This document shows, in pieces, positions 1 through 64,000 of a stretch of DNA of 64,000 nucleotides. Position numbers and translations under genes: made by a program. Positions within the stretch are counted from its first letter, which is position 1. Each line of letters starts with the position of its first letter. Where the stretch lies: positions 124,001 through 188,000 of the IMG/VR virus record IMGVR_UViG_3300044972_002389. The stretch is one strand, 5' to 3'. Under the pieces are notes generated by a model. That model did not search any database and was not told the DNA's origin. It was given only the letters and a program-made list of their open reading frames with translations.

Positions 1-241
1 CTGAATAGATAAACTTTTTGAGAATCTTCATGTGACCAGCCATGCAACTCCAAGCCAGCTCGCTCCATTTGTTTTCTTTTTTGATCCTTTCTTTTTGCCA
101 GTTATCTGGTGCCAGTGTGGGGTGCGATGCAGCAACACTCTCCACAAGAGAGATGTCTAGCCCCACTTGCTCAAACCGGTGTCGCATGCGTTCTGCTTTG
201 CTGAGATTGCGAAAAGTTAGGCAATAGATCGTGGGAATCAT
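1..241 (-). CDS. Glycosyltransferase family 25-like protein (runs off the window edge; N-terminal 80 aa only)
   Basis: Hand-translated, not in the ORF track: MIPTIYCLTFRNLSKAERMRHRFEQVGLDISLVESV...SELAWSCMAGHMKILKKFIYS. Fits the GT25 pattern IYxIxL...RR..M...F...G...C..SH..I. Confidence 0.6.
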   Translation of the reverse strand, partial: MIPTIYCLTFRNLSKAERMRHRFEQVGLDISLVESVAASHPTLAPDNWQKERIKKENKWSELAWSCMAGHMKILKKFIYS

Positions 242-283
242 AATCCATAGTAGTTGACGTTGTGGAAAATCACAAATAACTTG

Positions 284-311
284 TTGACAAAGATGTCGTC
301 TGTCCTACACT
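284..311 (+). promoter_or_regulatory. sigma70-type early promoter
   Basis: TTGACA-N16-TACACT upstream of the NUDIX gene. Confidence 0.7.
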
Positions 312-319
312 GGAAGGAT

Positions 320-757
320 ATGGAGAATCTTACAATGGGTAAATCAACAAGTTGTGGTGTGGTGATAACTGACGGGAACAAGTTGGTTGTTGGGCATGTA
401 ACACGTGGTAAATGGTGGGACCTACCTAAAGGAGGCATGAACCCTGGAGAAAGCTTTCTTGAAGCTGCACTGAGGGAACTAAATGAAGAAACTGGTTTGG
501 TAGTGGAAGACACCTCAGCCCTTACGCCTCTGGGCGTGTTCCTATATAAGCCAAAAAAGGATCTAGTGCTGTATCTTTGGAAGGTCGAACAAATGCCAGA
601 CCCCACTTCCCTAGTCTGCAAGAGCACGTTTAAAGACTCCAAAGGTCGTGATGTCAAAGAATTGGATCAATTTAAAGTAGTCACCTGGCAAGAAGCTGCA
701 AACTTAGTCAATCCAGATATGCAAAAAGTATTGAAAAAAGTAGAGAAGGAAATTTAA
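320..757 (+). CDS. NUDIX hydrolase
   Basis: Nudix box PKGGMNPGESFLEAALRELNEETGL; start at ATG 320 or 335. Confidence 0.92.
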   Translation: MENLTMGKSTSCGVVITDGNKLVVGHVTRGKWWDLPKGGMNPGESFLEAALRELNEETGLVVEDTSALTPLGVFLYKPKKDLVLYLWKVEQMPDPTSLVCKSTFKDSKGRDVKELDQFKVVTWQEAANLVNPDMQKVLKKVEKEI

Positions 758-1053
758 TGACACGAGATCAATTTGTTGAAAAACTGTTGTCTGGTGAAGT
801 CAACCTAGTGTTTGAGAAACGAGATGGCTCTCACCGAAAAATGAAGGCCACATTATCTGAACAACTTGTGCCGCAAGTATCCACGACGCAAGTATCAACC
901 AATAGAAAGTCAAAGGGGCAAAACTTGAATCTAGTGGTCCTCTGGGATCTAGATAAGGGAAATTGGCGCAGTCTGAGGTTTGATAGTCTGCTGTCTGTTA
1001 ATGGAATAGACATGTCTCAACTCATCAAAAATACTGAACGCTCCACAAATTGA
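757..1053 (+). CDS. WYL_2/DUF2693-like SH3-fold phage protein
   Basis: VFEKRDGSHRKMKATL ... LWDLDKGNWRSLRFD pattern typical of this T4-like family. Confidence 0.7.
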   Translation: MTRDQFVEKLLSGEVNLVFEKRDGSHRKMKATLSEQLVPQVSTTQVSTNRKSKGQNLNLVVLWDLDKGNWRSLRFDSLLSVNGIDMSQLIKNTERSTN

Positions 1054-1160
1054 GATTGAGGTATGTGTTTTGAGCATGCCTGTCTGGTAGCTATGCAACT
1101 TGTTGATCGCATAAATCTAGTGTAAATATTGCAGTGCAACATAGAGAAAGAGAGAAAGCA

Positions 1161-1340
1161 ATGTTTACTACACTTATCCGCGCTATTTTTGGCGACGTTT
1201 CAACCCACAACAGCAACATGAACCTGCGTTGGTCCAGCAACACTGAACTAGCCAATTATTTCCGCGCAGAGTACAAGGAAAATGCTCCAGAAGCATATGA
1301 CTACTTCATGTGCACAGGCAAGGGCAACTTTGCTGGCTGA
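1161..1340 (+). CDS. hypothetical protein
   Basis: ORF followed by a terminator. Confidence 0.6.
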   Translation: MFTTLIRAIFGDVSTHNSNMNLRWSSNTELANYFRAEYKENAPEAYDYFMCTGKGNFAG

Positions 1341-1366
1341 GTGCTAGCCCACATCTAAGATAGTGC

Positions 1367-1394
1367 AAAAAGCCCGGTGTATTCCGGGCTTTTT
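1367..1394 (+). terminator. Rho-independent terminator
   Basis: AAAAAGCCCGG-tgtatt-CCGGGCTTTTT. Confidence 0.85.
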
Positions 1395-1438
1395 CCTTGA
1401 CATCGTAAGCAGCTATTTGGTAGTGTGATTACACTGGC

Positions 1439-1639
1439 ATGACACTTTCTCATTGTTACAACACACGGCTAATCAGGATGAGTATTCAAGAAGCCAACAG
1501 TCGTATCTGTTGGTGTGCTGATAATTTTGGTGACCGGGATATCAAGTGGACTGTGCGATGCCACGACAGAAGTCGTTATGAATGGTGGTTTACAAATAAG
1601 GATGATTTAATTTGGTTTGGCCTTGTTTGGGAAAGTTGA
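1439..1639 (+). CDS. Trp-rich small protein family member (FxxxEDxxxFxLTW family)
   Basis: WCADNFG ... FTNKDDLIWFGLVW. Confidence 0.8.
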   Translation: MTLSHCYNTRLIRMSIQEANSRICWCADNFGDRDIKWTVRCHDRSRYEWWFTNKDDLIWFGLVWES

Positions 1640-1700
1640 CTGAACAACAGGGTGTGTTAAGTTTCAGATTGTTGAAACACTCGTGTATGGAGTAGGAAAA

Positions 1701-1979
1701 ATGAACACTCGCGTTTCTGAGTCTCAGCGTCGGGAAAATTCTCGAGCTATTGCTCGTAGGGATAAATGGCGTCAACAATATGTGGTTGTGGTGAAGGCTA
1801 TTCGTGAACTCAAAAGCCAAACTCGCGGCCGGCCATATGATCCGGTGATCAAAGTGCAACTGCGTACAATGAGGCAGCTGGCTTGCGACATGATGTTTGA
1901 ACGGACGCATTACATCCGTTTTGATCTGGTGAATACAGCATATCCTTATGCAGCTACAACACTGGAACAAGCTGCATGA
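1701..1979 (+). CDS. hypothetical protein
   Basis: RBS-like AGGA before ATG; ATGA overlap with the next gene. Confidence 0.7.
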   Translation: MNTRVSESQRRENSRAIARRDKWRQQYVVVVKAIRELKSQTRGRPYDPVIKVQLRTMRQLACDMMFERTHYIRFDLVNTAYPYAATTLEQAA

Positions 1980-2491
1980 ACAAAGAAACTGTGTTAATGC
2001 AGGAGGTAATTGTAAATTATCACCCGCAATTCGCTGACAGCACTCAACTTCGTGAGATCGGCATGTTGCGGCCAGAGATTTTCAAGGTGGAAATGCTGAT
2101 TGAAGAATGTCTGGCGGCATGGGGTCCTTACAACTTGGTCAGAGGGGATCATCAAGATTTCAGTGATGGAAGTGATTGTAAAACTGCAAGTATTCGATCA
2201 GAACCGGTTAAAGCTGGTACAGCATCTCATAAAGGTGAAATCTCAGGTGTACAAACCAGTGCTGGTGTTGTCAAGCAGGGAGCATTACGGTGTGTAGTTT
2301 ATAACCCTTGCGAAAACAATATCTTGTATTTTTACTTACCCAAAGAGTTTTGGACACAAAATATCAATCGGCATCCCACAACTGGTATGGGACGGATCTT
2401 TTTCACGTATAATCGTAACACAATGGTAATTCCCAAACTTATTCAATATCAAGTGAATAATTTTGAAGAATTAGCAAGGACCACAGGGTAA
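1976..2491 (+). CDS. hypothetical protein, possible PD-(D/E)xK nuclease fold
   Basis: E-rich helix (EMLIEE) followed by DFSDGSDCKT, a D...DxK arrangement. Confidence 0.4.
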   Translation: MNKETVLMQEVIVNYHPQFADSTQLREIGMLRPEIFKVEMLIEECLAAWGPYNLVRGDHQDFSDGSDCKTASIRSEPVKAGTASHKGEISGVQTSAGVVKQGALRCVVYNPCENNILYFYLPKEFWTQNINRHPTTGMGRIFFTYNRNTMVIPKLIQYQVNNFEELARTTG

Positions 2492-2496
2492 CAAGC

Positions 2497-2682
2497 ATGC
2501 AGAACCTGGGTGCAGAACTTTGGCCCCACAGAGTTGAAACTCTGGGGGGCAGTGATCAAGCTGGCATGCGTGGTTGGCTTGAGCGGAACGTGGACTGCAC
2601 TGCTTGGTTCTTTGCAGCAGCCAATGTTGTGTATTTTTCGCACAAAGAAGATGCTATGCGATTCAGTTTGATTTGGACATGA
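2497..2682 (+). CDS. Trp-rich small protein family member
   Basis: WLERNV ... FSHKEDAMRFSLIWT. Confidence 0.8.
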   Translation: MQNLGAELWPHRVETLGGSDQAGMRGWLERNVDCTAWFFAAANVVYFSHKEDAMRFSLIWT

Positions 2683-2891
2683 AGTATTGGGCAGCAACCA
2701 CGTTGGATGAGCCCAGACGTCAGGAAATGTCACGCTGGTGCAACCAAAGTTTTGGCTACACTGGGTGGATGGTTCACCCCCAGTTTGGGCAATGTGAGGA
2801 AGAATGCTATCTCAAATGGAGTTTTTGGTATCAAGCGGATGTTGTTCTTTTCACCTTGGTTTGGGATGTCGCTGCCAATGAAGATAAGTGA
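2679..2891 (+). CDS. Trp-rich small protein family member
   Basis: WCNQSFG ... FWYQADVVLFTLVW; ATGA overlap start. Confidence 0.8.
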   Translation: MKYWAATTLDEPRRQEMSRWCNQSFGYTGWMVHPQFGQCEEECYLKWSFWYQADVVLFTLVWDVAANEDK

Positions 2892-3079
2892 ACCAACGTG
2901 GGACAAAATTATAGCCTATTACCAAACAAAATCTCACATAGATGATTATAATTGGGCGAGCTTCAAACAGTGGGTATGTACAACCTATAACGTTGATAAA
3001 GTCTATTTGGGTGTTGAGGTTGAACTTGTTTTTTATCTCCCAAGAAGATGAGGCTGTGTTCGCATTAAGTTGGCTATAA
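2878..3079 (+). pseudogene. Trp-rich family member frameshifted at a T6 run (3029-3034)
   Basis: MKISEPTW...WVCTTYN...ELVF; removing one T gives ISQEDEAVFALSWL*, completing the family motif. Confidence 0.7.
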
Positions 3080-3277
3080 ATGGGCCCTACACCGTGGAGC
3101 CACTTGCCTTATGAAGTTACCTTGCCCATCAACTCAGTTCACAATCTGTTGAAGATCAGCATCTGGTGCAACAACAACTTTGGTGACCAACCCATCAAAT
3201 GGATGTATATTGGGCAAGGTCGCTGGTTGTTTCCTTCAGAGGAGCAAGCTGCTGAGTTTGCGTTGATTTGGACATGA
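3080..3277 (+). CDS. Trp-rich small protein family member
   Basis: WCNNNFG ... FPSEEQAAEFALIWT. Confidence 0.8.
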   Translation: MGPTPWSHLPYEVTLPINSVHNLLKISIWCNNNFGDQPIKWMYIGQGRWLFPSEEQAAEFALIWT

Positions 3278-3331
3278 ACAAAATTTGACAGCAGCGATAG
3301 CTACCTGTTTTGGCTGCTGACCGTCAGTTGA
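3278..3331 (+). pseudogene. Orphan 3' remnant of a Trp-rich family gene
   Basis: TKFDSSDSYLFWLLTVS* lies in frame right after the TGA of 3080-3277 and matches the motif register. Confidence 0.5.
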
Positions 3332-3363
3332 CACAAACCAAATTGGCCTGCATAAATTGGAGT

Positions 3364-4422
3364 ATGACAATGGAAACTCTCAAACTACTGGCGGCCAATT
3401 TGCGTTGCACTGATGCAGATTTTGAAGCAAAATACGCTGATTTATTGAATCAAATCAACGTTGAACTGGACCAACGCGAGTTGAAGAAGCAGCTGGCCAC
3501 TTATGCAGCTTCCTTAGGCAAAGAAAACAGTGTGCTGGATTTGAGCAGCAGTGTTGTTGGCCTCGAAGGCAAGATTGCATTTTGTTTGAACCATGGTGCT
3601 GAGTTGAACGCAAGCAGTCTCACCCGAGTGGTGTTGCTGCTGGACCGCCTGGCAGAGCAAACTGAGCGAGCTACTCCCACATGGCAAAATTTGCCCATTA
3701 CTAGCCAAACACGGCAGCGGGATCAGTATGTTAACTGTTACAGTCGAATTGACAACCTCAAAACACAAACGTTACAAGGCACTCGAACAATACGTGAGGT
3801 GGCAGCAGGTGTGCGAGACATTGTATCAGCGTATGCACCCAGCAACAGCGGAGTTCATCGTCAGTTATTGACTCATTACAAAGACTGTTTGCATGAAGCC
3901 CAAAGTGACCCCACTGTCAGCAATTGGGTGCCTGTGTTACGAACAGTGGTTGAAACCCTCACACTACTTAACAGCAATCGTGGCAGCATCAAACAAGGCA
4001 AGCGAACTGCACGGGCTAGGTTGATGAGCAGCACTGTTGACACTAGAGATCGCCAAGGAGAAGCTGCTGCCACTCGTATCAAAGTGAAGTCAACAGACAC
4101 TGATTTGGGTATCACGTCAGTGGATCCCACTAATGTGGTTGGTGCTGAACTGGCCGTAGTCTACAACACCAAAACTCATCACGTGGAAGTGTATCGAGCC
4201 AGTGGAGAGCAAAAGCTCAGTGTGCAAGGGGCTCGCATCACCAATTTTGACCCTGCCTTGAGTCAAGGGCGAGCTTTGCGTGAGCCCGACAGTTGGCTGC
4301 CACGATTTACCAGCATTACCACAGTTCGACGTGCAGAAGTGTTGATGACCAGCCTCAAGGGCAAAAAGTGGGCACTCTCTGGCAAACTAAACAGCAACCA
4401 TCTTATCCTGAAAACTCTCTAA
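3364..4422 (+). CDS. conserved hypothetical large-myovirus protein
   Basis: Long ORF; C-terminal SVDPTNVVGAELAVVYNTKT...LSVQG...GKLNSNHLILK recalls a conserved uncharacterised T4-like protein (from memory). Confidence 0.65.
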   Translation: MTMETLKLLAANLRCTDADFEAKYADLLNQINVELDQRELKKQLATYAASLGKENSVLDLSSSVVGLEGKIAFCLNHGAELNASSLTRVVLLLDRLAEQTERATPTWQNLPITSQTRQRDQYVNCYSRIDNLKTQTLQGTRTIREVAAGVRDIVSAYAPSNSGVHRQLLTHYKDCLHEAQSDPTVSNWVPVLRTVVETLTLLNSNRGSIKQGKRTARARLMSSTVDTRDRQGEAAATRIKVKSTDTDLGITSVDPTNVVGAELAVVYNTKTHHVEVYRASGEQKLSVQGARITNFDPALSQGRALREPDSWLPRFTSITTVRRAEVLMTSLKGKKWALSGKLNSNHLILKTL

Positions 4423-4482
4423 AAAATCTTGCATTAGTGAAACGCCCTGTTACAACTGTTGGGCATATAGAGGAACAACGCT

Positions 4483-4788
4483 GTGGAACCCAAAGACCAA
4501 CCAAACCCATTTGGTAAGTGGACCATTATTGGTGGGAATTTTCCACCGGAATGGAAAGATGACCCAGAAATGGCTCGGATCATGCAAGCACTCTTGGAGG
4601 CTAGCATCATTGCTGCTCAGCGCGAAGAGGCTCTTGAACGACTTATGGGGGTCCAGCAGGATCCGGATCCTGAACTGGATGATGCCATTACTGACATTAT
4701 CCTTGACGATGTGCAGGAATATCCTGAGGCACTGGGTTGGATCATGGGCGCATATCGCAAGGGTGAAGAACTGGGCTGGAAACGCTAA
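4483..4788 (+). CDS. hypothetical acidic protein
   Basis: GAGGA RBS, GTG start. Confidence 0.7.
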   Translation: MEPKDQPNPFGKWTIIGGNFPPEWKDDPEMARIMQALLEASIIAAQREEALERLMGVQQDPDPELDDAITDIILDDVQEYPEALGWIMGAYRKGEELGWKR

Positions 4789-4796
4789 AACCACTG

Positions 4797-4825
4797 TTGA
4801 CAACCCCGTAACCCCCTGCTACTTT
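4797..4825 (+). promoter_or_regulatory. sigma70-type early promoter
   Basis: TTGACA-N17-TACTTT preceded by TGC. Confidence 0.75.
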
Positions 4826-4831
4826 AGGCAC

Positions 4832-5068
4832 ATGAACAACAAACCCAAACCCACTCCCGCCCGTCTTGTGCGCAGCCTCATCACCCTGCTGGGTACACCT
4901 CGAATCCTGTTCAGCGACCGCATTCAAAATGGTCGCAGCATCAAGGTATGGGGGTGGGATGAACGCCTCTACAGCGAGGCCAGCATGATCCTTGCGCGGC
5001 ATGGCTACCGTGTGCGCAAGGTAAAGACCTCGTTTGGCAGCACTCGTCTTCACGTGTTTGAGAAATAG
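4832..5068 (+). CDS. hypothetical basic protein (probably leaderless)
   Basis: ATG 6 nt after the -10 box; MNNKPKPTPARLVRSL... Confidence 0.65.
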   Translation: MNNKPKPTPARLVRSLITLLGTPRILFSDRIQNGRSIKVWGWDERLYSEASMILARHGYRVRKVKTSFGSTRLHVFEK

Positions 5069-5079
5069 GAAAACCGGTT

Positions 5080-5451
5080 ATGACCGATGATCTCGGAAAC
5101 CTTTCTGACAATGACTTCAAGCGCCTAGTGCACCTGGTGAACGAGATCATCCACCTAAGCCACGAAGGTGCTCGAGAAGGGCAAGCTCGGGCACACGACA
5201 TCTACGCACTGTCACGAGATGCACGCGACATCTTGATCCTGGACGAAACCAGTCGGGAAGCTATGCGACGCCTCACAAATACTGAACGTCCCACCATGTA
5301 TGGGGTCACCATCAGCAAGTCTGTGGAAGACTATGTTCGTGCTGGCATGAAGATCAATGCCATCAAAGAGCTGCGAACTGAAACGGCTCTGGGCCTGAAA
5401 GAGGCCAAGGACGTTGTGGAGGCTTTTGCCAGCACAATTACGCCCTTTTAG
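5080..5451 (+). CDS. Protein with ribosomal L7/L12 C-terminal-like domain
   Basis: KINAIKELRTETALGLKEAKDVVE resembles the bL12 signature K(V/I)xxIKxVRxxTGLGLKEAKxLVE. Confidence 0.75.
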   Translation: MTDDLGNLSDNDFKRLVHLVNEIIHLSHEGAREGQARAHDIYALSRDARDILILDETSREAMRRLTNTERPTMYGVTISKSVEDYVRAGMKINAIKELRTETALGLKEAKDVVEAFASTITPF

Positions 5452-5463
5452 GCACATCTTTGG

Positions 5464-5491
5464 TTGACAACACTCAATATCCTGCTATGTT
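5464..5491 (+). promoter_or_regulatory. sigma70-type early promoter
   Basis: TTGACA-N16-TATGTT preceded by TGC. Confidence 0.7.
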
Positions 5492-5515
5492 GCGCTGGTA
5501 AATGGAGTACATGAC

Positions 5516-6103
5516 ATGACCAACAAGCCTCAGAAGATCGTTGTTCACAAGCACGCCGCCAAGCGGTTGTTTCATGTGAGCATTCACAATGTTGACAGCA
5601 AGGCTGCTAACACCACTTGGCAGGGTATTGCAGGCAAGAGCCGTTATGCATATGAACAGGGCTTGGTAGGCAACTACAAGAACGATCGCGTTCTCACTGG
5701 TGGGCTGATGCTGGCTTTTGTCAACACCCAATATGAGGGTTGGGAAACACAGGACGTGGAGGGCGAGTTTCCCAACATGATCCGTGCTGCTGAACACAAG
5801 GAACAGGTGGCGGATCAGCTGATCCAGGAGGGTCTTACAAACGTTGGTGTGCGCAATGTGAACAGCAAGCGCGATCCCAGCAGTGATGGCATGGGCAGCA
5901 ACTGGAACGCCAAGTTCAACCCCAACCGGATGACAATGGCCAAGGTGAACGAGAAGATTGACTGGATCAACACAAGCCTGCAGATGAACATCTCTCGAGA
6001 CGTTCGGAGCCGGGCACTGCGGGCAGTGATTGGTGCTAACGGCAATGTGGACAGCATGGCTGGCCTGCTCCGCTTCATCCGACAGGAAATGGGCCTGGTT
6101 TGA
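5516..6103 (+). CDS. hypothetical protein
   Basis: GGAG RBS, long ORF behind a promoter. Confidence 0.75.
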   Translation: MTNKPQKIVVHKHAAKRLFHVSIHNVDSKAANTTWQGIAGKSRYAYEQGLVGNYKNDRVLTGGLMLAFVNTQYEGWETQDVEGEFPNMIRAAEHKEQVADQLIQEGLTNVGVRNVNSKRDPSSDGMGSNWNAKFNPNRMTMAKVNEKIDWINTSLQMNISRDVRSRALRAVIGANGNVDSMAGLLRFIRQEMGLV

Positions 6104-6396
6104 TGGCTGCTGTTTATCGGATCCTGCATGTGCCTACTAGCATGTATTTTTGCCCCAGCAGGGAAGTGCGAGTCAAGCTCGCAGACCTACCCAGCTATTA
6201 TGGCAGCGGCACGATTGCAGTAAAGAGCAATCTCAGCAAAACTGGTAAGACCTATCTCAAACTGCCTACCATCAAGCAAATTGGCCAAAGATACTACACT
6301 CACTTGTTCAATTCTGTGACAGACATGGCTCCTGGAACACATTACTGTGTGAGGGCTGTGGTGGTGGATGAGTGGGTGGTTGAGGAAATGGCATAA
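6100..6396 (+). CDS. hypothetical protein
   Basis: Start overlaps the previous stop. Confidence 0.65.
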   Translation: MMAAVYRILHVPTSMYFCPSREVRVKLADLPSYYGSGTIAVKSNLSKTGKTYLKLPTIKQIGQRYYTHLFNSVTDMAPGTHYCVRAVVVDEWVVEEMA

Positions 6397-6405
6397 AGTT
6401 TTTGG

Positions 6406-6434
6406 TTGACACATAGCTACACCTAGTCTAATGT
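6406..6434 (+). promoter_or_regulatory. sigma70-type promoter
   Basis: TTGACA-N17-TAATGT. Confidence 0.6.
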
Positions 6435-6465
6435 GCGTTGATAAGACAGTTTTTGTGAGGACGAG

Positions 6466-7677
6466 ATGAGCAAGTTCAGTTGCCCTGTGGTGCGTGTGGC
6501 CGCAGTCGAAGAACATCCGAATGCGGATCGCCTTTCTCTTGTGCGCCTTGAAGGCCTCGGTTATCTCTGCATCGCAAACAAACTAGAGGATGGTAGCCCG
6601 CGCTACAAGCCCGGTGACTGGGTCGTATACATTCCCTCAGCCTCGGTGCTGCCTGAATGGCTGCTCAAGGACATGGGATTTTGGAACGAAGACGCTGGTA
6701 AGGGTGTGCTGGCAGGCAGTGATGGCAACCGTGTGAAGCCACTCAAGCTGCGTGGTATTTTCAGCGAAGGTGTGCTGTATGGGCTCATTGCATATGGTGA
6801 TGACGATTGCCTTTCTGCTGATTTTGGGTCGGCGACGGATGTACATGTAGTAGGCAAAGACAGTCTTGAATATCCAGTCAAGCTAGGCGAGGATGCTGCT
6901 GCAATCTTGGGCATCACCAGGTGGGAGCCGCCCATTCCCGCTGCGATGTCTGGTGAAGTTGCCAGTGTTGCTGAGGCTGCTCTTACCTACGATTTTCAGC
7001 GTTGGGAGAGCGTGCCTGACATCTTCGAACCTGGTGAGGTGGTGGTGGCCCAAGAAAAAATTCATGGATCTTGTACCATCATCCAGTACTTCCCAGGCAT
7101 GGACCATCCCGAGATGTTCCCCGACCATGCAGGCTACCGCAGCATCACTGTCAGCAGCAAGGGACTAGGCGGTCAGGGTTTGGTGTTCAAGAACAACGAA
7201 GCCAACGCCAACAACCTCTATGTGCGGGCACTTGGCACACTGCTAGCCGACCATGACCTCGCCGGGCTCCTCCACAGGATGAGCAAGGTGGACGGCGGTG
7301 CTCATCCGGTGGCTATCCTGGGAGAAGTTTTCGGCAAGGGCGTGCAGGACCTCGACTACGGCACCACTAAGCCCACGTTCCGGGTGTTCGACATGCGGAT
7401 CGGGCGGGAGTGGCTAAGTCCCGATGCCGTGGCCTACTGGGCAAAGGACCTGCCCTGTGTACCTACCCTCTACACTGGCCCCTTTGACCAAACTGCCATT
7501 GAGGCTGTGAGAGACGGTGTCACAACGGTGGGTGGCACCAATGTGCGGGAAGGTGTGGTGGTGCGCAGCCTGGTTCCCACCGAGCATCCCCTGCACGGTA
7601 GGAAAATCTGCAAATTCATCTCTCCGGCGTATCTGCTCCGCCGAGTGAAGAACGGCGAGGCAACGGAGTTCAACTGA
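6466..7677 (+). CDS. RNA ligase, DRB0094/Rnl5 family (N-terminal OB/tRNA-binding-like domain)
   Basis: N-terminal HPNADRL; nucleotidyltransferase motifs EKIHG, GEVFG, FRVFD, REGVVV, KFIS. Confidence 0.9.
   Translation: MSKFSCPVVRVAAVEEHPNADRLSLVRLEGLGYLCIANKLEDGSPRYKPGDWVVYIPSASVLPEWLLKDMGFWNEDAGKGVLAGSDGNRVKPLKLRGIFSEGVLYGLIAYGDDDCLSADFGSATDVHVVGKDSLEYPVKLGEDAAAILGITRWEPPIPAAMSGEVASVAEAALTYDFQRWESVPDIFEPGEVVVAQEKIHGSCTIIQYFPGMDHPEMFPDHAGYRSITVSSKGLGGQGLVFKNNEANANNLYVRALGTLLADHDLAGLLHRMSKVDGGAHPVAILGEVFGKGVQDLDYGTTKPTFRVFDMRIGREWLSPDAVAYWAKDLPCVPTLYTGPFDQTAIEAVRDGVTTVGGTNVREGVVVRSLVPTEHPLHGRKICKFISPAYLLRRVKNGEATEFN
7582..7677 (+). repeat. Copy 1 of a 96-bp diverged direct repeat (RNA ligase 3' end)
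   Basis: Ungapped 79/96 identity to 8086-8181 (hand count). Confidence 0.9.
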
Positions 7678-7759
7678 TGCGCTACGATCTACTGGAGGTC
7701 TACTGCTGCCTATGCCCAAGTCCCTAGACATATTGATCCCAGAAACAGAAACTTTCTGG

Positions 7760-7787
7760 TTGACAATGTCCGGAACTGTGCTAATAT
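7760..7787 (+). promoter_or_regulatory. sigma70-type early promoter
   Basis: TTGACA-N16-TAATAT preceded by TGC. Confidence 0.7.
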
Positions 7788-7814
7788 GACGTATAATACA
7801 TAAAGGACTAACAA

Positions 7815-8087
7815 ATGAGCGATCTCCCCAAGCCTATGTTTGCTAACGTTGGCCGCGCGTATGTGGCTGCTGCCGCGTTGGGTCTAGACACTAGCAATCT
7901 CAGTCGTGATCGTGCTGATACTGTGCTCCGCGCGCTGGTCAAAATGCCTGGTTGGCTGGAACAAAACCTGGATGTGTATCAGATGTGGATGGCTGATGTT
8001 GACCCCTGGCATTGCTTCATCCGTGACCTGAGCGCGTACACCAAGCAAGTGCGGGCTCACACGAAAGCTACCACGCGGGCCAAGTGA
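7815..8087 (+). CDS. hypothetical protein between the two ligase 3'-end copies
   Basis: AAGGA RBS and its own promoter. Confidence 0.75.
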   Translation: MSDLPKPMFANVGRAYVAAAALGLDTSNLSRDRADTVLRALVKMPGWLEQNLDVYQMWMADVDPWHCFIRDLSAYTKQVRAHTKATTRAK

Positions 8088-8181
8088 GTATCGACTGCAT
8101 AGCAGGAAAATCTGCAAGTTCCTCTCTCCGTCATATCTTCTCCGACGGGTGAAGAACGGTGAAACAACAGAGTTCAACTGA
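8086..8181 (+). pseudogene. Copy 2: orphan RNA ligase C-terminus EYRLHSRKICKFLSPSYLLRRVKNGETTEFN*
   Basis: No start codon; diverged duplicate of the last 31 ligase codons plus stop. Confidence 0.85.
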
Positions 8182-8193
8182 GTCGGGGCCACG

Positions 8194-8472
8194 ATGACCG
8201 AAAACTATATTCTCTTGAAATGGGGCACACTCAAGGGCTATCGGGTAGCTGACAACCCTGTGGCGCAAGGTTTGATTAAACAGTACATGGAGTTGGGTGC
8301 CAGCGCCATGCACCAACAGGACACTCCCGAACAAAAACAAATCATATGCGAACTGCTGCCTGCTCTGGCGTGCCCGCGCCGTGCCTTCCCCAACCCATAC
8401 GACCCCACAGGGCTGCTGCACTGGATCGCAACCCAGGAGCCGGTCATTCTCGGACGCGACCCCGCTGGCTAG
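8194..8472 (+). pseudogene. Chimeric ORF: phage gene 5' half (to ...KQIICEL) fused in frame to the 3' end of a high-GC bacterial gene
   Basis: Abrupt GC and codon-style change at about 8355 inside the ORF. Confidence 0.65.
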
Positions 8473-9640
8473 CCGGCTGGCCATTTCAGGATGCCGCCAT
8501 GTCACGCCGCTTTCTCGTTACCGGAGGTGCCGGCTTCGTCGGCAGCCATCTCGTCGCCGCCCTGCTGGACCAAGGCGCGGAGGTGGTGGTGTTCGACAAC
8601 CTGCGCACCGGCCATCGCGAAGCCGTGCTCCCCGGCGCCACGCTGGTCACCGGCGCGCTGGAGGACCCCGATGCGATCGCGTCCGTGCTGGCGCAGGGGC
8701 CGTGGCATGCGGTGTTCCACTTCGCCGCGCTGTCGCTGGTGGGCGATTCCATGCGCGACCCGATCGGCTATCTCTCGGCCAATGTCGGCAACGGCCTGCG
8801 CCTGTTGGAGGCCTGCGTGAAGCACGGCGTGCCCCGCTTCGTGTTCTCCTCCACCGCCGCCCTGTTCGGCACGCCAGACCGCATGCCGATCGACGAGGAA
8901 ACCGCGATCGACCCCGGCTCACCCTACGGCGAAAGCAAATGGATGATGGAGCGCGCGCTGGGCTGGGCCGAACGCATCCACGGCATGCGCTCCGCCTGCC
9001 TGCGCTACTTCAACGCCGCCGGCGCCGACCCGCAGGGCCGCCTGGGCGAGGACCACACGCCGGAAACCCATCTGATCCCGTTGGCCATCGACGCCATGCT
9101 CGGCCGTCGCGCCGAACTCGCCGTGTTTGGCACCGATTACGACACGCCGGACGGCACCTGCATCCGCGACTACATCCATGTCACCGACCTCGCCGCCGCC
9201 CACCTCGCGGCGCTGGAGCGGCTGGACCACGCCAGCGTCACCTACAACCTCGGCACCGCCGCCGGGCATTCGGTGCTGGAGGTGATCCAGAGCGTGGAGC
9301 GCGTCAGCCGCCGCCCGGTGCCGCACCGCTTCGCCCCACGCCGCCCTGGCGACCCCGCCCGCCTTGTTGCCAGCCCGGCGCGGATCATGCGCGAAACCGG
9401 CTGGCAGCCGCGCCTCGCAGCACTGGATGACATCGTCGCCACCGCCCTGGCCTGGCGCGAAGCCCATCCGCGCGGCTACGGCGGATGAGTTACCGCATCC
9501 CGGCGCATCGGCCTGTGCGTGTTCTCAGAAGTGCATTTTTCACCTACTTATGTCCTCATCCGCCCAGCCGCCGCAGCGAGGACCGCCACGCCATGAGCCA
9601 GCCTGCCGCGACCACGGTCGCCAAGAACCTGGGCGCATGA
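8356..9640. other. Foreign high-GC (~70%) bacterial DNA segment
   Basis: Sampled 60-nt lines are about 75% GC against about 50% in the flanks; both ends cut genes; no transposase or terminal repeats seen. Confidence 0.9.
8499..9488 (+). CDS. galE: UDP-glucose 4-epimerase
   Basis: LVTGGAGFVGSH, FHFAALSLVGDS, FSSTAA, YGESK, LRYFNAAGA, GEDHTPETHLIP, DGTCIRDYIHV, YNLG. Confidence 0.97.
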   Translation: MSRRFLVTGGAGFVGSHLVAALLDQGAEVVVFDNLRTGHREAVLPGATLVTGALEDPDAIASVLAQGPWHAVFHFAALSLVGDSMRDPIGYLSANVGNGLRLLEACVKHGVPRFVFSSTAALFGTPDRMPIDEETAIDPGSPYGESKWMMERALGWAERIHGMRSACLRYFNAAGADPQGRLGEDHTPETHLIPLAIDAMLGRRAELAVFGTDYDTPDGTCIRDYIHVTDLAAAHLAALERLDHASVTYNLGTAAGHSVLEVIQSVERVSRRPVPHRFAPRRPGDPARLVASPARIMRETGWQPRLAALDDIVATALAWREAHPRGYGG

Positions 9641-9709
9641 CGCTGGAAGTCCTGCATGGAGTTTCCCAACCAAGAAACTTATCTGCAATGTTTGCTCACA
9701 TGGAGTTGA
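9641..9709 (+). pseudogene. 3' remnant of a Trp-rich family gene cut by the galE segment
   Basis: RWKSCMEFPNQETYLQCLLTWS* matches the family register. Confidence 0.65.
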
Positions 9710-9778
9710 CGGCATCTGTGAGTCTGTTGCGTGTGATACAATGTACCAACACCCTCTCTATGGACGGAGATAAAAAGG

Positions 9779-9806
9779 TTGACACAGTCTGTCTGTGCTG
9801 TATATT
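9779..9806 (+). promoter_or_regulatory. sigma70-type early promoter
   Basis: TTGACA-N16-TATATT. Confidence 0.7.
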
Positions 9807-9830
9807 GAAGCTACACAAGGAGAACAACAA

Positions 9831-10313
9831 ATGGAAGCCACGCCTGATCTAGCTGTCTACGTGCTGGCCCGAACTGATCTGCCCAGTATGAACCCAGGAA
9901 AGCTGGCTGCACAAGTACATCATGCTGGAACCCAGATGATGAGCCTATTTGCAGATCATCCACTAGTTCAACAGTATGTTGCCGACGGTGTCTCACAAGG
10001 TGCCTACTACTTCAACACCACAATTGTGCTGGGTGCCACAATGGACCAGCTTCATGGTCTGAGATGCACTTATGGTTGGGAATACCACCTCACTGTCAAG
10101 GGGTCAGTCGTCGACCCCAGCTACCCATTTTTTGTGGAAAATCAAGAGGTAGCTGATCTTGTTGCAGCTAATGGCAAGGCAGCTGTCATCAAAACCATGG
10201 ATGATGGGCGTGTGCTGATGACTCGCCAAGAGACCACTTGCATTTGGTGCCTTGTGGATCGCAACAAGCCCGAAGTTTCAGACATTCTAGGCCATCTCAA
10301 ACTCTATCCCTAA
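9831..10313 (+). CDS. Peptidyl-tRNA hydrolase type II (PTH2)-like protein
   Basis: VYVLARTDLPSMNPGKLAAQVHHA matches the PTH2 N-terminal signature; AAGGAG RBS. Confidence 0.7.
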   Translation: MEATPDLAVYVLARTDLPSMNPGKLAAQVHHAGTQMMSLFADHPLVQQYVADGVSQGAYYFNTTIVLGATMDQLHGLRCTYGWEYHLTVKGSVVDPSYPFFVENQEVADLVAANGKAAVIKTMDDGRVLMTRQETTCIWCLVDRNKPEVSDILGHLKLYP

Positions 10314-10331
10314 CAACAAAGGACACTGCCT

Positions 10332-10460
10332 GTGCTATTGCTGATTGAACTCATCGGTGCTCTGGTGCTCATTGGCGTATGTGCCTATGGTGCCAGCAAA
10401 CTGATCGAAAGTTTCTACGATCGCAACCGAACCCCTCCCGACCGCAAGGACCCCAACTGA
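10332..10460 (+). CDS. small single-pass membrane protein (42 aa, not in the ORF track)
   Basis: GTG start; LLLIELIGALVLIGVCAYGA hydrophobic stretch; abuts the SPFH gene. Confidence 0.6.
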   Translation: MLLLIELIGALVLIGVCAYGASKLIESFYDRNRTPPDRKDPN

Positions 10461-10461
10461 T

Positions 10462-11382
10462 ATGTGGAATCAACCTCCGCGTGACTCCAATCCTCGAATC
10501 AACCCTCTACAGGAGACTCCCCGAGTGAACGCTCGATTCATCGCTACCATGGTAGGTGGCGCAATGGCTGCTCTGCTGGCACTCACAGTGATCCTCGGCA
10601 GCTGGTACACAGTTGATGAGCGTCAGCGCGGTGTGCTGCTCCGCAACGGCAAGCTGGTGAGCGTGGTGCAGCCAGGGCTGGGATTCAAAATCCCCTTCAT
10701 CGACAATGTGGTGCTCATGAGCACCGAGACCGTCCTGCTGCGACTGGACAAGGAAGCGGTCTACAGCCGAGACCAGCAACCTGCAACTATCACCTTCTCG
10801 GTGAGCTGGCGTGTGAGCGAAGACAATGTGGACGATGTCTACAAGGAGTTTGGCGGGCTCCGAGGAGTTCAAGACCGTGTGATCCTGCCGGGTGTGCGTG
10901 ACGAGCTCAAGAACGTAATGGGTCGCTACAACGCAGTCACAGCGATTCAGGATCGCACCCGACTGGGCACAGATGTCAAGGCGGCCATTGTGGCCAACAT
11001 CAAAGGGCCGTTTGTGATCGAGAATCTGGCTATTGAAAACATTGATTTCAGTGACGCTTACGAAAAATCCATCGAACAGCGAATGCTCGCGGAGGTGGCT
11101 GTTGAAAGAGATCGACAGGATGCGATCCGAGAGAAGGTGCAGGCTGAAATTGTTGTAACCAAAGCGCAGGCCGAAGCTGATGCAGTCAAGGCACGAGCTG
11201 GAGCTGAAGCTGAAGCTATCCAACTGCGCGGCGAAGCTGAAGCCAAGGCCATCCGGGCCCGAGGCGATGCACTTCGCGCGAACGCAGAGCTAGTCACACT
11301 TACGGCTGCAGAGCGATGGGACGGTAAGCTCCCTACCACTATGGTCCCAGGTGCAGCACTGCCCTTTGTGCATGTGAAGTAA
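10462..11382 (+). CDS. SPFH/band-7/prohibitin domain membrane protein
   Basis: TM helix, then YTVDERQRGVLLRNGK, PGLGFKIPFID, coiled-coil AEAEA repeats, WDGKLP. Confidence 0.92.
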   Translation: MWNQPPRDSNPRINPLQETPRVNARFIATMVGGAMAALLALTVILGSWYTVDERQRGVLLRNGKLVSVVQPGLGFKIPFIDNVVLMSTETVLLRLDKEAVYSRDQQPATITFSVSWRVSEDNVDDVYKEFGGLRGVQDRVILPGVRDELKNVMGRYNAVTAIQDRTRLGTDVKAAIVANIKGPFVIENLAIENIDFSDAYEKSIEQRMLAEVAVERDRQDAIREKVQAEIVVTKAQAEADAVKARAGAEAEAIQLRGEAEAKAIRARGDALRANAELVTLTAAERWDGKLPTTMVPGAALPFVHVK

Positions 11383-11388
11383 TCAAAC

Positions 11389-11416
11389 AGAAAGGTGGGT
11401 GAAAGCTCACCTTTCT
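11389..11416 (+). terminator. stem-loop, probable terminator
   Basis: AGAAAGGTGGG-tgaaag-CTCACCTTTCT. Confidence 0.55.
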
Positions 11417-11418
11417 CC

Positions 11419-11446
11419 TTGACAAAAGTGTCAAACCCGCTAAATT
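11419..11446 (+). promoter_or_regulatory. sigma70-type early promoter
   Basis: TTGACA-N16-TAAATT preceded by GC. Confidence 0.65.
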
Positions 11447-11450
11447 ACAG

Positions 11451-11636
11451 ATGTTGATAAACCAAGTGAGCTATCCACACATGACCGAAGATCAGATTGA
11501 GCGTACCGTGGAACGTGCAACAGATCGCCTGGACGAGCGTTATATGCGAGGGGAGATCAGCCGGGCACGCTATGCTGATGAAGCTGACAAGCTGAGTACA
11601 TGGGCTGAACGCGAGTATCGCAGGGCGCGTCGGTGA
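11451..11636 (+). CDS. hypothetical protein
   Basis: ORF behind a promoter; GTGA overlap with the next gene. Confidence 0.6.
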   Translation: MLINQVSYPHMTEDQIERTVERATDRLDERYMRGEISRARYADEADKLSTWAEREYRRARR

Positions 11637-11974
11637 AATTGGGACAACACCTACACCAACGCCAAATGCTGTTGGATCAAGAGCTGTTGAGAACCACGTT
11701 GTTGGCAGTGCAACGTGAGCGAGAACGTGTGCATGACCAGCACTATGATCTGGAACGCTTTAAAAGCCAGATCATCAGTTGTGTTTTGGAAAATCGGCCC
11801 ATGCTCATGTTTACTCCTGGAAATAACTGGACTGACCCTCAAAATCCTGAACACCCTCCACGTTTTGTGTGCCATCGAGACCACAAGTTATGGCAAGAGT
11901 TCCTAGTTTGGTTGGAAAGTGAACACATGGAAATCCAATACCATGGATGGAATTTCACTGTGATAGCCAAGTGA
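11633..11974 (+). CDS. hypothetical protein
   Basis: GTGA-coupled on both sides. Confidence 0.65.
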   Translation: MKLGQHLHQRQMLLDQELLRTTLLAVQRERERVHDQHYDLERFKSQIISCVLENRPMLMFTPGNNWTDPQNPEHPPRFVCHRDHKLWQEFLVWLESEHMEIQYHGWNFTVIAK

Positions 11975-12255
11975 CAGAAGACAGAGTCTTCCACAATGCG
12001 CTGCTTTTGTTTCCCAAAGATCTTTTCTGCTGCTCTGTTACACTTGGCGAGGAATACTACCGCCAACAATACGAAATCTTGGATTGGCTACGCCAACAAG
12101 GACCTGGTGACACTGGAATTGGTGATCCACCACAAGGTGAGTGCGTTTGGGCATATACACAGCTTTTTGGATACCAGTATATCGCTTTCCCCACTAGGGA
12201 ACTGGTGACGCATTTTCAGCTGGTTTGGCAAAACAACACAGGACATAGTGGTTGA
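11971..12255 (+). CDS. Trp-rich small protein family member
   Basis: WLRQQGP ... FPTRELVTHFQLVW. Confidence 0.7.
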   Translation: MTEDRVFHNALLLFPKDLFCCSVTLGEEYYRQQYEILDWLRQQGPGDTGIGDPPQGECVWAYTQLFGYQYIAFPTRELVTHFQLVWQNNTGHSG

Positions 12256-13030
12256 CACGGATGTGCAGACTCTGTATGTTGTGGGTGTTGCAAAGGAGAC
12301 GGATATGCGAATTGATGTGCCCAGCATCGTAAATGATCCCCAGATGAGAACCTTGCCCTATTGGCTGGAGGTATATCCCAATCAGGATCAAGCTCGCCGG
12401 GCTCGAGCACTGGCTCGCAAGGCGTATGATCGCACACGGCTAGCTGAGGTGCAGCGTTGGCGCTGCTGCTGGTGTCACTGCGAGATGCGTGGCGAACAAG
12501 GCTTCAAGAACAGTGCCACCATTGAGCACATCACTCCTCGCAGTTGTGGTGGCACTGACCACATCACCAACTTGGCTGTGGCGTGTGGCCGATGCAACAA
12601 CCGTCGAGGCAACACGCCCTGGGAAGATTTCCTGCAGGCTATGGAAATGAGTCGGCCCGCGCCTGAGACTGGCAGCTTTCGCTCACTGGCTTTTGAACGT
12701 AAGATGCGCCGAGAGGCTGCTGAGCAGAACAAGCGCATCAAGCAGTTGACTCATTTGGTGCGCAACCACGAGGTGCAAGCCACTGCTACTCAAACGCGAC
12801 GCGAACAGTGCAAGTCACTGGAAGCCCAATACTCAGACATGCTGCCAGGATTGCAGCTGGCTGGTTTCCAACGAGCCAAGAGGATGCGTCGCGAAGTTGA
12901 CCGTCAACTGGCACTGCAAGCCCTCTCACAAAAGGTCAGCAACCCTTTTGAAGTGGACAGTCGGCCCTGGCGCATCTACGAGCGTATGCGTAACAAGCAG
13001 AGTGTTGACACACTGCAAGCAGCCGCTTAA
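12248..13030 (+). CDS. HNH endonuclease-domain protein with a long helical C-terminus
   Basis: CCWC...ATIEHITPRSCGGTDHITNLAVACGRCNNRRG. Confidence 0.85.
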   Translation: MVDTDVQTLYVVGVAKETDMRIDVPSIVNDPQMRTLPYWLEVYPNQDQARRARALARKAYDRTRLAEVQRWRCCWCHCEMRGEQGFKNSATIEHITPRSCGGTDHITNLAVACGRCNNRRGNTPWEDFLQAMEMSRPAPETGSFRSLAFERKMRREAAEQNKRIKQLTHLVRNHEVQATATQTRREQCKSLEAQYSDMLPGLQLAGFQRAKRMRREVDRQLALQALSQKVSNPFEVDSRPWRIYERMRNKQSVDTLQAAA

Positions 13031-13033
13031 ATA
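13028..13033 (+). promoter_or_regulatory. putative T4-type late promoter (TAAATA)
   Basis: TAAATA 5 nt before the ATG at 13039. Confidence 0.45.
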
Positions 13034-13038
13034 AGGTT

Positions 13039-13332
13039 ATGAAAAGGTTCCTTGTTGCATTCATGTTGCTGTCCTCCAGTCCCTGTTGGGCGCAAGGATA
13101 CCACTACCGCCCCTATGGCTATACTCCTGCGCCTCACTACCGCCACCATCACCATAACCACGGTGGCGGAAACTGGGTAGCCCCTCTTGTAGGGGGCATT
13201 GTTGGCGGTGCAGTGTTGGGCGCTATCATTGCACCAAACATCTATGCTCCTGCACCAGAGCCCATTTGCACTGATAGGCTAGTGGGATATGATGTTTATG
13301 GTCGTGCCGTTGTGGAACGTTTTTGTAGGTAA
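13039..13332 (+). CDS. secreted/membrane His-Tyr-Pro-rich protein with a glycine zipper
   Basis: Signal peptide MKRFLVAFMLLSSSPCWA; HHHHNHGGG; GGIVGGAVLGA. Confidence 0.7.
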   Translation: MKRFLVAFMLLSSSPCWAQGYHYRPYGYTPAPHYRHHHHNHGGGNWVAPLVGGIVGGAVLGAIIAPNIYAPAPEPICTDRLVGYDVYGRAVVERFCR

Positions 13333-13376
13333 AGTGTGCCTGCAGCCAGCACATCAATCATCCGAAAACAAACCAG

Positions 13377-13404
13377 TTGACAACCTTGCAAAACCTGCTA
13401 TAAC
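13377..13404 (+). promoter_or_regulatory. sigma70-type early promoter
   Basis: TTGACA-N16-TATAAC preceded by TGC. Confidence 0.75.
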
Positions 13405-13431
13405 TCACGCAACGCAACAGAGGATACAGCA

Positions 13432-14334
13432 ATGAGTCACTTCACCGTTATGGTTATTGGGCCTGACCATGAAGCCCAGCTTGCTCCCTACCACGAGTTT
13501 GAATGCACTGGTGTGGCAGACCAGTATGTGGTGGATGTGGACGTCACTGACAAGTTCCTTGCCGATATGAAAGATGCGGAGGAACATGCAGAGGAAGACC
13601 AATCTGCCCTTGACTATGCGCTGGAATATTACGGTTTTGAAGACCAGGTAGTTGAAGATGAGAGCGAAGTTGATCGAGAGGGTGAGCACAAGTTTGGATT
13701 TGTGGTGGTCCGGGACGGTGAGCTCGTCCGGGCTGTGAAGCGCACCAACCCCAACAAGCAGTGGGACTGGTACGAGGTTGGTGGGCGATGGACTGGCACG
13801 CTCAAGCTCAAGCCTGGTGCAAAGGGTGTGCAAGGCCGCCCTGGACTGGGAACCCAAGGAGCAAAACAAGGGTATGCTGACCAGGCGAGGATGGGAGACA
13901 TCGACTGGGCAGGCATGCGTGACGAGGCAGGCGAGAAGGCCGGAGTCTATTGGGATCGGGTGCGGGCACTTGCTCCAAATGTTTGGGAAAGCTGGGACAG
14001 TGTGATTTCACGCTTCCCCAGGGACACTGACGGTGCTCGAAATTTCTATCATAACCAAACGGGCAGGCAGGCCCTGCACCAAGCCAAAGACTTGTTTTGG
14101 TGTGAGGACTCGGTGCTGGTCGGCCGTGAAGAGTATGTGCAAACTGCTCGAGACAGTGCTGGCATGACCTTTGCATTTGTCAAGGACGGTGCGTGGATGG
14201 AGCGCGGCAGCATGGGCTGGTGGGGCATGAGCACAGACGACATGCCCAAGAGTGAGTGGTATGCTCGGATGAATGAGATGATCAACGGACTGCCCGAGGA
14301 CACACTGATCACCATTGTTGACTGCCACATCTAG
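13432..14334 (+). CDS. conserved hypothetical phage protein
   Basis: MSHFTVMVIG...NPNKQWDWYEVGGRW...IVDCHI pattern common in large phages. Confidence 0.75.
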   Translation: MSHFTVMVIGPDHEAQLAPYHEFECTGVADQYVVDVDVTDKFLADMKDAEEHAEEDQSALDYALEYYGFEDQVVEDESEVDREGEHKFGFVVVRDGELVRAVKRTNPNKQWDWYEVGGRWTGTLKLKPGAKGVQGRPGLGTQGAKQGYADQARMGDIDWAGMRDEAGEKAGVYWDRVRALAPNVWESWDSVISRFPRDTDGARNFYHNQTGRQALHQAKDLFWCEDSVLVGREEYVQTARDSAGMTFAFVKDGAWMERGSMGWWGMSTDDMPKSEWYARMNEMINGLPEDTLITIVDCHI

Positions 14335-14346
14335 CCAAAAAACGGG

Positions 14347-14374
14347 TTGACAGCCCTGAAAATCGTGCTATACT
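14347..14374 (+). promoter_or_regulatory. sigma70-type early promoter
   Basis: TTGACA-N16-TATACT preceded by TGC. Confidence 0.8.
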
Positions 14375-14402
14375 GCCCACAGTAGCTGGAAAGGCGCTGA
14401 AC

Positions 14403-15620
14403 ATGCACTACACGTTTCCCGAGATCACGCACCTGGATCAAGTGCTGGAAGCTGTCCAGGGTGTGGAAGGCTTCATTGTAGCCCAGCGGCCCTGGGGCAC
14501 TGTGGTCAACTACATTCAGATGGGCCCGGACATGTTCCCCGAGGTCCATACTGCTGGAGGCAGCGCCAGCATGCGCGAGCGGCAGACTCGACTCAAGGCT
14601 ATCCGCCGGGAGTGTAGGGGGCTGCTGTTCAGCCTTGATGGAAAGTTGGTGAGCCGCGCATTTCAGAAGTTTTGGAACGTGGGCGAACGGCGCGAGACTT
14701 TGATTGAAAACATCGATCTCACTCAGCCACACATCATCCTTGAGAAGTTGGATGGAAGTATGATTCGTGCTCTACCTCTAGGTAAGGGCTACTGTCTTGC
14801 AACCAAGATGGGGCCCACTGCTGTAGCAGCACAGGTTGAGCCGTTCGTGGCAACTCGAGACAACTATGACCGATTTATCCGAGACACACTGGAGCAGGGA
14901 TACACTGCCTGTTTCGAGTGGTGTACTCGTCAACAAAAGATTGTGTGTGATTATCCAGTTGATCGACTGGTGCTGACTGCTGTGCGTCACATCAACTCGG
15001 GTGAGTATCTCACCTACTCTCAGATGCAGGAACTGGCGGCCGAGTATGAGCTGGATCTAGTCAAGGCCTATCCTGGTACTGTGGCTAGCATGGAGCAGCT
15101 CGTTCGGGAGACGCATGAGCTGGAAGGCGAGGAGGGGTGGATCATCCGGTGGGATGATGGACATATGGCCAAGTTGAAATCGGCCTGGTATGTGCGTATC
15201 CACCGTGCCAAGGATGCTCTCACGCAGGAGAAGAACCTCATCGACCTCATGCTGGCGGAAAAGCTGGACGACGTCAAGAGCTTTCTGCCTGTGGAGGACC
15301 TGGCTCGCATCGACGCCTACGAGAACGCCTTCTGGACGGGTGTGGGGCAAACTGCCTACATATGGAAGGACCAGTATGTCAAGCTCCGGCGGCAGTTTGG
15401 TGACGATAGAAAGCGGTTTGCACTGGAGGCAGCACCGGGTCTTGAGCCCAACCTGCGTAGTGCTGTGTTCAAGGTCTGGGCCCGTGAGGGCCACGTGGAC
15501 TGGCGTGAGCTGGTGTGCGATGTGATCCGCAAATGCACTGGCACGCAGACCCGGGTGGACGAGGCACGCTCACTGTTCCGTGCGCCGCGGTGGAGCCAGC
15601 AAAGTGTGGGAGACGAATGA
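14403..15620 (+). CDS. T4 Rnl1-like RNA ligase
   Basis: FQKFWN, EKLDGSM, FEW, EGWII, AKLK. Confidence 0.9.
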   Translation: MHYTFPEITHLDQVLEAVQGVEGFIVAQRPWGTVVNYIQMGPDMFPEVHTAGGSASMRERQTRLKAIRRECRGLLFSLDGKLVSRAFQKFWNVGERRETLIENIDLTQPHIILEKLDGSMIRALPLGKGYCLATKMGPTAVAAQVEPFVATRDNYDRFIRDTLEQGYTACFEWCTRQQKIVCDYPVDRLVLTAVRHINSGEYLTYSQMQELAAEYELDLVKAYPGTVASMEQLVRETHELEGEEGWIIRWDDGHMAKLKSAWYVRIHRAKDALTQEKNLIDLMLAEKLDDVKSFLPVEDLARIDAYENAFWTGVGQTAYIWKDQYVKLRRQFGDDRKRFALEAAPGLEPNLRSAVFKVWAREGHVDWRELVCDVIRKCTGTQTRVDEARSLFRAPRWSQQSVGDE

Positions 15621-15811
15621 TGGCCTACAAAGGTGACACGGTGAAGTTTCGAGTGAGCAGTCCCAACGGCACTTGGCGCACAGTCTCCACGCTGGAAGAG
15701 GCTGAGCAAGAGATCAAAACTCTGGTGGACACCTATGGTGTGGCCTGGGCCGCAGTGGATAGGATTGAGACCACAAGGATCCTTGTTCGGCAAGTCAAGG
15801 CTGATGAGTGA
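15617..15811 (+). CDS. hypothetical protein
   Basis: ATGA-coupled to the ligase. Confidence 0.6.
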   Translation: MMAYKGDTVKFRVSSPNGTWRTVSTLEEAEQEIKTLVDTYGVAWAAVDRIETTRILVRQVKADE

Positions 15812-16031
15812 CTCTTACCTTGTAACTTTGGTAGCGCCTATGTGCGATGATTTTGATCAAGTGTGTGATTGGTGCATGCAACAATGGCCGTGTAAGGAGC
15901 GGCGCTGGCATATACACTGGGCTGGATTAACAACTAGAGGCAAGGGGTGGCAAATCACTTGCAGTTTCTGGCACCAAGATGATCTCACCATGTTCCTGCT
16001 CACATGGGCGCACCTGGTTGAATCTAGATAA
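15804..16031 (+). CDS. Trp-rich family member (tandem array unit 1)
   Basis: WCMQQWP ... FWHQDDLTMFLLTWAHLV. Confidence 0.85.
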   Translation: MSDSYLVTLVAPMCDDFDQVCDWCMQQWPCKERRWHIHWAGLTTRGKGWQITCSFWHQDDLTMFLLTWAHLVESR

Positions 16032-16044
16032 ACAGGCGATAGTG

Positions 16045-16284
16045 ATGGCTATACTGCCCTACACAGCCACATTGGTAGCACCCAAACTCCGGGAGCTTGA
16101 CCAAGTTCAGGAATGGTGCCTACAAATGTGGCCTTGTACTCATCGAGCCACATGGTATCAAGATAATATGACAATGCAAGTATTTGCAAGGTTTGAATTC
16201 AAATGCACCTGGAGTTTTCAGTTTCGAGAAGATCTCACCATGTTCCTGCTGACCTGGAGTCATTTGGTGGACAGCCATGAGTGA
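16045..16284 (+). CDS. Trp-rich family member (tandem array unit 2)
   Basis: WCLQMWP ... FQFREDLTMFLLTWSHLV. Confidence 0.85.
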   Translation: MAILPYTATLVAPKLRELDQVQEWCLQMWPCTHRATWYQDNMTMQVFARFEFKCTWSFQFREDLTMFLLTWSHLVDSHE

Positions 16285-16531
16285 TGCATATGTTGTGACA
16301 GTGATGGCTTACTCACTTGAAGAATTTATCCCAGTTTACAACTGGTGCTGCCGCATGTGGGGCGATACAAGCTTGTATCAGACTTGGTGTATGGGTTGGG
16401 CTAATTCAGATCTTTTGCGTGGAGTATATGTTTGCGATTGGGCTTTTCAACACAAGGATGATCTCATCATGTTTTTACTGACTTGGGGTCATTTGGTTGA
16501 CTCTAGCCAAGAGGCAGAAAGTTGTGAATGA
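16277..16531 (+). CDS. Trp-rich family member (tandem array unit 3)
   Basis: WCCRMWG ... FQHKDDLIMFLLTWGHLV. Confidence 0.85.
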   Translation: MSDAYVVTVMAYSLEEFIPVYNWCCRMWGDTSLYQTWCMGWANSDLLRGVYVCDWAFQHKDDLIMFLLTWGHLVDSSQEAESCE

Positions 16532-16800
16532 CAAGTTCAAGATAACATTGAGTGCCCACACAAAGGGAGAACTCGAAGCTGTGAATCTATGGTGCCAACA
16601 GTTGTGGCCAGGTGAGTGCGGGACAGTATGGGACAGCGGATGGCCACTACCTACAACTTTTTTTTAGAGCAGGTGGCATCACTGCGTGGCGTTGCAGTTG
16701 GTGGTTGACACGCAGGGAAGATCATGCTATGTTCCTGTTGACATGGGCACATTTGGTAGAGCCGCCCCAGAATTACACAAGGTATCCTCAAAGTGAATAA
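16524..16800 (+). pseudogene. Trp-rich family member (unit 4) frameshifted at a T8 run (16658-16665)
   Basis: MNDKFKITLSAH...WCQQLWPG...PTTFF*; removing one T joins it to RAGG...LTRREDHAMFLLTWAHLV. Confidence 0.8.
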
Positions 16801-16812
16801 GGACAACAAACG

Positions 16813-17196
16813 ATGACCCCGGCACAGAAAATCAAACAGCGAATCCTTCTCGATCTTGTTAACCAGGGTTCACTCAGCATTGACCCTGCTGCTATCACAT
16901 CAGACAATGTGGACGAGCTTTACGAGGAGCAAGATGCCTGGGACATTGAGTGTGACTTTCGCCAAGGCGAAGTTGAAACTGGTATTCCCTGCGAATATTC
17001 CCGGCACTACGAAAGCCAGAGCGTGGCTGCCCAGATGGCAGATGGTTCCTGGGTAGGCTGGACCTACTGGTATGGTGGCGGCAAGCATGGTGAACCCGAA
17101 TCCATTCCTTGGATGAGCGAGGCCTACGAACTAGACGTCAAGGAAGAGGAGAAGTTGGTGATTGTTCAAACGTTCTCAAAGAAGGGAAAAGAATGA
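16813..17196 (+). CDS. conserved hypothetical phage protein
   Basis: AAGGA RBS; SVAAQMADGSWVGWTYWYGGGKHGEPE. Confidence 0.75.
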   Translation: MTPAQKIKQRILLDLVNQGSLSIDPAAITSDNVDELYEEQDAWDIECDFRQGEVETGIPCEYSRHYESQSVAAQMADGSWVGWTYWYGGGKHGEPESIPWMSEAYELDVKEEEKLVIVQTFSKKGKE

Positions 17197-17405
17197 ACCA
17201 GGATCTCAAAACTCGGCATATAGCACTGGCCTTGGCTCGAGCTGATGATGAATACCGTGGCTTTGAGCCTTTTCCGGAACCTCCCCTGGATGCTGATGCG
17301 GACTGGTATCATGATCACGTGGATGGATGGCCATGGTATAAGCACATGGCAGAAAGGCTGTTGACGCAACCCAACCTCTGTGCTATCCTACAAAACAATA
17401 CATGA
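17193..17405 (+). CDS. hypothetical protein
   Basis: ATGA overlap. Confidence 0.6.
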   Translation: MNQDLKTRHIALALARADDEYRGFEPFPEPPLDADADWYHDHVDGWPWYKHMAERLLTQPNLCAILQNNT

Positions 17406-17414
17406 GGTAAATCC

Positions 17415-17669
17415 ATGCAATACCTGCTCACCCAAGAAGAGTATGACGCACTCCGAGCTCGACAGGAGCATGAACTCAAGCTGAGTAGAGCCAAGCTTCA
17501 GAAACTCTGCACCAGGATTGCGGACACTATGCCTGTGAAGTGGGGATGGAGCAAGGACGAGGAAGCCAAGCCCTGGGGTTGTATCCACTCTCAGCAAGAA
17601 GAATGGTATTGCGATAGCTGTCCTGTGCAGGAAATCTGTCCTGAGCCCCACAAAGAGTGGAGCAAGTGA
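17415..17669 (+). CDS. hypothetical Cys-containing protein
   Basis: GAGG RBS; PWGCIH...YCDSCPVQEICP. Confidence 0.7.
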   Translation: MQYLLTQEEYDALRARQEHELKLSRAKLQKLCTRIADTMPVKWGWSKDEEAKPWGCIHSQQEEWYCDSCPVQEICPEPHKEWSK

Positions 17670-17926
17670 CAGCACTCCTACTCACCATCGCACTGGTCAC
17701 AGGACTATGCTATCTGGTCAGCTTGTATCTGTCATTGTGGGTTGGTGTGTTTATGATCCTATGGATACTGTTCAGCATCGGCTGGTTTTTCCGAACCTGG
17801 GCAGTCAAGGACAAGGATGGCCCGGAAACCATGTTTGATCGGATAGTGATCTCAAGCATAATACCAGTTGCCATGCTGTTTGGATTTTTGAATAATCTCC
17901 TACAAAAAAGGTTGGGATTGCCCTGA
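17666..17926 (+). CDS. membrane protein
   Basis: Three hydrophobic segments; GTGA overlap. Confidence 0.7.
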   Translation: MTALLLTIALVTGLCYLVSLYLSLWVGVFMILWILFSIGWFFRTWAVKDKDGPETMFDRIVISSIIPVAMLFGFLNNLLQKRLGLP

Positions 17927-18195
17927 TGAAATCAGATATTATCAATCGCCTCACAGATCAAGCTGATGAGCATGCCAGTGACTATGTTGGCAGTCTACGC
18001 CAGCGTGGTCTTCAAGTGCTGCCCGAATACTACGAGCAAGCGTTCAGGAATAAGTTTGCTGAACTGATTGTGAGAGAATGTGCTGACATTGTGGACCGGA
18101 TGGATGAGGGTCGCAATGAATACTTCCAGCGACTGGACGGGACCAAGGTCGTCACCGGAGACGTATTGAAACACTATTTTGGTATCCGGGAATAA
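17926..18195 (+). CDS. hypothetical protein
   Basis: KFAELIVRECA motif common in phage small proteins. Confidence 0.65.
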   Translation: MKSDIINRLTDQADEHASDYVGSLRQRGLQVLPEYYEQAFRNKFAELIVRECADIVDRMDEGRNEYFQRLDGTKVVTGDVLKHYFGIRE

Positions 18196-18200
18196 CCAAC

Positions 18201-18509
18201 ATGCTGTGCTATAACCCAGCCCACCCACACCATCACAATCAAACATTGTGGTGTGTGTATGGGTTTGAAAGCTTTCCTGAAATTATCTGCTGCAAGATTG
18301 TCCCCCATCCCGAGTTTGGGCCCATCATCTGGGGCTACAGCGTCTACCGGGGCGTGCCAGGGTTCCGCACGCTGGGCCAAAATGTCATCAACTGGCAGAG
18401 GGGATTGGAAGAGCGGTTTGGCCACACCATGTTTGAATTCTATACCACGCAAGAAGAGGCCTTGGAGAGGCTGCGGGAGCTTACCACCCCAGCGGCAGAG
18501 GCAGTGTGA
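18201..18509 (+). CDS. hypothetical protein
   Basis: ORF in a co-oriented run. Confidence 0.6.
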   Translation: MLCYNPAHPHHHNQTLWCVYGFESFPEIICCKIVPHPEFGPIIWGYSVYRGVPGFRTLGQNVINWQRGLEERFGHTMFEFYTTQEEALERLRELTTPAAEAV

Positions 18510-18512
18510 CTT

Positions 18513-18725
18513 ATGCACTTGATGCGCACCTGGCTGTTGAATCTCAGTGATGAAGAAATCACCCAGGCTATTGACAGTTGGTTTGATCGGGAGATTTGGG
18601 ATCAAACTCCCGACAAGCTGCGATGGATAGTGATTGATCTTGATCTCTACGAACAAGCCGTGCATTTGCAAAAGTGTAACTTTGATCGTGCATATGCCCA
18701 ACTCACCTGGAAAGGACCCAGCTAG
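18513..18725 (+). CDS. hypothetical protein
   Basis: ORF in a co-oriented run. Confidence 0.55.
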   Translation: MHLMRTWLLNLSDEEITQAIDSWFDREIWDQTPDKLRWIVIDLDLYEQAVHLQKCNFDRAYAQLTWKGPS

Positions 18726-19003
18726 TGCTCTATACCGTAGCTGTGAGTTATTTTGCCACAGGCGAGGGACATACCTTGAGCCTGTGGATTGGCGTTGCTA
18801 GAGACCCCCAGGATGCCCGAGAAAAGTTTCAGCAGGCTGTGCCCAATGGCAGTTTTTGGGTGCAGGGTGCAGAAACTTTTGAAGGTGTCAATCGTGAGCA
18901 TGTGGCATGCAAGTATCTGCTCACACCATTGGCACTCACAAATCTAGAGGATCCTCATTGCATGCGTGAGTTTTCTGCTCAGCTGCATTTCAACTACAGT
19001 TGA
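18725..19003 (+). CDS. hypothetical protein
   Basis: YFATGEG motif; coupled start. Confidence 0.65.
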   Translation: MLYTVAVSYFATGEGHTLSLWIGVARDPQDAREKFQQAVPNGSFWVQGAETFEGVNREHVACKYLLTPLALTNLEDPHCMREFSAQLHFNYS

Positions 19004-19028
19004 CATAGTGACAGACATGTGCTACTGT
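19000..19028 (+). promoter_or_regulatory. sigma70-type promoter
   Basis: TTGACA-N17-TACTGT preceded by TGC. Confidence 0.6.
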
Positions 19029-19054
19029 GCAAGCTGCACAATAAGGTGTGTTCA

Positions 19055-19261
19055 ATGTTTAGGATTGAAAAACGGCTCAGCAGTTTCTTCCGCAAAAACA
19101 GCTTGCGTGGTGCTCCATTCAAGCAATGGACCTTGCACAAAACCTATGACAGGCTAGCTGATGCAGTTCAAGCCTATGATACGATGATCTCCAAACCCGG
19201 ATACGGTATGAATTGGCGCATTGTATCTGGAGATACTGTAGTCAAACAAAAGAACAAATAG
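19055..19261 (+). CDS. hypothetical basic protein
   Basis: AAGGTG RBS before ATG. Confidence 0.6.
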   Translation: MFRIEKRLSSFFRKNSLRGAPFKQWTLHKTYDRLADAVQAYDTMISKPGYGMNWRIVSGDTVVKQKNK

Positions 19262-19374
19262 ACATGGTAGCCGTATTATGAATTGGGAAAGTTTGTTGTT
19301 CCTTCTGCTGAGCATGTTGTTTGCCAGCTTGGTTGTGTTGACCACATTATTCCCATAGCACAAGGATTGAAGAA

Positions 19375-19650
19375 ATGAGCCAAGACTTGGACGACGATTG
19401 GGATTGGGAAGAATTTTTCCGTCAATTTCCCTGTGGTGCGGCTGTGATTTTTGGTAACCATGTGGTGCATGCTGAGGGGTATCCTGAACCAGTCTCGGAC
19501 ATTGACGAAACTGAATTGCGCAAAGAGTTGGCAGAAGATCACGAGCTGGAACTGACCCTTCTCCGAGATTACTCAGTCATACGATTGGAAGGAGATAACT
19601 GGCGCCAGTTGATGCAGCAGTATGCAGGTGCAGATGGCACGCAGAAATAA
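19375..19650 (+). CDS. hypothetical acidic protein
   Basis: ORF in a co-oriented run. Confidence 0.65.
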   Translation: MSQDLDDDWDWEEFFRQFPCGAAVIFGNHVVHAEGYPEPVSDIDETELRKELAEDHELELTLLRDYSVIRLEGDNWRQLMQQYAGADGTQK

Positions 19651-19873
19651 GACGCCACAACGGATCAAACCCCGCCGAGGATGGCACCGCGTGGTGTTGC
19701 CCAATGTACCCAATCCTTGGCGTGAGTTACTGACGGGCATGCCATCAACTGTGTCAAAGATTGACGACTGGCTGGCAGAAAACACCTCTGGCAAATGTGA
19801 GCAGTTTCGCTACAACACATGGGACTTCAAACGCCAAGAAGATGCCCTGTTGTTTACCTTGACGTGGGGATAG
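19634..19873 (+). CDS. Trp-rich family member
   Basis: WLAENTS ... FKRQEDALLFTLTWG. Confidence 0.8.
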   Translation: MARRNKTPQRIKPRRGWHRVVLPNVPNPWRELLTGMPSTVSKIDDWLAENTSGKCEQFRYNTWDFKRQEDALLFTLTWG

Positions 19874-19874
19874 C

Positions 19875-20210
19875 ATGGAAATAAAAATCACCAAACAAAC
19901 TGTCCTTGCCCCTGTGCGTAAGTTGAGCGCAACTTGGACAATGGAAAAACCACAAACATTGAAACACACTGTGAGCGATGAGATCGAGCAACTTATCCAG
20001 GAAGAGATCAACAGTGAAATTTTAGCCGAAATATATCGAGTCCAAGGATGGTATCTTGTACCCCTCACTGCTCACAGCGTCTGGACAAAAGGCGCAGTGA
20101 CGCCATGGCTCTTGGAACATTACCCAGATGGTGGTTACTATCTCTTCACTGGTGGTTGCATGTTCCGGGACAAAGAGATGGCTGTGGAGTTTGAGCTCAC
20201 ATGGACATAA
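19875..20210 (+). CDS. Trp-rich family member with an N-terminal extension
   Basis: RKLSATWT N-terminal module; WLLEHYP ... FRDKEMAVEFELTWT. Confidence 0.75.
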   Translation: MEIKITKQTVLAPVRKLSATWTMEKPQTLKHTVSDEIEQLIQEEINSEILAEIYRVQGWYLVPLTAHSVWTKGAVTPWLLEHYPDGGYYLFTGGCMFRDKEMAVEFELTWT

Positions 20211-20413
20211 TACCCAAGTTCAGTTTCCTGCATCGTGTGGAATATCGGGATCTGCCCGAAGACCCGAGAGTTATGAACTATGGAGAATCTCGCACACAAA
20301 TGATCATATGGTGCTGGAAAAATCTTCCTTTGAGCGATTGGTCGCATGACCCCTTGGGTATTGATTTCAAGCATCAAGAAGGTCTCATGCAGTTTATGTT
20401 AACGTGGACATGA
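20201..20413 (+). CDS. Trp-rich family member
   Basis: WCWKNLP ... FKHQEGLMQFMLTWT. Confidence 0.8.
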   Translation: MDIIPKFSFLHRVEYRDLPEDPRVMNYGESRTQMIIWCWKNLPLSDWSHDPLGIDFKHQEGLMQFMLTWT

Positions 20414-20631
20414 TTGTTACCAAGTGCTTGCCCGGCGGTGGATGGTATGCCGAAGTCATGCTGGACGATAGTGAATGGCCACCAATTGATGAAAATGACC
20501 AATGGTTAGACAGACCCATTCGACGTTGGGTAAGAGAACACACTGAGGGAGCACATTTTTTCAGTTTTAGGGGAACAATACTGTTCAGTAACGAAAGTGA
20601 TCTCACAGCGTTTGTGGTCTCTTGGTCATAA
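20404..20631 (+). CDS. Trp-rich family member
   Basis: WVREHTE ... FSNESDLTAFVVSWS. Confidence 0.75.
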   Translation: MDMIVTKCLPGGGWYAEVMLDDSEWPPIDENDQWLDRPIRRWVREHTEGAHFFSFRGTILFSNESDLTAFVVSWS

Positions 20632-20879
20632 CACGTAGAGTGGCCCGCTTTTTGGAAAAGGAGAAGGATCCTCTCTACCCTTATCCGGTTGTGTTTGACA
20701 ACATGGAAGTCTCTGAGGCTGAAATACTTCGAGCCTGGCTAAGACAGCATGGTGGCCGAGAAAACGAGGATTGGGCTTGGACTCATGGATGGTGGGGAGA
20801 TACCGTTCACTGTTTTAGGTTTCGAGATCCTTGCACAGCAGAGTTTTTCCGCTTGACTTGGCACCCAACAAGCGTATAG
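20622..20879 (+). CDS. Trp-rich family member
   Basis: WLRQHGG ... FRDPCTAEFFRLTW. Confidence 0.75.
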   Translation: MVITRRVARFLEKEKDPLYPYPVVFDNMEVSEAEILRAWLRQHGGRENEDWAWTHGWWGDTVHCFRFRDPCTAEFFRLTWHPTSV

Positions 20880-21040
20880 TTGCAGTATGAAATACGACTC
20901 AGATATATGGTGTTGTGAGATTCTGCTGGCACGCTATCAGCAAGGATGTTTACAACATACCAATCTATCTTCTTGCCCTGATTTTTTGGTGAATTGGGCA
21001 GCACAATCTCAATTGTTTTGTAGGCAGTGGAAAACAAAAA

Positions 21041-21469
21041 ATGAACACCAATAATCCCAAAACTGTTTGGCACGAGGATGGAACCAGCCCAGTTCCTGGC
21101 TCGCGTGTATTTGTTTTTGGCAGCAATCTCGCTGGCATTCACGGTGCCGGAGCGGCCCGGGAGGCTGCCGCTAAATTTGGTGCCCTGTATGGTTGCGGCC
21201 ATGGCTGGCAACCTCTCAATCAAAGCTATGCCATTCCCACCAAGGACCGTCGAATCCACACCCTAGCTTTGGATGAGATCAAACTCTATATTGATGAATT
21301 TGTGCGACTCACACAAAGCCCGTTTGTTATGAATAGTGGTTATTGGGTCACCCGAGTGGGCTGTGGCCTAGCTGGTTACCAAGACCACGACATTGCACCA
21401 TTGTTCCGTGGCGCAGTAAATTGCAGTTTTCCTTTGCCTTGGCGCCAGTATTTGGAGCTTGAGACTTGA
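21041..21469 (+). CDS. A1S_2505-family phage non-structural protein (macro-like fold suspected)
   Basis: VFVFGSNLAGIHGAGAA...SYAIPTKD...VTRVGCGLAGY. Confidence 0.75.
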   Translation: MNTNNPKTVWHEDGTSPVPGSRVFVFGSNLAGIHGAGAAREAAAKFGALYGCGHGWQPLNQSYAIPTKDRRIHTLALDEIKLYIDEFVRLTQSPFVMNSGYWVTRVGCGLAGYQDHDIAPLFRGAVNCSFPLPWRQYLELET

Positions 21470-21774
21470 TTGACATAGCTTTTCCTAATAGCCGCATTGG
21501 GCACTACATGCGGGTCACAAAGAGGTCTGGAAAGTGGGTGATGCAACAAAGCTACATTGCACTGATTCACAAAATCGCCACCACCGAAGACTGCTATTAC
21601 CTTGACTTCTACAAAAGCCGAGATAATGCCACAATGCTGGAGTGGTGCCAAAACGCATGGGGTCCGCCAGAGGTTGGTGAAACATGGTGGCAAAAGCTCA
21701 CTGGGCAAGCTCAACTCACACTTGTGATACGTGGCGAAGAGCGTGTCACGCAATGGCAACTAACCTGGGAGTAA
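21466..21774 (+). CDS. Trp-rich family member
   Basis: WCQNAWG ... IRGEERVTQWQLTWE. Confidence 0.7.
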   Translation: MIDIAFPNSRIGHYMRVTKRSGKWVMQQSYIALIHKIATTEDCYYLDFYKSRDNATMLEWCQNAWGPPEVGETWWQKLTGQAQLTLVIRGEERVTQWQLTWE

Positions 21775-21778
21775 GCCA

Positions 21779-22066
21779 ATGAGCAGTGAATATCAGCATT
21801 TGAAAACTCTTGCATCGGAAATTTTCCGGCTGATGGGCGAGGAGAGTTTCACAGAGATAGACAGCATCTTGAGCAATATGCAGCCTACACTTCAAACAGA
21901 AGTAGAGATGGTGGCACTGCTACGCTACAGTTTTACAGCTCGGCATCATCTCACCTGTTACCATATCTATCTTGACGCAGTAGCACAGGAATTGCTGCGT
22001 CGTGGCAAAGATGTGGAGAGGATTTTGCAGGGACTGCCCTTCTACAGCATCGATAGGTATCCATGA
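21779..22066 (+). CDS. hypothetical protein
   Basis: ORF, ATGA-coupled to the next gene. Confidence 0.65.
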   Translation: MSSEYQHLKTLASEIFRLMGEESFTEIDSILSNMQPTLQTEVEMVALLRYSFTARHHLTCYHIYLDAVAQELLRRGKDVERILQGLPFYSIDRYP

Positions 22067-22329
22067 GTCAGCAGGCTGCGCAGACTAGGGAGGCACATTT
22101 GTTGAATCACCAACCAGTTGACTGGGCAGATGATGTGATGGGGTTTCCCTACGCAGTCGCATGCAAGGTCACAGTGGTGGATTTGTGGCTTCGAACCAAC
22201 TGGTGCAAGCAAAACATTGGCTGCTGGTTGGTAGATTGGACTCACACATATGATAACCACCGGCAGGTGTATTGGTACTGTTTCTCTAGTCAGGAGCAAT
22301 TGACACAGTTTCAACTCACATGGTGTTGA
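22063..22329 (+). CDS. Trp-rich family member
   Basis: WCKQNIG ... FSSQEQLTQFQLTWC. Confidence 0.8.
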   Translation: MSQQAAQTREAHLLNHQPVDWADDVMGFPYAVACKVTVVDLWLRTNWCKQNIGCWLVDWTHTYDNHRQVYWYCFSSQEQLTQFQLTWC

Positions 22330-22354
22330 ACGTTTCACAAGAAGGAAGGAACAG

Positions 22355-22597
22355 GTGATTCGTATGGTTTTGCAGAAAATTTATCAACAAAATCAATGGT
22401 ATGATAGCTTAAGTGGACATTACGTGCACCCCTACAAAGTTCCTGTTGTTTCTCACGCCCCAAGCGGTTGCATTCGCCCGGGACATCTATTGGGTTATAC
22501 TTTTCTCAGGCACTCCTATGTTCCTCTATCTCATGTGGGGCTTATGGCACTGTGGCGCTTTCCGTATGTGATCAAGAACAAGCGTCAGCAACGTTGA
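22355..22597 (+). CDS. hypothetical protein
   Basis: AAGGA RBS, GTG start. Confidence 0.45.
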   Translation: MIRMVLQKIYQQNQWYDSLSGHYVHPYKVPVVSHAPSGCIRPGHLLGYTFLRHSYVPLSHVGLMALWRFPYVIKNKRQQR

Positions 22598-22624
22598 CAC
22601 ACAACAACAATCCGTTACTATAAT
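22594..22624 (+). promoter_or_regulatory. sigma70-type promoter
   Basis: TTGACA-N16-TACTAT overlapping TATAAT. Confidence 0.7.
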
Positions 22625-22643
22625 ATTACAAAAGGAGACTACT

Positions 22644-23015
22644 ATGCGAATTCAGGTGCCATTCAAGCCAGGCTACCGTTTCTGGAGCCCGCGTGTGCTC
22701 CGTCGAAGCGAGCTGGTCACCATCACGCATGAGTGCAAGGAGTATTCTCGGCGAGAAGAAACTCTTGAGATCAGTGCCCGGCACAAGGAGATCACCAGTG
22801 TTGAAATCACACTGAACCAAACTGGTGAGTCCAAGTTTCGCTATTGGGCTGTGACTGTGGGAAAGACAATGGCTATACACACTCTTGTTGATCCCTATTC
22901 GGGATTCAGCAATGAGCAAGATGCAACAGAGTTCGCTCGTCTCTGGCGAGATACACAGAGCACTGAATATTTTGGTAGCCCAATTGGCGAGTGCCATGAT
23001 TACGACCATGAGTGA
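22644..23015 (+). CDS. hypothetical protein
   Basis: AAGGAG RBS. Confidence 0.75.
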   Translation: MRIQVPFKPGYRFWSPRVLRRSELVTITHECKEYSRREETLEISARHKEITSVEITLNQTGESKFRYWAVTVGKTMAIHTLVDPYSGFSNEQDATEFARLWRDTQSTEYFGSPIGECHDYDHE

Positions 23016-23208
23016 CGAAGTCATCAATTATGTGATTGCACGTCCTTGGGATACTCAAGAGCCCAACAATCTCTGCATCTATCACTTGCACAGTGAAGTG
23101 CATCGTGGCACAATAGAGGATGCAATGCTGACCTTGTCTCGTGTGCAACAGAGTAATCCTGGTTTTGAATATGAGGTATATGAGGTGTTTTACAGGAAGT
23201 TAAGTTGA
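23008..23208 (+). CDS. hypothetical protein
   Basis: Coupled ORF. Confidence 0.6.
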   Translation: MSDEVINYVIARPWDTQEPNNLCIYHLHSEVHRGTIEDAMLTLSRVQQSNPGFEYEVYEVFYRKLS

Positions 23209-23483
23209 TGGGTTGGTTTGATAACTGCACAAAGGTTTGTCTATCGGGCCAAATACCCTGTAACTGTGATTTCATGCCGGGTCAGCAGGTGTTTCTCACA
23301 AGCAAGGACAGAGATCGTCATGCTGAAGACTATGCAAGTAGGAAAACCAATTGGAGTGCGCCTTTTGAACCTTGGGTTGTGGAAACATGGCGCAGGTGTA
23401 GTGAAGCAACAGGCGCAGACAAAGTTGCCCAGAAAGTGCGTGACCGTTTGACCAACAGGCCTGTCTTTGCCAAACGACCTTAA
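23205..23483 (+). CDS. hypothetical protein
   Basis: Coupled ORF, Cys cluster. Confidence 0.55.
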   Translation: MMGWFDNCTKVCLSGQIPCNCDFMPGQQVFLTSKDRDRHAEDYASRKTNWSAPFEPWVVETWRRCSEATGADKVAQKVRDRLTNRPVFAKRP

Positions 23484-23763
23484 TACCTGCTGTATTTTTG
23501 AATTTCCTATGGGAGGTGTTACCAGCTGGGTAGTGCGGTTGCCCAACAGCACCAACGGCCACGAACCCCAAGTAGTCAATTGGCTAATTGAGAGATTTGG
23601 CATCGACGATCACGAATATTGGACAAAAATCTTCAACCAGAAGAGAGAGACGCCCAACAGCCTTTGGAAACGAGGCAGCATCTGCACCTATGTGTATCAG
23701 GAATACTGGTTCACCAACAGAGATGATGCATTTGAGACCTATTTGGTGTTCTCAAAAATTTAA
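23467..23763 (+). CDS. Trp-rich family member (divergent)
   Basis: WLIERFG ... FTNRDDAFETYLVF. Confidence 0.6.
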   Translation: MPNDLNTCCIFEFPMGGVTSWVVRLPNSTNGHEPQVVNWLIERFGIDDHEYWTKIFNQKRETPNSLWKRGSICTYVYQEYWFTNRDDAFETYLVFSKI

Positions 23764-23778
23764 ATTGAAAGGAAAATT

Positions 23779-24435
23779 ATGTTAGATACTATGGCAGATG
23801 TGATGCGCACAGCCTACGAGAGAGGTTGGATCACCACAAGAGACGGAAATGTAAGCATGCGACGAGCAGTACAAAACTGCATGTATATTACACCAACAGG
23901 AGTTCGCAAACAGGTTCTCACCAGCGAGAGCATGATCAAGCTGTATTTTCCTGAAGACCGGATGAGTTCAGATGCATGGAGCAGGATGACTCGTGCTGAT
24001 GACCTTTACCAACAGCGAATCATTGGCTTGCGTCCCAGTGGTGAACTGCCCTTCCACTATTGGCTACAAGTTAACACGCCTACTTCAAATCGTGTTGTGT
24101 TGCATCTTCATCCCACTCACATTGTGGCTGCAATGTATGCTGGTATGGATCTACAACAGATTGTACGTGATTTTCCTGAGCTTGAGAACCACACAACTGT
24201 AGGCCCAACTGTGGGCAAAGTACAAGCGCAAAGCACAGATCTTGGCTCAGCTGTTGCCCAAGCTTTTGATGTGCAACCTGATGGAGGCATCAATAGCCAC
24301 ATAATTGGGTTGCACATGCATGGCGTAGTAGCAGTGGATGTGGATCCTTGGTCAGCCTATGGTCACATCGAGAGATTGAACCATGTGTGTGAGATTGTGT
24401 TGGCTGCTGGAGGAATGCGTGACCAAACCCGTTGA
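23779..24435 (+). CDS. Class II aldolase/adducin-family protein
   Basis: DGNVSMR, ITPTG, PSGELPFH, VVLHLHPTH, HGVV. Confidence 0.88.
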   Translation: MLDTMADVMRTAYERGWITTRDGNVSMRRAVQNCMYITPTGVRKQVLTSESMIKLYFPEDRMSSDAWSRMTRADDLYQQRIIGLRPSGELPFHYWLQVNTPTSNRVVLHLHPTHIVAAMYAGMDLQQIVRDFPELENHTTVGPTVGKVQAQSTDLGSAVAQAFDVQPDGGINSHIIGLHMHGVVAVDVDPWSAYGHIERLNHVCEIVLAAGGMRDQTR

Positions 24436-24715
24436 GCATGACCTCAACTCACTACCCCTTGGTCAAATCCACGAGGCCATGATTTGGTTTTACGACACAT
24501 ATGATGTACGAGAAGCTGAGGCTGACAAGTCTACTGGCGTAATAAACGTTAAACTGCCTATTGACAACTTCTCTGAGGTGGCACTGACTTTGCACGAGCT
24601 GTGGCAGGAAACCTTCCTGCGCAGCCAGCACAGTGATCTCAAGGACGAGTATCAACGCTATGAAAGTTTGCGTCTGTTGATCAAAAGCTTGACTGAAAAA
24701 ACAATTCGCGTATAA
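24419..24715 (+). CDS. hypothetical protein
   Basis: GGAGG RBS, GTG start. Confidence 0.6.
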   Translation: MTKPVEHDLNSLPLGQIHEAMIWFYDTYDVREAEADKSTGVINVKLPIDNFSEVALTLHELWQETFLRSQHSDLKDEYQRYESLRLLIKSLTEKTIRV

Positions 24716-24716
24716 C
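24689..24716 (+). promoter_or_regulatory. sigma70-type promoter
   Basis: TTGACT-N16-TATAAC. Confidence 0.6.
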
Positions 24717-24743
24717 AAGACAACACTGCACTCAGGAAGCATC

Positions 24744-25844
24744 ATGTTTGAAAATGTAGATTTTGGCATTCGAGAAGATCATTTTGGCCATGGGCTGTGT
24801 AGCCGGATGCGGTTGGAGTTTCTCAGCCAGCAAACCGGCGCGACAATGGTAGTGTGTCGAGCTGTGAAGCTGGAAATGCGCCGCAACATCGTAGACGTGT
24901 TCACTGGTATGGAAAGCCTCCTAAACAAGACTTTTCCTGAGGCAGAGGGCACTTGGCAGTTTGTGCAAGTAGATCCTGACTACTGGATGATCCAGAATAG
25001 CAGTATGTTCATTATTGGTGAGCAGCGCAGTGCAAACAGCCGACGCAGTTGGGGGTATGATGAAGGCAGCGTTCGTGTGAACCGTGCCAGCATCGAGGCA
25101 TATGGAACTCCAGACCGGGTTAACCAGCTGCTGACTGCTGTGGAAGACACGTTCCAAGATCGCACTTTTACCAAAATCACGTGGTATTACAAGGATGGTT
25201 CTTCGGTGGACTATCGCAGCCTCTACGTTGATCAGGACAACCAGATTCAAAACAGCTTTTATCCTTGGTTCACACAAGGTGTTGATGCCTTCATTGAAGA
25301 TTACCTGACTAGCACAGGCACAGTGCTACTCCTCTATGGGCCACCTGGAACTGGCAAAACCAGCTTTCTCAAGCATCTCATTTGTAGCCGGCGCATGAAT
25401 GCGATCGTCAGCTACGATGAAGACATCCTGCGTGATGATCGCTTTTTCATTGACTTTTTGGCTGATGATGAGCACAACATCATGATCATCGAGGATGCTG
25501 ACCTGCTGCTGAGCAATCGAGAAAGTGAACAGAACAAGATCATGAGCAAGTTCTTGAATGTCAGTGATGGCATTGTGAAGGTGGCCAGCAAGAAGATGGT
25601 GTTCACTACCAATATTAGCCAACTAAACAAGGTGGACCCAGCTTTGCTACGCAAGGGGCGTTGCTACAGTGCAGTGGAGTTCCGCAACATGAGTCCAAAT
25701 GAGGCTGCCCTTGCTGCTGAGTCTGCTGGTGAACCCCAGCAAAACTGGAAAGGTAAGGAGCATTGGACACTAAGTGAAGTTTTCAATCGCGATATTGCCA
25801 CAGCAGAAGTTACGCCTACAATGGGATTTGGTTTCCGGGTTTGA
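24744..25844 (+). CDS. AAA+ ATPase
   Basis: Walker A GPPGTGKT, Walker B IIEDAD, FTTN, DPALLRKGR. Confidence 0.92.
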   Translation: MFENVDFGIREDHFGHGLCSRMRLEFLSQQTGATMVVCRAVKLEMRRNIVDVFTGMESLLNKTFPEAEGTWQFVQVDPDYWMIQNSSMFIIGEQRSANSRRSWGYDEGSVRVNRASIEAYGTPDRVNQLLTAVEDTFQDRTFTKITWYYKDGSSVDYRSLYVDQDNQIQNSFYPWFTQGVDAFIEDYLTSTGTVLLLYGPPGTGKTSFLKHLICSRRMNAIVSYDEDILRDDRFFIDFLADDEHNIMIIEDADLLLSNRESEQNKIMSKFLNVSDGIVKVASKKMVFTTNISQLNKVDPALLRKGRCYSAVEFRNMSPNEAALAAESAGEPQQNWKGKEHWTLSEVFNRDIATAEVTPTMGFGFRV

Positions 25845-25859
25845 AAATCATAGGAAATC

Positions 25860-25867
25860 TATAAATA
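25860..25867 (+). promoter_or_regulatory. T4-type late promoter
   Basis: Perfect TATAAATA. Confidence 0.6.
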
Positions 25868-25890
25868 AGGAACTATTACCAAGGCAGGCA

Positions 25891-26097
25891 ATGAAAACAA
25901 TAGCAGTAATATTTCTTTCATATGTAGGCGCGTTGTGCGCCTTTGCTGCTAGTGGTTTTCTTGCCAGCTGGGCATATCAGTTAAATGGATGTATATGGAC
26001 CTCAAGCGGTGTGTTTGGGGTCAGTTTTTTGGCTATTGTAACTGGATTTGCTGGTGTAATTACAAACTTGTTTGACTTCTCCGACTGGTTCCGTTGA
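25891..26097 (+). CDS. small membrane protein (2 TM)
   Basis: Two hydrophobic segments. Confidence 0.65.
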   Translation: MKTIAVIFLSYVGALCAFAASGFLASWAYQLNGCIWTSSGVFGVSFLAIVTGFAGVITNLFDFSDWFR

Positions 26098-26121
26098 CAG
26101 CCAAAAGTTTCATGCTATAGT
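26094..26121 (+). promoter_or_regulatory. sigma70-type promoter
   Basis: TTGACA-N16-TATAGT preceded by TGC; ATG follows after 5 nt. Confidence 0.75.
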
Positions 26122-26126
26122 TAAGC

Positions 26127-27359
26127 ATGAAAAAGTTATCCTTACATAGTATAGTAGTTTTGATTGGTCCCACTAAGAGTGGCAAAAGCACATGGGCCCA
26201 AAACCAGTTTGACGCTGATGAAATCATAAGCCTTTCTTCAATCAAGAAAGAGTTGACAGGCAACAATTCAACAGTGGATATTTTGCCAAATATTTGGCAC
26301 GAACTCTATCGTAGAGTTGATATTCGTATCGCCAACGGGCAACGTGCAGTAGTTGATTCCACTAATCTAAAAGACAAGGACAGATTTACTTTTCTTGATA
26401 TTGCCGAAAAGTATGGTGTGGAAGTCTATTACAAACCTTTTGACCTTGAATGGGGCACAATACAGCAAAACTCTGGTTCTTGTTATGACTTTGACTCTTT
26501 GAGAAAAAGCTATAGTATATGGAAAAATGCTCGCACACAGGTGTTACAGGGCGATAATAAACGAGCTGTTGTGCTGTGTGGTGACGAAACCACTGTTGGA
26601 TTTCCAAATGAATTGCAGAGTGCAAGGATTTTAGCAGTAGGCGATGTTCATGGCAATTTTCCAGCTATGCAGCAGGCAGTGCAAATGGCACAACAGTTAC
26701 ACGCAAAGCTAGTGTGGCTGGGAGATATTGTGGACTATGGCGCCAATAATCTCAAATGTTTGAAACTTGCATATGACACTGTTCGAGACGGGCAAGCACT
26801 TATGATTTGGGGAAATCACGAAAGAAAAATTGATCGCTGGATTAGGAGCGACTTGGGTGAAACCTTTAATGGCAAACTTAGCGAGTCAAATCTATCTACT
26901 ATAAGAGAAATCAACAGTTTGAATGACTTGCGGAAAAAGAAGTTTCTTGCAGCTTGGACAGCACTAAGAAACTGGAGTTTTAACCACCTAACAGTGGGAA
27001 AATTTTTGTTTACTCATGGTGCAGCAACACCTGCCATGTGGGCCAACAAGGATCGCAGATTGCAAGGTGTTTGTGCAAATATGGCCTATTTTGGTGAGGT
27101 AGACACTGTTTCACCGACCAAGAATGATGGATATCCAAACCGTATCTGGAATTGGGTTCAAAACATACCTGCTGATCATACTGTTGTTGTAGGGCATGAT
27201 TGGCTTGATCGTGTCAGTTACAACGTTGTGGAAAAAGCAAATTCTTGTGGCGGCCGGGCATTTGTTACAGATTGTGGTAGCAGCAAAGGCGGTCGTTTGG
27301 GTGCACTTTTTGTTGATCAACATAGCAAAGAAGTTTTGCCTTACTATTTTGACACTTAA
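26127..27359 (+). CDS. Polynucleotide kinase-phosphatase (P-loop kinase plus calcineurin-like phosphoesterase; Pnkp-like without a ligase domain)
   Basis: GPTKSGKS, VVDSTN; GDVHG, GDIVDYG, GNHE, THG, VVGH. Confidence 0.85.
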   Translation: MKKLSLHSIVVLIGPTKSGKSTWAQNQFDADEIISLSSIKKELTGNNSTVDILPNIWHELYRRVDIRIANGQRAVVDSTNLKDKDRFTFLDIAEKYGVEVYYKPFDLEWGTIQQNSGSCYDFDSLRKSYSIWKNARTQVLQGDNKRAVVLCGDETTVGFPNELQSARILAVGDVHGNFPAMQQAVQMAQQLHAKLVWLGDIVDYGANNLKCLKLAYDTVRDGQALMIWGNHERKIDRWIRSDLGETFNGKLSESNLSTIREINSLNDLRKKKFLAAWTALRNWSFNHLTVGKFLFTHGAATPAMWANKDRRLQGVCANMAYFGEVDTVSPTKNDGYPNRIWNWVQNIPADHTVVVGHDWLDRVSYNVVEKANSCGGRAFVTDCGSSKGGRLGALFVDQHSKEVLPYYFDT

Positions 27360-27362
27360 ATA
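27357..27362 (+). promoter_or_regulatory. putative late promoter TAAATA
   Basis: 25 nt upstream of the HNH start. Confidence 0.4.
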
Positions 27363-27387
27363 TCATAGCAGTTAAAAAAGGTGTGTT

Positions 27388-27969
27388 ATGAATGCCACTC
27401 TGGTACTCAATGCTGATTACAGTCCTTTAGGTGTAGCTCCGTTGAGCACACTCAATTGGAAAGAAGCTATCAAGCTGATTTATCTTTCTCAAGTTAATGT
27501 AATAGAGCAGTATGACGATTGGTTTGTTCATAGCCCCAGCGTAACTATGCAAGTGCCCAGTGTTGTTGTTTCAAAAACCTATGTTAAGAGCAGTAGGACT
27601 GTGAAGTTCAATAAACAAAATTTGTGTATACGAGACAACTATACTTGTCAGTATTGTAATCAAATATTTGAGCTGAAAAGCCTTACTATTGAGCACGTTA
27701 TTCCACGATGCTGTGGAGGCAAAACAACCTGGACTAACGTTTCAATGGCTTGTTCTAGATGCAACACCCGAAAAGGACATCGATTAGATATACATCCACA
27801 AATCTTACCTTACAGACCCAGTATTGGTGAAATTATAAGCAAAGTTAAAAGACAGCCAGTTGTTGTGCCCAACAGCAACTGGCTGCCTTACATTGGGTGG
27901 ACACCCAGTTTGGTTTCAGTACGAGAGCCTTACAAAAATATTGACACGGTTGCATCAAAACACACATAG
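27388..27969 (+). CDS. HNH endonuclease
   Basis: TLVLNADY, RDNYTCQYC, TIEHVIPR, WTNVSMACSRCNTRKG. Confidence 0.9.
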   Translation: MNATLVLNADYSPLGVAPLSTLNWKEAIKLIYLSQVNVIEQYDDWFVHSPSVTMQVPSVVVSKTYVKSSRTVKFNKQNLCIRDNYTCQYCNQIFELKSLTIEHVIPRCCGGKTTWTNVSMACSRCNTRKGHRLDIHPQILPYRPSIGEIISKVKRQPVVVPNSNWLPYIGWTPSLVSVREPYKNIDTVASKHT

Positions 27970-27995
27970 TGATACACCCCTATAGGAGAATACCA

Positions 27996-28220
27996 ATGAG
28001 TGAAACAACAGAGGCAACAATGCCTCCCACATCTGCCTCTGGAGCAGCAGAAATAACCATTACTGATTTAAAAAATGTTTTAGTCCTTATTGATTTGTGC
28101 ACCCAACGAGGTGCTTTTCGAGGACCTGAATTGAGTTCTGTTGCAGCTTTATACGACAAGATTCAAGGCTTTGTTGGTGTGGCTGAAGAAGGCAAAAACA
28201 CTAAACCAACCGGCATTTAA
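27996..28220 (+). CDS. conserved hypothetical large-phage protein
   Basis: DLKNVLVLIDLCTQRGAFRGPEL pattern; AGGAG RBS. Confidence 0.75.
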   Translation: MSETTEATMPPTSASGAAEITITDLKNVLVLIDLCTQRGAFRGPELSSVAALYDKIQGFVGVAEEGKNTKPTGI

Positions 28221-28228
28221 GGAGCACA

Positions 28229-28945
28229 ATGATGTTTGACAATATGTACCGACACACAGGCCAGCTAAACAACACTGGCAAAAATGTAGTAGTTGTATTC
28301 ATGCAACTGCCAGAAGATCCTGCACATGCATTAGTAATTGACACAGATGCATTGCCTGACATGTATAATGAGGCTCTCAGGAAGGTTGTCGAAAGCACTG
28401 AAGGACAGCAAGCCAAGAATCTTGCTGACGTTTTGGCCCGTCGTCCCAGCCCAGATGGCAGTTCCAGTAACATGCTAGCTAAGTTTCACCAAAGCAATAG
28501 ACTGCAAAAAACACCTGTATCTAATGTCACAATGGTTCCTCGCCGCGGAGTTCGTTGGCCTCTCTCTGATGTAATTGCAGCAATGGCATCACAGGAAACT
28601 GTTCCACAAGGCTTTAATGACCTAGACCCTGAAACAAAGGCTATGGTGGCTGCCGATCTCAGGAAGTTCAATGTTCATGCTGTGAACTCAGAAAATGACA
28701 ACACCGGGCAGATAAAAGCACAGGCTGCCAATCTCTTGGAAATGGCACGCATGTTGGAAACAGATGCACATAGCAAAAGAGAACAAGCATACCGGATTGA
28801 TCCCAGTCTTAGGCCCGCAAAACGTAATCAACCAGCCGCAACAGCAGCACCTGTGGAGATAGCAGCACCTGTGGAGATAGCAGCTGACCCTCTTCCGGTT
28901 GTGCCTACTCTTAAGAAACCAAGTAAGGCTAAGCGAGCTGCCTAA
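28229..28945 (+). CDS. conserved hypothetical large-phage protein
   Basis: AAGGAG RBS; RHTGQL...VVFMQLPEDP..ALVI. Confidence 0.75.
   Translation: MMFDNMYRHTGQLNNTGKNVVVVFMQLPEDPAHALVIDTDALPDMYNEALRKVVESTEGQQAKNLADVLARRPSPDGSSSNMLAKFHQSNRLQKTPVSNVTMVPRRGVRWPLSDVIAAMASQETVPQGFNDLDPETKAMVAADLRKFNVHAVNSENDNTGQIKAQAANLLEMARMLETDAHSKREQAYRIDPSLRPAKRNQPAATAAPVEIAAPVEIAADPLPVVPTLKKPSKAKRAA
28843..28884 (+). repeat. 18-bp tandem repeat x2.3 (AAPVEI)
   Basis: AGCAGCACCTGTGGAGAT twice plus AGCAGC. Confidence 0.9.
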
Positions 28946-28973
28946 GTAAAAATCTCAAGAGCTGGACAAACTG

Positions 28974-28980
28974 ATAAATA
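28974..28980 (+). promoter_or_regulatory. putative late promoter ATAAATA
   Basis: Upstream of 29007. Confidence 0.5.
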
Positions 28981-29006
28981 AAGGAACTCCAGTTCTTGAG
29001 GTAGCT

Positions 29007-29372
29007 ATGGCAAAGAAGAAAACAACTGAAGACTTGGAATGGGAGTCTATATTCAACAGTATCTCTTTTAATACTGAACCTCCCGCCAAATATATAAAAG
29101 ATGCTGTAGTACGCACGAGATACGGAAAGCGCATCAAATTATCAGGCAAAGAATTTGTTTCTGTAATGGAACAAGAGCGTATGATGGATCCTGAAGATGC
29201 GCTTATTGAAAGCTGCAAGGTAACCTTGGACTTTGATCGACTCAAGCAAGATATCTCACGTTTTGCCAACAGTGTGCTCAAGAAGGCCAGCAGTCGTTAC
29301 AAAAAAAGTCGTGCACAAACAAGTCAAGCAGCTAAGTTACGCAAACTCTTATCTCAGCAGAAACAAAGTTAA
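29007..29372 (+). CDS. conserved hypothetical protein
   Basis: GAGG RBS. Confidence 0.75.
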   Translation: MAKKKTTEDLEWESIFNSISFNTEPPAKYIKDAVVRTRYGKRIKLSGKEFVSVMEQERMMDPEDALIESCKVTLDFDRLKQDISRFANSVLKKASSRYKKSRAQTSQAAKLRKLLSQQKQS

Positions 29373-29449
29373 TTTTATTTCCCAGCTGTTCAACTTGATT
29401 TAACCCAGTATCCTAGGACAAAATAGCAGTATAGGTATTGGAGATTGAG

Positions 29450-30382
29450 ATGACAACTTGGGAACAGGTGGCTGACGACAGCAGATACACAAAGGTACTT
29501 GACAAGGGCTTTGTGGGCTTGATTGACCACATGGGCAGTGATCAAGCCATTGTGCAAGCTGCTCGAGTCAGCTATGGCGAGGGCACAAAATCTGTAAATG
29601 AGGATCGCGGTTTGATCCGCTATCTCATGAGGCACATGCACTCGACTCCATTTGAGATGGTGGAATTCAAGTTTCATCTCAAAATGCCAATCTTTGTAAT
29701 GCGTCAACATGTGCGACACCGAATGGCCTCAATCAACGAATACAGTGGTCGTTATAGTGTTATGACGGATGAGTTTTATATTCCTGAACCAACTCGAATT
29801 CAAGCGCAAAGCAGTGACAACAAACAGGGCAGTGCCGGACAACTTGCAAAGCAAGAACTGGAAATAGCACTCAACACAATCCAGCGAGTAAGTGCTGAAA
29901 ACTATCTAGACTATCTCAGCCTCATAAATGACCCCAATGGACGAGACTATAAATTTGGTGAGCGTCAGGGCCTGGCACGCGAGCTGGCACGTATGGTGCT
30001 GCCAGTAAACAACTACACTGAATTGTATTGGAAAATTGACCTCAAAAACCTGTTTCACTATCTCAATCTCAGAATTGATTCTCACGCGCAATATGAGATC
30101 CAACAGTTGGCCTTACCTATTGCAGAGCATGTGAAACGCATTTGTCCAATTGCATGGGAAGCGTTTGAAGACTATTGGCAGCAAGCCACAACTGTGAGTA
30201 GGCTTGAAAAAAACCTATTGCAGGAGCTTATCAACTTCAGTAACGTACAGAGCGTGAGTTTTGCAGACAGTTATGAGACTATGATCCAAACCGCAGGTAG
30301 CAAATCACAACTGCAAACACAGTTTGGAATGAGCAAACGTGAGTTGGCAGAATTTGAGAAGCAGTGGAAGCTGGCCCTTTAG
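29450..30382 (+). CDS. thyX: Flavin-dependent thymidylate synthase
   Basis: AARVSY, HSTPFE, RHRMASINEYSGRY, ELARMVLP, LRIDSHAQYEI. Confidence 0.96.
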   Translation: MTTWEQVADDSRYTKVLDKGFVGLIDHMGSDQAIVQAARVSYGEGTKSVNEDRGLIRYLMRHMHSTPFEMVEFKFHLKMPIFVMRQHVRHRMASINEYSGRYSVMTDEFYIPEPTRIQAQSSDNKQGSAGQLAKQELEIALNTIQRVSAENYLDYLSLINDPNGRDYKFGERQGLARELARMVLPVNNYTELYWKIDLKNLFHYLNLRIDSHAQYEIQQLALPIAEHVKRICPIAWEAFEDYWQQATTVSRLEKNLLQELINFSNVQSVSFADSYETMIQTAGSKSQLQTQFGMSKRELAEFEKQWKLAL

Positions 30383-32151
30383 GCCAGCTTCGCTTCTAGG
30401 GCTGCAAGTTTTTGACTTAGTTCTTGCACTGCTGCCCATAATATAGGTACTAACTTGCTGTTGTCTACTGACTGATAGACTGGATGGCCGTTTTCATCAA
30501 CTTCATCTTTCTGGCCCTTAACAGCTTGTGGTACCACAGCTTGAAGTTCATGAGCTAAGAAGCCACTAGACCTTTCAGTCCGCATTGAGTCAACCCAGTT
30601 ATAGGTTTTGGCATGAACTTTGCCTACTAAATCCAGGGCTTGGCTTAACGGAGCAATGTTTGTTTTGCGTCGATAATCAGATAGGCTGTTGTAATAGGTG
30701 CCGGCATCATCGAAAAGTATACTTCCTGACTCATATGCGTTTAGGATTGATGTTGTATTGATTTTGAATGATATACCTTTTTGGACCGCAGGTGTTATTG
30801 GATAACTGCCCCAAAGATTTATCATAGTATTTGGCTGAGGGTTGAAGGGCTGACTTACGGTTGACCTGATGTTGATACCATCGGTGTTGGCTTGATTCAT
30901 ATTGATAGTAAGAAATGAATCATTGAACGCTGGGGAGGCAGTGGCATTTGCTGCAATTGTTACGTCACCCAACCTCAAACCACGGTTTACAAACCGGGCA
31001 GTCTCAACACCAGATATGAAACAGCTTAGCTGATTTGACGCCACTTGGCCTAGTCCTGTTTGTAAATCACCTTTGAAAACATATTTCATAGGGCCATCAG
31101 ATTCAGAAGGGGAGCCAGCACAGAATTTGTGAGAAAACACTGTCCACAATTTTGTGTTCAAGCTACCAAGGTCAAATACGGCATCCACAGTAGGAATATT
31201 TGTAGCATCTTTCCGCATGAAAATTGTGGGACTGACGGGAGGCGTCCCAAGGGTATCAGCATTTAAGGCGCTTGTGGCTTTGCCATCAAAATTTGTGGCG
31301 TAGATAGTATTGTATTTGAAGCTGGTACTACCAAGGTTGTATAAGTTGTCATTTATTGGTAGATTTGTTTGGTCGCGACGCATGTAGCTTCCTGATGGTA
31401 TGCCACCAAGGAAAACGCTGTTTTGGGCCAACAAAGTGCTTGTGCTTTCGCCATAAAATTTGGCATTGGGCAATGTGGGATTTAAGGTTATTCCTGGATA
31501 GACACTTGTGAACCCTTGTAATGGATTGGTTGGTGTTGCTGCTGGAGCGAAAGTTGCATCATTACTTACTACTGCAACCAGTTGTCCACCTACAGTCAAT
31601 CTCAATACCTTATGGATTGCATTTAAGGTGTCTGTTACCAACAGTGCATCAACATTTGTATAGACTGGTATGCTGGGACTATTTGCATCGTTGCCGTCAG
31701 CGGCACCCAGCGGACCAACTAAGTTCCACTGTGATGAACCATACACAAAAAGTTGTTTTTTAGTTTGATCATACAACAGCTCTCCGTCAACAGGATTTAC
31801 AGGGCCAGGAGGAGAGGGAGGGCCTGGAGGAGTAGGACCAGGTGGTGTGGGTGGAGGTATGTTGGGTGTAGTTTGTACCGGGGCTGCACTTTTCCAGGCA
31901 GTGCCGTCATATACTTTCAATTGAGCGTTGGCAACGTCATACCATAATTGACCAACTCTTGGATTACTGGGCCCAGATAATGGTGCCCCAGCAAAGTTTT
32001 CCAACATCCATACTAAGTTTTCAACAACAGGCTCACCGTAATTGGGATAATTACGCCCAGGCAACCGCAACGAAGTTGCGGTTGTGTTGATTGTCTTGTC
32101 AGGAATGGATGCAATCGGAGTTCCGCTGTAACTGTTGATCACATATGTCAT
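30379..32151 (-). CDS. Tail fibre-like virion protein with a C-terminal intramolecular chaperone (peptidase S74) domain
   Basis: N-terminal LPGRNYPNYGE...ENF...GQLWYD; C-terminal SDYRRKTNI, GFLAHELQAVVP, LVPILWAAVQEL. Confidence 0.85.
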   Translation of the reverse strand: MTYVINSYSGTPIASIPDKTINTTATSLRLPGRNYPNYGEPVVENLVWMLENFAGAPLSGPSNPRVGQLWYDVANAQLKVYDGTAWKSAAPVQTTPNIPPPTPPGPTPPGPPSPPGPVNPVDGELLYDQTKKQLFVYGSSQWNLVGPLGAADGNDANSPSIPVYTNVDALLVTDTLNAIHKVLRLTVGGQLVAVVSNDATFAPAATPTNPLQGFTSVYPGITLNPTLPNAKFYGESTSTLLAQNSVFLGGIPSGSYMRRDQTNLPINDNLYNLGSTSFKYNTIYATNFDGKATSALNADTLGTPPVSPTIFMRKDATNIPTVDAVFDLGSLNTKLWTVFSHKFCAGSPSESDGPMKYVFKGDLQTGLGQVASNQLSCFISGVETARFVNRGLRLGDVTIAANATASPAFNDSFLTINMNQANTDGINIRSTVSQPFNPQPNTMINLWGSYPITPAVQKGISFKINTTSILNAYESGSILFDDAGTYYNSLSDYRRKTNIAPLSQALDLVGKVHAKTYNWVDSMRTERSSGFLAHELQAVVPQAVKGQKDEVDENGHPVYQSVDNSKLVPILWAAVQELSQKLAALEAKLA

Positions 32152-32176
32152 ATTGCTTGCCTCAGAGTATTTCTGA

Positions 32177-32183
32177 TATTTAT
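32177..32183 (-). promoter_or_regulatory. late promoter ATAAATA
   Basis: 25 nt upstream of the tail fibre start. Confidence 0.6.
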
Positions 32184-32214
32184 GCAGCAAATGACCTTGC
32201 TAGCCACAAAAAGC

Positions 32215-32799
32215 TTAGGCTGTTTGAATACGGATAGTATAAACCACTTCAATTTCGCGATTCAAAGATTTTTGAACTGGTGAAAATACTACATGGCTTA
32301 TCAACAATCCTGTATCTGCAACTGCTTTTTTGGTTTTCAAGCCCAACTCATTGAACACGTAAGGACTTGACACATCTGTTGCTGTATCAAATGCATCTTG
32401 GCCAGCTGGTTCACCCAAGCCCAAAACACATGTGATTTTCACATCAGTATATACTGTACCAGGTCTGTGAATAACTTTGATAAAGTTACGAGTGGGGTCA
32501 CTGTTGTCTGGACTGAGATCATTTACAACTTTGTAATATGTTTCGTTGTATAGTTGTGCATCAAGGCCCTGTACATTGGGTGGGAGATAAATTACTGTTC
32601 CTACACCAGAAACAACAGCAGCACCATTGCCGAACACCATTTCTTGAATATAACCTTCGGGGCGATAAGCCAACCCTTGTGCCAATGCAATGCTGAAATT
32701 CTCAAAATTGATGGCATTGTATTTGTCTACCAAAACTTCCTTGGTATGAAAGTCGCGGATCAAAACGTGTCCTGTAATATTATTCAAGGGAGTTTCCAT
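32215..32799 (-). CDS. conserved jumbo-phage virion structural protein
   Basis: GHVLIRD...NAINFENFS..LA...FGNG...FNELGL...HVVFSPVQKSLNR. Confidence 0.75.
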   Translation of the reverse strand: METPLNNITGHVLIRDFHTKEVLVDKYNAINFENFSIALAQGLAYRPEGYIQEMVFGNGAAVVSGVGTVIYLPPNVQGLDAQLYNETYYKVVNDLSPDNSDPTRNFIKVIHRPGTVYTDVKITCVLGLGEPAGQDAFDTATDVSSPYVFNELGLKTKKAVADTGLLISHVVFSPVQKSLNREIEVVYTIRIQTA

Positions 32800-32801
32800 T
32801 T

Positions 32802-32930
32802 TTAGGAGAGCCTTTTGTCTAGGATTATTTTGTTTGAGTTTAAATCTTTTATCAGTAGATGACTGCTTACTACTAATTTTTGACAGTCATCTACTTTTGT
32901 ATCAACTATTTTTTCTGTCTGCTGTTCCAT
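32802..32930 (-). CDS. small 42-aa late protein (not in the ORF track)
   Basis: MEQQTEKIVDTKVDDCQKLVVSSHLLIKDLNSNKIILDKRLS*, directly behind ATAAATA. Confidence 0.55.
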   Translation of the reverse strand: MEQQTEKIVDTKVDDCQKLVVSSHLLIKDLNSNKIILDKRLS

Positions 32931-32935
32931 GGCTA

Positions 32936-32942
32936 TATTTAT
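32936..32942 (-). promoter_or_regulatory. late promoter ATAAATA
   Basis: Overlaps the stop of the 4017-aa gene. Confidence 0.55.
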
Positions 32943-35900
32943 GCTGGTATCGACCCAGGTTGTGACAACAAAAATTGAGCTTGGTAAGTGCTGCTATATT
33001 GTAGCCCTAGTCCACCATAAGGCCACTGATACCCACCTGGGATAACTTGCCGCACACTACCATCTCGCACTACGCTGGTAGTTGGGTGAGACATAGCTGT
33101 TGTTTTCCAGTCTTGTTTGAAGATTATAAGTCCAATATTTTTATTGCCTGCAGGAGGTGGTTCAAAAATTGGAGCCAATGTCTGAGAGGGGAATTGCAGA
33201 TAAAATCCAGGGGCTGCATTTGAGGGGTTGCTTACTAGCATCCAATCGTTTTGGAGCTTGCCATCCACAATAACATACGCATTTACCATTCCTGCTTGCC
33301 ATTCTCCTGCGTTTGTAATAGTTACAGGATACAAATCACTGTTGCCTGTGCTACTCCAATACTGTGCCACAAATTTATCACTAATGCCGCCAGGTGTTCC
33401 CAGTGTGCCACGATTGATTTTTCTCAAAACAGCTTGGTTAGGAAATGCAGTTGAGGCCGCAGGAGCTTTGTCAAAATATTCAATTCTTTCACCCTCAATC
33501 CAAATAACCCCAGGTCGTTTGTCATCAGGTTCAAGAAGAGTGTCGCCATTTGCTACAAAAATTTCCTGATCATTCCAGTTCAACACCTGAGTAAGAACGG
33601 TCCTGTCCTGATTCCCAAGGCGTAGGTATTGTGTGTCGTTATACACATTTGTCACAGCACGGAATGCAACACCATCTTTGCTGGGCAACGCTGTGGGATA
33701 ATAGGCTTGAATCTCATCAGCTGCTGTCAAAGTGTAATGATTTCCTAACTTTAGGTACCAACTGTTTCCGGTTTTGACTATGGTATAGTCTAAAATCCAG
33801 CTTAAGCTACTGCCGTTGAGCCATACTTGCACACTTTGGAACTCCAACGGAGTATTGGTGAATAGGTATTGGTTGCTGGAATCACCTGTCCAGACATCGT
33901 TATAAAAGGCACTTGCGCTGTCTTCACCCCAAGTTCTTACAACAATAGTATCGCCGTCAACCACCGCCCAACTTGCCAAAAGTAGGTTTGTTCCTTGGAT
34001 TTGATAATCATAGTTTTGGGCGACTGGATCAGCCACTTCAATGTAAATGAAACTTTTATCTGATGGCGCTGTAGTGAATATTATTTGATTTCCAGCCAAT
34101 GTATATTCTGTGTTAGGCAATACTGAGGCATTTAACCAAACTTGAATAAATGACCCAGGATCTGGGAAAATAGCCAAATTATATGCTGTTGTGTTGTTGT
34201 CACCAATTGCACTCAAAAGGTAGGGTGGCTTCAATCGCTTGCCGTTACTGTAGACCAGTGCATTGTTACTTTGTGCAGGATTGAATCCGCTCAAGGGATT
34301 ATTTGGTGTATTCAAATTCAGCGGATACGTGAGCAATGGCAAGGTTACTACCAAACTCTGTAATTTTTGTAGACTTTGATATTGACTGCTGTATACCAAA
34401 ATTACAATAGTGTCGCCAGGCAAAGGTGTAAATCCCAGTCCAATTTGACGATTGTCGGCAGGGTTTACACCAAAACTCACTGTAGGCACTCCATTCCAAG
34501 TCATCAGAATAGTGTTAGCGCCTATGGGTTGATCCATTGTGATCACAAAACTTGTGATGTCAAAAACAACAGTTTTAGTTTCTTGAATATGGCTGGAATA
34601 GTTAGCAATGCTGAACCCTGTGCCAGTACCAGGTGCTCCACCACTTATGGTTACACCCACTTGTTGGAGGCCAACATTCTTATTCAAATAACTACCACGA
34701 GTCAACGGCAAGATGCTGGCTACTCCCCATTGTGGAGTAATCAACCCTCCTATACCTGTTCCATTTGTATACCATTCATTTTGACTTATGCTGGGCTGAG
34801 TATAATAGCCTTGATTTACAATACTCACAGCAGTAATTTGTCCAGCTACACCACCAAAAGCAGTAGTGCTGTCAACCTTGATTACCAAAGTTTGCGTTCC
34901 GCTCCCGTATTTGAAATACAAGAGATCTCCTACCTTGTAGCCAGATCCTGGCTGATTTACATTTACAGCAGTTGCACGTATTGCAGTGACTAACACTGTT
35001 GTAGATGTGTAGCTCTGTGATGTATCACTTAACACGATAGTATCGTTCAAGTTGTAATCAATTCCTTGATTTACTATGCTCCAATTTCCGAGACCAGGGG
35101 TTGCTCCACCAAAACCAAAGCTGGTAATTACAACTGATCCCACTGGCGGGAAAACAAAAACAATGCTATTGCTGCTGGGATCATATACATAATCAGAGGT
35201 TGGTCCTAGAGTTTTCAAAATTCCGCCTACACTGACAATAATGTCAGCAGCACTGAACACTGGTTGGCCAATATAAAATCTATCAGTAATGCTGTCGCCA
35301 AGCCAACTTTCAGACAACACATTCCCAAAGCCCACTGTGGGTTGATTGGCAACATCTATTATCAAGGTTTCTTTTCCTTGAAGCGGGAACAACTCTTCAG
35401 GATGATTGCCTTCCACATGTGGTCGACTCAACCCCTGTCCATCATATACAGCATCAAGCGTGCCTCCTAGGGCACTTTCAAATGTGCTGCCTGCTTCTGC
35501 TACCCAAATGTTGGGTTTGGCTACAGCACTAAGTGGCGCCAGTGCAAATTCAAGACTTGTGCCGCCCCAACGTAGGACAAAGGTGGCATTTACGCCTGAA
35601 CCGCCAGAGGCTTGCACTGCTGTTCCACTGGGAGTCAGTGTGTATGCCCCTGGAAAGACCACCTCAATTTTCAAAATTGCACCTGTCAAACTTGTGTTGA
35701 CTACTTTCAGCTGAGCAGGAATAGTATAAGTGCCTCCAGATACAGAGAGTATATCATTTACACTATATCCTAATCCTTGATTAGCAACATCCACAGCAGT
35801 TATCCAGTTTTTGACTGTCCAATTGAGAGGAGTGTTTTGAAGATTACCATTTACCCAAACACGCAAGTCATTTGGAGCTTGTGGGGCCTGAGGCAGGGCA

Positions 35901-38900
35901 AACTTTGTTTGCAGCCCGTCCCCTTTGAATACCCAATATTGTGGCCTTGCTCCACCATTTATGTATTGATCAAATAACCGATCAACTTCTTGGCTAGTGT
36001 TGTCCCAGCCCAATACGCCATCCCACACTGGCTCGCCCCAACGACCATTTAGATTGAAATCCAAACCATCCAACACTGTTCCTTTGGGAGCACATCCACT
36101 GATCAGTAAGGGATCATTTGGAGGAGGCATGCTAGGAGTGGGCTGATACAACTGTTGAATTCTGTCTGCTGCTCCGTTATCCAGTTGATATCCAACCAAT
36201 TCAAATATGCCTTGATTGAACACAAACAAACTCCAAAGCCCAATGTTGTCGTAAATTACTTTGATTATTTCTCCATTAGGCAAGTTTGTCAGAGCTTTCA
36301 TTTCTTCGATAGTGTCAATAAACCTATTTGGCACAGTATTCTCGCTGTATCCAGGACTGTAATAGTCTTCTGCGGGCACACACGCCAGTCGGTCCAACAC
36401 AATTTTTGTCCTTGTGCTGCGTACACTGAGGTTTGCTATATCAAATACAGTCACAGTAACAATATCTCCAACACCTGGTGTGAAGTTGAGTTCAACGAGA
36501 GTGCTGTCGTCTAAATTTATCTCATAATCATTAGTTAATAAGTTGTTCCATCGAACTTGTGTAAATTGCCAAGTTATGGGATTTGTCATGCTTACTATTT
36601 GAGAAATGCCGTCACCAATAAATGTCTTACGCTCAAGATAGCTAGATGCGTATACATACGCCTGCACAACATCGTTAGTGTTAGGCACAAAGACCAAATC
36701 AATTATTGAGTTGTCTCCAGGACGCAAATTCCAAGCTTGAGAAAGCTTGCTATTCCAGTATACCAAAACATTTTCAGGTTTGGTGCTAGTGCTTAGTTGA
36801 AGAGATTTGGTTGATCCGTTACCAGTTAAGGTCACTGTTTCAATCAATGCACCACTGCTGGCTTTGTAGTTGTCGTACCACGGCTTGTATATGGTATCTC
36901 CGGACAAAATCGCAAGATCAACTGGGTTACTGACATTCAAGATTGAAACATTATTGTTCAGGTCAATATAGGGAGGGTTATCCAAATCGCTGCTGTTGCT
37001 TTCCCAATAGTCCGAGACCACTCTGTAATCCACAAATTGGCGTATGACAACGTGGTAGGGTTTAACCTCTTGAATATATTTTTCCAAGCTGTCTATTTTA
37101 CTTGGGTCATAATAGGCTGAACTCAAGAGTTGTTGGCTGAAACCTTTCAAATTGATAAAGCTTGTTTTGAAACACCAATCTACGAAATTTTGTTCAGCCA
37201 GCACATGGCTCACTAGCTCAAAAAATACCATGTTACGTTCATTTACATCACTGTCAACTTTCAAAAGTCCCACAGCTTTGTTGTTTTCAGGCCACAATCC
37301 CTGCAAAATATAGCTCAATTCTAGGCGTGTATCATACTCCCAACCTTGATAATCAACTGCATAACTTCCTCCACTGAAGCCCATGCTGTACTTTTCGTAG
37401 TCATAGAGATTGTCACTGAGTTGTAGATTGCCGTTTTGTACACCTACTACGGTCCATAAGGTTTCAGAATCAGGCGTGTATTCAAAAAGATTCCAACGGC
37501 CATTGCCTGTATTCAACACTTTGACCAAAGTTCCAGAGTCAACCACAAGAGTGTCACGGTCAGCCAAAGTGGCAACAGTAGCCCCAATCAGGGTGTCGGC
37601 ACTGATGCCGCTGGCATACCAATCTACCAAGTACCAAACTTGGTTAGTGTCCCATGCTTGCATACGCTCTAATGAAAACTGGTTTTGTCCTTGATAAAGC
37701 CAAATGGTCCAGCGGTTGTTGGTGGCAGCACTTACATCTACCAAAACTTTGTTACCAGGTATTAGGCTGGGAATCAAAGCATCTCTTGCCGCCAAAGTAG
37801 CTACGTAATAATCCCAATTGCAGGGCAATATGCCTTTTACTGGCCGTACAATTTGCCACTCTAGGGGATCAATTCCCAATTTCAAAATGTTCTTGTTGTT
37901 TTGAATATAGGTTGTTGGCAATAGCTGTGATGCACCTTCCAAAACCAACACTTGTGCATCTATTAGGTTGTCATCTATGCTGTCAAAATCTGCAGACCTC
38001 ATCAAGATCCATGGATTGTTGAGCGAGCCAATGTCCACTACATCATAAATTCCATTTTGATTAGGTGTTTGTGTGACAATAGAGCTGGTAAGAGTAACTG
38101 GATTTTGATTTTTAACAATTATTCGGTCTCCCAAATTTACTGTTATACCATCAACAACCAATGCACTATAAGATGAGCCATTATAGGTTAAGGTAGCACC
38201 CTTGCCATTTTCCCCAGGATAGTAAACAGTGTCTAGAGCAGTTGTGGTTGCCACTCGAGCATTGGCTTTGGTATTTTTTTGGAGAGGCTGTGGCTCTACG
38301 CTCTGAAAATACTGTAACCAGCCAAGCCTGTCAGGGTCATCCAATGGCGGCACACTGCTGCTGCTAAGGAGGCTGTTGATTTTTTTAACAAAAGCTCTCC
38401 TAGCAGTAATACCATCCTTGAACCAACTTTGTGAAGGTCGTGTCAGCATGCCATACTTGCTCATTTCAGGCAGTCGCAAATTGGGAACACTGTTGCCTAC
38501 GTTGTTGAATTCCACAAGACTATCACACATTTTGCTCCACAAATCTAGTGTAGGTGTGCTCAAAGGATCGTTGGGTCTCAACAATGTCCACTCTTTGTAG
38601 ATTTTATCTACATTTTCTCTACTTGTATAATTCACTTGCCAGACAGTGTTGTTTTCATCCAAGAAACTGCCAATGTTTGCTAACAATGCGCCTGTGCTGC
38701 TGATTGCGGCCCACCAGCTTTGGTTTTGTGTTTGTGGACTTTCAACAATTTGACTCAAAGATGCAACACTTATCTTGCGATCTGGCACGTTGGGCACTGT
38801 GGTTTTGTTTTTTACCCAAAAGTAATAGGCATTTGTGTATTGGCCGCTTTCATTACGCTCACTTGCCAACACGTAGGGATAATCAGCACCTTTTACTGAT

Positions 38901-41900
38901 CCTGTAGGGGTTTGATCTCCCCCTGTGGCTGCTGAGTTGCCCGCTGTAACAGCGCCTGCCCAAGATGAAGGAGGCACAAGGCTTCGTATCCATTCATAAA
39001 TGTCAATGCTGATTCCTGGAGCAATTTGTCCCCAATGTCTCCGGCGGTAGCTGTCTGTTCCAATTTCATAATCAATAAACCTTGTTGTGCTTAAATCCCA
39101 CCAAGTTTGCCCCACTTGGTTTGGGCCCCACGCTGTAGAGGGGTCAACTTGATACAATCTTGAATCTCCAGCATTATAGCTCGCTGGATCCCAGTGTGTG
39201 CGATATGTTACTTCCTCATTTACAAGCCCTGGCAATGCACCTTTGCTGGGGTCCCAAATATTCAAATGAGCTAGTGTTTGTAATGTTGTTTTGTTATAAA
39301 GTGTGCTGGTCAATAATAGGCTGGTGTCAACTTTCTTGTCTTCTCTGCGATATTCAAACCAGACACCATATTTTTGATAGACTTTCCAAGGTTCATCTTG
39401 ATTACCATCAACATAGGCAAAATCTCTTTGTGTCCAACCACCAGGAGGGGTTGCGTTATTGAATGCAGCATATGTGGGAAATCTTATACTCCAGTATTGT
39501 AACACTTGTCCATTGGCACCAGTAGCAGAGGTGGTTGCCTGCACATCAAAAGTATTCCTAGTGACATTGAAAACTGAAAAAGTACCATCCAGTCTACCAT
39601 TTACCCCTGTAACTCCGCTCAATACAAGGATGTTGCCATTTTGCAGATTGTGAGGCAAGCTGGTTGATATTGTTGTTTGATTCAATGTTACAGGAGTAGT
39701 TTGTTGAATTTGCCAGGCTGGCCGGCATACTTTGTAAATGTTCCATCCAATAGCAGTGTCAATAAATTGCCAAACTCTGTCATGTGCCTGCAAGGGAGTA
39801 TTTTTAGTTTCAAGAGTTTGAGAGAGACTAAACAACTCTGCTTGATCTTTGACATAATAAGTGGCCTCGGAAAATAACACGTATCCGCTGTTTGGCAAAT
39901 CCCCTGGGGCTGAACCGTAGTGGCTTCTCAATGAGAAGTTTGGCGTTGCCTCACTTTTATACAAGACTCTACTGTCTTTGGGGGTTATTGTAATTGTGTC
40001 GTCATAAGCCAAATCTTCAATAGAGCCAGAGAAAAACTCAACCAACTGCGGATTACTTCTCACTTCAGTTTGCAGTAGCAGCACGTCAATGCCGTGAATA
40101 AGTTCGTTGCTGCCATAAGTACCCAAACGGAAAGCGTACTCTTCGTAGTAGCTAAAGCTTTCATTGGCATCAACCAGTTGAGTGTTTCGCAACAAACTAT
40201 CAATAGTGCCTTTTGTGCCTTTTTGTTTGATCATGCCTTGATAAAATTGAAACTGTGTGGTTTCATCCACAAGGAGATTGGTCAAATATTCGCGTTGTTG
40301 ATAGCCCACTAAGTGAGTAGCCAACATGTTATATCTTTTAGGCAAGGCTTGCGACAGTGCGCTGGTGGCATTTGTATGCATCCCTGTGCTGTCGCTGTAA
40401 TTGTAGGGAGTTGGCACATCTATGTTGTATAACTTGCGAATATCGTCAACAGTTTTTTCAAAGTTAGCTAAGATCTGGTTATTGACAATTATCCGATCAC
40501 CAATGGTAGATGTGGTTTGTGTTACTAGATAACCAGGCGCCTCAAGACGGCCTGCCCAGTCCATGCTCTTGTAAGTCTGTATCTTGAATCGGCTTTGTCT
40601 TACGTCAAACAGTGGGTCATACACAATATCGCCAAAAATTGTTTTGTTTTGGAACAGGAGTGCATGTTCAAGGCCAGTAGTGTAGAGTCTAATGCCAAAA
40701 ATGCCTTGATCATTCAAAGGTCTTACTGAAACTTGATCATCAATGCGCAAGAAATCTATATTTTGGACTTGAATTGGTCGTCCGCCACGATCTAAAATCG
40801 TGTAGCTGCCATTTACTATGCCGCCGATGTTTTGAATAGTTCCAAAACTTGTGACAAATTTTGTTTTGAGTGCCAAAGGACTCAAGGCAATGTAATTGCC
40901 TGCTGCCCAAGGTCCTTGACTCCAGAACAAGAACTCTCGGCCGCTCAGGCTCCAATCTTGCAATTGGCCAGTGGTGCTGGAATATTCATCAAAAATCCAA
41001 CCTTGGCTGACTTGCCAACGCCCCAAGCTTACCAAAAAGTCAAATACATCTTGCTGTGTAGGCAAAATGGTACCATACGGCACTTTTTTAACAGATGGCA
41101 ACCCCAGCTTGTATTCAATAACCTTGATTTTGTCTACAATCACTGTTGTTTTTGGACCAGTAAGGTTACTGGGAATTACATAAAAGTTGGGATCATAGCT
41201 GTCGTATCCAATGACTCGGTAACCCTCAGATCCTCTATATTCCACAATTACGCCGCTATAGAAGAACTCTTTTAAGCTGGCACTGCGTATGAGATTGTTG
41301 GTCACATCTTCTTGGGGGATCAACAAACTGTCGTTGGAGCTTAGACCAAAGCTGTCAACCAAAAGCTTAACACTTGTGCCATCAATAAATCCTCCAGCTC
41401 TGTATCCTAGAGTTACATCACTGTTGCGGATAACATTACCAAAATATTCTGTGACGGAACGACTGTCATTTATCAAATACTCACTTATCCAGTGTTGAAT
41501 GCCGCATGATCCATAATAGCTTAAGTCACTGCTTAAGGTTGTTACATTTTGTGGATCTTCACGATGAACAAAAATGTCACTGTTGCTGATTCTTTTCCTG
41601 TAATCCTTCCAAACCCATTGACTGTTGGTTTGTGTGGCAAAAATCTGTTGGGCCCGTGGGCCGTCCCAGAGGTATTCAATAAATTGCGCTGGCTTGGCCA
41701 GATATCCTATCTGCGCCCAAATTTGGTCACTGTCAACTGCTGTAAGCCAGACATTTTCCAAAGGACCGCGGTCCCCAAATTTCCAATCGGCCCGGGCTTC
41801 AATTTCGCTAGGCAATGTGGTGACTATGCGAGCTGGACCAGGAGGCAACAGTTGCCCAAATTCGTCCACTGGCAAATATTGCATCAACCCAGGACGAGCA

Positions 41901-44900
41901 TACGCCGGATCAATTCCCTGTCGTTGTCCTTGGCGTATCCTGCCATCTCTTAAATCATACCACAATTGGGTGTTGCCACTGGTGTAAGGTGCGGCACCAT
42001 ATTCTGCATTCCACCAAAGTGGTTGCTGACTGAAGCCCAACATTTCCCAAGGGCAAGAGTTGGGGCGATCAGTATCAAAAAAGAGAAAATAGATACCGCG
42101 CCAATGACCAGGCACTGGGTTGTTTTCTTGATCAGTGCAACTGCTGTAATTCCAACTAAAGGGATCATCTATTTTGTAGGTTGTGTTCTTAAATGCATCC
42201 AACTGATTTGTTGTTAACCAACGTTCAAAAACTGGATACAACATTGTTAACTGATCTTTGTAAGAGTAGTTTGTGGTTCTCCACTTGCCAGAAAATATCG
42301 TTTTGATATCAAGCTTTTGCACACTGTCAGGATTTCTGTAGCTGGCTGGCAGAGAGTTGAACAAATTTACTTCCAATTGCATCCAAGCTCTAGCCACAGG
42401 ATGCGTCAACAGTTGAGGATCAACGGTGCTTGATTGCTGGTCAGCTATTGTTCCCAAGTCAGCACCGTTAAAATCTTGTAATACAACAACTGCACCATTG
42501 TGGCATCGGAGACTCAAGGGACTGTTGGGCTGGGTGACATCAAAAAATGCTGTTGGCACAAAACTGGGGGTGACTCCCAGCCGGGCTGCGCTTGCTGGGA
42601 CAAATGTGGGTGTTATTGACTTTTCACTGCAATATCGGCCAGGAACGCCGTCAAAGCCGCTCATTGCCCAAGGACTGCTAAGTGTTTTGCCGACATTTAT
42701 GGATTTCAATGCCTTATCTAGCCATTCACTAATGGGATTGGCCAAAGTCAGGCCTCCACTGTTGAATAAGTTAACTAAACTGTTGATGTATTTGTTGTAA
42801 AAGCGGAGATATTCTTTTTGTGACCATTGCATAACACCAATGGGATCCAACAATGCATTACTGCTGGTCAAAGCAGATGTTTGTGCTATGCTGTTCAAAA
42901 TCATGGTTTTCAACAAAGGTGCACGATGTTGAAGTATTACGGTTCCAAGACTTTGGTTTTGTGCAGTATCACGCCAATTATTTGCACCAATTATATTGCC
43001 AATAATATTTGATTGGTTACCAATAACAGTAATCAAATGATTGATGATATTTTGCCTTGTGATCGTAGAGACCTCAAGGTTATTGGGATTGGCTTCAAGA
43101 TTTTTAGGAATTTCAAAATAGCCAGTTGTTGCTATGTTGGTAATGTTTTGCCATGTTTTTACCACTACATTGGAATTGGGCTGCACACTGTTTGCTAGAG
43201 TCAAAACTTTGCCACTTACAGTGTATTGATCAGGAGTCAACAATACACCGCTTACTTCAACATTTATTGCACTAGGACCAGGAGCACCTGTCCCAGGTGC
43301 TTGATCCAATGTGAATGTTTTTTGACTTTCTTGTGTATAAAATTGATTCACCACATATTGTCTACTCAACACAGGGCTTTTGAACCAATTGTTTTGATAC
43401 ACTGGTTGAGTAGTAACAGGATCAACAGTTTGCCAAAACTTGAATCCGCTGATGTCTACTCTTAAATTATTGGGTTGGTATGTCCAAGTGTTTTGACTCA
43501 ATGTGTTTTCAAATGTTAATTCATTTGCTGAAACCAGCAAAGAGCCTTGGTTTATTGCAGCCAGTTGACTTGGATCATAAGAGAACAATGATGATCCACT
43601 AAAGCTGCTGAGCGGATAAATGCTGGGATCACTCAAACTGTTGCCGTCAATGTCAAATAATTCAAATAAGGGACTTTGACTGTCCACAGTTTGTTTCCAG
43701 CTTTGTGCACTTACCCAACTGTTCGTGCTGCTTTGAAATCTCAAATAAGTGTCAAAAAATCTGTTAAGAGGATTTCCGCTGGCCACATACAGACTGTCAT
43801 TGTTTTTGGGCGCACCTGTAACATCACTCTGGTTTGGCAATAATTGTAAGGTCAGCTTGTTATCGCTGCGCAATCCGCTAACTCGATAAATTCGATTATT
43901 GGCTTGACCGTCTACTAAGTTGGTGAACAAAATTGTCATGCCATCGTCAAGACTTATGCCGTCGACCAATAAGGGATTGCTGTTGCTTTGGCTTCGTCCA
44001 ATCAAACTGCCTAAGTCAGTGGTGAAGCTATCAACTACTGTAACCCTACCTCTACCAATAGTGCCAAAATTCCAGAGTTTAGTGGTTTTGTCAAAACATA
44101 TGATAGGATACTTGGCAACTAGCGCGTTAACATCTTGCAAGAGTGTTTGGCTTTGCACCAATACATCTCTATGGAACCAACGGTTTCTGATACTCCAGGG
44201 ATTTTGGTTACTGCTGCCGCGATGCATAACAACATACGCAGGTGTAACCAACTTATCAACGCCGTCCCAAGGAGTGCTGTCGTATTCTTTGGGATTGTCC
44301 CAGCGTATCTTGATACTGCTGTCTGTGTCGTCAACAAAGTAAATTTTTCTGCCCACGCCTTCAATAATCAACTCACGATCTCTAAGAGCTATATCCAAGT
44401 CAAGAGTAGGTTTGATTTTTAGCCCAGTGGAAAACACAAGGGGGTGTGTGGCGCCATTTATTATAGATGAAGGATTATTGGCAATTGCGTATGTGCCAGC
44501 ATATACATATGCTGATTCATTACTAACAGAGCTTAGGTCTGTTATGTCCAATAGCGTAATAGTATCTGGTCCATCACTTAACCAAACATATTCTTGAAAA
44601 TTCAACCACATGTCCACATCACATGGTAAACCAAAGCTGTAGTATTCTTGTTCAAACAAGCGATTATGATCGTTAACCAACGCACCTTGACTGCGCAACT
44701 TGTTCAACAAATCTTCATAAAACAAAATGTGCGAAACTGTGTCACTGCCTTGGCTGCGGCTTATTGCTGTTGCCTCAACTTGATAATCTTGGCGGGATTT
44801 AGAGGTCTCTACGACATAAAAATCCTTTTTGGGATTATACCAACTGGGCATTCGACCAATATAGTTGTTCAAATATTCAACTTTTTCAGGTTGAAACAAA

Positions 44901-44992
44901 TGGTCAGCTGTGGCTGCGAAAAATTTACGAAGGATATCGGTTTGTAATACCTCGGGTAGCAGATCGCTTATTCTACGTTTTGTATCGCTCAT
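32939..44992 (-). CDS. Giant (4017 aa) virion structural protein, baseplate/tail associated
   Basis: Uninterrupted 12-kb ORF coupled to the baseplate wedge gene; repeated GDG..T..F.L...V..NG...DY beta-modules. Confidence 0.8.
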   Translation of the reverse strand: MSDTKRRISDLLPEVLQTDILRKFFAATADHLFQPEKVEYLNNYIGRMPSWYNPKKDFYVVETSKSRQDYQVEATAISRSQGSDTVSHILFYEDLLNKLRSQGALVNDHNRLFEQEYYSFGLPCDVDMWLNFQEYVWLSDGPDTITLLDITDLSSVSNESAYVYAGTYAIANNPSSIINGATHPLVFSTGLKIKPTLDLDIALRDRELIIEGVGRKIYFVDDTDSSIKIRWDNPKEYDSTPWDGVDKLVTPAYVVMHRGSSNQNPWSIRNRWFHRDVLVQSQTLLQDVNALVAKYPIICFDKTTKLWNFGTIGRGRVTVVDSFTTDLGSLIGRSQSNSNPLLVDGISLDDGMTILFTNLVDGQANNRIYRVSGLRSDNKLTLQLLPNQSDVTGAPKNNDSLYVASGNPLNRFFDTYLRFQSSTNSWVSAQSWKQTVDSQSPLFELFDIDGNSLSDPSIYPLSSFSGSSLFSYDPSQLAAINQGSLLVSANELTFENTLSQNTWTYQPNNLRVDISGFKFWQTVDPVTTQPVYQNNWFKSPVLSRQYVVNQFYTQESQKTFTLDQAPGTGAPGPSAINVEVSGVLLTPDQYTVSGKVLTLANSVQPNSNVVVKTWQNITNIATTGYFEIPKNLEANPNNLEVSTITRQNIINHLITVIGNQSNIIGNIIGANNWRDTAQNQSLGTVILQHRAPLLKTMILNSIAQTSALTSSNALLDPIGVMQWSQKEYLRFYNKYINSLVNLFNSGGLTLANPISEWLDKALKSINVGKTLSSPWAMSGFDGVPGRYCSEKSITPTFVPASAARLGVTPSFVPTAFFDVTQPNSPLSLRCHNGAVVVLQDFNGADLGTIADQQSSTVDPQLLTHPVARAWMQLEVNLFNSLPASYRNPDSVQKLDIKTIFSGKWRTTNYSYKDQLTMLYPVFERWLTTNQLDAFKNTTYKIDDPFSWNYSSCTDQENNPVPGHWRGIYFLFFDTDRPNSCPWEMLGFSQQPLWWNAEYGAAPYTSGNTQLWYDLRDGRIRQGQRQGIDPAYARPGLMQYLPVDEFGQLLPPGPARIVTTLPSEIEARADWKFGDRGPLENVWLTAVDSDQIWAQIGYLAKPAQFIEYLWDGPRAQQIFATQTNSQWVWKDYRKRISNSDIFVHREDPQNVTTLSSDLSYYGSCGIQHWISEYLINDSRSVTEYFGNVIRNSDVTLGYRAGGFIDGTSVKLLVDSFGLSSNDSLLIPQEDVTNNLIRSASLKEFFYSGVIVEYRGSEGYRVIGYDSYDPNFYVIPSNLTGPKTTVIVDKIKVIEYKLGLPSVKKVPYGTILPTQQDVFDFLVSLGRWQVSQGWIFDEYSSTTGQLQDWSLSGREFLFWSQGPWAAGNYIALSPLALKTKFVTSFGTIQNIGGIVNGSYTILDRGGRPIQVQNIDFLRIDDQVSVRPLNDQGIFGIRLYTTGLEHALLFQNKTIFGDIVYDPLFDVRQSRFKIQTYKSMDWAGRLEAPGYLVTQTTSTIGDRIIVNNQILANFEKTVDDIRKLYNIDVPTPYNYSDSTGMHTNATSALSQALPKRYNMLATHLVGYQQREYLTNLLVDETTQFQFYQGMIKQKGTKGTIDSLLRNTQLVDANESFSYYEEYAFRLGTYGSNELIHGIDVLLLQTEVRSNPQLVEFFSGSIEDLAYDDTITITPKDSRVLYKSEATPNFSLRSHYGSAPGDLPNSGYVLFSEATYYVKDQAELFSLSQTLETKNTPLQAHDRVWQFIDTAIGWNIYKVCRPAWQIQQTTPVTLNQTTISTSLPHNLQNGNILVLSGVTGVNGRLDGTFSVFNVTRNTFDVQATTSATGANGQVLQYWSIRFPTYAAFNNATPPGGWTQRDFAYVDGNQDEPWKVYQKYGVWFEYRREDKKVDTSLLLTSTLYNKTTLQTLAHLNIWDPSKGALPGLVNEEVTYRTHWDPASYNAGDSRLYQVDPSTAWGPNQVGQTWWDLSTTRFIDYEIGTDSYRRRHWGQIAPGISIDIYEWIRSLVPPSSWAGAVTAGNSAATGGDQTPTGSVKGADYPYVLASERNESGQYTNAYYFWVKNKTTVPNVPDRKISVASLSQIVESPQTQNQSWWAAISSTGALLANIGSFLDENNTVWQVNYTSRENVDKIYKEWTLLRPNDPLSTPTLDLWSKMCDSLVEFNNVGNSVPNLRLPEMSKYGMLTRPSQSWFKDGITARRAFVKKINSLLSSSSVPPLDDPDRLGWLQYFQSVEPQPLQKNTKANARVATTTALDTVYYPGENGKGATLTYNGSSYSALVVDGITVNLGDRIIVKNQNPVTLTSSIVTQTPNQNGIYDVVDIGSLNNPWILMRSADFDSIDDNLIDAQVLVLEGASQLLPTTYIQNNKNILKLGIDPLEWQIVRPVKGILPCNWDYYVATLAARDALIPSLIPGNKVLVDVSAATNNRWTIWLYQGQNQFSLERMQAWDTNQVWYLVDWYASGISADTLIGATVATLADRDTLVVDSGTLVKVLNTGNGRWNLFEYTPDSETLWTVVGVQNGNLQLSDNLYDYEKYSMGFSGGSYAVDYQGWEYDTRLELSYILQGLWPENNKAVGLLKVDSDVNERNMVFFELVSHVLAEQNFVDWCFKTSFINLKGFSQQLLSSAYYDPSKIDSLEKYIQEVKPYHVVIRQFVDYRVVSDYWESNSSDLDNPPYIDLNNNVSILNVSNPVDLAILSGDTIYKPWYDNYKASSGALIETVTLTGNGSTKSLQLSTSTKPENVLVYWNSKLSQAWNLRPGDNSIIDLVFVPNTNDVVQAYVYASSYLERKTFIGDGISQIVSMTNPITWQFTQVRWNNLLTNDYEINLDDSTLVELNFTPGVGDIVTVTVFDIANLSVRSTRTKIVLDRLACVPAEDYYSPGYSENTVPNRFIDTIEEMKALTNLPNGEIIKVIYDNIGLWSLFVFNQGIFELVGYQLDNGAADRIQQLYQPTPSMPPPNDPLLISGCAPKGTVLDGLDFNLNGRWGEPVWDGVLGWDNTSQEVDRLFDQYINGGARPQYWVFKGDGLQTKFALPQAPQAPNDLRVWVNGNLQNTPLNWTVKNWITAVDVANQGLGYSVNDILSVSGGTYTIPAQLKVVNTSLTGAILKIEVVFPGAYTLTPSGTAVQASGGSGVNATFVLRWGGTSLEFALAPLSAVAKPNIWVAEAGSTFESALGGTLDAVYDGQGLSRPHVEGNHPEELFPLQGKETLIIDVANQPTVGFGNVLSESWLGDSITDRFYIGQPVFSAADIIVSVGGILKTLGPTSDYVYDPSSNSIVFVFPPVGSVVITSFGFGGATPGLGNWSIVNQGIDYNLNDTIVLSDTSQSYTSTTVLVTAIRATAVNVNQPGSGYKVGDLLYFKYGSGTQTLVIKVDSTTAFGGVAGQITAVSIVNQGYYTQPSISQNEWYTNGTGIGGLITPQWGVASILPLTRGSYLNKNVGLQQVGVTISGGAPGTGTGFSIANYSSHIQETKTVVFDITSFVITMDQPIGANTILMTWNGVPTVSFGVNPADNRQIGLGFTPLPGDTIVILVYSSQYQSLQKLQSLVVTLPLLTYPLNLNTPNNPLSGFNPAQSNNALVYSNGKRLKPPYLLSAIGDNNTTAYNLAIFPDPGSFIQVWLNASVLPNTEYTLAGNQIIFTTAPSDKSFIYIEVADPVAQNYDYQIQGTNLLLASWAVVDGDTIVVRTWGEDSASAFYNDVWTGDSSNQYLFTNTPLEFQSVQVWLNGSSLSWILDYTIVKTGNSWYLKLGNHYTLTAADEIQAYYPTALPSKDGVAFRAVTNVYNDTQYLRLGNQDRTVLTQVLNWNDQEIFVANGDTLLEPDDKRPGVIWIEGERIEYFDKAPAASTAFPNQAVLRKINRGTLGTPGGISDKFVAQYWSSTGNSDLYPVTITNAGEWQAGMVNAYVIVDGKLQNDWMLVSNPSNAAPGFYLQFPSQTLAPIFEPPPAGNKNIGLIIFKQDWKTTAMSHPTTSVVRDGSVRQVIPGGYQWPYGGLGLQYSSTYQAQFLLSQPGSIPA

Positions 44993-47900
44993 TTCAATCT
45001 CAATTCAGTTTGATTTAGGCTGGGAACAATTAAAATGTCAGTGACCCTGGCACTGCTGATGAAAATTTCATCAGGTTGACATTTTATTTCAAATAAATCA
45101 CCAAAACTACTGTTTTGGTTTTGTGGAACAATCACTAAGGAATTCAAGATAGCCGGATTTTGTTGGTGAATGTATGCCGCAAGCTCAGTGAAAAAGAAGC
45201 TTTGACCAAAATCCCAGTTAGCGATACTGAAATAGTTGTCAATGTCTCGAATAATCCGGGCTTTTATTTCACTGTCTGTAATGCTTACACCAGAGTTCTT
45301 AACTACCTTAAATGATACTCGCAGTTCAGGATCAGCACTTTGTCCAAACAACAGCTTGTATTTGACTGGATGCCAAATCAATTGATCAGTCATCATTTTG
45401 TATGTGTCAAATTCAGCGAAAGTAATACGCAAGTCTTCAGGTGCTGGTGGCTGAGGCATAGGGTCTGTGGTTTTGCCTCTGGCAATCCAATTGCGCATAG
45501 CTGTATCATAGCTGCTGGTCAAAACATATGTGTCGATTATGTTCATGATTGCAGGGTCAACTCTTTTGCCTTTGTCTATAAAGTGTTGCCAACAATAATT
45601 GAGATCATTACGGCCCACTGCGGCTTTGTATGACGGTGTTACGTCAATTAAGCTGTTGTTACTAAATTGGTATTTGAAGAACAGCTTTTGATCTCTAACA
45701 TACGCTACCTCGCCATCGTTCCAACTCAGTGGGTTTGGTGGGTATTTGGTGCTCATGGAAATGAGATCGGTGAATATCTTATCAACAGTTGTGGGGGTCA
45801 AATAATCAAAACCATTTATTACTGTTGTTTTCCAAAAAACATAGGGAAAACTGCTGCCAGTTATTAGGCCTGTATCAAGGTCAATTTGTTGTTCTCGATC
45901 AGGGTCTACAATCACTTTGAATTCATCAGGATTGTCAACAATGCCATCAAAATTAGAGTCTTGAAACCTTACTTGCACTCTGCGGGGCTCAATATAGCCA
46001 TCTGGATACAATTGCTGTGATGCAATAGGCCAAAACCAGTCTTGAGAAAAGCTGAGATTGGTAGCTAAGTTGGTATTGACACGCAATATTTTAACAAAAT
46101 CCTGGTTGGCTAACCCTGTATTACTACTGATTACAGGTGAGGTGTTGATTGTATAAAACCTTACATCATTTACACTTTCAAAAACATATTTCAGGCCACG
46201 ACTGGTGATGTACCAGCCAAAGCCAGGCACATACTTCAATTGAATAAGCCAACTGGCATCTAAATTTTGATTAGCTGTGTTGCCTTGCTGTGCAAGAGAG
46301 AAGTCTGCGTCAACAGCCAAATTACTGGTGGAAATAATTTGCCACATGCCAGTTAGTTGGATATAACTGATGCCGAAGGAAAGTTTTTCATCCAAGGCAT
46401 TTTTGACTGCGTCTTTTTCAGCACTCAAGAGCACGTCTTTGAAACTGGGTATTACACTGCTTAGCATCGTTCCATTGGGCACAAAGCTACTGATAATTGC
46501 ATTACCAGCACTGCTGACACTGTTGCCTTCGTCCACGAGATAGCTGCTGGTTCCGTTGGCAAAAAACAAATAGCTGCCTTTCCGGATCCCATATGTTGTA
46601 TCTGGTAATGCCAAAACAAAGTCAACTGTTTGAGTATAAAAGTGAGCATTGGGAAATACAGTGTTACTGGGGTTTTGGTTTGTCCATTGAATATTGCCAC
46701 CACCGCGTTTTGGATATTTGGCTAGATAAAAGTCCCGCATATCGGTGTTGATTTTTCGTGAATCAACACTGCCTTGAATCAAGGGTTGAATGTAGGTGTC
46801 AAGGATTTGTGTGTTGTTGACATTTAAACTGTTGGGCACTTCAATGTAGGTTTCATGTTCTTCTTCAAACAAGATTCCATCGTCTGAAAACACTTTTGAA
46901 TTTTGATAAGTGCTAGTGGGATCATTTATATCAATGTAACGACTTTGGCCACTGTAAACACGGTTTACACTCTTGATCTTCAATGCTTGACTGCTGATCA
47001 AAGGGTAGACGTTGTAATCCTCTCCATTGACCATTCTGTTTTGGGAATAAAACACTGCTGGAGCACGTTCGCGTATAAATGCATTGCTTTCCCTGCTCAG
47101 GCTGTTGGCTACACTGCTTTGTAAATCAAATTGCATTTGCAGCAGATTTTGCGATGTACCATCGTTATCGCGATAATAACTCAGGCTCAAAGGAACACTG
47201 GATATATCTTGTGGTAAGATAGTATAGGTTAAATTGTTACTGGTCCGGAAGTAGACCCGTATCCGGCCAACTGGTATGTTACCAAAATTACCGTCACTAA
47301 ATTTGATACTGATACTGTCTGTGCCACTTATGTCGCGTGTAATAACTTGAAAAATATCTCTAGTAGATCGATTCAAGGAATTGTAAGCTATATTTGTGCC
47401 AAACAAGGCAGGTACTTTGGTCCATTCAACCAGTGTATTGCCCTGGTCATCAACTGTTTCAACCCACACATCACTTTCATTTACATTTAAGGCTGTTAAA
47501 TCAAGAACACGATTACTCAAAGGCTCTGACAGAACAAAATCTGTAAATGATAGGGTTCCTTGTTTGAACAAGCCAAAAAATCCTGTATCAGGACTGGCAT
47601 TGCCATTGCCATCGTTGCGATACAATACGCTCCAAGGCTGTATATAATTGGGAGTCTTTTCCCTATAATACCCAGCTGATCCCACAGTGATGCTACCACT
47701 TACACTGTTGACAAAATCAGTATTGACAAACTCAAAATTCATTTGTTGTCCGTTCACCACTCCGGTGAAGGGAAATGCAAGAGTGCGGGTCACTGTATTA
47801 TCTAGGTCATATCGCTCAACAGTGAGTCCGTTAACTGCCCCGCTTTTTACAGGCTGACCAAAAGGATTGACCTTGCTGAAGCTGGCATTTAAGACCAAGA

Positions 47901-48369
47901 TAAATTGTTCAAACCAATCAGGGTTGTTTGCATCATTCCAAATAACAGGCACATTGGCTAGATTGAAACCATTGGAGTCATAGATATTTTGATCAGTGAT
48001 TACTTGAGTTAACTTAACCAAACCCTGTGCAGCAATACAGCGTCGTGGGTTGTAGGAAATCAGCCTGGCAAGGCGAAAAATACTGTCACGTCGGGTAGCA
48101 GTATCGATGAAATTTTCCCGAATATTCAGATCCAAACGGAATGCCAAACTGGATGCCAAATAAGCCAAAAGTTCAATTATTGCGACAAATTCGCTGCTTT
48201 CAATCCAGTCGTTGAAATCTTCTGGATAATTCAAGCGGATGTAATCAATCAAAGCTTGGCGGATAGTATCATAGTCATAGGCATTAAAATTTACCTGACT
48301 CATGGCTTGATACAGCACACGCCAATCTTGTCCAAGGAATAAATTATTTTGTCGGAGGCTTTGACTCAT
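44989..48369 (-). CDS. Baseplate wedge subunit (T4 gp6-like)
   Basis: DFNDWIESSE..AIIELLAY...ENFIDTATRRDSIFRLARLISY, FSDGNFG, RMVNGEDY. Confidence 0.88.
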   Translation of the reverse strand: MSQSLRQNNLFLGQDWRVLYQAMSQVNFNAYDYDTIRQALIDYIRLNYPEDFNDWIESSEFVAIIELLAYLASSLAFRLDLNIRENFIDTATRRDSIFRLARLISYNPRRCIAAQGLVKLTQVITDQNIYDSNGFNLANVPVIWNDANNPDWFEQFILVLNASFSKVNPFGQPVKSGAVNGLTVERYDLDNTVTRTLAFPFTGVVNGQQMNFEFVNTDFVNSVSGSITVGSAGYYREKTPNYIQPWSVLYRNDGNGNASPDTGFFGLFKQGTLSFTDFVLSEPLSNRVLDLTALNVNESDVWVETVDDQGNTLVEWTKVPALFGTNIAYNSLNRSTRDIFQVITRDISGTDSISIKFSDGNFGNIPVGRIRVYFRTSNNLTYTILPQDISSVPLSLSYYRDNDGTSQNLLQMQFDLQSSVANSLSRESNAFIRERAPAVFYSQNRMVNGEDYNVYPLISSQALKIKSVNRVYSGQSRYIDINDPTSTYQNSKVFSDDGILFEEEHETYIEVPNSLNVNNTQILDTYIQPLIQGSVDSRKINTDMRDFYLAKYPKRGGGNIQWTNQNPSNTVFPNAHFYTQTVDFVLALPDTTYGIRKGSYLFFANGTSSYLVDEGNSVSSAGNAIISSFVPNGTMLSSVIPSFKDVLLSAEKDAVKNALDEKLSFGISYIQLTGMWQIISTSNLAVDADFSLAQQGNTANQNLDASWLIQLKYVPGFGWYITSRGLKYVFESVNDVRFYTINTSPVISSNTGLANQDFVKILRVNTNLATNLSFSQDWFWPIASQQLYPDGYIEPRRVQVRFQDSNFDGIVDNPDEFKVIVDPDREQQIDLDTGLITGSSFPYVFWKTTVINGFDYLTPTTVDKIFTDLISMSTKYPPNPLSWNDGEVAYVRDQKLFFKYQFSNNSLIDVTPSYKAAVGRNDLNYCWQHFIDKGKRVDPAIMNIIDTYVLTSSYDTAMRNWIARGKTTDPMPQPPAPEDLRITFAEFDTYKMMTDQLIWHPVKYKLLFGQSADPELRVSFKVVKNSGVSITDSEIKARIIRDIDNYFSIANWDFGQSFFFTELAAYIHQQNPAILNSLVIVPQNQNSSFGDLFEIKCQPDEIFISSARVTDILIVPSLNQTELRLK

Positions 48370-48399
48370 TCGATATGTGCCCTGTTTTATCTACTTGCG

Positions 48400-48405
48400 T
48401 ATTTA
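48400..48405 (-). promoter_or_regulatory. late promoter TAAATA
   Basis: Upstream of the gp6-like gene. Confidence 0.55.
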
Positions 48406-48437
48406 AGCGAGTTTTAACCACACATATAACTTAAGAT

Positions 48438-48833
48438 TTAGATAATAGTGGTTTCAACATTTCTGCGATCAAAATCAATTTGGAAAACTTCCACAATATC
48501 CAACGGTTGGTAGTAGAGATCCATCTGGAGTTGCAGGCCATTGTCATATTCAGTAAGTTTGATATCTCGTATTTGAACTCGACCATCAGCTGCCACTATT
48601 TGATAGCAGTCGTCAATAATCATCTGCAGGTTGTCAGCCACCATGGGTTCAAATAACATGTCCCAAATTATTGATCCAAAGTCTGGGCGCATGACTCTTT
48701 CGCGTTTCCTTGTATAAAACGCATTAACCAAATCTCTCTTGATAAGATCAAGATCAGTGTATTGTGTTTGTTTGATACTGGTGTCCACTGAACTATAACC
48801 AATGAACAATCGGGTGCGGGGTGCTACTGCCAT
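48438..48833 (-). CDS. Baseplate wedge/sheath initiator (T4 gp25-like)
   Basis: DLIKRDLVNAFYTRKRERVMRPDFGS.IWDMLFEP. Confidence 0.88.
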   Translation of the reverse strand: MAVAPRTRLFIGYSSVDTSIKQTQYTDLDLIKRDLVNAFYTRKRERVMRPDFGSIIWDMLFEPMVADNLQMIIDDCYQIVAADGRVQIRDIKLTEYDNGLQLQMDLYYQPLDIVEVFQIDFDRRNVETTII

Positions 48834-48839
48834 AATACT

Positions 48840-48845
48840 TATTTA
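48840..48845 (-). promoter_or_regulatory. late promoter TAAATA
   Basis: 6 nt upstream of the gp25-like start. Confidence 0.55.
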
Positions 48846-48853
48846 GAGAAGAT

Positions 48854-48881
48854 TTGACACTCTAAAATCTTGCCACAAAAT
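48854..48881 (+). promoter_or_regulatory. sigma70-type promoter, divergent from the late block
   Basis: TTGACA-N16-CAAAAT; ATG after 5 nt. Confidence 0.5.
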
Positions 48882-48886
48882 AAGTG

Positions 48887-49390
48887 ATGAATAAAAAACA
48901 TTTGAGTTTTGATGATATTACTGTTCTTACCTACAGTCTTTGCGATAATATAGAGGCGTCAGGTTGGCAGCCCTCGATTGTTGTTGGCATTACTAGGGGT
49001 GGCCTCCTTACAGCCAAAATGTTGAGTCATTATTGGAAAGTGCCTATGTGCACAATTGATGTGAGCTTGCGGGACTATACCTTATGGAGCGAAGATTTCA
49101 ATACCAATTTGGTAATTGAGGCATTCAATGGTCACAATCTTCTTGTGGTTGATGATATAAACGACAGTGGTGCAACAGGGATCAAGATCAAAAACACTTG
49201 GACCACTGTAGTGAACAGTTTGCCAGAACATCAATCATTATGGCCCAAAAACAATATCAAATTTGGCGTGCTGTTGGAAAATGAAGTCAGCTCTCACCAA
49301 AGTGACTTTTGGGGCTCAAAAATCAACAAGGAACAAGATCCCATTTGGTATGTTTTTCCTTGGGAGATCCAACGGGGCAAGGGTGATTGA
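48887..49390 (+). CDS. Type I phosphoribosyltransferase (xanthine/hypoxanthine-like)
   Basis: VGITRGG, PRPP loop LVVDDINDSGAT, WYVFPWE. Confidence 0.88.
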   Translation: MNKKHLSFDDITVLTYSLCDNIEASGWQPSIVVGITRGGLLTAKMLSHYWKVPMCTIDVSLRDYTLWSEDFNTNLVIEAFNGHNLLVVDDINDSGATGIKIKNTWTTVVNSLPEHQSLWPKNNIKFGVLLENEVSSHQSDFWGSKINKEQDPIWYVFPWEIQRGKGD

Positions 49391-49586
49391 AAAAACACAC
49401 AATCTATTGTTTCCTTGGAGCGTGAGAATGAACTTTGATGTGGTGGATTGGACACCTATGGACCATTGGTGTGTAGAGCATTTTGGCAATGAAGGTGTGT
49501 TGTGGAGCATTGGTTGGGAGAATGGCACGTGGGATTTTCAAAAATTTGAGGATGCAATGATGATGTGGCTGACATGGGTGAGATAA
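49383..49586 (+). CDS. Trp-rich family member
   Basis: WCVEHFG ... FQKFEDAMMMWLTWV. Confidence 0.8.
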   Translation: MIEKTHNLLFPWSVRMNFDVVDWTPMDHWCVEHFGNEGVLWSIGWENGTWDFQKFEDAMMMWLTWVR

Positions 49587-49900
49587 TTGAAGATTGGAGC
49601 GTTTCTGCAGATCTCTGCTGTCCGCTAAGCTTGGATCGTGATAGATTGGATTGTGAACTGGCTTTGTTGAAGTATCGCACAACCCAAGAAGTTCAAGACA
49701 ATCTCATACTTATCTATCTCAATATGCCAAGTTTGGGTTATCCCATTGGCCAATTGGAGTTGGTTAAAGAGTGGCGCACTATTCTCTGTGAAGAGCTTGT
49801 GAAACGGAAACCCATTCATTGGCGTCATTTCTTGAAAAGCCGTATGGACAAAAACGCTGCTGAGAAAACATCAGTTGACGAGCCCAGCCCTTCAGCGTAA
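49565..49900 (+). CDS. hypothetical protein
   Basis: Overlapping co-oriented ORF. Confidence 0.55.
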   Translation: MADMGEIIEDWSVSADLCCPLSLDRDRLDCELALLKYRTTQEVQDNLILIYLNMPSLGYPIGQLELVKEWRTILCEELVKRKPIHWRHFLKSRMDKNAAEKTSVDEPSPSA

Positions 49901-49922
49901 GTTATCAAGGGACACGGAAGGA

Positions 49923-50381
49923 ATGATTATGACCAAAGGTGAGCTGCTAGGCAAGTGTTTGGTTTTTGCCACCAACGCACATGCTGGTCAGTTTGACAAG
50001 GGAGGTGCTCCATATTTGCTCCACGTCCTAAAGGTTATGCACTATTTGCGCACCGAGGACGAAGAGCTGCAATGCATTAGTTTGCTCCACGACGTGTGTG
50101 AAGATACTGATGCCACCTACGCTGATCTCAGAGATATTGGCTGCACCGAGCGTGTGATTGCGGGCGTGAGGGCACTGACCAAAGTGCCGGGTGAAACACT
50201 CGACGAATACAAGGCTCGAGTTTTCGCCAACCCCGATGCCATGCGTGTGAAAAAGTGCGACCTGCGTCACAACTCGGATATCCGGCGCTTGAAAGGTGTC
50301 ACAGAGAAGGACATTCGGCGCATGGCTCGCTACCATGAGTTTTACCTGGAGATTTGCGAGCGACTCAAGCTAGCTGATTGA
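49923..50381 (+). CDS. HD-domain phosphohydrolase (Mesh1/SpoT-hydrolase-like)
   Basis: AHAGQFDKGGAPYLLH, LLHDVCED, VKKCDLRHN. Confidence 0.85.
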   Translation: MIMTKGELLGKCLVFATNAHAGQFDKGGAPYLLHVLKVMHYLRTEDEELQCISLLHDVCEDTDATYADLRDIGCTERVIAGVRALTKVPGETLDEYKARVFANPDAMRVKKCDLRHNSDIRRLKGVTEKDIRRMARYHEFYLEICERLKLAD

Positions 50382-50405
50382 CAATCCAATCAATACTGCT
50401 ATAGT
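50378..50405 (+). promoter_or_regulatory. sigma70-type early promoter
   Basis: TTGACA-N16-TATAGT preceded by TGC. Confidence 0.75.
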
Positions 50406-50426
50406 GCTGGGGAAAGGAACACGCTG

Positions 50427-51014
50427 ATGATCACCATTGTGAAAAAGTCCACACAAAATCGTCGAGCACTCTTGGGCCAAACTGGTAAACAGTTTGTGAG
50501 AATGTCGGGCGATGCCGTGCGCTCCATTGTGGAGAAAAATACTTTTGATCCCACTTTGGCTTTTTGGGTTCATTGGTACAATCAAGCACCTGCCCTTGAT
50601 TTCGATGCAACTGCGCTCACACCAAAGCAATGCCAAGATTTGATTGAGCTTGTGACGTTGCAGACCAAAAAAGATCTTGAAAATATTCTCAAGTATCTTG
50701 ATGAGATCAGGCTAGATCAAGAATATTGGCGCACCGTGTCAGAAAAGCTGAGCCAAGGGCTTGAACCACCCAACGCCCCATATTTCTTTTGGGACCCGCC
50801 TGTCGGCATCCCAGACTTCTCCCGGTGGACGCAAGCTGATGCGCCAAATCAAGAGTGGCTGGAACATGTAGACAATCGCCTCAAGAGACTGAAGGTAGTT
50901 GAGCGCGACTACCGCAAGTCAGCCAGGCTCCACCAGGATCGCTTGAACGACACATACATTTGGGCAGATGTGCAGACCGAAACTGTGCGCACCACTGTCA
51001 TCACTCCAGTTTGA
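50427..51014 (+). CDS. hypothetical protein
   Basis: AAGGA RBS. Confidence 0.7.
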   Translation: MITIVKKSTQNRRALLGQTGKQFVRMSGDAVRSIVEKNTFDPTLAFWVHWYNQAPALDFDATALTPKQCQDLIELVTLQTKKDLENILKYLDEIRLDQEYWRTVSEKLSQGLEPPNAPYFFWDPPVGIPDFSRWTQADAPNQEWLEHVDNRLKRLKVVERDYRKSARLHQDRLNDTYIWADVQTETVRTTVITPV

Positions 51015-51021
51015 GGGTCAC

Positions 51022-51840
51022 ATGAGCAAGGACAGTCTTGGCGACAGGATGAAGCTGCTGGAACAGCAGGAAACTGATCGACGCTTCCTGTTCAGCTTGC
51101 CCATCTATGCGCGTATTGACGGACGGGGCTTCAGCAAGTTCACCAAGGACATGGAGCGACCTTACGACACTGGCATGACCACTAGCATGATCGAAACCAC
51201 TCGAACCTTGGTGGAGAAAACCCAAGCTACTCTCGGGTATGTTCAAAGTGACGAGATCAGCTTGGTGTGGGTGCCCACAGGCAATGGCCATGGTTGGTTT
51301 GATGGCAAGATAACCAAGATGACCAGTGTGCTGGCTGGCCTGGCCACAGCAGCATTCATTGAGAATGTTATTCAGTATTTTCCCAACTGGCAGCAGCTGG
51401 TGCTCCGCCTGCCGCACTTTGATGCAAGAGTCATCAGCATGCCCAGTTTGAGTGAGACGGCGAACATGTTACTTTGGCGCAATCTTGATTGTGCCAAAAA
51501 TTCCGTGAGCATGGCTGCCCATCACTATCGCAGCCACAAAGAGCTGCAAGGCCTAGATCAAAAACAGCAACAGGAACTCATTTGGCAAAGTGGCGTCAAC
51601 TGGAGCTCATATCCCGCAGCATTCAAGCGAGGAACTTGGGTACGTCGACGTGTAGTGCAACGCACGTTGAATGACTCTGAGCTGGGGTTGATTCCGGAAA
51701 ACTACAGGCCAGATCCCGGCACACTGTTTGCCCGGAGCGAGGTGCAAAGCTATGATCTGCCTCCTCTCAATCGAGTCACAAACCGAGTGGCTGTGCTGTT
51801 TGAAGACGCACCGCCTGAATACAAAACAGATAACCCTTGA
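51022..51840 (+). CDS. tRNA-His guanylyltransferase Thg1-like 3'-5' polymerase
   Basis: LGDRMK, RIDGRGFSKFT, YVQSDEISL, FDARV, FKRG. Confidence 0.9.
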   Translation: MSKDSLGDRMKLLEQQETDRRFLFSLPIYARIDGRGFSKFTKDMERPYDTGMTTSMIETTRTLVEKTQATLGYVQSDEISLVWVPTGNGHGWFDGKITKMTSVLAGLATAAFIENVIQYFPNWQQLVLRLPHFDARVISMPSLSETANMLLWRNLDCAKNSVSMAAHHYRSHKELQGLDQKQQQELIWQSGVNWSSYPAAFKRGTWVRRRVVQRTLNDSELGLIPENYRPDPGTLFARSEVQSYDLPPLNRVTNRVAVLFEDAPPEYKTDNP

Positions 51841-51864
51841 CATACTCTCTGCCACTGCTATAAT
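51837..51864 (+). promoter_or_regulatory. sigma70-type early promoter
   Basis: TTGACA-N16-TATAAT preceded by TGC. Confidence 0.85.
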
Positions 51865-51889
51865 CCGCGCATACAAAGGAGACAGGTTG

Positions 51890-52834
51890 ATGGGCAGCTG
51901 GAACGAAACTTGTGGGATCACACGCTTGCCCATCCATTCAGGCGATCCTGTGGTGCTGATCATGTTGAGCCAGGTCACTGACTCTGGTGGTGCTGATGGC
52001 GCTTGCTATGCCAGCCACTACTGGAAGCCCTATGCGCTCCCGCTACGTGCAGTCTACAACGACTACGGTGGTATTGAAGATGTGGGCACAGAGTGGAATC
52101 AACGCTGGATCCTGGGCAAAACTCGCGAAAGCATGGAGAGCATGCCAGAGGGAGAAAATCCCTACCACGAGCCCGCTGTGGATCCACTACAGCTTGACAG
52201 CATGGAAACCCTCATGGAGTGGATTCGATCTGATCGGGTGTGGGTGAGAGGTGCTCGCAATCCCCGGGGCGGTGGGCATCTCCTGGGCTGGACCATGTGC
52301 CACGCTTGGGCATGGGACCATCTAGCCCAGCAGAGTGAACACTGGAATGGCGATGTGACCACACTGGAGATGAACTACAAGCGGGGTCAGGAACGCTACC
52401 GCAGCCTCTTCAAGCTGGCACAGGATCACCCGGATGGTATGAACTTTGAGATGGCTTATTGGCGCTGGCGGGACACCCACTCCCTACGGGATCACTGGGC
52501 TGCCTTGCTAACTGGAGGCAGCAGCTTTGAAAGCTATGGTGGTGCCACAACTGGCATCCGCTCTTACGCTGATCTCATGCGGCTGTGGGCAGTGGCAGGA
52601 CGTGACGTCGATCATCCCGAAGTTGACGACTTTCTCCGGGAGATGAGTGCCTTTCTGTTGGTATCAGACAACATGTGTGGACTGCGCATGACATGGCACC
52701 CGCAAACTGGCAAGGGCAGTCAGTGCGCCGAATACCCTCTCTACAAAAGTTTTTTTCTTCGCTGCCAGCAGCATGTGGACCTGATGCTGAACGGTGGCGA
52801 CGATGATGACTGCGACACTGATGACACTCTATAA
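51890..52834 (+). CDS. conserved hypothetical phage protein
   Basis: AAGGAG RBS; MGSWNETCGIT...YNDYG. Confidence 0.75.
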   Translation: MGSWNETCGITRLPIHSGDPVVLIMLSQVTDSGGADGACYASHYWKPYALPLRAVYNDYGGIEDVGTEWNQRWILGKTRESMESMPEGENPYHEPAVDPLQLDSMETLMEWIRSDRVWVRGARNPRGGGHLLGWTMCHAWAWDHLAQQSEHWNGDVTTLEMNYKRGQERYRSLFKLAQDHPDGMNFEMAYWRWRDTHSLRDHWAALLTGGSSFESYGGATTGIRSYADLMRLWAVAGRDVDHPEVDDFLREMSAFLLVSDNMCGLRMTWHPQTGKGSQCAEYPLYKSFFLRCQQHVDLMLNGGDDDDCDTDDTL

Positions 52835-52858
52835 CCTCAAAAACAAGGAAACCGTGCT

Positions 52859-53275
52859 GTGAACAACCTCAGCCTTCTCATCTACCTTGCTGGCGTAACA
52901 GGCAGTATTGGTAGCTTTCTGGTATTTGTTGCTGTTCTGTTTGGATTTGGAATAGCAGTCTGCGGTGTCGTTTGGGTCGTAAGTCTTGACGCTACCAATT
53001 TCCGCACTGTGGAATATGCCAATCACGTCAAAATCCACAGCTGGCGCTGGCTTTGGGCGTTTTTGGTGCTGATGATTTTTGTTGGTAGTGTGTCAGCACT
53101 GGTGCCCAGCCGACAGACAGTGCTGCTGATTGCTGGCAGTGAGATGGGCGAGCGAGTGCTCAATCACCCACGCTTCAACCAAGTTGTGGATCCTGGACTA
53201 GAGCTGGTGACAACCTGGATGCAAAAAGAAACGGCTGAGATCCGCCGGAGCATGGATCCTACCAAAAAGCAGTAA
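52859..53275 (+). CDS. membrane protein
   Basis: Two to three TM segments; PSRQT motif. Confidence 0.75.
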   Translation: MNNLSLLIYLAGVTGSIGSFLVFVAVLFGFGIAVCGVVWVVSLDATNFRTVEYANHVKIHSWRWLWAFLVLMIFVGSVSALVPSRQTVLLIAGSEMGERVLNHPRFNQVVDPGLELVTTWMQKETAEIRRSMDPTKKQ

Positions 53276-53279
53276 TAGG

Positions 53280-54107
53280 CTAGCCCAGCTGGCCCAGGCT
53301 GGTGACAAATCCCGGGCGCCCGGGCTGGTTGTGCAGGATGAACTCGCTTTGTCCTGCACGATCGGTTATCCAGATGATGCTGTTAACAGGTATGTCAGCT
53401 TGCAGGACTTTCTCAAGCTTGCGGTCTCTCTTTTGCAACAGCTCAGTGATCCAAGTTTGGTCTTCTCGGAACTGCTCCTCTAAATCGTCCCCATCAGTTA
53501 TCATGTCACCATCGCTGTCAAAGATGTGATAATAATAAGGGTCTAGGTCAGGGTCATTGGTGGGCTCATCAGTGCGCACATATTGTTTCCCTCTCCAAGT
53601 GACTTTGCCCTTTTGGTTATACTCTTGCACTGCTTGTTGAATAGCCTGATCAGTTATGGGCTTGACCTTCATGAGCCTGGGATCTACTCCTGCAAACCAA
53701 GCTGCAACGCGGGGGTCACTTGTCCAGCTGAGTGTGTGCCGGGGACCACCTTTGTCACCCACAGGGGTTTGAGCTCGATAGAGACGTATGGTGTCGCCAA
53801 ACTTCCTCCGCAAGGCCGCTTGCACTGGCCTAAAACTCTGCTCCAGGCTGGCTCGGATCCGTTGGCCCCGCTCACTTGGCTGTGGGCTGTAGGCATCTTC
53901 CAGTTGAGCACTTTTCATGATTCCGCCCCACATGCCCTTGTTTTGGGCATCCGGTGGCACTCCTACAAATCCCTCTAGGGCATCAGCAGCCTCTCCGGTC
54001 AAACTGTCATCAGCTTGGTCCACTAGATTTTTGATGCCCAACTGCTCAACGCTGATGTTGGAGAAGCTTTCCCGTAGGATCCGGGGATTGAGATCTGTTA
54101 TACGCAT
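53280..54107 (-). CDS. Putative ADP-ribosyltransferase-fold late protein (Alt-like, possibly head-packaged)
   Basis: R-S-E-like motifs IRLYRAQ, LSWTSDPRVAAWFA, QSEFIL; N-terminal MRITDL..ILRE; TAAATA upstream. Confidence 0.55.
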   Translation of the reverse strand: MRITDLNPRILRESFSNISVEQLGIKNLVDQADDSLTGEAADALEGFVGVPPDAQNKGMWGGIMKSAQLEDAYSPQPSERGQRIRASLEQSFRPVQAALRRKFGDTIRLYRAQTPVGDKGGPRHTLSWTSDPRVAAWFAGVDPRLMKVKPITDQAIQQAVQEYNQKGKVTWRGKQYVRTDEPTNDPDLDPYYYHIFDSDGDMITDGDDLEEQFREDQTWITELLQKRDRKLEKVLQADIPVNSIIWITDRAGQSEFILHNQPGRPGFVTSLGQLG

Positions 54108-54111
54108 GGGA

Positions 54112-54117
54112 TATTTA
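54112..54117 (-). promoter_or_regulatory. late promoter TAAATA
   Basis: 4 nt upstream of the ATG at 54107. Confidence 0.55.
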
Positions 54118-54129
54118 CGCAAAAAATGG

Positions 54130-54158
54130 TTGACAGGCCAGCCTCCTTGTGCTACATT
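54130..54158 (+). promoter_or_regulatory. sigma70-type early promoter
   Basis: TTGACA-N17-TACATT preceded by TGC. Confidence 0.75.
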
Positions 54159-54183
54159 CCTTACTGTAAACAAGGAGGCTGCT

Positions 54184-54378
54184 GTGAGCGATGAACCCCA
54201 ACTGGATGGCATGATCCCACTTTCTGCCCTAGCAGATTTCCTCCGTGATCATCTCACCGTTGAGGTGGAGGTGTATGAGGAGAACTACAGCCAAGGCTAC
54301 GTTACCACTGAGGTCACCATTAAGTTGGGTGACATTGTGATCACCAGGGGCTCGGACAACCACAACTACACGCGCTAA
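54184..54378 (+). CDS. hypothetical protein
   Basis: AAGGAGG RBS, GTG start. Confidence 0.7.
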   Translation: MSDEPQLDGMIPLSALADFLRDHLTVEVEVYEENYSQGYVTTEVTIKLGDIVITRGSDNHNYTR

Positions 54379-54403
54379 CAGGCGATTTTTTCAGAACAAA
54401 TGG

Positions 54404-54432
54404 TTGACAGGGTGGTCAACCCATGCTAGTAT
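54404..54432 (+). promoter_or_regulatory. sigma70-type early promoter
   Basis: TTGACA-N17-TAGTAT preceded by TGC. Confidence 0.7.
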
Positions 54433-54460
54433 GCCTACATAAGCTAAAGGACGTAGAGAG

Positions 54461-54655
54461 ATGCAAGTTTCCGAGCTGATTGAACGGCTGCAAACCTTGA
54501 AGGAGCAGCACGGCGATGTTCCTGTGATGGTAGGCAATGACGATGGCGACGTATGGGATTGCATTATTGCTACCCATTATGTAACAGAGCAAGATGAGTT
54601 TCCCAGCAACTGGAACATGCCAGAAGGCTTTGAGTTTATCAAGCTCAGCAACTGA
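54461..54655 (+). CDS. hypothetical protein
   Basis: MQVSELIERLQ...HGDVPV phage small-protein pattern. Confidence 0.7.
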   Translation: MQVSELIERLQTLKEQHGDVPVMVGNDDGDVWDCIIATHYVTEQDEFPSNWNMPEGFEFIKLSN

Positions 54656-54667
54656 AGGATCAAGATC

Positions 54668-55096
54668 ATGGACATCACTGCATTTGGCAAGACCCAACCG
54701 CTGGAACAGCATCTTTGGGAGATTGCCAACACCCGGCGAGATGAGTTTCCCAAGGATGTGATCAACCTCATGCTGGCAGCCTACTCTGTCATCGAAAGCC
54801 AAAAGATTTTCATCCAGCAAGGTGACGAGCGTGAGGCTCGGATAAACACCCAGCTCAATGCCAAGCTGGACCAACTGCTGAGTTGTGTGGATCAGCCTCG
54901 TTGGTTGGTGCAGGGCACGGTGAGCGTGAGCCACTACATGCAAGATGGGCGCGAGCAGAGAGTTGAGACCCTGGTGGTGCTGGCTGACACTGAGCAGGAA
55001 GCCTGTGACAAGTTTGTGGCTCATTGGGAGAGCAAGACCTCAGAATATGCCGTCTACTACACTGCCTGGGCTGACAAGGCCCATCAAACTGGTTGA
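54668..55096 (+). CDS. hypothetical protein
   Basis: AAGGA RBS. Confidence 0.7.
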   Translation: MDITAFGKTQPLEQHLWEIANTRRDEFPKDVINLMLAAYSVIESQKIFIQQGDEREARINTQLNAKLDQLLSCVDQPRWLVQGTVSVSHYMQDGREQRVETLVVLADTEQEACDKFVAHWESKTSEYAVYYTAWADKAHQTG

Positions 55097-55120
55097 CACT
55101 GACTAGAGTTATGCTACAGT
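55093..55120 (+). promoter_or_regulatory. sigma70-type early promoter
   Basis: TTGACA-N16-TACAGT preceded by TGC. Confidence 0.75.
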
Positions 55121-55148
55121 GCCAGAGACAGAGTAAGGACCTTTGCCC

Positions 55149-55310
55149 ATGACAGTAATCCGAGAAACATGCGAACTTTGTGAGCATAACAGGCTCTGCT
55201 ATTGCAGATCATGTGATTTGAGTGGCGAGCCCAACCCAGAAGCTTTCACCAGAAATGAACTGGTAGAGGCACTAATCTCCTACTACAGGGCCCCAAGGAC
55301 CGCTGAGTAA
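55149..55310 (+). CDS. small Cys-rich protein (53 aa, not in the ORF track)
   Basis: MTVIRETCELCEHNRLCYCRSCDL...; AAGGA RBS; TAATG overlap with the next gene. Confidence 0.6.
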   Translation: MTVIRETCELCEHNRLCYCRSCDLSGEPNPEAFTRNELVEALISYYRAPRTAE

Positions 55311-55702
55311 TGAAACTTCTTCGATTCCGCGAGAAGCATGGCGATCGAGTTTTCCTTTTCAAAACCAAAGAGGAACTTCAGCTGATCCTAGCGCAGGTTG
55401 CACAGGAAAGGCTGGACGAAGGCTATTGGTATGACACTGAGAATGGCAGTGATCAGGTTGACAGGCTGTGGCCCATGCGGCATCTCAGTGATGCGGACAA
55501 GATCGCACTTCTGCTCAAGAGGCTGCACGACCCTTCTGCCCGGCCCAACACCAACCCTACCAGCTATTATCTGCACCAGGTTGCGCAATGGATGCGAGCT
55601 CGCCGGGACTATGAGTATGAGGGCTGGGATGAACTGCCTGTCGAACAGTGTCAACTCACCCACTACGAGGGCAGCGTGCGTCGCACCAGCTCTGCAACAT
55701 AG
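55310..55702 (+). CDS. hypothetical protein, paralog A
   Basis: Clear colinear similarity to 56220-56633. Confidence 0.8.
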   Translation: MKLLRFREKHGDRVFLFKTKEELQLILAQVAQERLDEGYWYDTENGSDQVDRLWPMRHLSDADKIALLLKRLHDPSARPNTNPTSYYLHQVAQWMRARRDYEYEGWDELPVEQCQLTHYEGSVRRTSSAT

Positions 55703-55713
55703 AGGTTGATATC

Positions 55714-55901
55714 ATGAAAACACTGGCTAGGTTTGGTGTTTGAATGGAGTGTGGACAAGAACAATGTGCTGTGGATCAGCCCAAACCAAACTCGCAAGCA
55801 AGCTTTTTTTTGATCAACATCAAGCGGAGATCCAGCGCCTCACTCGGGAGGCTATCCAATCCATCTCTGCCAAAATCATTGCGGTGAACAACAACCCATA
55901 A
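55714..55901 (+). pseudogene. Disrupted region: MKTLARFGV* stub plus a downstream frame broken at a T8 run (55804-55811)
   Basis: Stub resembles MRTLARFAI at 56643; LVFEWSVDK...QAFF joins DQHQAEIQ...NNNP* if one T is removed. Confidence 0.5.
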
Positions 55902-55907
55902 GAGTCG

Positions 55908-55935
55908 TTGACAATCGTCTGTGGTGTGCTACACT
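55908..55935 (+). promoter_or_regulatory. sigma70-type early promoter
   Basis: TTGACA-N16-TACACT preceded by TGC. Confidence 0.75.
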
Positions 55936-55964
55936 AGGCACAGGAAACAAATGGGAGACATGCT

Positions 55965-56192
55965 GTGAAGAAACGTGTTGTTGTCACTTTGGAACTGATT
56001 TACGACCATCCCGAGACTGTGACAGTGCGTGGCAAACAGGTGGCCTATCCCTTTGATGTAGGCTATGTGTTGAGCGAGATCAAGGGCACGCTAGAATGCA
56101 GCGACTATGGTGTTTGGGGCCTGCAGAAGGTGAACGGCGGCTGTGTGAGTCACCTGCAACTTGTGCTAGCTGACGACATTGTTGACGAGTAA
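55965..56192 (+). CDS. hypothetical protein
   Basis: GGGAG RBS, behind a promoter. Confidence 0.6.
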   Translation: MKKRVVVTLELIYDHPETVTVRGKQVAYPFDVGYVLSEIKGTLECSDYGVWGLQKVNGGCVSHLQLVLADDIVDE

Positions 56193-56219
56193 TTCACTCA
56201 TCACACAAGGAACCCTCTG

Positions 56220-56633
56220 ATGCGACTGATTCGATTCCGCGAGAAGCATGACGACCGTGTGTTTGTTTACTCCACAGGATTGGAGAAGCAGCTGATCCTT
56301 GCCCAAGTGGCACAGGAACGCTTGCAGGACGGCACTTGGTATGATGATGAGAATGGCAGCGATCAAGTTGATCTCCTCAAGCCCAAGACTCATCTCAGCG
56401 ACGCGGAACGGATTGGCCAACTGCTGGAGAAGCTCTTTGATCCCAGCAACCGTAGCGATGCTAGCAAGGCATACAAGCTAGGTGAGCTCACTTATTATCT
56501 CGGCCTGGTCGAGCGTTGGATGGGTGGCCGCAGGCACTATGAATACGAGGATTGGGACGAGCGACCGGTTGACGCCCTAGAGCTCAAATGCCACCAAGGC
56601 AGTGTGCGCCGTAATACCAACCGGGAAGATTAG
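56220..56633 (+). CDS. hypothetical protein, paralog B
   Basis: Shares RFREKH, QLILAQVAQERL, ENGSDQVD, HLSDA, YEYE with 55310-55702. Confidence 0.8.
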   Translation: MRLIRFREKHDDRVFVYSTGLEKQLILAQVAQERLQDGTWYDDENGSDQVDLLKPKTHLSDAERIGQLLEKLFDPSNRSDASKAYKLGELTYYLGLVERWMGGRRHYEYEDWDERPVDALELKCHQGSVRRNTNRED

Positions 56634-56642
56634 GAAAACACC

Positions 56643-56963
56643 ATGCGAACTCTAGCCCGCTTTGCCATCCGCCCTGCTGACAACCAGTATTCAAAGGGTG
56701 ACCTTATCCTGGGCGCCATGTGTGAGGAACACGCCACCAACCTTCTCAAGCCCAACCATGTGTATGAGATCCGCGAGATTGATGGTGTGCTCACTATAGC
56801 GGACATGGGCGAGAGTGCCATGGGCATGTATCCTGTTGAAGCCCGGGTAGACAGTCCTCTGAGGGGGCAGGTATCGCGTGTGGGTTGGTTCAACGAGATA
56901 GGCCATTTGTTGAGCGTGGGCGATGGCCAGCACTTGGTGACCCGAGAGGAGATAGGCAGGTAG
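56643..56963 (+). CDS. hypothetical protein
   Basis: AGGA RBS. Confidence 0.7.
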   Translation: MRTLARFAIRPADNQYSKGDLILGAMCEEHATNLLKPNHVYEIREIDGVLTIADMGESAMGMYPVEARVDSPLRGQVSRVGWFNEIGHLLSVGDGQHLVTREEIGR

Positions 56964-56981
56964 GCTGCGGGGAAAAACTGG

Positions 56982-57009
56982 TTGACAGCGCCCTGCATCG
57001 TGCTATAAT
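56982..57009 (+). promoter_or_regulatory. sigma70-type early promoter
   Basis: TTGACA-N16-TATAAT preceded by TGC. Confidence 0.85.
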
Positions 57010-57035
57010 GCGCACACAAGCAAGGAGCCGACCTT

Positions 57036-57590
57036 ATGAGCCGCGGAAAATATAGCCCTGCAACTCCTCGCAAGAACAGTGACGCACGCATGAAGCTCGA
57101 CGCGGTCGAACAGTTCGATCGCAACGCCTATGGTGAGGTTCCCTCTCCCTACCAGGCAGGGGTTGACCAATATGATGAGAAGATCCATTTCGTCAACTAT
57201 GACGAGTGGGGCTACGACAGCTATGGCTACTCGGCCTGGCTTGAGGATGGCACGTTTGTTGGCCTTGGGCAAGGTGTAGACAGGCTGGGCTACACTGAGG
57301 ATGACTACATCACCATGAGAGATGATGAGTGGGAGGATGTGTGCTGGAGCATTGATCCTGCGGTGTTCAAGCTTCCTTGCCCTGGTATCACACTCCGCCA
57401 AACTCCCCGGGCCATTCTCAGCCAGCTTGAAGGAGAGATTCAGCATATTTTGAACCGTGCTGAGGATGAGATCAAAAAGGCAAAAGAAATAGGGTATCAC
57501 ACCGAACTGTTTCACCAGCAAGGTCGACAGAGTGCTGCCAACGAGCTGCTTAAGGTTGTGGTTCGCCTACAGAAAGAACAAAACGGTTGA
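57036..57590 (+). CDS. hypothetical protein
   Basis: AAGGAG RBS; YDEWGYDSYGY...GVDRLGY. Confidence 0.75.
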   Translation: MSRGKYSPATPRKNSDARMKLDAVEQFDRNAYGEVPSPYQAGVDQYDEKIHFVNYDEWGYDSYGYSAWLEDGTFVGLGQGVDRLGYTEDDYITMRDDEWEDVCWSIDPAVFKLPCPGITLRQTPRAILSQLEGEIQHILNRAEDEIKKAKEIGYHTELFHQQGRQSAANELLKVVVRLQKEQNG

Positions 57591-57614
57591 CAGCCCCTTG
57601 AGCTGTGCTATAAT
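57587..57614 (+). promoter_or_regulatory. sigma70-type early promoter
   Basis: TTGACA-N16-TATAAT preceded by TGC. Confidence 0.85.
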
Positions 57615-57641
57615 GGGCATATAGAGACAGGAGCACGGGAC

Positions 57642-58055
57642 ATGAGCAAGAAACTGGAAGTAGGCGACGTGTTTGAGGCCTGCAAGAACATGAGTGTTTA
57701 TGCCAAAATCCCCAGCCACTTTGCCTATGTCAACCGGCCCAACGATCCCACTCCTGCAAAAACTGAGGTGCGAGTGGGATGCCTCATGTGGCGAGACGAT
57801 CATGCACTGGATCTCGGCTACCTCAAGGGTCGCTATGTGGTGGAGCATGCTCGGAGTGAGGGCGGCGGCACTGGTCACGGACCCCATGACATTTACCCCG
57901 ACGGTTGGCACATCCGGGCTCGCAAGCTGAACGTAGATGGCAGCTACAATGCCACTGGTGTAGAGATCGAGTTCTACCAGAGCGGTGCGTTCACTGTGGT
58001 GAACAAGGATGTGCCCGTGGTAGGCAAGCTGCACCGGATTTTTGTGGCTGAATAG
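57642..58055 (+). CDS. conserved hypothetical phage protein
   Basis: GGGTGHGPHDIYPDGW...IEFYQSG.F. Confidence 0.75.
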   Translation: MSKKLEVGDVFEACKNMSVYAKIPSHFAYVNRPNDPTPAKTEVRVGCLMWRDDHALDLGYLKGRYVVEHARSEGGGTGHGPHDIYPDGWHIRARKLNVDGSYNATGVEIEFYQSGAFTVVNKDVPVVGKLHRIFVAE

Positions 58056-58067
58056 ACAAAAAAGCGG

Positions 58068-58095
58068 TTGACAGCAGGCCAAACCCTGCTATAAT
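58068..58095 (+). promoter_or_regulatory. sigma70-type early promoter
   Basis: TTGACA-N16-TATAAT preceded by TGC. Confidence 0.85.
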
Positions 58096-58123
58096 GGGCA
58101 CACAGAGAGAGGAAGCAACACCA

Positions 58124-58378
58124 ATGTTCAAGTTCGAGCTGGACCAGACTGTCTACTATCTCATGGACAACCGGGTGTGCAGTGCTCCGGTGTTGTGCCG
58201 CATGCTGGTGGAGAATCAGCATCCCAAGTGGAATGCCACCGACAAGCAGGCGGAGTTTTTCCAGCGTTTTGGTCCCTGCCGTGTGGTGTATGCCACCTGC
58301 CATGGAGAGCATGAAGAAGCCATGCTGTTTGAGAGCCGCGAGGCACTGGCTGCTGCCATCATTGCGGAACAGATCTAA
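58124..58378 (+). CDS. hypothetical protein
   Basis: GAGGA RBS. Confidence 0.7.
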   Translation: MFKFELDQTVYYLMDNRVCSAPVLCRMLVENQHPKWNATDKQAEFFQRFGPCRVVYATCHGEHEEAMLFESREALAAAIIAEQI

Positions 58379-58617
58379 TGACTGCTGAAGGAAAAGTGCT
58401 GTATCAGCGGAATACAATGGGCTATTGGATCTTGCGACATCCATCAGGGTTGTATCCTGTTGATACAACACAGGGTTTTTGGAGTAATCATAGGGTGGCA
58501 GCCATGAGATTCCACACAAAAGAGGAAGCTGATGCCTGTGCTGCCTATCTCTCCACGAGTGTTATAAGCGGGATCAAATGTAACATGCTCTTGGTGGAGA
58601 TGTTGTTTCAGATGTAA
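58378..58617 (+). CDS. hypothetical protein
   Basis: TAATG overlap. Confidence 0.55.
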   Translation: MTAEGKVLYQRNTMGYWILRHPSGLYPVDTTQGFWSNHRVAAMRFHTKEEADACAAYLSTSVISGIKCNMLLVEMLFQM

Positions 58618-58657
58618 ACAACGCTTTTGGTATCAATATCTAACCCACGGGGTAATT

Positions 58658-59134
58658 ATGAACGGCGCCGGACATGCAGACTACTGTAACATACGAATCA
58701 GTCGAGAAGGGCTAGCACGCGGCAAGCTCGAGCTAGTGCATCGATATGTAATCTACTTTGCACGACAGTATGTGACTGATTATCTTACAGGAACTGTAAG
58801 CGGAGCACATCTCAAGATTGGCCAAAGCACTTTGTTCAATTCGCTGCAACGTGGCCGAAACCAAGCGGGTGGTGATTTTAGAATTCTAGCTGAGCTGTGT
58901 TTTCAATCAGCTGATGCTGCCAAACAGGCAGAAAAATATGCTCATTATCTTTTCATGAACGATCAGGTACGCGGTCCGCAAAATCAGCAAGAATTGTTCA
59001 ACATCCCTGATCAAGATGTTGAAACCCGTGCAAAGGCGCTGATTGCCTATTGCACCACCAACAATGATCATCCGTTGCCTTTTGTTGAGGCCCTGTTGTT
59101 TACAGGCGGACAAGAAACCGTGGATATTATCTGA
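58658..59134 (+). CDS. hypothetical protein, weak T5orf172/GIY-YIG-like pattern
   Basis: YVIYF...LKIGQS...R..Q...AE..AH..F...ELF. Confidence 0.45.
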   Translation: MNGAGHADYCNIRISREGLARGKLELVHRYVIYFARQYVTDYLTGTVSGAHLKIGQSTLFNSLQRGRNQAGGDFRILAELCFQSADAAKQAEKYAHYLFMNDQVRGPQNQQELFNIPDQDVETRAKALIAYCTTNNDHPLPFVEALLFTGGQETVDII

Positions 59135-59141
59135 GGCAGAC

Positions 59142-59408
59142 ATGAGCAAAAATCCCACTTCCAACCAAATCATCTCTTGGGTCAAAGCCGAAGCGCAAGC
59201 TCGCCTAGACAATGCTGGTTATTCTGGACGTTATGATGATGGTGGATACGGCGCTCTGCTGCGTGAGGTAGAGGCTTATCAAGCCGGCCAGGCCGGCACA
59301 GTGCCAGGCTCTTGGGAACCCATCATTGAGAAACATGTTCGGCAGCAGGATGCTGAGTATCAAGAGTATCTCAGGCTAGCCAACAAGTTTGGTCCACCAA
59401 AAAATTAA
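59142..59408 (+). CDS. hypothetical protein
   Basis: GAGG RBS. Confidence 0.7.
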   Translation: MSKNPTSNQIISWVKAEAQARLDNAGYSGRYDDGGYGALLREVEAYQAGQAGTVPGSWEPIIEKHVRQQDAEYQEYLRLANKFGPPKN

Positions 59409-59411
59409 GGC

Positions 59412-59439
59412 TAGACATAAAACAGCATCCTGCTATAAT
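59412..59439 (+). promoter_or_regulatory. sigma70-type early promoter
   Basis: TAGACA-N16-TATAAT preceded by TGC. Confidence 0.75.
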
Positions 59440-59466
59440 GCCCACATAGAGAAAAGGAACCCAGCC

Positions 59467-60141
59467 GTGAGTGACGAAATTGATCGCTTGCTGAAGTTTG
59501 ACCCACTGGACACAGCTGAGCGCATGCTGGGCCGCAACAATCCCGATAGTGTCAACCTTGGTATGGCGCTGCACGTCAGCCACAACCAGCGCAAGCAAAG
59601 GGCTCTAGAGGAGTTGGGCGACACCACCTTCAGCAACCGGCTGGTTCGCTACCAGGAGATCATCACCCTCATGGGTTTTGAGTTGGCGCTGGAGCTGCCC
59701 TTTGTGGTACGGGGATACGACAGCACTGATCCCGATCGTGAAGAACGCTATTTCATCTACGCTCACCGGGACGGGCTGCTGCTGTGTTTCGACACCTTCT
59801 GCGGTGACCATGTGAACGGTGCAAAAGTCTACTACAACTGGATTCCTCACAGCGGCACAGACCGTTGGTGCTACACCAGCAGCGGGCATTTTGAGGGCTA
59901 TGTAGACCAGGAAAATCCCGGTGTGTGGTGTGGCGACCATGATGCTCGCGAGGCACTGCGCCACAAGATCCAAGGCCTGCAGAGTGCTGGCGATCTCCTG
60001 CCCCAGTGGAGGCATCGTCCTTGGCTTTGGTTGCTGCACTACCAGGACACCAAGGACACCAACTACGATCATGCAGCCATCACCCAGAGCCGTATCAAGA
60101 TGTGCCCCGAGTGGGTGCAAAACATGATTGGCGCAGTATGA
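59467..60141 (+). CDS. hypothetical protein
   Basis: AAGGA RBS, GTG start. Confidence 0.75.
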   Translation: MSDEIDRLLKFDPLDTAERMLGRNNPDSVNLGMALHVSHNQRKQRALEELGDTTFSNRLVRYQEIITLMGFELALELPFVVRGYDSTDPDREERYFIYAHRDGLLLCFDTFCGDHVNGAKVYYNWIPHSGTDRWCYTSSGHFEGYVDQENPGVWCGDHDAREALRHKIQGLQSAGDLLPQWRHRPWLWLLHYQDTKDTNYDHAAITQSRIKMCPEWVQNMIGAV

Positions 60142-60172
60142 AGCAGCACACGTTGATCTACTGAAAAAGTCC

Positions 60173-60201
60173 TAGACACAACTCAGCAACCTTGCTATAG
60201 T
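60173..60201 (+). promoter_or_regulatory. sigma70-type early promoter
   Basis: TAGACA-N17-TATAGT preceded by TGC. Confidence 0.7.
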
Positions 60202-60229
60202 CACACAACAGTTGAAAGAAACACACCCT

Positions 60230-62206
60230 ATGACAGCTGATTTCCCCAGCTTCAGCACTGCTGTAGCCAATCGAGTCAAGAGCCTCAGCCAGCATGAGCT
60301 GTATGTGGTAGAGGGTATTGACCTCTTCACCAGCTACCTGCTGAGTTTTCCCGAGGGCACTGACCCCATGTTCCGGGTTCGCACCACGCATGACTGCTCT
60401 TGCTGCAAGAACTTTGTGCGCAACATGGGCGGTGTGGTGGCTATCGTCAACGGCCGCAAGGAAAGCGTGTGGAGCGTTCCCAACCTCCCCGAGCCCTATG
60501 CCACTGTGGCTGCGGCCATGGATGCACTAGTGCAACAGCTTCCCATCAAAAGCGTGTTCCGCACCAAGGAAACTCGCTTTGGTGCCTCACACACCTATGA
60601 CAGTGACAACCGACGCTGGGACCACTTCCATGCTGAGGTGGCAACTCGTCACCGCTGTGCTCGTCCCGACGAAGAGCGAGGCAGCATCAACACCACTGCT
60701 CAAGTGCTGCGTCGCGGCCTAGACACCTTGGGTGACGACACCTTCCAGACAGTGCTGGACCTCATCGACAGCAACGCCCTCTACCGTGGTAGTGAGCACC
60801 GTCGAGCTGTGCAGGAGTTTCAAAGCCTCCAGCGTGCCTACCGTGCCTCAGGTGACGGCAGCCTGCATGTGTGGAGCAACGTCGGCAACCCTGTGGCACG
60901 CTTTCGCAACACGGTGATTGGCACGCTGATCCAGGACCTCAGTGATGGTGTGGACCTCGAGCGTGCCGTGCGCGGTTTTGAGCAGAAGGTGGCCCCCACC
61001 AACTACAAGCGCACCACTGCACTCATCACGCCTGCCATGGTCACCAAGGCAGTGGAGAAGTTGCGTGAGCTGGATCTGGAGCGGAGCATCGAGCGGCGGT
61101 TTGCCCGACTGGAAGATGTGAGTGTCAACGACGTGCTGTTTGTGGACAACAGTGTGCAGGCACAGATGCGAGATGGTCTCACCAGCCTGCTCATGGAGGC
61201 AGTCGGCTCAGCGCCGCCCAAGAACGTGAGTGGTGTCACTGGCATCCCGGTGGCTGAGTTTGTGAGCGATGTGCTGCCCAAGGCGCGCCGAGTTGAGGTG
61301 CTGCTGAAGAATCAGCACCTGGGCAACTTTGTGAGCGTGACTGCACCTGTGCATGTGCATGTGGATGCTGGTCGGCTGTTCCGCTGGAACAACGATTTTG
61401 CGTGGAGCTATGATGGCGAGGTCGCAGACAGCATCAAGGCTCGTGTCAAGCGGGCAGGTGGCAACACCAATGCAGCACTCCGAGTGAGTTTGGCCTGGAG
61501 CAACTATGACGACCTTGACATCCATGCTCACTGCCCTGACGGTCACATCTACTACGGCAACCCTGGGCGCATCCTGGACGTGGACATGAATGCAGGCCGA
61601 GGCACCACTCGAGAGCCTGTGGAGAACCTCAGCTGGACTCGTCCGCTTGATGGTGTCTACCGCATTCAGGTCAACCAGTTCAGTCAGCGTGAGACTGACA
61701 ACGTGGGCTTCACACTGGAGATTGAGTGCGAGGGCAAGGTCTCTCAGCTGAGCTATCCACTAGGTGTCAAAGGCACGGTGGACTGCATCACCTTCCAGAT
61801 GGTGCGTGGCGAACTCACTGATCTCAAGATTGTCAACAAGTCAATCCGAGGCGGTGACGTGTCAACCCAGAAGTGGGGTGTGGCTACGGAAAACTTTGTG
61901 CCGGTCAGCACGCTGATGTGCAGTCCCAACCACTGGGAAAACGCAGGCGGTGTGGGCAACCAGCATTGGTTCTTCATCCTGGAAGGCTGCAAGAATCCCG
62001 AGGCCACTCGAGGCATCTACAACGAGTTCCTGCGAGGCGACCTCGAGCCTCATCGCAAGGTGTTTGAGGTGCTAGGCAACAAGACCAAGTGTGCACCCTC
62101 AGATCAGCAACTCAGTGGCGTGGGCTTCTCACGTGGACGCAACGACGAGGTCACTGTGCGAGTCTCAACCAACAACTCAACTCGTGCCTACAACATCATT
62201 TTTTGA
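60230..62206 (+). CDS. large conserved hypothetical phage protein (HDCSCC motif; YfaP/DUF2135-like beta domain)
   Basis: HDCSCCKNF; LRVSLAWSNYDDLDIH...LDVDMN...PVENLSW. Confidence 0.75.
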   Translation: MTADFPSFSTAVANRVKSLSQHELYVVEGIDLFTSYLLSFPEGTDPMFRVRTTHDCSCCKNFVRNMGGVVAIVNGRKESVWSVPNLPEPYATVAAAMDALVQQLPIKSVFRTKETRFGASHTYDSDNRRWDHFHAEVATRHRCARPDEERGSINTTAQVLRRGLDTLGDDTFQTVLDLIDSNALYRGSEHRRAVQEFQSLQRAYRASGDGSLHVWSNVGNPVARFRNTVIGTLIQDLSDGVDLERAVRGFEQKVAPTNYKRTTALITPAMVTKAVEKLRELDLERSIERRFARLEDVSVNDVLFVDNSVQAQMRDGLTSLLMEAVGSAPPKNVSGVTGIPVAEFVSDVLPKARRVEVLLKNQHLGNFVSVTAPVHVHVDAGRLFRWNNDFAWSYDGEVADSIKARVKRAGGNTNAALRVSLAWSNYDDLDIHAHCPDGHIYYGNPGRILDVDMNAGRGTTREPVENLSWTRPLDGVYRIQVNQFSQRETDNVGFTLEIECEGKVSQLSYPLGVKGTVDCITFQMVRGELTDLKIVNKSIRGGDVSTQKWGVATENFVPVSTLMCSPNHWENAGGVGNQHWFFILEGCKNPEATRGIYNEFLRGDLEPHRKVFEVLGNKTKCAPSDQQLSGVGFSRGRNDEVTVRVSTNNSTRAYNIIF

Positions 62207-62219
62207 AAGGACACCCAAC

Positions 62220-62624
62220 ATGAACGATCTTTTTGTTACCGCTTCTCGACAGGCTTGGCGCTTTCCCAGCACTCGTGGCGAGCTCACCACCGAGCAACTG
62301 TGGAGCATGCCACTCCTAGCCAAGAATGGCTTTGACCTCAACTCCGTGGCTCGGGGCCTCAACCAAGAGGTCAAGGACCTAGGCGAGGAAAGCTTTGTGG
62401 AAACACGGAGCAACCCTGCTCGCTCCACTGCTGAAGGCAAGCTGGAACTGGTCAAATCCATCATCGCTGTGCGACAGGAAGAGAACCGGCTGGCCGAGCA
62501 GCGTGCCCAGCGTGCTGTGGAGCGTGCTCGCATCCTGGATGCACTGGCAGCTCGCGAATCCGAAGAGCTCACCAAGGCCAGCAAGGATGAGCTGCTGGCC
62601 CGCCTGGCCCAGCTGGACGGCTGA
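62220..62624 (+). CDS. conserved hypothetical coiled-coil protein, partner of the upstream gene
   Basis: RFPSTRGELTTEQLWSMPL; AAAGGA RBS. Confidence 0.8.
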   Translation: MNDLFVTASRQAWRFPSTRGELTTEQLWSMPLLAKNGFDLNSVARGLNQEVKDLGEESFVETRSNPARSTAEGKLELVKSIIAVRQEENRLAEQRAQRAVERARILDALAARESEELTKASKDELLARLAQLDG

Positions 62625-62630
62625 TTGCTC

Positions 62631-62664
62631 AAGTGAGGGGTGTGACCGTGCCCCTCACTTTTTC
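62631..62664 (+). terminator. Rho-independent terminator
   Basis: AAGTGAGGGG-N10-CCCCTCACTT-TTT. Confidence 0.85.
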
Positions 62665-62666
62665 TC

Positions 62667-62694
62667 TTGACTCAGTCTATGTCTGTGCTACTAT
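62667..62694 (+). promoter_or_regulatory. sigma70-type early promoter
   Basis: TTGACT-N16-TACTAT preceded by TGC. Confidence 0.7.
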
Positions 62695-62721
62695 GCCTAT
62701 TGACACGCAAGAGGTGAGAAC

Positions 62722-63417
62722 GTGAGCCTGATCAACAAGCGTATTGCAGACAGCATCCGACGCTACCCCACTCTTTATCGCTGCCGTACTGATGTGCTGG
62801 AACAGTGGTTTTGTGTGATTGGCAATGGCATGGAATGGCAGGATGGACAGCTAGTGAGCATATTTGACGAGCCACCTTTGCGCACTGTGGAACAGCTGGT
62901 AGCAGAAAACACCAAGTGGATGAGAGAGCGGCTGGAGGAAGATGCCAACGAGATGGATGCCTCTACTTTGGCTCGATATCGTGTGATGATCCAGCAGGAG
63001 AGCATGCGGATTAGGGCCACCGTCGAAAATGCCAATGATCTGGCACTAGTGGAGTGGAGCCACAACACACCGACCAGGCTCAGAGACAGCTTCTCAGCCA
63101 AAAGCATTTATCCTCTCTGTGCCTACAGCCGGATGAGCCAGGTGCCAGATGATGTTGACCCCGAATGGCTTGCAGCAGTGCGTGAGATGATTTTTGTAGT
63201 GTTTCGCAGTGAGCCTGACCAGTATGGATTTGACCCTGAAACCAATGCGAAACAGCACGAGGCCAACATCCAGTTTGCGAGCCAAACTTCGGCTCACTTG
63301 GCTCAACGTTTTGGTGATGGTGGTCGGCCAGCCAGCTATGAATCTTGGTGCTCACGCCAACGGGCATTCAACATCAAGGTCAAGGCAATGATTCAAGACA
63401 TTTTGACAGGAGTGTAA
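62722..63417 (+). CDS. hypothetical protein
   Basis: GAGGTG RBS, GTG start. Confidence 0.75.
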   Translation: MSLINKRIADSIRRYPTLYRCRTDVLEQWFCVIGNGMEWQDGQLVSIFDEPPLRTVEQLVAENTKWMRERLEEDANEMDASTLARYRVMIQQESMRIRATVENANDLALVEWSHNTPTRLRDSFSAKSIYPLCAYSRMSQVPDDVDPEWLAAVREMIFVVFRSEPDQYGFDPETNAKQHEANIQFASQTSAHLAQRFGDGGRPASYESWCSRQRAFNIKVKAMIQDILTGV

Positions 63418-63420
63418 ACC

Positions 63421-63903
63421 GTGCAAGTCAACAGTGATCAATGGTATGTGAAGTGGTTCCTATGGAACTGCAATATTCTGGACCGGTGGCTCAATCCAGG
63501 ATACGCTAGTCGACGAGTAGAGAGGGCTATGAATAAGGGCACCGACCTCTGCACCTTCTTCCGCACAATCCTGCTGGGCACCCTGGTGGCCCTGCTGAAC
63601 TTGGCTGTGTGGGCGTGGGTGGCGTTTGTGATGCTGGTGATGCCCTTCCTGCTGTTCAATGTCACAACGGTGGCCATGACTGTGGGACTTTTTGTTGGTG
63701 TGTTTGCTGCCGCTATGTTGGTGGCAACGGCTGTTGTGGGAGCACCTGAGGCCATCCGGTGGGTGGCAAGAAAGACCAGCAGCGCAGTCAAGAAAGCTCC
63801 TCAGCGTGCGCCCACATTCCTACAGGTGTTTGGGCGCTATCTCATTGGCGTCAAACAGCGTTTTTGCCCCACCATCACCATTAAGGACAACAACAATGAT
63901 TAA
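63421..63903 (+). CDS. membrane protein
   Basis: AGGAG RBS; two to three TM segments; DLCTFFR. Confidence 0.75.
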   Translation: MQVNSDQWYVKWFLWNCNILDRWLNPGYASRRVERAMNKGTDLCTFFRTILLGTLVALLNLAVWAWVAFVMLVMPFLLFNVTTVAMTVGLFVGVFAAAMLVATAVVGAPEAIRWVARKTSSAVKKAPQRAPTFLQVFGRYLIGVKQRFCPTITIKDNNND

Positions 63904-64000
63904 CATCATCCGCAACGGCAGCTTTTTGATCCCCCCAATGGGAGCAGTGGTGGCTGTGGCTGTCACCAGCCTGGCGCTGTTTTTCATGGTCCTAGGCAGC
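63896..64000 (+). CDS. membrane protein, partial
   Basis: AAGGA RBS; MINIIRNG... runs off the window edge. Confidence 0.55.
   Translation, partial: MINIIRNGSFLIPPMGAVVAVAVTSLALFFMVLGS

Follow-up and report, generated by a model that had tools for sequence, protein, structure and literature searches.

Do the many small, tryptophan-rich proteins encoded along one strand of a jumbo-phage contig belong together, and what might a phage use so many of them for? The window, the 64,000-nucleotide stretch analysed here, is part of a ∼330 kb T4-related jumbo phage in which ∼19 diverged copies of one small, tryptophan-rich domain are found. An earlier note on this DNA had described them as 19 genes and two remnants of a single family, amplified in an early region.

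One family across 19 genes

When the 19 genes were translated from their listed starts, the C-terminal motif was visible in every product, with the terminal Trp missing in that of gene 23467. A strict form of the motif, [FWY]x3[ED][EDQ]x3[FWYLM]x[LIV][TSV]W, occurs eight times in the window, always on the + strand and always at a listed gene, and was found 0 times across 50 shuffles of the window. An external profile built from 107 proteins of other genomes plus gene 3080 (A3) was run over the window's 1,488 stop-to-stop ORFs. This search recovered 16/16 clear members at E ≤ 4e-4 (best 1.9e-17, gene 16045) and no extra member, the next best ORF standing at E 0.23. Across 20 residue-shuffled ORF sets, the lowest E obtained with the external profile was 0.009. 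When each clear member was searched for with a leave-one-out profile, 14 of the 16 were recovered with E between 6e-13 and 1e-3, the exceptions being genes 20622 (E 0.01) and 20404 (E 0.09). The window shuffles and the residue-shuffled ORF control rule out a chance motif, and the profile searches confirm that all 19 loci are one family, with 16 clear intact members, one divergent member (23467) and two frameshifted ones (2878 and 16524). Not every member ends precisely in the motif, since 23467 has no terminal Trp and the tandem subfamily of 15804, 16045, 16277 and 16524 continues for 7-17 residues beyond the Trp. The start codon is uncertain in three genes (11971 or 11947, 19634 or 19622, 20404 or 20410). 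The members are as follows.

1439..1639, + strand: member, 66 aa; external profile E 6.9e-16; strict motif
2497..2682, + strand: member, 61 aa; E 5.1e-9; ortholog P0009
2679..2891, + strand: member, 70 aa, its start overlapping the preceding gene's stop; E 2e-11
2878..3079, + strand: member, frameshifted in a poly-T run; tail has the strict motif; tail-only profile E 0.055
3080..3277, + strand: member, 65 aa, structure modelled; leave-one-out E 3e-10; AF2 pLDDT 89.3, pTM 0.71
11971..12255, + strand: member, alternative ATG at 11947; E 5.4e-7
15804..16031, + strand: member, first in the tandem subfamily; E 3.8e-14; 39-46% identity to 16045 and 16277
16045..16284, + strand: member, tandem subfamily; E 1.9e-17
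16277..16531, + strand: member, tandem subfamily; E 3.8e-16
16524..16800, + strand: member, tandem subfamily, frameshifted in the T8 run 16658-16665; halves E 3.1e-4 and 4.7e-5
19634..19873, + strand: member, alternative ATG at 19622; E 1.1e-8; dN/dS 0.20 (rough) against contig L008
19875..20210, + strand: fusion, 111 aa, gp23 N-terminal fragment plus family domain; domain E 1.1e-4
20201..20413, + strand: member, 70 aa; E 3.2e-10
20404..20631, + strand: member, the weakest intact one; E 3.7e-4; leave-one-out E 0.09; orthologs P0019-P0024
20622..20879, + strand: member, 85 aa; E 1.4e-11; orthologs P0003 and P0007
21466..21774, + strand: member with N-terminal extension, 102 aa; E 3.4e-6; dN/dS 0.13 (rough) against L008
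22063..22329, + strand: member, 88 aa; E 2.4e-16
23467..23763, + strand: divergent member without terminal Trp; E 4.8e-4; L008 ortholog 82% identical, dN/dS 0.12 (rough)
49383..49586, + strand: member, 67 aa, 8 Trp, away from the main clusters; E 1.4e-14

The poly-T run of gene 2878 is T6 in the window and in contig L001, and T8 in three related contigs (L002-L004), where the frame is open and the gene intact. The T8 run of gene 16524 is also present in L069 and L072, contigs from two other samples, whereas L044 is apparently the contig of the window itself. The two claimed remnants were rejected as members, having no statistical support.

3278..3331, + strand: claimed remnant; no profile match, unsupported
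9641..9709, + strand: claimed remnant, 22 codons between two stops, ending LLTWS; enclosing ORF E 8.9, not significant

The 9641 piece sits directly after an epimerase gene of 63% GC and may be a relic of a member.

A compact predicted fold in an uncatalogued phage family

AlphaFold2 gave a confident model of gene 3080 (pLDDT and pTM as listed above) as a beta-alpha-beta-beta-alpha domain with three strands that ends with helix 2, which is the scaffold that the earlier note had proposed. The family domain spans ∼55-70 residues and is C-terminal in each gene product; 122 of 145 unique domains stop exactly at the stop codon. Natural members with two domains also occur (P0029 and P0041). Its anchors are a W and a C in helix 1, a W in strand 2, an F in strand 3 and F-x-L-T-W closing helix 2. 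The proposed aromatic core with variability elsewhere likewise reappears in the profile columns, where W, W, F, F, L and W form the core, the conserved columns are hydrophobic apart from E/D/A where helix 2 begins, and the rest vary. Since the conserved columns are hydrophobic, the conserved aromatics are best read as core positions, and a few aromatic residues probably hold the fold together. There is a single conserved Cys position, occupied in 74% of members, and length varies mainly in the hairpin between strands 2 and 3, the one place where insertions occur (as long as 17 and 25 residues). Among the conserved columns we found no catalytic-looking residue, no metal- or ligand-binding motif and no basic position, and the family is mostly acidic (median pI 5.6, net charge -2.8). 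The make-up of the conserved columns and the placing of the insertions suggest a scaffold rather than an enzyme.

A Foldseek search of the PDB with the gene 3080 model gave a best E of 0.56 and query-normalised TM ≤ 0.48. The nearest PDB neighbours were ferredoxin-like domains (HMA metal-binding, UreE C-terminal, PII-like), whose first five elements come in the same order. Compared with the ferredoxin-like beta-alpha-beta-beta-alpha-beta arrangement, the family is without the fourth strand, the protein ending at helix 2, and TM stayed below 0.5. In contrast to the PDB, BFVD yielded ∼20 models of "uncultured Caudovirales phage" proteins that match with probability 1.0 and TM 0.6-0.8; these are nameless database entries without a described family. 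Such BFVD proteins, among them A0A6J7WFP6, A0A6J5L4C8 and A0A6J5LU01, have the same fold and apparently belong to the same family, at TM 0.65-0.86 and 16-32% identity. Helix 1 also resembles, in part, repeats of the helicase-linked proteins P0025 and P0169; this match covers profile positions 12-37 only and was not taken as homology.

Catalogue searches with 108 diverse members returned nothing from PHROGs or NCBIfam and nothing below E 0.003 from Pfam, where two isolated matches were at chance level. Ten window members searched against family catalogues gave no family-domain match above threshold, PADLOC matched 0/16 members, and no PDB chain was matched by sequence. Pfam and the PDB include many anti-defence proteins and gave no match that would indicate likeness to one. 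A known family is thus ruled out across Pfam, PHROGs, NCBIfam, PADLOC, PDB sequence and PDB fold, the literature that we searched does not describe it, and the judgement that it is not a characterised one stands.

That the family is peculiar to this phage, on the other hand, proved wrong, since it comprises 785 representatives at 50% identity (E ≤ 1e-3) across many phages. A degenerate family DNA motif, used for a genome-scale locus search, has 66 occurrences in IMG/VR versus 3 across 596 Gb of cell genomes. Profile matches accompany 65 of the 66 viral motif loci, usually 2-13 per 15 kb or less, and members are nearly always in tandem clusters. Among cultured phages, the soil Sinorhizobium phage Phosso carries at least 15 copies, and the first 50 kb of Atu_ph07 gave one marginal match (AUZ94850.1). 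In single-sequence tblastn searches of 50,697 genomes of isolated phages, three queries matched nothing, one gave a weak match leading to Phosso, and a Phosso member used as query matched Phosso only; BLAST is too insensitive for this family. We conclude that this is a large uncatalogued protein family, almost confined to phages and common in uncultured ones.

Gene setting, evolution and capsid-protein fragments

The member genes lie in + strand operons with tight packing and frequent overlaps. Sigma70-type promoters (TTGACA-N16/17-TAnnnT) number 23 in the window versus 1.6 expected, 22 of them on the + strand, and include sites at 284, 11419, 14347, 16705, 19000 and 22594. The following is an example.

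14347..14374, + strand: sigma70-type promoter at the head of a member-bearing operon, pattern TTGACA-N16/17-TAnnnT

Generic promoter scans of the window gave a modest excess (18 versus 10.0 and 16 versus 11.7 expected), a generic scan for terminators gave none, and a single T4-type late box was found. Because of the sigma70-like promoters, we assign the region to the early type. Most members have a weak Shine-Dalgarno site or none, which is uninformative either way since the same holds for several bona fide genes. Neighbours of the arrays are RNA ligases, an aldolase, an AAA ATPase, a kinase-phosphatase, ThyX and unannotated small ORFs, and HNH endonuclease genes lie nearby (12248-13030, and gene 27388 by way of Pfam HNH in its L008 ortholog). 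A toxin-domain gene, which one would expect beside a polymorphic-toxin immunity array, was not found among the neighbours.

Identity between paralogs is 20-46%, and related phages carry orthologs of each one; the expansion is old and not a recent diversification burst. The window's clade has conserved orthologs in common with a second clade, to which a Tara scaffold belongs. Ortholog dN/dS is 0.12-0.39 for members versus 0.04-0.16 for neighbouring enzymes, the values being rough as dS is saturated in most comparisons, and this points to purifying yet fast evolution of the members. The ∼20 copies that the earlier note placed in an early region were borne out, the early type being judged from the sigma70-like promoters. 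Old paralogs that are conserved as ortholog groups agree no less well with fixed, specialised roles than with an arms-race library. In phage T6, SegB drives segmental amplification of anti-defence loci, tied to immune evasion (PMC13096335). That case is likewise one of tandem amplification in a T4-type phage, but the T6 repeats are recent and identical, in contrast to the divergence seen here.

In several members, 19875 among them, the domain is preceded at the N-terminus by a fragment of the major capsid protein (gp23); most members have none. Residues 1-56 of 19875 match Pfam Gp23 positions 134-197 of 376 (E 1.3e-6), and residues 4-59 of its ORF match S-WAM2 gp23 200-255; the matched gp23 fragment is only ∼55 residues, which excludes 19875 as a full-length HK97-type capsid protein. 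The 19875-type fusion is conserved in nine protein clusters plus L006 and L008, and its orthologs have a (rough) dN/dS of 0.26 and a mean column identity of 67%. An AF2 model of the fusion with 12 orthologs was of low confidence (pLDDT 50). Derivation of the family domain itself from gp23 was rejected, as no similarity was found between the two.

Another part of gp23, the Gol region, is fused to members on four unrelated contigs. Residues 1-39 of one of the proteins, P0144, align with T4 gp23 96-134 at 41% identity; the Gol peptide we take to be T4 gp23 residues 93-122. According to a review, Gol is the most conserved part of gp23 and binds EF-Tu (PMC3014915). The same review covers the Lit exclusion system (PMC3014915). 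In the four members on other contigs, homology to the stretch of gp23 around the Gol peptide lies in the N-terminal segment, whereas window gene 19875 bears a different gp23 part (S-WAM2 ∼200-255).

Possible roles of the arrays

We tentatively favour a putative library of non-enzymatic early proteins whose partners would be proteins of the host or of its defences. The members would be made early in infection from the sigma70-headed operons, and each paralog would be a binding module with its own target among host or defence proteins, engaged through the variable hairpin, the variable surface or the N-terminal extension in the service of host takeover or counter-defence. Members with a capsid fragment would mimic capsid peptides and tie up the host factors or sensors that recognise capsid protein, an idea that covers a minority only because most members have no such fragment. 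The acidic and seemingly non-enzymatic character of the proteins, their fast evolution, the variable-length hairpin and the capsid-fragment fusions are circumstantial support for a library of binders. Small early T4-type proteins such as Dmd, Stp, Arn and IPI* are often acidic and act by binding a host protein, but they are single-copy and have no sequence or fold likeness to the family, no PDB chain having matched.

Small head proteins also come in sets of paralogs in T4-like and jumbo phages, and in T4 one such protein, IPI*, is injected and counters restriction. Following this precedent, the members could be head proteins that are packaged and enter the cell along with the DNA, as the T4 internal proteins do, with the capsid fragment of some members targeting these to the prohead, and the recurrence of capsid-fragment fusions would agree with this. 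We nonetheless consider it improbable, since the genes stand behind sigma70-type promoters amid nucleotide-metabolism and RNA-repair genes, outside the structural module, and most members are without the capsid fragment. Moreover, T4-type internal head proteins share an N-terminal sequence that targets them to the capsid and is cut by the prohead protease, and none is shared here, profile columns 1-9 being unconserved across 252 domains.

We give similarly little credence to a set of small regulators that bind nucleic acid, be they paralogous transcription factors, translation factors or RNA-binding proteins. As an alpha/beta sandwich of this size the domain does resemble RNA-binding modules, its weak Foldseek neighbours are ferredoxin-like RNA- or metal-binding domains, and aromatic residues are plentiful; yet the family is acidic, has no conserved basic position, and its conserved aromatics are better placed in the core. 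A comparable expansion occurs in Bacillus phage G, likewise a jumbo phage in which a single small domain is present tens of times; its lineage-specific set of ∼35 zinc-ribbon proteins was proposed to be transcription factors (PMC7824862). The present family differs in fold, has no Cys4 site or two CxxC pairs, and is found in many phage lineages rather than one.

A part in capsid assembly or folding, whether as assembly chaperones or as competitors poisoning the capsids of related co-infecting phages, seems very unlikely. Two different gp23 parts are fused to the domain and kept under purifying selection, but the promoters are of early type, there is no linkage to head genes, and ∼19 diverged copies, mostly without the fragment, would be left unexplained. 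Decaying or selfish filler ORFs without protein-level function are scarcely credible, for although 2 of the 19 are frameshifted and one of these is polymorphic between strains, member dN/dS lies well below 1 even as a rough value, orthologs persist across clades including the Tara scaffold, members occur in the soil phage Phosso, the fold prediction is confident, and most domains end exactly at the stop codon.

Returning to a library of host- or defence-protein binders, a bolder version, which we regard as rather unlikely, is that the family is a new and widely used phage effector scaffold. The arrays would then be early inhibitors of host immunity or machinery, and a subclass would show the phage's own conserved capsid peptides, including the EF-Tu-binding Gol region, to blind or pre-empt capsid sensors. 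If this is true, capsid-peptide display would be a new counter-defence principle, self-mimicry, and the recurrent capsid-peptide fusion offers a concrete hypothesis of interaction with EF-Tu or capsid sensors. Should host or defence proteins prove to be the partners of the members, every array would amount to a ready catalogue of inhibitors and their targets.

The family merits a Pfam and a PHROGs profile, by which thousands of "hypothetical proteins" could be grouped. Small early genes without an assigned role fill large phages, and this family is one of their more tractable blocks, with hundreds of sequence clusters, a confident fold without a solved relative, and a cultured pair in Sinorhizobium meliloti and phage Phosso.

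Membership and distribution of the family

Upon translation from the 19 starts listed in the earlier note, we found small proteins with the C-terminal motif F-x3-(E/D)(D/E/Q)-x3-(F/W/M)-x-L-(T/V/I/S)-W. The note had placed this motif at the very end of every member; it is present at all 19 starts, but 0-17 residues trail it. The strict form occurs eight times in the window, always on the + strand and at listed genes, and was absent from 50 window shuffles. When leave-one-out profiles were run against 1,488 stop-to-stop window ORFs, 14 of 16 clear members were recovered (E 6e-13 to 1e-3), with genes 20622 (E 0.01) and 20404 (E 0.09) scoring more weakly. An external profile, built from alignment A3 (107 proteins of other genomes plus gene 3080), matched all 16 clear members among the window ORFs at E <= 4e-4, gene 23467 at 4.8e-4, the two halves of gene 16524 at 3.1e-4 and 4.7e-5, and the tail of gene 2878 at only 0.055. 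The lowest E in 20 residue-shuffled ORF sets was 0.009. Profile matches, motif and shuffled controls therefore identify the 19 genes as real members of one family, as had been proposed.

Beyond the listed genes, no window ORF reached E < 0.2 with the A3 profile, and the two remnants claimed at 3278 and 9641 drew no support from this search. The 9641 piece is a family-like tail directly 3' of an epimerase gene:

8346-9709: NAD-dependent epimerase/dehydratase gene in a 63% GC island inside a 45-55% GC region, followed directly by the 22-codon tail

Because it directly trails this gene, the piece could be the leftover of a member; the GC contrast suggests that the epimerase gene was recently acquired. 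Separately, a 123-residue ORF at 22644-23015 (profile E 0.23) has an internal F-x3-QDA-x2-F-x-x-L-W followed by ~24 further residues and may be distantly related to the family.

This real and large family is uncatalogued and nearly confined to phages. A full HMMER scan of 1.84 billion representatives returned 785 proteins at E <= 1e-3; among the 150 matches listed, nearly all have 55-100 residues and about ten have two domains. A degenerate DNA motif encoding F-x3-EDA-x2-F-x-LTW was found in 66 IMG/VR stretches, many from 170-518 kb contigs, versus 3 in bacterial and archaeal genomes totalling 596 Gb, where we estimate ~9 by chance. Profile matches were present in 65 of the 66 viral stretches, typically 2-13 per locus. 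Phages syntenic with the window phage, among them one from a Tara sample, hold 6-8 members in the same region. The 469-kb Sinorhizobium phage Phosso, which is in culture, holds at least 15 between 2.9 and 14 kb, all annotated as hypothetical. Our literature search found no paper describing the family. The sole cell-genome stretch with a profile match (E 2.7e-4) lies at 39-221 of L011, a locus on Sulfuricella MAG contig NZ_DATKTK010000032.1; its source may be a prophage or a phage contig binned wrongly, which makes it a possible clue to the host.

Predicted fold and conserved positions

Using an alignment of 16 paralogs, AlphaFold2 modeled gene 3080 with a pLDDT of 89.3 and a pTM of 0.71. The model comprises a strand (11-14), a helix (20-34), two strands (42-45 and 48-51) and a second helix (54-64), so that the beta-alpha-beta-beta-alpha scaffold suggested earlier is now predicted confidently, with no solved relative. 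Foldseek searches of the PDB returned no relative of the model (best E 0.56, query-normalised TM <= 0.48); the nearest matches, ferredoxin-like domains, have one strand more. In BFVD, ~20 uncharacterised proteins of uncultured Caudovirales matched with probability 1.0 and TM 0.6-0.8, which indicates that the predicted fold is common to the whole family.

Conservation was counted over 252 unique domains. Helix 1 carries a conserved W (97%) and C (74%), with a G just after it; strand 2 carries W (87%) and strand 3 F (96%); helix 2 begins with E-D(84%)-A and ends with F (95%), L, T and W (96%). No polar residue set suggesting catalysis was found among these positions, and the hairpin between strands 2 and 3 is the only place with big insertions, which reach 17 and 25 residues. 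For the 145 unique domains from viral loci, the domain end coincides exactly with the stop codon in 122, the median pI is 5.6 and the Trp content is 6.0%, versus 1.9% in large window ORFs. Outside the window, the repeat proteins P0025 (1,176 aa, also with an N-terminal helicase domain) and P0169 (505 aa) contain 5-7 copies of a segment of ~25 aligned residues whose match to the family is restricted to helix 1 (W-C-x-x-N-F-G-D-K-E-x-W), a likeness that may reflect convergence or a shared helix module.

Genomic setting and expression signals

No isolated phage closely matches the window at the DNA level; the closest relative of its ThyX, at 47% identity, is from the jumbo Agrobacterium phage Atu_ph07. 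The same proteins are present on contigs up to 328,603 bp (IMGVR_UViG_3300044972_002389), and an additional member pair lies elsewhere in the same genome, bringing its total above 19. Besides ThyX, window genes and their neighbours encode an SPFH protein, aldolase II, an AAA ATPase, HNH endonucleases, a NUDIX protein, a WYL_2 protein and a full RNA-repair set of two ligases, a kinase-phosphatase and a Thg1-like enzyme, with the family arrays interspersed between the RNA-repair genes.

6466-7677: Rnl2-type RNA ligase
14403-15620: Rnl1-type RNA ligase
26127-27359: kinase-phosphatase
50968-51840: Thg1-like enzyme
21041-21469: 142-residue ORF with a G-S-N-x-x-G-x-H-G-A-G-A-A motif, no Pfam match, 84% identity kept in the related locus L008
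30379-48369, minus strand: two ORFs (4,017 and 1,126 residues) without Pfam match, adjoining a 603-residue protein with a Peptidase_S74 fibre-chaperone domain; probably a giant tail-fibre module
284-58095, + strand: TTGACA-N16/17-TAnnnT sites, e.g. 5464, 7760, 9779, 11419, 14347, 16705, 19000, 22594, 26094 and 50378-58068

The very strong promoter-like motif TTGACA-N16/17-TAnnnT occurs at 23 window sites versus 1.6 expected, 22 of them on the + strand and most with the extended -10 element TGCTA, and probably marks early promoters of this phage. These sites precede gene blocks containing the family, whose members are arranged in arrays within operons bearing early-type promoters. Many members overlap the stop codon of the preceding gene, Shine-Dalgarno sites are weak across the whole window, and there is only one T4-type late box. 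From these signals, we infer that the family sits in early operons driven by host polymerase.

Genes 2878 and 16524, already noted as frameshifted, are each interrupted within a poly-T run (window 3019-3036 and 16651-16673). The run in gene 2878 is T6 in the window and in contig L001; in three related contigs it is T8 and the frame is open. The T8 run of gene 16524 (16658-16665) is identical in L069 and L072, from contigs of two other samples; L044 (window positions 10336-23097), from the 328,603-bp contig, is apparently the window's own contig. These breaks are not random assembly errors and could be natural on/off variants or slippage sites that restore the frame.

Capsid-protein fusions, evolution and proposed function

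The first ~55 residues of gene 19875 match the major capsid protein (Pfam Gp23 positions 134-197; S-WAM2 gp23 residues 200-255), and the family domain follows. This fusion is kept in nine protein clusters and in the loci L006 and L008, and is conserved more strongly than other members; its structure model has low confidence. In four proteins from unrelated contigs, an N-terminal gp23 segment aligning with T4 ~88-134 precedes the domain.

19875-20045, + strand: gp23 fragment of the window gene, a different part of gp23 from the Gol-like region
P0144 (protein): Gol-like-region fusion
L023 4627-5004: Gol-like-region fusion
L032 1750-1295: Gol-like-region fusion
L081 1022-1330: Gol-like-region fusion, its C-terminal part family-like by eye and below the profile threshold

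We take the Gol region to be residues 93-122 of T4 gp23. In a review (PMC3014915), this region is described as the best-conserved stretch of gp23 and the one that binds EF-Tu. A derivation of the family domain from gp23 was rejected, the two being unrelated.

Our leading, though tentative, reading is that the family proteins would bind other proteins early in infection, without enzymatic activity; the target would be set by the hairpin, by the variable surface or by the N-terminal extension, and members with capsid fragments would mimic capsid peptides. That they are instead packaged as head proteins is unlikely, and a role as nucleic-acid-binding regulators is equally so; we consider action as capsid-assembly factors less probable still.

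Only 15804, 16045 and 16277 are close to each other (39-46% identity); the remaining window paralogs share 20-40% across partial lengths, and related phages carry separate orthologs of individual paralogs. Both features point to an old expansion. Ortholog dN/dS was 0.12-0.39 for members versus 0.04-0.16 for neighbouring enzymes, values that are rough because dS is saturated in many pairs and that signify purifying selection with faster evolution than the neighbouring enzymes. That the genes are functionless ORFs is very improbable.

The placement of the family arrays between RNA-repair genes would fit a region given over to countering host RNA-targeting defences. That a large phage can hold one small accessory domain in numerous copies is already known; the protein family, as the earlier note had suspected, and also its predicted fold are new relative to the catalogues searched.

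What the first reader, a model, noticed from the sequence alone, without database searches (positions are those of the whole stretch)
7582..8181. RNA ligase 3' end duplicated as a synonymously diverged allele flanking a promoter-gene cassette
Seen in sequence: 7582-7677 and 8086-8181 align without gaps at 79/96 nt. Of the differing codons, 8 are synonymous and 6 change the amino acid, mostly conservatively. Between the copies lie a short stub ORF, a strong promoter and one 90-aa gene. Inference: both copies evolved as functional ligase ends in different lineages. A 408-bp cassette arrived by recombination within the ligase gene, bringing its own replacement C-terminus (motif V) and pushing the old one downstream. 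This gene-end-replacement strategy is known from some mobile elements, but here the cargo has no evident nuclease.
Basis: partly seen in the sequence, partly recalled or inferred. Interest (0 to 1): 0.6.

Follow-up and report, generated by a model that had tools for sequence, protein, structure and literature searches.

The report
Ligase gene-end relic beside inserted gene
A lake-water giant phage carries a decaying second copy of the last 31 codons of its RNA ligase gene, a recombination scar left when a small promoter-plus-gene unit was spliced in just after the ligase; related phages show that this gene end is a repeated landing site for foreign genes.

Summary
Window 7582-7677 and 8086-8181 match at 79/96 without gaps (chance about 1e-22). 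Copy 1 is the true end of an intact DraRnl/NgrRnl-type RNA ligase (6466-7677). Copy 2 has no start codon and carries changes at residues invariant in the ligase family. In relatives it has deletions and a stop, so it is a relic.

The c1-c2 differences are mostly synonymous (omega 0.11), so the two ends come from two functional alleles. The 'stub' (7677-7727) is the truncated 5' end of a DUF6980 gene that overlaps the ligase stop in some relatives. Copy 2 abuts orf92, as the intact ligase does in other relatives.

The mobile module is 7723-8061: a sigma70-like promoter plus a 3'-truncated orf90. It recurs at 86% nt identity in an otherwise dissimilar phage contig with no ligase nearby. The orf90 stop codon is created at the junction with ligase codon 373, and seven diverged relatives share that junction, so it arose once.

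Two other cargos (an NTP-transferase gene and a two-gene block) sit at the same ligase end with their own tail relics. A NUMOD3 homing endonuclease occupies the slot in sister genomes.

Verdict: an illegitimate-recombination scar in a hyperplastic hotspot. This is a variant of known moron/PeSL/homing-endonuclease biology, of moderate interest.

The parts
6466..7677 (+). Intact RNA ligase gene (403 aa), N-terminal OB domain plus nucleotidyltransferase domain, DraRnl/NgrRnl (TIGR02306, 'Rnl5') type
   Evidence: Pfam RNA_ligase 1e-18 and PHA02142 OB 1e-05. There are 1736 homologues, and JGI names them TIGR02306. All family-invariant residues are present. Weak hit to Naegleria RNA ligase 5COT.
7582..7677 (+). 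Copy 1 (c1): last 31 codons plus stop of the ligase, holding the conserved HPxHGRK(I/V)xKxISPxYL block (motif V region)
   Evidence: Identical to the tail of relative L022.
7677..7727 (+). Stub ORF (MRYDLLEVYCCLCPSP*): truncated 5' end of a DUF6980 gene ('orfZ'). In relatives L028/L029/L039/L088 this gene is full length and overlaps the ligase stop as TGATG.
   Evidence: Junction alignment. Full-length orfZ in L028 is Pfam DUF6980, 6.5e-16.
7723..8061 (+). The transferable module: upstream leader, sigma70-like promoter (-35 at 7760-7765, extended -10 at 7780-7787) and orf90 codons 1 to about 83
   Evidence: This is the only stretch of contig L085 that matches the window by blastn at 86% nt, apart from a 47-nt promoter-like match at 56982-57028. 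L085 has no ligase nearby. Its other genes match the own genome at <=42-64% aa or not at all. Promoter scan. The promoter is conserved in all relatives.
7815..8087 (+). orf90: small all-helical ORFan under purifying selection. It is 3'-truncated relative to the 121-aa form P0125, and its TGA (8085-8087) is created at the joint with ligase codon E373.
   Evidence: Only 7 protein clusters, 79-100% identical. omega 0.07-0.24. AF2 pLDDT 72.6, five helices. No Pfam, PHROG, Atlas or Foldseek match.
8086..8181 (+). Copy 2 (c2): promoterless, start-less relic of the last 31 codons plus stop of a second ligase allele, immediately upstream of orf92
   Evidence: Its frame is open only from 8032, and the first start codon is a GTG 10 codons before the stop. 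It has H374Y, P375R, G378S and I385L at invariant or near-invariant positions. The same left junction occurs in 7 lineages, with deletions or a stop in L027 and L088. No RNA structure signal, z = 0.11.
8194..8472 (+). orf92: the downstream gene that directly follows the intact ligase in relatives L030/L044. Only its first 55 codons (8194-8358) are native here; the rest comes from the high-GC insert.
   Evidence: tblastn of relatives, junctions and alignment with L007.

Best explanation
Copy 2 is a non-functional, slowly decaying scar. It marks an old illegitimate (microhomology-level) recombination in a hyperplastic early-gene region of a freshwater jumbo phage.

One parent had ligase - DUF6980 gene, with a foreign promoter-orf90 module joined after codon 16 of the DUF6980 gene. 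The other parent had ligase - orf92. A crossover joined orf90 at about codon 86-89 of the first parent to ligase codon 373 of the second. This could have been an unequal crossover between co-infecting genomes. Equivalently, a circle [ligase tail - stub - promoter - orf90] could have been excised and then integrated Campbell-style by homology in the ligase tail.

The product keeps a complete ligase (copy 1, donor-type end). It gains an autonomously transcribed orf90, and it leaves the recipient's old ligase end (copy 2) in front of orf92. Only recombinants that kept the ligase ORF whole would have survived, which is why a gene-end duplication is what we see.

Shown: the relic status of c2, the two-allele origin, the module boundaries, the single shared junction, the recurrence with other cargos, and a homing endonuclease in the same slot in sister genomes. 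Inferred: the order of events; whether a circle or an unequal crossover was the intermediate; whether endonuclease cuts triggered it; and that later recombination inside c2 with intact ligase alleles moved the unit into new backgrounds.
For: (1) c2 is not a gene. It has no usable start, changes at invariant residues, an 11-nt deletion plus in-frame stop in L027, and a 31-nt deletion in L088.

(2) Two-allele origin. omega(c1, c2) = 0.11. c1 is followed by a DUF6980 stub, as in the ligase-DUF6980 genomes L028/L029/L039. c2 is followed by orf92, as in the ligase-orf92 genomes L030/L044.

(3) The module 7723-8061 is 86% nt identical to L085, which has a different context and no ligase. There orf90 is 121 aa long, so the window's copy is truncated exactly at the joint.

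(4) The junction GCTAAGTGAG(T/C)AT is shared by W, L007, L023, L024, L027, L087 and L088, which indicates one event.

(5) A ligase-tail HMM finds second tails with three different left boundaries and three different cargos: the orf90 unit; the 349-aa plus 149-aa genes in L026; and an NTP_transf_2 gene in L034/35/64/65, with L054 as its empty site.

(6) Another joint sits at an 8-nt microhomology, TCAAGGGC, in L024.

(7) A NUMOD3 homing endonuclease overlaps the ligase 3' end in L024/L025/L088. GIY-YIG and HNH endonuclease genes and an intein interrupt the ligase in other relatives.

(8) The ligase gene itself is a fine-scale mosaic between close relatives, with 65-100% identity in 60-nt windows.

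(9) Recombination between short repeats, and mini-circles carrying promoter-ORFan cassettes, are documented in T4-type phages (PMC2839356).
Against: Differences among the c2 copies still show a ligase-frame bias (omega 0.19-0.36 in frame, against 0.46-2.9 in the other frames). I attribute this to variation imported by recombination with functional alleles, but weak selection on c2 is not excluded.

No recombination intermediate, excision product or circle was seen. The four runs laid were assembled contigs only and showed no 504-bp skip.

No homing endonuclease lies in this slot in the window itself, and no cleavage site is known.

No terminator bounds the module, so it is not a textbook moron or PeSL.
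Confidence: 0.7

Rival explanations
1. Portable-arm cassette. The ligase tail is the working homology arm of a family of small cassettes. A unit [ligase tail - cargo - left part of relic] spreads into any co-infecting phage that has this ligase. It does so by homologous recombination within the tail, possibly boosted in trans by the homing endonuclease that cuts near the ligase end. The duplication would then be a propagation device and not just a scar.
For: Two cargo families keep a fixed cargo|relic junction while sitting in different ligase backgrounds and in front of different downstream genes. The orf90 unit is followed by orf92 (W, L007, L023), orf111 (L024), a DUF6980-like sequence (L027) or orf67 (L088). 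The NTP_transf_2 cargo occurs in 83%-type (L023) and 55%-type (L034/L064) ligase backgrounds. L024's c2 is chimeric: its left 39 nt resemble L023's c2, and the rest resembles the intact tails of L030/L044. The ligase-frame bias of c2-c2 differences fits repeated exchange with functional tails. PeSL mini-circles are a precedent.
Against: Any insertion flanked by conserved genes is passed on by ordinary phage recombination, so no special device is needed. The differing downstream genes could be later insertions. The relic decays in L027 and L088, which argues against selection for the arm. No circles or trans-homing were observed.
Confidence: 0.2
2. In-situ tandem duplication within one genome. 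A duplication spanning the ligase 3' end through orf90 is followed by divergence. c1 stays under purifying selection and c2 drifts.
For: A single unequal sister-strand exchange would give the same topology. The c2-specific hits at invariant residues show drift.
Against: 11 of the 17 c1-c2 differences are synonymous (omega 0.11). If one copy were drifting neutrally, a markedly higher omega would be expected. c1 and c2 carry different ancestral downstream junctions, DUF6980 versus orf92. The c2 copies of different genomes match different functional allele types.
Confidence: 0.06
3. c2 is retained for a function: as the translation-initiation or coupling region of orf92, or as a translated peptide or regulatory RNA.
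For: In ancestral layouts the downstream gene overlaps the ligase stop (TGATG), or its Shine-Dalgarno includes the stop (TGAGG). The last ligase codons therefore belong to the downstream gene's initiation region, which could explain why some tail is always kept. The shortest relics are 6 to about 30 nt. In L034 a 21-codon mini-ORF ends in TGATG.
Against: 96 nt is far more than an initiation region needs. There is no start codon in the window's c2 frame, no RNA structure (z = 0.11), and there are deletions in two lineages.
Confidence: 0.04

Closest known systems
PeSL cassettes (promoter-early stem-loop) and their mini-circles in T4-type phages (Arbiol et al. 2010, PMC2839356; PMC4122927)
   Same: A small ORFan with its own strong sigma70-like promoter, in a hyperplastic early region full of similar promoters (23 in this window). 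It shows presence/absence and replacement polymorphism between close relatives, and the same cassette is found in another genomic context. Movement is by recombination at short homologies.
   Different: Here the flanking repeat is a piece of a coding gene (the ligase tail) and not the promoter/stem-loop motif. No terminator stem-loop bounds the module in the window; a small hairpin upstream of the promoter exists in L007/L024 but is deleted here. Circles were not observed.
Morons of lambdoid phages (promoter + gene + terminator inserted between two genes)
   Same: An autonomous transcription unit carrying one accessory gene, inserted between two conserved genes, absent from relatives and of foreign origin.
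   Different: No terminator, the gene is truncated at the joint, and the insertion is accompanied by a 96-nt gene-end duplication.
Free-standing homing endonuclease genes and intronless homing in T-even phages (seg/mob genes), including genes split by endonuclease insertion
   Same: The same intergenic slot at the ligase 3' end holds a NUMOD3 homing endonuclease in sister genomes. The ligase gene of relatives is interrupted by GIY-YIG and HNH endonuclease genes and by an intein. There are mosaic co-conversion-like tracts around the site.
   Different: The window's cassette encodes no nuclease. Neither cleavage nor a target site was shown.
Campbell-type insertion-duplication, and integrative elements that rebuild the 3' end of their target gene (e.g. 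prophages and islands in tRNA genes)
   Same: Topology: an intact gene completed by incoming sequence, then the cargo, then a displaced truncated old end.
   Different: No integrase and no identical core sequence (the longest identical run between c1 and c2 is 14 nt). The copies differ along their whole length. The right joint truncates the cargo gene.

Membership tests
Moron | Own promoter directly upstream of a single accessory gene | tested here: met
   TTGACA-16-TAATAT with TG at 7760-7787. It is conserved with the gene in all relatives and in L085.
Moron | Own terminator downstream | tested here: not met
   No terminator-like site between 8087 and 8194. The fold of 8060-8200 is unremarkable, z = 0.11.
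Moron | Present in some and absent from other closely related genomes, between the same flanking genes | tested here: met
   Absent in L028/L029 (73% ligase) and in L030/L044, where the ligase directly abuts downstream genes.
PeSL cassette (T4-type phages) | ORFan flanked on both sides by copies of a conserved promoter plus stem-loop motif | tested here: inconclusive
   A promoter family is present: D2 repeat at 6392-6411 / 7746-7765 and 23 similar promoters. However, there is no stem-loop terminator in the window, and the repeats that flank the unit are ligase tails.
PeSL cassette (T4-type phages) | Formation of mini-circles by recombination between flanking repeats | not testable with these tools
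   Only assembled contigs were available for the runs, and no joint was seen.
Free-standing homing endonuclease cassette | Cassette encodes a homing endonuclease | tested here: not met
   orf90 has no Pfam, PHROG or fold match. The endonuclease is present only in sister loci L024/L025/L088.
Free-standing homing endonuclease cassette | Endonuclease cleaves the cassette-less allele near the insertion site | not testable with these tools
   Needs a cleavage assay.
Site-specific integrative element with gene-end replacement | Integrase/recombinase and an identical core (att) repeat at both ends | tested here: not met
   No recombinase between the copies. The copies differ at 17 scattered positions, with no identical core above 14 nt.
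Decayed tandem gene duplicate | Relatives with two full-length tandem ligase genes, or relics of varying extent upstream of codon 373 | tested here: not met
   The tail-HMM scan and tblastn of about 60 loci show that every orf90-unit relic starts at codon 373. No second ligase body was found.
DraRnl/NgrRnl-type (TIGR02306) RNA ligase (the host gene) | N-terminal OB domain fused to a nucleotidyltransferase domain with the lysine motif KxxG | tested here: met
   Pfam PHA02142 OB plus RNA_ligase. EKIHG with invariant K198. JGI names homologues TIGR02306. Weak hit to 5COT. Enzyme activity was not tested.

The most novel reading that the evidence does not exclude
The ligase-tail relic is more than junk. 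It is the right-hand homology arm of a class of nuclease-free promoter-gene cassettes, with at least three cargo types. These cassettes use the conserved 3' end of a DraRnl-type RNA ligase gene as a universal landing pad in freshwater jumbo phages. Each integration rebuilds the ligase end, and spread may be driven in trans by the homing endonuclease that targets the same site.
Probability: 0.2. Interest if true: 0.6.

Novelty: new variant of a known kind. Interest (0 to 1): 0.4.

Why it matters
The locus is a dated, well-resolved example of how giant-phage genomes gain small genes. Both recombination joints, the donor-like context, two kinds of empty site, and the later decay of the scar can all be read directly.

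The same ligase end has been hit at least three times by different cargos, each leaving a tail relic. It also hosts a homing endonuclease in sister genomes. This points to a natural insertion hotspot that could be used to study endonuclease-triggered or mini-circle-mediated gene flow in uncultured phages.

There is also a practical consequence. Such relics can mislead gene callers and duplication or selection analyses.

Tried and rejected
- blastn of 6000-9600 against 50,697 GenBank phages found no relevant hit, only two short matches inside the epimerase gene.
- orf90 function: Pfam, PHROGs, ESM Atlas and Foldseek-PDB on an AF2 model all came back empty. I leave it as a small helical ORFan under purifying selection.
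- Idea that c2 is read by a +1 frameshift from orf90 (AAG-TGA-G): rejected. There is no slippery sequence, and relatives have deletions or a stop in c2.
- Idea that c2 is a structured RNA or terminator: rejected.
- Idea that the window's c1 was gene-converted by c2 (shared RKICKF...EFN): not needed. The same tail type is common in functional ligases that have no relic.
- Excision between the copies: four lake-water runs were laid and no 504-bp skip was found. These were contigs only, which hide rare variants, so this is no evidence against excision.
- tRNA scan of the window: none found.
- A tblastn extension of the 121-aa orf90 form through L024's c2 was judged spurious low-complexity alignment.
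- Loci L063 and L066 come from human-gut metagenome assemblies. They are distant (39-40%) phage-like ligase contigs, took part only in bulk scans and were not examined further.
- One search used six 93-nt strings copied from the output. One search repeated the c2 comparisons by reference and gave the same values.
Full report
**Where this is.** The window is part of an IMG/VR virus record of 133,672 bp. CheckV rates it about 30% complete, which implies a jumbo phage of several hundred kb. Near-identical contigs reach 329 kb. The DNA occurs in at least 20 lake-water metagenome runs from different studies. The surrounding region on the + strand is a run of small genes, most with their own sigma70-like promoter. 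There are 23 promoters of the form GGTTGACA-N16/17-TGCTAtaaT in the window. The window also encodes a T4 Rnl1-like ligase, a kinase-phosphoesterase and a PTH2-like hydrolase, so the ligase studied here is part of an RNA-repair gene set.

- 7582-7677 and 8086-8181 are 79/96 identical without gaps.
- The chance probability is about 1e-22 after correcting for all position pairs, and the next best match is 44/96.
- Copy 1 (c1) is the last 31 codons plus stop of an intact 403-aa RNA ligase with an N-terminal OB domain (Pfam RNA_ligase and PHA02142 OB).
- The ligase belongs to a large family that JGI labels TIGR02306, and has a weak hit to the Naegleria ligase structure 5COT.

**Copy 2 (c2) is a relic.**
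- Its frame is closed by a stop at 8029-8031. It has no ATG, GTG or TTG until a GTG ten codons before its end.
- It changes H374, G378 and I385, which are invariant in 26 functional ligases, and the near-invariant P375.
- Among the seven lineages that carry it, L027 has an 11-nt deletion and an in-frame stop, and L088 has a 31-nt deletion.
- It shows no RNA-structure signal, and there is no terminator nearby.

**The two ends come from two functional alleles.**
- The c1-c2 divergence is dominated by synonymous change: 11 synonymous and 6 nonsynonymous, omega 0.11.
- The two copies carry different ancestral right-hand junctions. After c1 comes a 16-codon stub (7677-7727) overlapping the ligase stop as TGATG. 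In relatives L028/L029/L039/L088 the same TGATG overlap starts a full-length Cys-rich DUF6980 gene whose first codons align with the stub.
- After c2 comes orf92. In L030 and L044 the intact ligase stop overlaps the start of the orf92 homologue.
- So c1 plus stub derive from a 'ligase-DUF6980' genome, and c2 plus orf92 from a 'ligase-orf92' genome.

**What the inserted DNA really is.**
- orf90 has only very close relatives, 7 clusters at 79-100% identity.
- One of them, P0125, is 121 aa long with a Lys/Ala/Glu-rich tail. It lies on contig L085 among unrelated genes with no ligase.
- Apart from a 47-nt promoter-like match at 56982-57028, the only part of L085 that matches the window at DNA level is 7723-8061, at 86% identity. 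This stretch is the leader, the promoter and orf90 codons 1 to about 83.
- The other L085 genes match the window's genome at 42-64% aa or not at all. The module has therefore moved horizontally.
- In the window, orf90 is cut short. Its TGA stop (8085-8087) is assembled from one base plus the GA of ligase codon E373.
- orf90 is a real gene. omega is 0.07-0.24 across eight versions. The AF2 model is all-helical with pLDDT 72.6. Its function remains unknown.

**One old event, then spread.**
- The joint GCTAAGTGAG(T/C)AT between orf90 and ligase codon 373 is shared by the window, L007, L023, L024, L027, L087 and L088. The ligases of these loci are only 73-90% identical to the window's.
- What lies to the left of the unit varies. 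The intact ligase sits directly upstream in W, L007, L022, L027 and L087. An NTP_transf_2 gene intervenes in L023. A minus-strand NUMOD3 homing endonuclease plus a further scar intervenes in L024/L025/L088. In L024 that scar is the ligase stop plus 15 orf92 codons, fused at the microhomology TCAAGGGC to the last 8 ligase codons.
- What lies to the right of c2 also varies: orf92, orf111, a DUF6980-like sequence or orf67.
- The 3' part of c2 matches different functional allele types in different genomes. L024's c2 resembles the tails of L030/L044.

**The pattern recurs with other cargo.** A profile of the ligase tail finds second tails with three distinct left boundaries.

| Cargo | Loci | Relic |
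|---|---|---|
| promoter-orf90 unit | W, L007, L023, L024, L027, L087, L088 | 96 nt in the window |
| 349-aa plus 149-aa genes | L026 | 78 nt plus stop; the first 5 nt of the ligase-orf92 spacer are also duplicated |
| NTP_transf_2 gene | L034/L035/L064/L065 | 45 nt |

- L054 is the empty site for the NTP_transf_2 cargo, with the ligase followed directly by the next gene.
- L023 holds what looks like a shorter, decayed relic to the right of its NTP_transf_2 gene.
- Elsewhere the ligase gene is split by GIY-YIG or HNH endonuclease genes. It carries an intein at motif I that is broken into halves with a free-standing endonuclease between them. In L037/L075 it is preceded by a 25-codon 5'-end relic plus a MORN-repeat gene.
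- The ligase coding sequence is itself a fine mosaic between close relatives.
- The window's genome has two paralogues of the L024 endonuclease elsewhere.

**Mechanism.**
- The simplest account is one illegitimate crossover. It joined a genome carrying ligase-stub-promoter-orf90 to ligase codon 373 of a ligase-orf92 genome.
- Equivalently, a circle [tail-stub-promoter-orf90] was excised and integrated by homology in the tail. That route gives the same topology and has a precedent in the PeSL mini-circles of T4-type phages (PMC2839356).
- Selection then kept only products with a whole ligase.
- Endonuclease-made breaks at this gene end are a plausible trigger, but this is not shown.

**An open point.** Differences among c2 copies keep a ligase-frame bias: omega 0.19-0.36 in frame, against 0.46-2.9 out of frame. 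I read this as variation imported by recombination with intact tails. It is the main support for the more interesting rival, in which the relic serves as a portable homology arm. No excision product was seen in four runs, but only contigs were available.

**Verdict.**
- Supported: two functional alleles, the ligase end replaced, and the old end pushed downstream.
- Not supported: the 408-bp interval is not a single cassette with its own designed ligase end; the right joint truncates the cargo; the downstream copy is decaying; and nucleases do occupy this slot in sister genomes.
- It is a new variant of known phage mosaicism (moron, PeSL and homing-endonuclease hotspot biology), of moderate interest.

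Noticed in passing
window 8358-9653 (GalE-like epimerase ORF 8499-9488): A 63% GC block carrying a complete NAD-dependent epimerase (Pfam Epimerase, 4e-57) is inserted into orf92 after codon 55. Relative L007 lacks it and has 327 unrelated bp there. L023 has it at 99% aa. Run X20 holds a contig that skips 8354->9654, so both forms coexist in lakes. The best genome match is 84% aa to an Acetobacterales MAG, a possible host-lineage hint.
   Followed up: partly
L064:1005-3556, L065, L050:4001-5973 (relatives): The ligase is interrupted at the lysine motif (EKLHG|C ... VHN|S/T) by an intein. The intein is itself broken into separate N and C halves, with a free-standing endonuclease-like ORF (263-331 aa) between them. 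This is a 'fractured gene' / split-intein layout.
   Followed up: partly
L051:520-2655, L052, L054:2740-4807 (relatives): The ligase is split between its OB domain (111 aa) and its nucleotidyltransferase domain. The splitting insert is a GIY-YIG-like gene on the + strand in L051/L052 and an HNH-like gene on the - strand in L054. Different endonucleases sit at the same inter-domain position.
   Followed up: partly
L037:3288-5182, L075:4001-5130 (relatives): A mirror-image case. A relic of ligase codons 1-25 lies about 640 bp upstream of the intact ligase, with a 103-aa MORN-repeat-like gene in between. This is a gene-start duplication flanking an insert.
   Followed up: no
window 259-26069 and 50353-58043, + strand: 23 promoter-like sites share GGTTGACA-N16/17-TGCTAtaaT (extended -10). 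All are on the + strand, in two blocks, in front of small ORFs. This looks like an early-gene promoter family, and one of them (56982-57028) is 83% identical to an intergenic site in contig L085.
   Followed up: partly
window 14403-15620, 26127-27359, 9795-10313, 12248-13030: A second RNA ligase (T4 Rnl1-like; Pfam RNA_lig_T4_1, 7e-26), a kinase plus metallophosphoesterase protein (Pnkp-like), a PTH2-like peptidyl-tRNA hydrolase and an HNH endonuclease lie near the ligase studied. Together they look like an extended RNA/tRNA repair toolkit.
   Followed up: no
window 32939-44992, - strand: A single 4017-aa ORF followed by a 1126-aa ORF on the minus strand, in the 40-43% GC part of the window. 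Neither was examined beyond a Pfam scan of the 1126-aa ORF, which gave no match.
   Followed up: no
window 8298: Three of the four lake runs laid carry a 6-nt insertion (GCCAGC, Ala-Ser) in orf92 relative to the window, as does L007. This is a small in-frame repeat-number polymorphism.
   Followed up: no

What the first reader, a model, noticed from the sequence alone, without database searches (positions are those of the whole stretch)
8356..9640. 1.3-kb ~70% GC bacterial segment with an intact galE spliced between two broken phage genes
Seen in sequence: GC jumps from about 50% to about 70% at ~8355, inside ORF 8194 (phage-like 5' half fused in frame to a foreign gene's tail). It drops back at ~9640, where the start of another foreign gene (MSQPAATTVAKNLGA) abuts the tail of a Trp-rich family gene. 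There is no integrase, transposase, terminal inverted repeat or target duplication. Established knowledge: GalE interconverts UDP-Glc and UDP-Gal. Inference: either a very recent illegitimate-recombination capture of host DNA, which would reveal a high-GC host (possibly alphaproteobacterial), or an assembly chimera. Because the two flanks belong to different genes, phage DNA was replaced rather than simply interrupted.
Basis: partly seen in the sequence, partly recalled or inferred. Interest (0 to 1): 0.75.

Follow-up and report, generated by a model that had tools for sequence, protein, structure and literature searches.

The report
Host galE captured by lake jumbo phage
A 1.3-kb piece of bacterial chromosome carrying an intact sugar-nucleotide gene (galE) really is built into a giant lake-water phage; it was taken fairly recently from an Acetobacteraceae-like bacterium and survives in several trimmed versions, which is an ordinary kind of event caught unusually fresh.

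Summary
The GC jump is real. Window 8358-9649 (1,292 bp) is 69.8% GC, 4.6 sd above the rest of the 133.7-kb record, and is its only such island. It is not an assembly artefact: at least 10 independent assemblies (contigs up to 328.6 kb) and 18 lake-water runs carry both junctions. The piece is collinear with about 5-Mb, 70%-GC freshwater Acetobacteraceae-like MAGs (97.5% identity overall, 98.5% from 8480). It holds the tail of an upstream gene, an intact galE (TIGR01179, 388 bits), the intergenic region and four codons of a glycosyltransferase. A sister phage with an empty site shows that about 327 bp of phage DNA were replaced. The junctions show only 2-6 nt of microhomology and no mobile-element features. 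Related phages share the right junction but have two other left junctions. One relative carries a longer version at a second locus. galE is intact in every form, while its bacterial neighbours are always truncated. Best reading: a host-derived auxiliary metabolic gene, kept by selection and recombining among co-circulating jumbo phages. Expression and function are inferred, not shown. The kind is known, since galE is a common viral auxiliary gene. The value is the freshness and the host link.

The parts
6466..7677 (+). Phage RNA ligase (Rnl2-like) gene. It is the left anchor of the variable locus.
   Evidence: Pfam RNA_ligase 1e-18. Conserved in all sister phages.
7760..7787 (+). Sigma-70-like promoter (TTGACA-16-TAATAT with TG). 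It is the nearest consensus promoter upstream of galE on the same strand.
   Evidence: No terminator-like site on the + strand between it and galE.
7815..8087 (+). 90-aa phage gene of unknown function.
   Evidence: Present in all sister phages.
8194..8472 (+). Chimeric 92-aa ORF. The first 55 or so codons come from an 88-aa phage gene. The tail comes from the bacterial gene upstream of galE and ends at the bacterial stop codon.
   Evidence: Alignments. tblastn. The 88-aa gene is intact in L027, L010, L037 and L039.
8358..9649 (.). The captured bacterial segment: 1,292 bp, 69.8% GC.
   Evidence: 97.5% identical to MAG locus L020 and 96.9% to L023 over 8358-9647/9655. z = 4.6 for GC.
8358..8472 (+). 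3' remnant of the bacterial 353-aa gene upstream of galE. It carries a 10-nt deletion between GCGCCG direct repeats (at 8376-8381) relative to the bacteria and to L009.
8499..9488 (+). Intact galE (UDP-glucose 4-epimerase, 329 aa) with the bacterial ribosome-binding region (AGGA 8-11 nt before the ATG).
   Evidence: TIGR01179 388.3 bits against a cut-off of 262.3. Pfam Epimerase 4e-57. Full-length match to the solved GalE 2c20, 1e-93.
9489..9637 (+). Bacterial galE-glycosyltransferase intergenic region. It includes a 26-nt block (9533-9558) that is invariant even in bacteria only 83% identical overall.
   Evidence: No Rfam match. No fold beyond shuffles, z = +0.69.
9638..9649 (+). First four codons of the bacterial family-2 glycosyltransferase gene.
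   Evidence: River RNA-run contigs of the donor run on from 9647 into the glycosyltransferase.
9650..9709 (+). 3' remnant (about the last 17-19 codons plus the stop) of a small Trp-rich phage gene that is intact in the empty-site phage L027.
9779..9806 (+). Sigma-70-like promoter (TTGACA-16-TATATT) of the next phage unit (PTH2-like gene, 9795-10313).

Best explanation
Window 8358-9649 is a genuine piece of bacterial chromosome inside the genome of a tailed jumbo phage from lake water. Sister contigs reach 328.6 kb, and CheckV rates this 133.7-kb record as 30% complete.

The donor is a freshwater, 70%-GC, roughly 5-Mb Acetobacteraceae-like alphaproteobacterium. In that bacterium galE sits between a 353-aa gene and a glycosyltransferase cluster.

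The piece entered by illegitimate recombination. The junctions show only 2-6 nt of microhomology, and no mobile-element machinery is present. It landed in a small Trp-rich gene within a plastic region of short phage genes.

Later deletions trimmed the useless bacterial and phage DNA around galE. Probable recombination with other phages and with the host's own galE produced several junction forms. The window's form has lost about 327 bp of phage DNA and fuses a truncated 88-aa phage gene to the tail of the bacterial upstream gene.

Inferred, not shown: galE is kept because it is useful to the phage as an auxiliary metabolic gene. It would be transcribed by read-through from the phage promoter at 7760-7787 and translated from its own bacterial ribosome-binding site. 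It would interconvert UDP-glucose and UDP-galactose in the infected cell. The most likely purpose is to feed phage-directed glycan synthesis or to remodel the envelope polysaccharide.

My sub-confidences: real capture 0.97; donor lineage 0.9; donor lineage is a host 0.75; galE expressed and selected in the phage 0.65.
For: Real, not assembled by mistake:
- The exact GalE protein sits in the same phage context in JGI, ENA, NCBI and Logan assemblies.
- L003-L008 and L014-L017 are 99.5-100% identical across both junctions.
- Eighteen lake-water runs hold 89-100% of the words of 7900-10100.
- One Logan contig (16.5 kb, depth 75.6) spans 6500-11500 without a difference. In a second run two contigs of equal depth (15.7 and 15.1) each bridge one junction.

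The record is a phage: baseplate wedge, tail fibre, ThyX and RNA ligase genes.

Donor:
- Six MAG loci of uniform 70% GC are collinear over at least 5 kb.
- L020 is 97.5% identical over 8358-9655 and 98.5% over 8480-9647.
- In the 60 kb of the window searched, nothing else matches these MAGs beyond weak short hits.

Empty site: L027.

Other forms:
- B and E at this locus share the window's right junction.
- A longer piece with an internal 1.09-kb deletion sits at a second locus in relative L009.

Selection:
- galE is intact in all forms, while both bacterial neighbours are always truncated.
- dN/dS is 0.03-0.16 in all pairs.
- GalE passes the curated equivalog cut-off and keeps the GxxGxxG, SST and YGESK motifs.

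Other sugar genes: relatives and the phage itself encode further sugar-nucleotide enzymes. These are an SDR and a GT2-like gene next to the second locus, and Gmd plus a DegT aminotransferase at this locus in L036.
Against: - There is no evidence of expression. No RNA run was listed for the phage flank. The two RNA runs that hold galE hold the bacterial version.
- No consensus promoter lies inside or directly before the segment.
- The low dN/dS may largely reflect evolution in the bacteria before capture. Only 5-14 substitutions are specific to any one phage copy.
- Phage GC is 47% against 70% in the putative host. This is an unusually large gap for a phage-host pair.
- No CRISPR spacer or second shared segment links phage and MAGs.
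- The order of events among the forms is not resolved. The ML tree has 35-52% support. The mosaic test gives p = 0.036-0.14.
Confidence: 0.82

Rival explanations
1. Assembly chimera: reads of a co-occurring high-GC bacterium were wrongly joined into the phage contig.
For: The sequence comes from a metagenome. The donor bacterium lives in the same kind of water. One Logan assembly breaks inside galE at a stretch shared with other galE genes.
Against: The same two junctions occur base for base in at least 10 assemblies made by different pipelines from different samples, on contigs up to 328.6 kb. A chimera would not place an insert inside a contig with phage DNA on both sides. It would not recur with three different left junctions in diverged sister phages. 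Contig depth is the same on both sides of the break.
Confidence: 0.01
2. Neutral passenger: the bacterial piece is real but useless to the phage. It would be a recent accident that has not yet been deleted, and galE would not be expressed or selected.
For: No promoter of its own. No transcript evidence. An empty-site relative exists. The low dN/dS could be inherited from the bacterial past.
Against: Deletions have repeatedly removed DNA on the left side of galE. These comprise a 10-nt deletion in the window, a 1.09-kb deletion in L009, and trimming to 33 or so and 20 nt before the ATG in forms E and B. None of them enters the 990-bp ORF. The gene is present in every form at two loci. The galE-carrying form was read on 17 contigs and is indexed in 40 blocks of the collection. 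Phage-specific changes are mostly synonymous: 4 of 5, 6 of 8 and 12 of 14.
Confidence: 0.13
3. History variant: the copies at the two loci (this locus in forms A, B and E; the second locus in L009) are independent captures from the same host lineage. The alternative is one capture that later moved between phages.
For: All four end points differ. L009's arms are longer on both sides. The window's copy is closer to bacterial L020 (17 differences) than to L009 (35) or to forms B and E (20-23). The tree does not make the phage copies a clade.
Against: All phage copies share 9347T. Forms B, E and C share 8939G and 9086G. None of these states is seen in any of the five bacterial sequences. The window's closeness to L020 is concentrated in 8771-9248, as expected from a later conversion by a host allele.
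Confidence: 0.35
4. Reverse direction: the bacteria acquired galE from the phage.
For: None beyond the shared sequence.
Against: The segment has the bacteria's base composition, not the phage's. The gene order (353-aa gene, galE, glycosyltransferase) is conserved in bacteria down to 83% identity. The phage copies hold truncated fragments of the bacterial neighbours.
Confidence: 0.01

Closest known systems
Virus-encoded galE as an auxiliary metabolic gene. It was reported as the third most abundant such gene in Baltic Sea water-column viruses (PMC9301287). It was also reported among the NAD-dependent LPS-pathway genes of jumbo phages (PMC11662467).
   Same: A host-type UDP-glucose 4-epimerase gene lies inside a phage genome with viral genes on both sides. 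The proposed role is in nucleotide-sugar or envelope-polysaccharide metabolism of the infected cell.
   Different: Here the transfer can be read directly. The donor lineage is 97-98.5% identical. The composition is not ameliorated. Fragments of both bacterial neighbour genes remain. An empty site exists, along with several junction forms.
Morons of lambdoid phages: extra genes of foreign composition inserted between phage genes (own knowledge of the concept).
   Same: One extra gene of deviant GC sits between co-oriented phage genes and is absent from a close relative.
   Different: A classical moron brings its own promoter and terminator. None was predicted inside this segment. Phage DNA was replaced, not merely separated.
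Lambda dgal specialised transducing phages (own knowledge).
   Same: Host gal DNA is joined to phage DNA by illegitimate recombination, with loss of phage DNA.
   Different: That route needs a prophage integrated beside gal and gives defective particles. Here no integrase or prophage lies beside the bacterial galE. The insert is 1.3 kb, lies inside a genome of at least 328 kb, and is fixed in a circulating phage population.
Hyperplastic regions of T4-type phages, where small genes are shuffled between relatives (own knowledge).
   Same: The locus consists of short co-oriented genes with consensus early-type promoters. Identity between relatives is mosaic, from 50% to 100% per 100 nt. Gene content is variable: a nucleotidyltransferase, homing endonucleases and Trp-rich paralogs come and go.
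   Different: No repeated regulatory cassette bounding the galE piece was found. The cargo comes from the host chromosome rather than from another phage.

Membership tests
UDP-glucose 4-epimerase GalE (TIGR01179 equivalog; SDR superfamily) | Whole-protein score above the curated equivalog cut-off. | tested here: met
   388.3 bits against a cut-off of 262.3, over residues 5-326 of 329.
UDP-glucose 4-epimerase GalE (TIGR01179 equivalog; SDR superfamily) | N-terminal GxxGxxG NAD-binding motif and the catalytic Ser plus Tyr-x3-Lys. | tested here: met
   GGAGFVG, SST and YGESK align with the same motifs of the solved GalE 2c20. Which residues are catalytic is from my own knowledge of SDR enzymes.
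UDP-glucose 4-epimerase GalE (TIGR01179 equivalog; SDR superfamily) | Epimerase activity on UDP-Glc/UDP-Gal. | not testable with these tools
   Needs an enzyme assay or complementation of a galE mutant.
Viral auxiliary metabolic gene | A metabolic gene of cellular type inside a bona fide viral genome, with viral genes on both sides of the same contig. | tested here: met
   Baseplate, tail fibre, ThyX and RNA ligase genes lie on the same contig. The same context occurs on contigs of 133-328 kb.
Viral auxiliary metabolic gene | Expressed during infection and beneficial to the virus. | not testable with these tools
   No RNA run was listed for the phage flank. The RNA runs with galE hold the bacterial form.
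Moron | Own promoter and terminator flanking the extra gene. | tested here: inconclusive
   The consensus scan finds none inside 8358-9649. The scan covers only sigma-70 consensus promoters and simple terminators.
Transposon, insertion sequence or integron cassette | Terminal inverted repeats, target-site duplication, and a transposase or integrase. | tested here: not met
   No repeats at the ends. No such ORF nearby. The junctions share only 2-6 nt with the parents.
Specialised transducing phage (lambda dgal type) | Prophage integration site adjacent to the captured host gene. | tested here: not met
   The bacterial loci around galE are collinear in six MAGs, of uniform 70% GC and without phage DNA.

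The most novel reading that the evidence does not exclude
The galE piece is a live exchange module rather than a frozen insert. On this reading it was captured from the host, moved or was captured again at a second locus, was trimmed step by step, and spread between co-circulating jumbo-phage lineages on a 98-100% identical block. That block sits in flanks that are otherwise 75-90% identical. The phage copy is also repeatedly overwritten by recombination with the host's own galE during infection. This would make it a natural system for watching an auxiliary gene being born and domesticated. If the samples do belong to the two-decade lake time series, which I infer but did not show, the process could be followed over time. 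The piece would also tie a phage of at least 328 kb and 47% GC to a 70%-GC host.
Probability: 0.4. Interest if true: 0.6.

Novelty: new member of a known kind. Interest (0 to 1): 0.45.

Why it matters
Phage-borne galE is common in viromes, but its origin and purpose are usually guesswork because the copies are old and ameliorated. This case differs in four ways:
- The donor lineage, the empty site and the exact break points are all visible.
- A series of deletion and recombination derivatives survives.
- The derivatives give direct evidence of how a jumbo phage picks up and then streamlines a host gene.
- They also argue that galE itself is what is being kept.

The segment gives a concrete host hypothesis for an uncultured phage of at least 328 kb: a freshwater Acetobacteraceae-like lineage, despite a 23-point GC gap.

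The phage and the donor-like MAGs occur in lake metagenomes. One of these MAGs is labelled as coming from the Lake Mendota series. If the phage samples belong to the same densely sampled series, the frequencies of the forms could be followed through time.

Tried and rejected
- **Public phage records:** near and distant DNA searches found nothing useful.
- **Metagenome contigs:** a scan for the conserved 26-mer found nothing. That collection apparently lacks these samples.
- **IMG/VR relatives:** searches with the PTH2-like protein and with an RNA-ligase alignment gave only the same phage, one empty-site relative and one distant relative.
- **L006 argument dropped:** I first thought the variant L006 (40 mismatches, none in galE) showed a younger insert. 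All its mismatches lie at 12847-13113, so it shows nothing.
- **Tree:** an ML tree of the segment is unresolved among the close copies, with UFBoot 35-52.
- **Mosaicism test:** a two-breakpoint maximum chi-square test is only suggestive, p = 0.036-0.14.
- **Structured RNA:** Rfam gave no credible match, and the fold of 9486-9660 is no better than shuffles.
- **Host link:** a search of five donor-like MAGs with 60 kb of the window found no spacer-like or other recent match.
- **L009 record:** the whole record is not held, so I could not see whether its first locus is empty.
- **Promoter in form B:** the TTGACA-containing spacer before galE in form B does not pass the promoter scan, so I do not call it a promoter.
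- a protein search of the L12-like gene failed on my wrong coordinates. I then dropped it as uninformative for the host question.

Full report
**1. What the window is**

The window is the minus strand of bases 54819-118818 of a 133,672-bp IMG/VR virus record. The record is classed as linear, and CheckV rates it 30% complete. It encodes a baseplate wedge protein, tail fibres, ThyX, two RNA ligases and a kinase-phosphatase. Sister contigs with identical sequence reach 309.8, 326.2 and 328.6 kb. It is therefore a tailed jumbo phage. The runs that hold it are labelled lake water metagenome. One donor-like MAG is titled as coming from Lake Mendota. Each sample of that time series has its own BioProject, which fits the run list. 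The link of this particular sample to that series is my inference.

**2.

- GC rises to 0.64-0.75 between about 8350 and 9650.
- The segment 8358-9649 is 69.8% GC. Other windows of the same length in the record have mean 46.8% and sd 5.0%, so the segment lies at z = 4.6.
- It is the only such island in the record.
- galE occupies 8499-9488. Its GC3 is 0.88.
- ORF 8194-8472 is a fusion of a phage gene head with a bacterial gene tail.
- There are no terminal repeats, no target duplication and no recombinase gene.

**3. It is not an assembly chimera**

- The exact GalE protein was read on 17 contigs, all in the same phage neighbourhood. They come from JGI, ENA, NCBI and Logan assemblies of different samples.
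- Ten fetched loci are 99.5-100% identical to the window across both junctions.
- Eighteen DNA runs hold 89-100% of the sampled words of 7900-10100.
- In one run a single 16.5-kb contig (depth 75.6) covers 6500-11500 with no difference.
- In another run two contigs of equal depth (15.7 and 15.1) each bridge one junction. They meet inside galE, at a stretch shared with other bacteria's galE.
- These are contigs, not raw reads, so depth is a contig mean. The junction test by read pairs remains to be done.

**4. The donor**

A 26-nt block of the intergenic region downstream of galE (9533-9558) fetched six bacterial MAG loci. Five of them align over the whole piece.

- They are uniformly about 70% GC and collinear with one another over at least 5 kb.
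- They belong to genomes of about 5 Mb.
- L020 (an Alphaproteobacteria MAG from Lac Pavin) is 97.5% identical to window 8358-9655.
- L023 (a Rhodospirillales MAG) is 96.9% identical. Three MAGs labelled Acetobacteraceae or 'Asaia' are about 90% identical.
- Over 8480-9647 the window is 98.5% identical to L020.
- The bacterial gene order is a 353-aa gene, galE, an intergenic region, a 943-aa family-2 glycosyltransferase and a family-4 glycosyltransferase. This looks like an envelope-polysaccharide locus.
- The phage piece holds the last 37 codons of the upstream gene, galE, the intergenic region and four codons of the glycosyltransferase.
- Two river metatranscriptome runs hold only 8388-9647 and run on into the glycosyltransferase. 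They show the donor bacterium, not the phage.
- In the 60 kb of the window searched, nothing else matches these MAGs beyond weak short hits.

**5. The empty site and what was replaced**

L027 is a 20.6-kb IMG/VR contig. Its flanks are about 86% identical to window 6481-8357 and 9654-11382. In place of the bacterial piece it has 327 bp. Those 327 bp hold three things:
- the 3' third of an intact 88-aa gene;
- a spacer;
- most of a small Trp-rich gene that ends in MEFPNQETYLQCLLTWS.

The window keeps codons 1 to about 55 of the 88-aa gene and the last 17-19 codons of the Trp-rich gene. At the left junction the parents share only 'GC' (8358-8359). No clear microhomology is visible at the right junction. 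This is what illegitimate recombination looks like.

**6. Other forms at the same locus**

| Form | Loci | State of the phage genes | Start of bacterial DNA |
|---|---|---|---|
| E | L038-L044 | 88-aa gene intact; most of the Trp-rich gene kept, now with a frameshift | about 33 nt before the galE ATG |
| B | L010-L013, L037 | 88-aa gene and spacer kept | 20 nt before the ATG |
| A | the window | 88-aa gene truncated | 141 nt before the ATG |

- Form B looks like form E after a deletion between two CCATT/GCCATT repeats.
- All three forms share the same right junction, to the base. That junction was therefore made once.
- Form A cannot be derived from E or B by deletion, and they cannot be derived from it.
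- Two explanations remain. All three may descend from an ancestor with a longer left arm by independent deletions. Alternatively, form A arose when an E/B-type phage recombined with a host chromosome: homologously inside galE and illegitimately upstream.
- The second explanation fits the site pattern. The window agrees with bacterial L020 at 14 of 16 informative sites in 8771-9248, and with forms E and B at the right end.
- The test is only suggestive, with permutation p = 0.036-0.14. The tree is unresolved.
- Between forms A and B, identity is 98-100% from about 8200 to 9800 and falls to 75-90% further out. This is the footprint of a block exchanged between phage lineages.

**7. A second locus**

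L009 is the end of a 177-kb contig. It is a relative of this phage: its flanks match bases 46.2-53.4 kb of the record, outside the window, at 80-94%.

- There a longer bacterial piece replaces about 940 bp of phage DNA, namely the end of an 80-aa gene and three small genes.
- The piece runs from 162 nt before galE to 303 nt after it. It also includes a 53-nt fragment from about 1.09 kb further upstream in the bacteria.
- The original capture there was therefore at least 2.6 kb and has since lost the inside of the upstream gene.
- This second locus lies next to a native low-GC SDR gene, purN, a GT2-like gene and an FkbM-type methyltransferase.
- All phage copies share 9347T. Forms B, E and C share 8939G and 9086G. 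None of these states is seen in the five bacterial sequences. This mildly favours one capture followed by movement. Independent capture is not excluded.

**8. Is galE kept for a reason?**

Shown:
- The 990-bp ORF is intact in every form, while every neighbouring bacterial fragment is truncated and has been trimmed further on the left side.
- The protein passes the curated GalE equivalog model. It aligns over its full length with solved GalE structures, with the cofactor and catalytic motifs in place.
- dN/dS is 0.03-0.16 for all pairs. Changes specific to a phage copy are mostly synonymous.

Caveat: much of that divergence may predate capture.

Inferred:
- Expression is by read-through from the promoter-like site at 7760-7787. 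No terminator-like site lies in between on this strand. Translation would start from the bacterial ribosome-binding region.
- The role is supply of UDP-galactose (or removal of it) for phage-directed glycans or envelope remodelling. A distant relative carries Gmd and a DegT aminotransferase at this same locus, so sugar-nucleotide cargo is a recurrent theme.
- The literature lists galE among the commonest viral auxiliary genes and in jumbo phages. The proposed roles there are carbohydrate metabolism or LPS change against superinfection.
- No transcript evidence could be obtained.

**9. Host inference**

A phage can only pick up DNA from a cell it is in. The copies are 97-98.5% identical to one bacterial lineage, and at least one copy seems to have recombined with it again. 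That lineage is therefore probably a host; I put this at about 0.75.

Against this stand the 23-point GC gap and the lack of any spacer or second shared segment.

**10. Verdict**

The thing is a new, unusually fresh and well-documented member of a known kind: a host-derived auxiliary metabolic gene in a jumbo phage. It is not a new kind of element.

Noticed in passing
window 7582-7677 and 8086-8181: The last 96 nt of the RNA ligase gene recur 504 nt downstream at 82% identity, after the 90-aa gene. The same duplicate is present in sister phages L010 and L027. It looks like the scar of an older cassette exchange that used the ligase 3' end as its anchor.
   Followed up: partly
window 32939-44992 (- strand): A single 4,017-aa ORF lies directly upstream of (ahead of, on the - strand) the 1,126-aa baseplate wedge gene (44989-48369). 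It is probably a giant structural or fibre protein.
   Followed up: no
window 9533-9558; L002, L018-L023: A 26-nt block in the bacterial galE-glycosyltransferase spacer is invariant in bacteria that are only 83% identical overall. It is retained in all phage copies. It has no Rfam match and no significant fold. It may be a regulatory site of the glycosyltransferase operon.
   Followed up: partly
L036 4379-6684; L037 909-1937; L043 570-1598: In a distant relative the RNA ligase gene is split by about 1 kb of low-GC DNA carrying an endonuclease-like ORF on the other strand. Two closer relatives have a NUMOD3 homing-endonuclease gene right after the ligase.
   Followed up: no
L036 7284-10775: Five tandem paralogs of the small Trp-rich gene are followed by GDP-mannose 4,6-dehydratase (TIGR01472, 468 bits) and a DegT-type aminotransferase of phage-like GC. 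This is the same locus that holds galE in the window.
   Followed up: partly
window 5080-5451: A 123-aa phage protein has a ribosomal L7/L12 C-terminal-like domain. A 77-nt stretch of it is 76-77% identical to a locus in all five donor-like MAGs.
   Followed up: no
window 6466-7677, 9795-10313, 14403-15620, 26127-27359; L010 5846-7781: The region is rich in RNA-repair and tRNA-related genes: Rnl2-like and Rnl1 ligases, a kinase-phosphatase and a PTH2-like hydrolase. Relatives add a Thg1-like and an HD_4 protein.
   Followed up: no
L039 about 1880-1900 (form E): The 5' remnant of the Trp-rich gene left in form E has a run of A6 where the intact gene has A5. The frame is therefore broken, as expected for a gene already disrupted by the insert.
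   Followed up: partly
window 8388-9647 in RNA runs X19 and X20: River metatranscriptome contigs of the donor bacterium run from galE into the glycosyltransferase gene. This suggests read-through transcription in the bacterium, or DNA carried over into the library.
   Followed up: no
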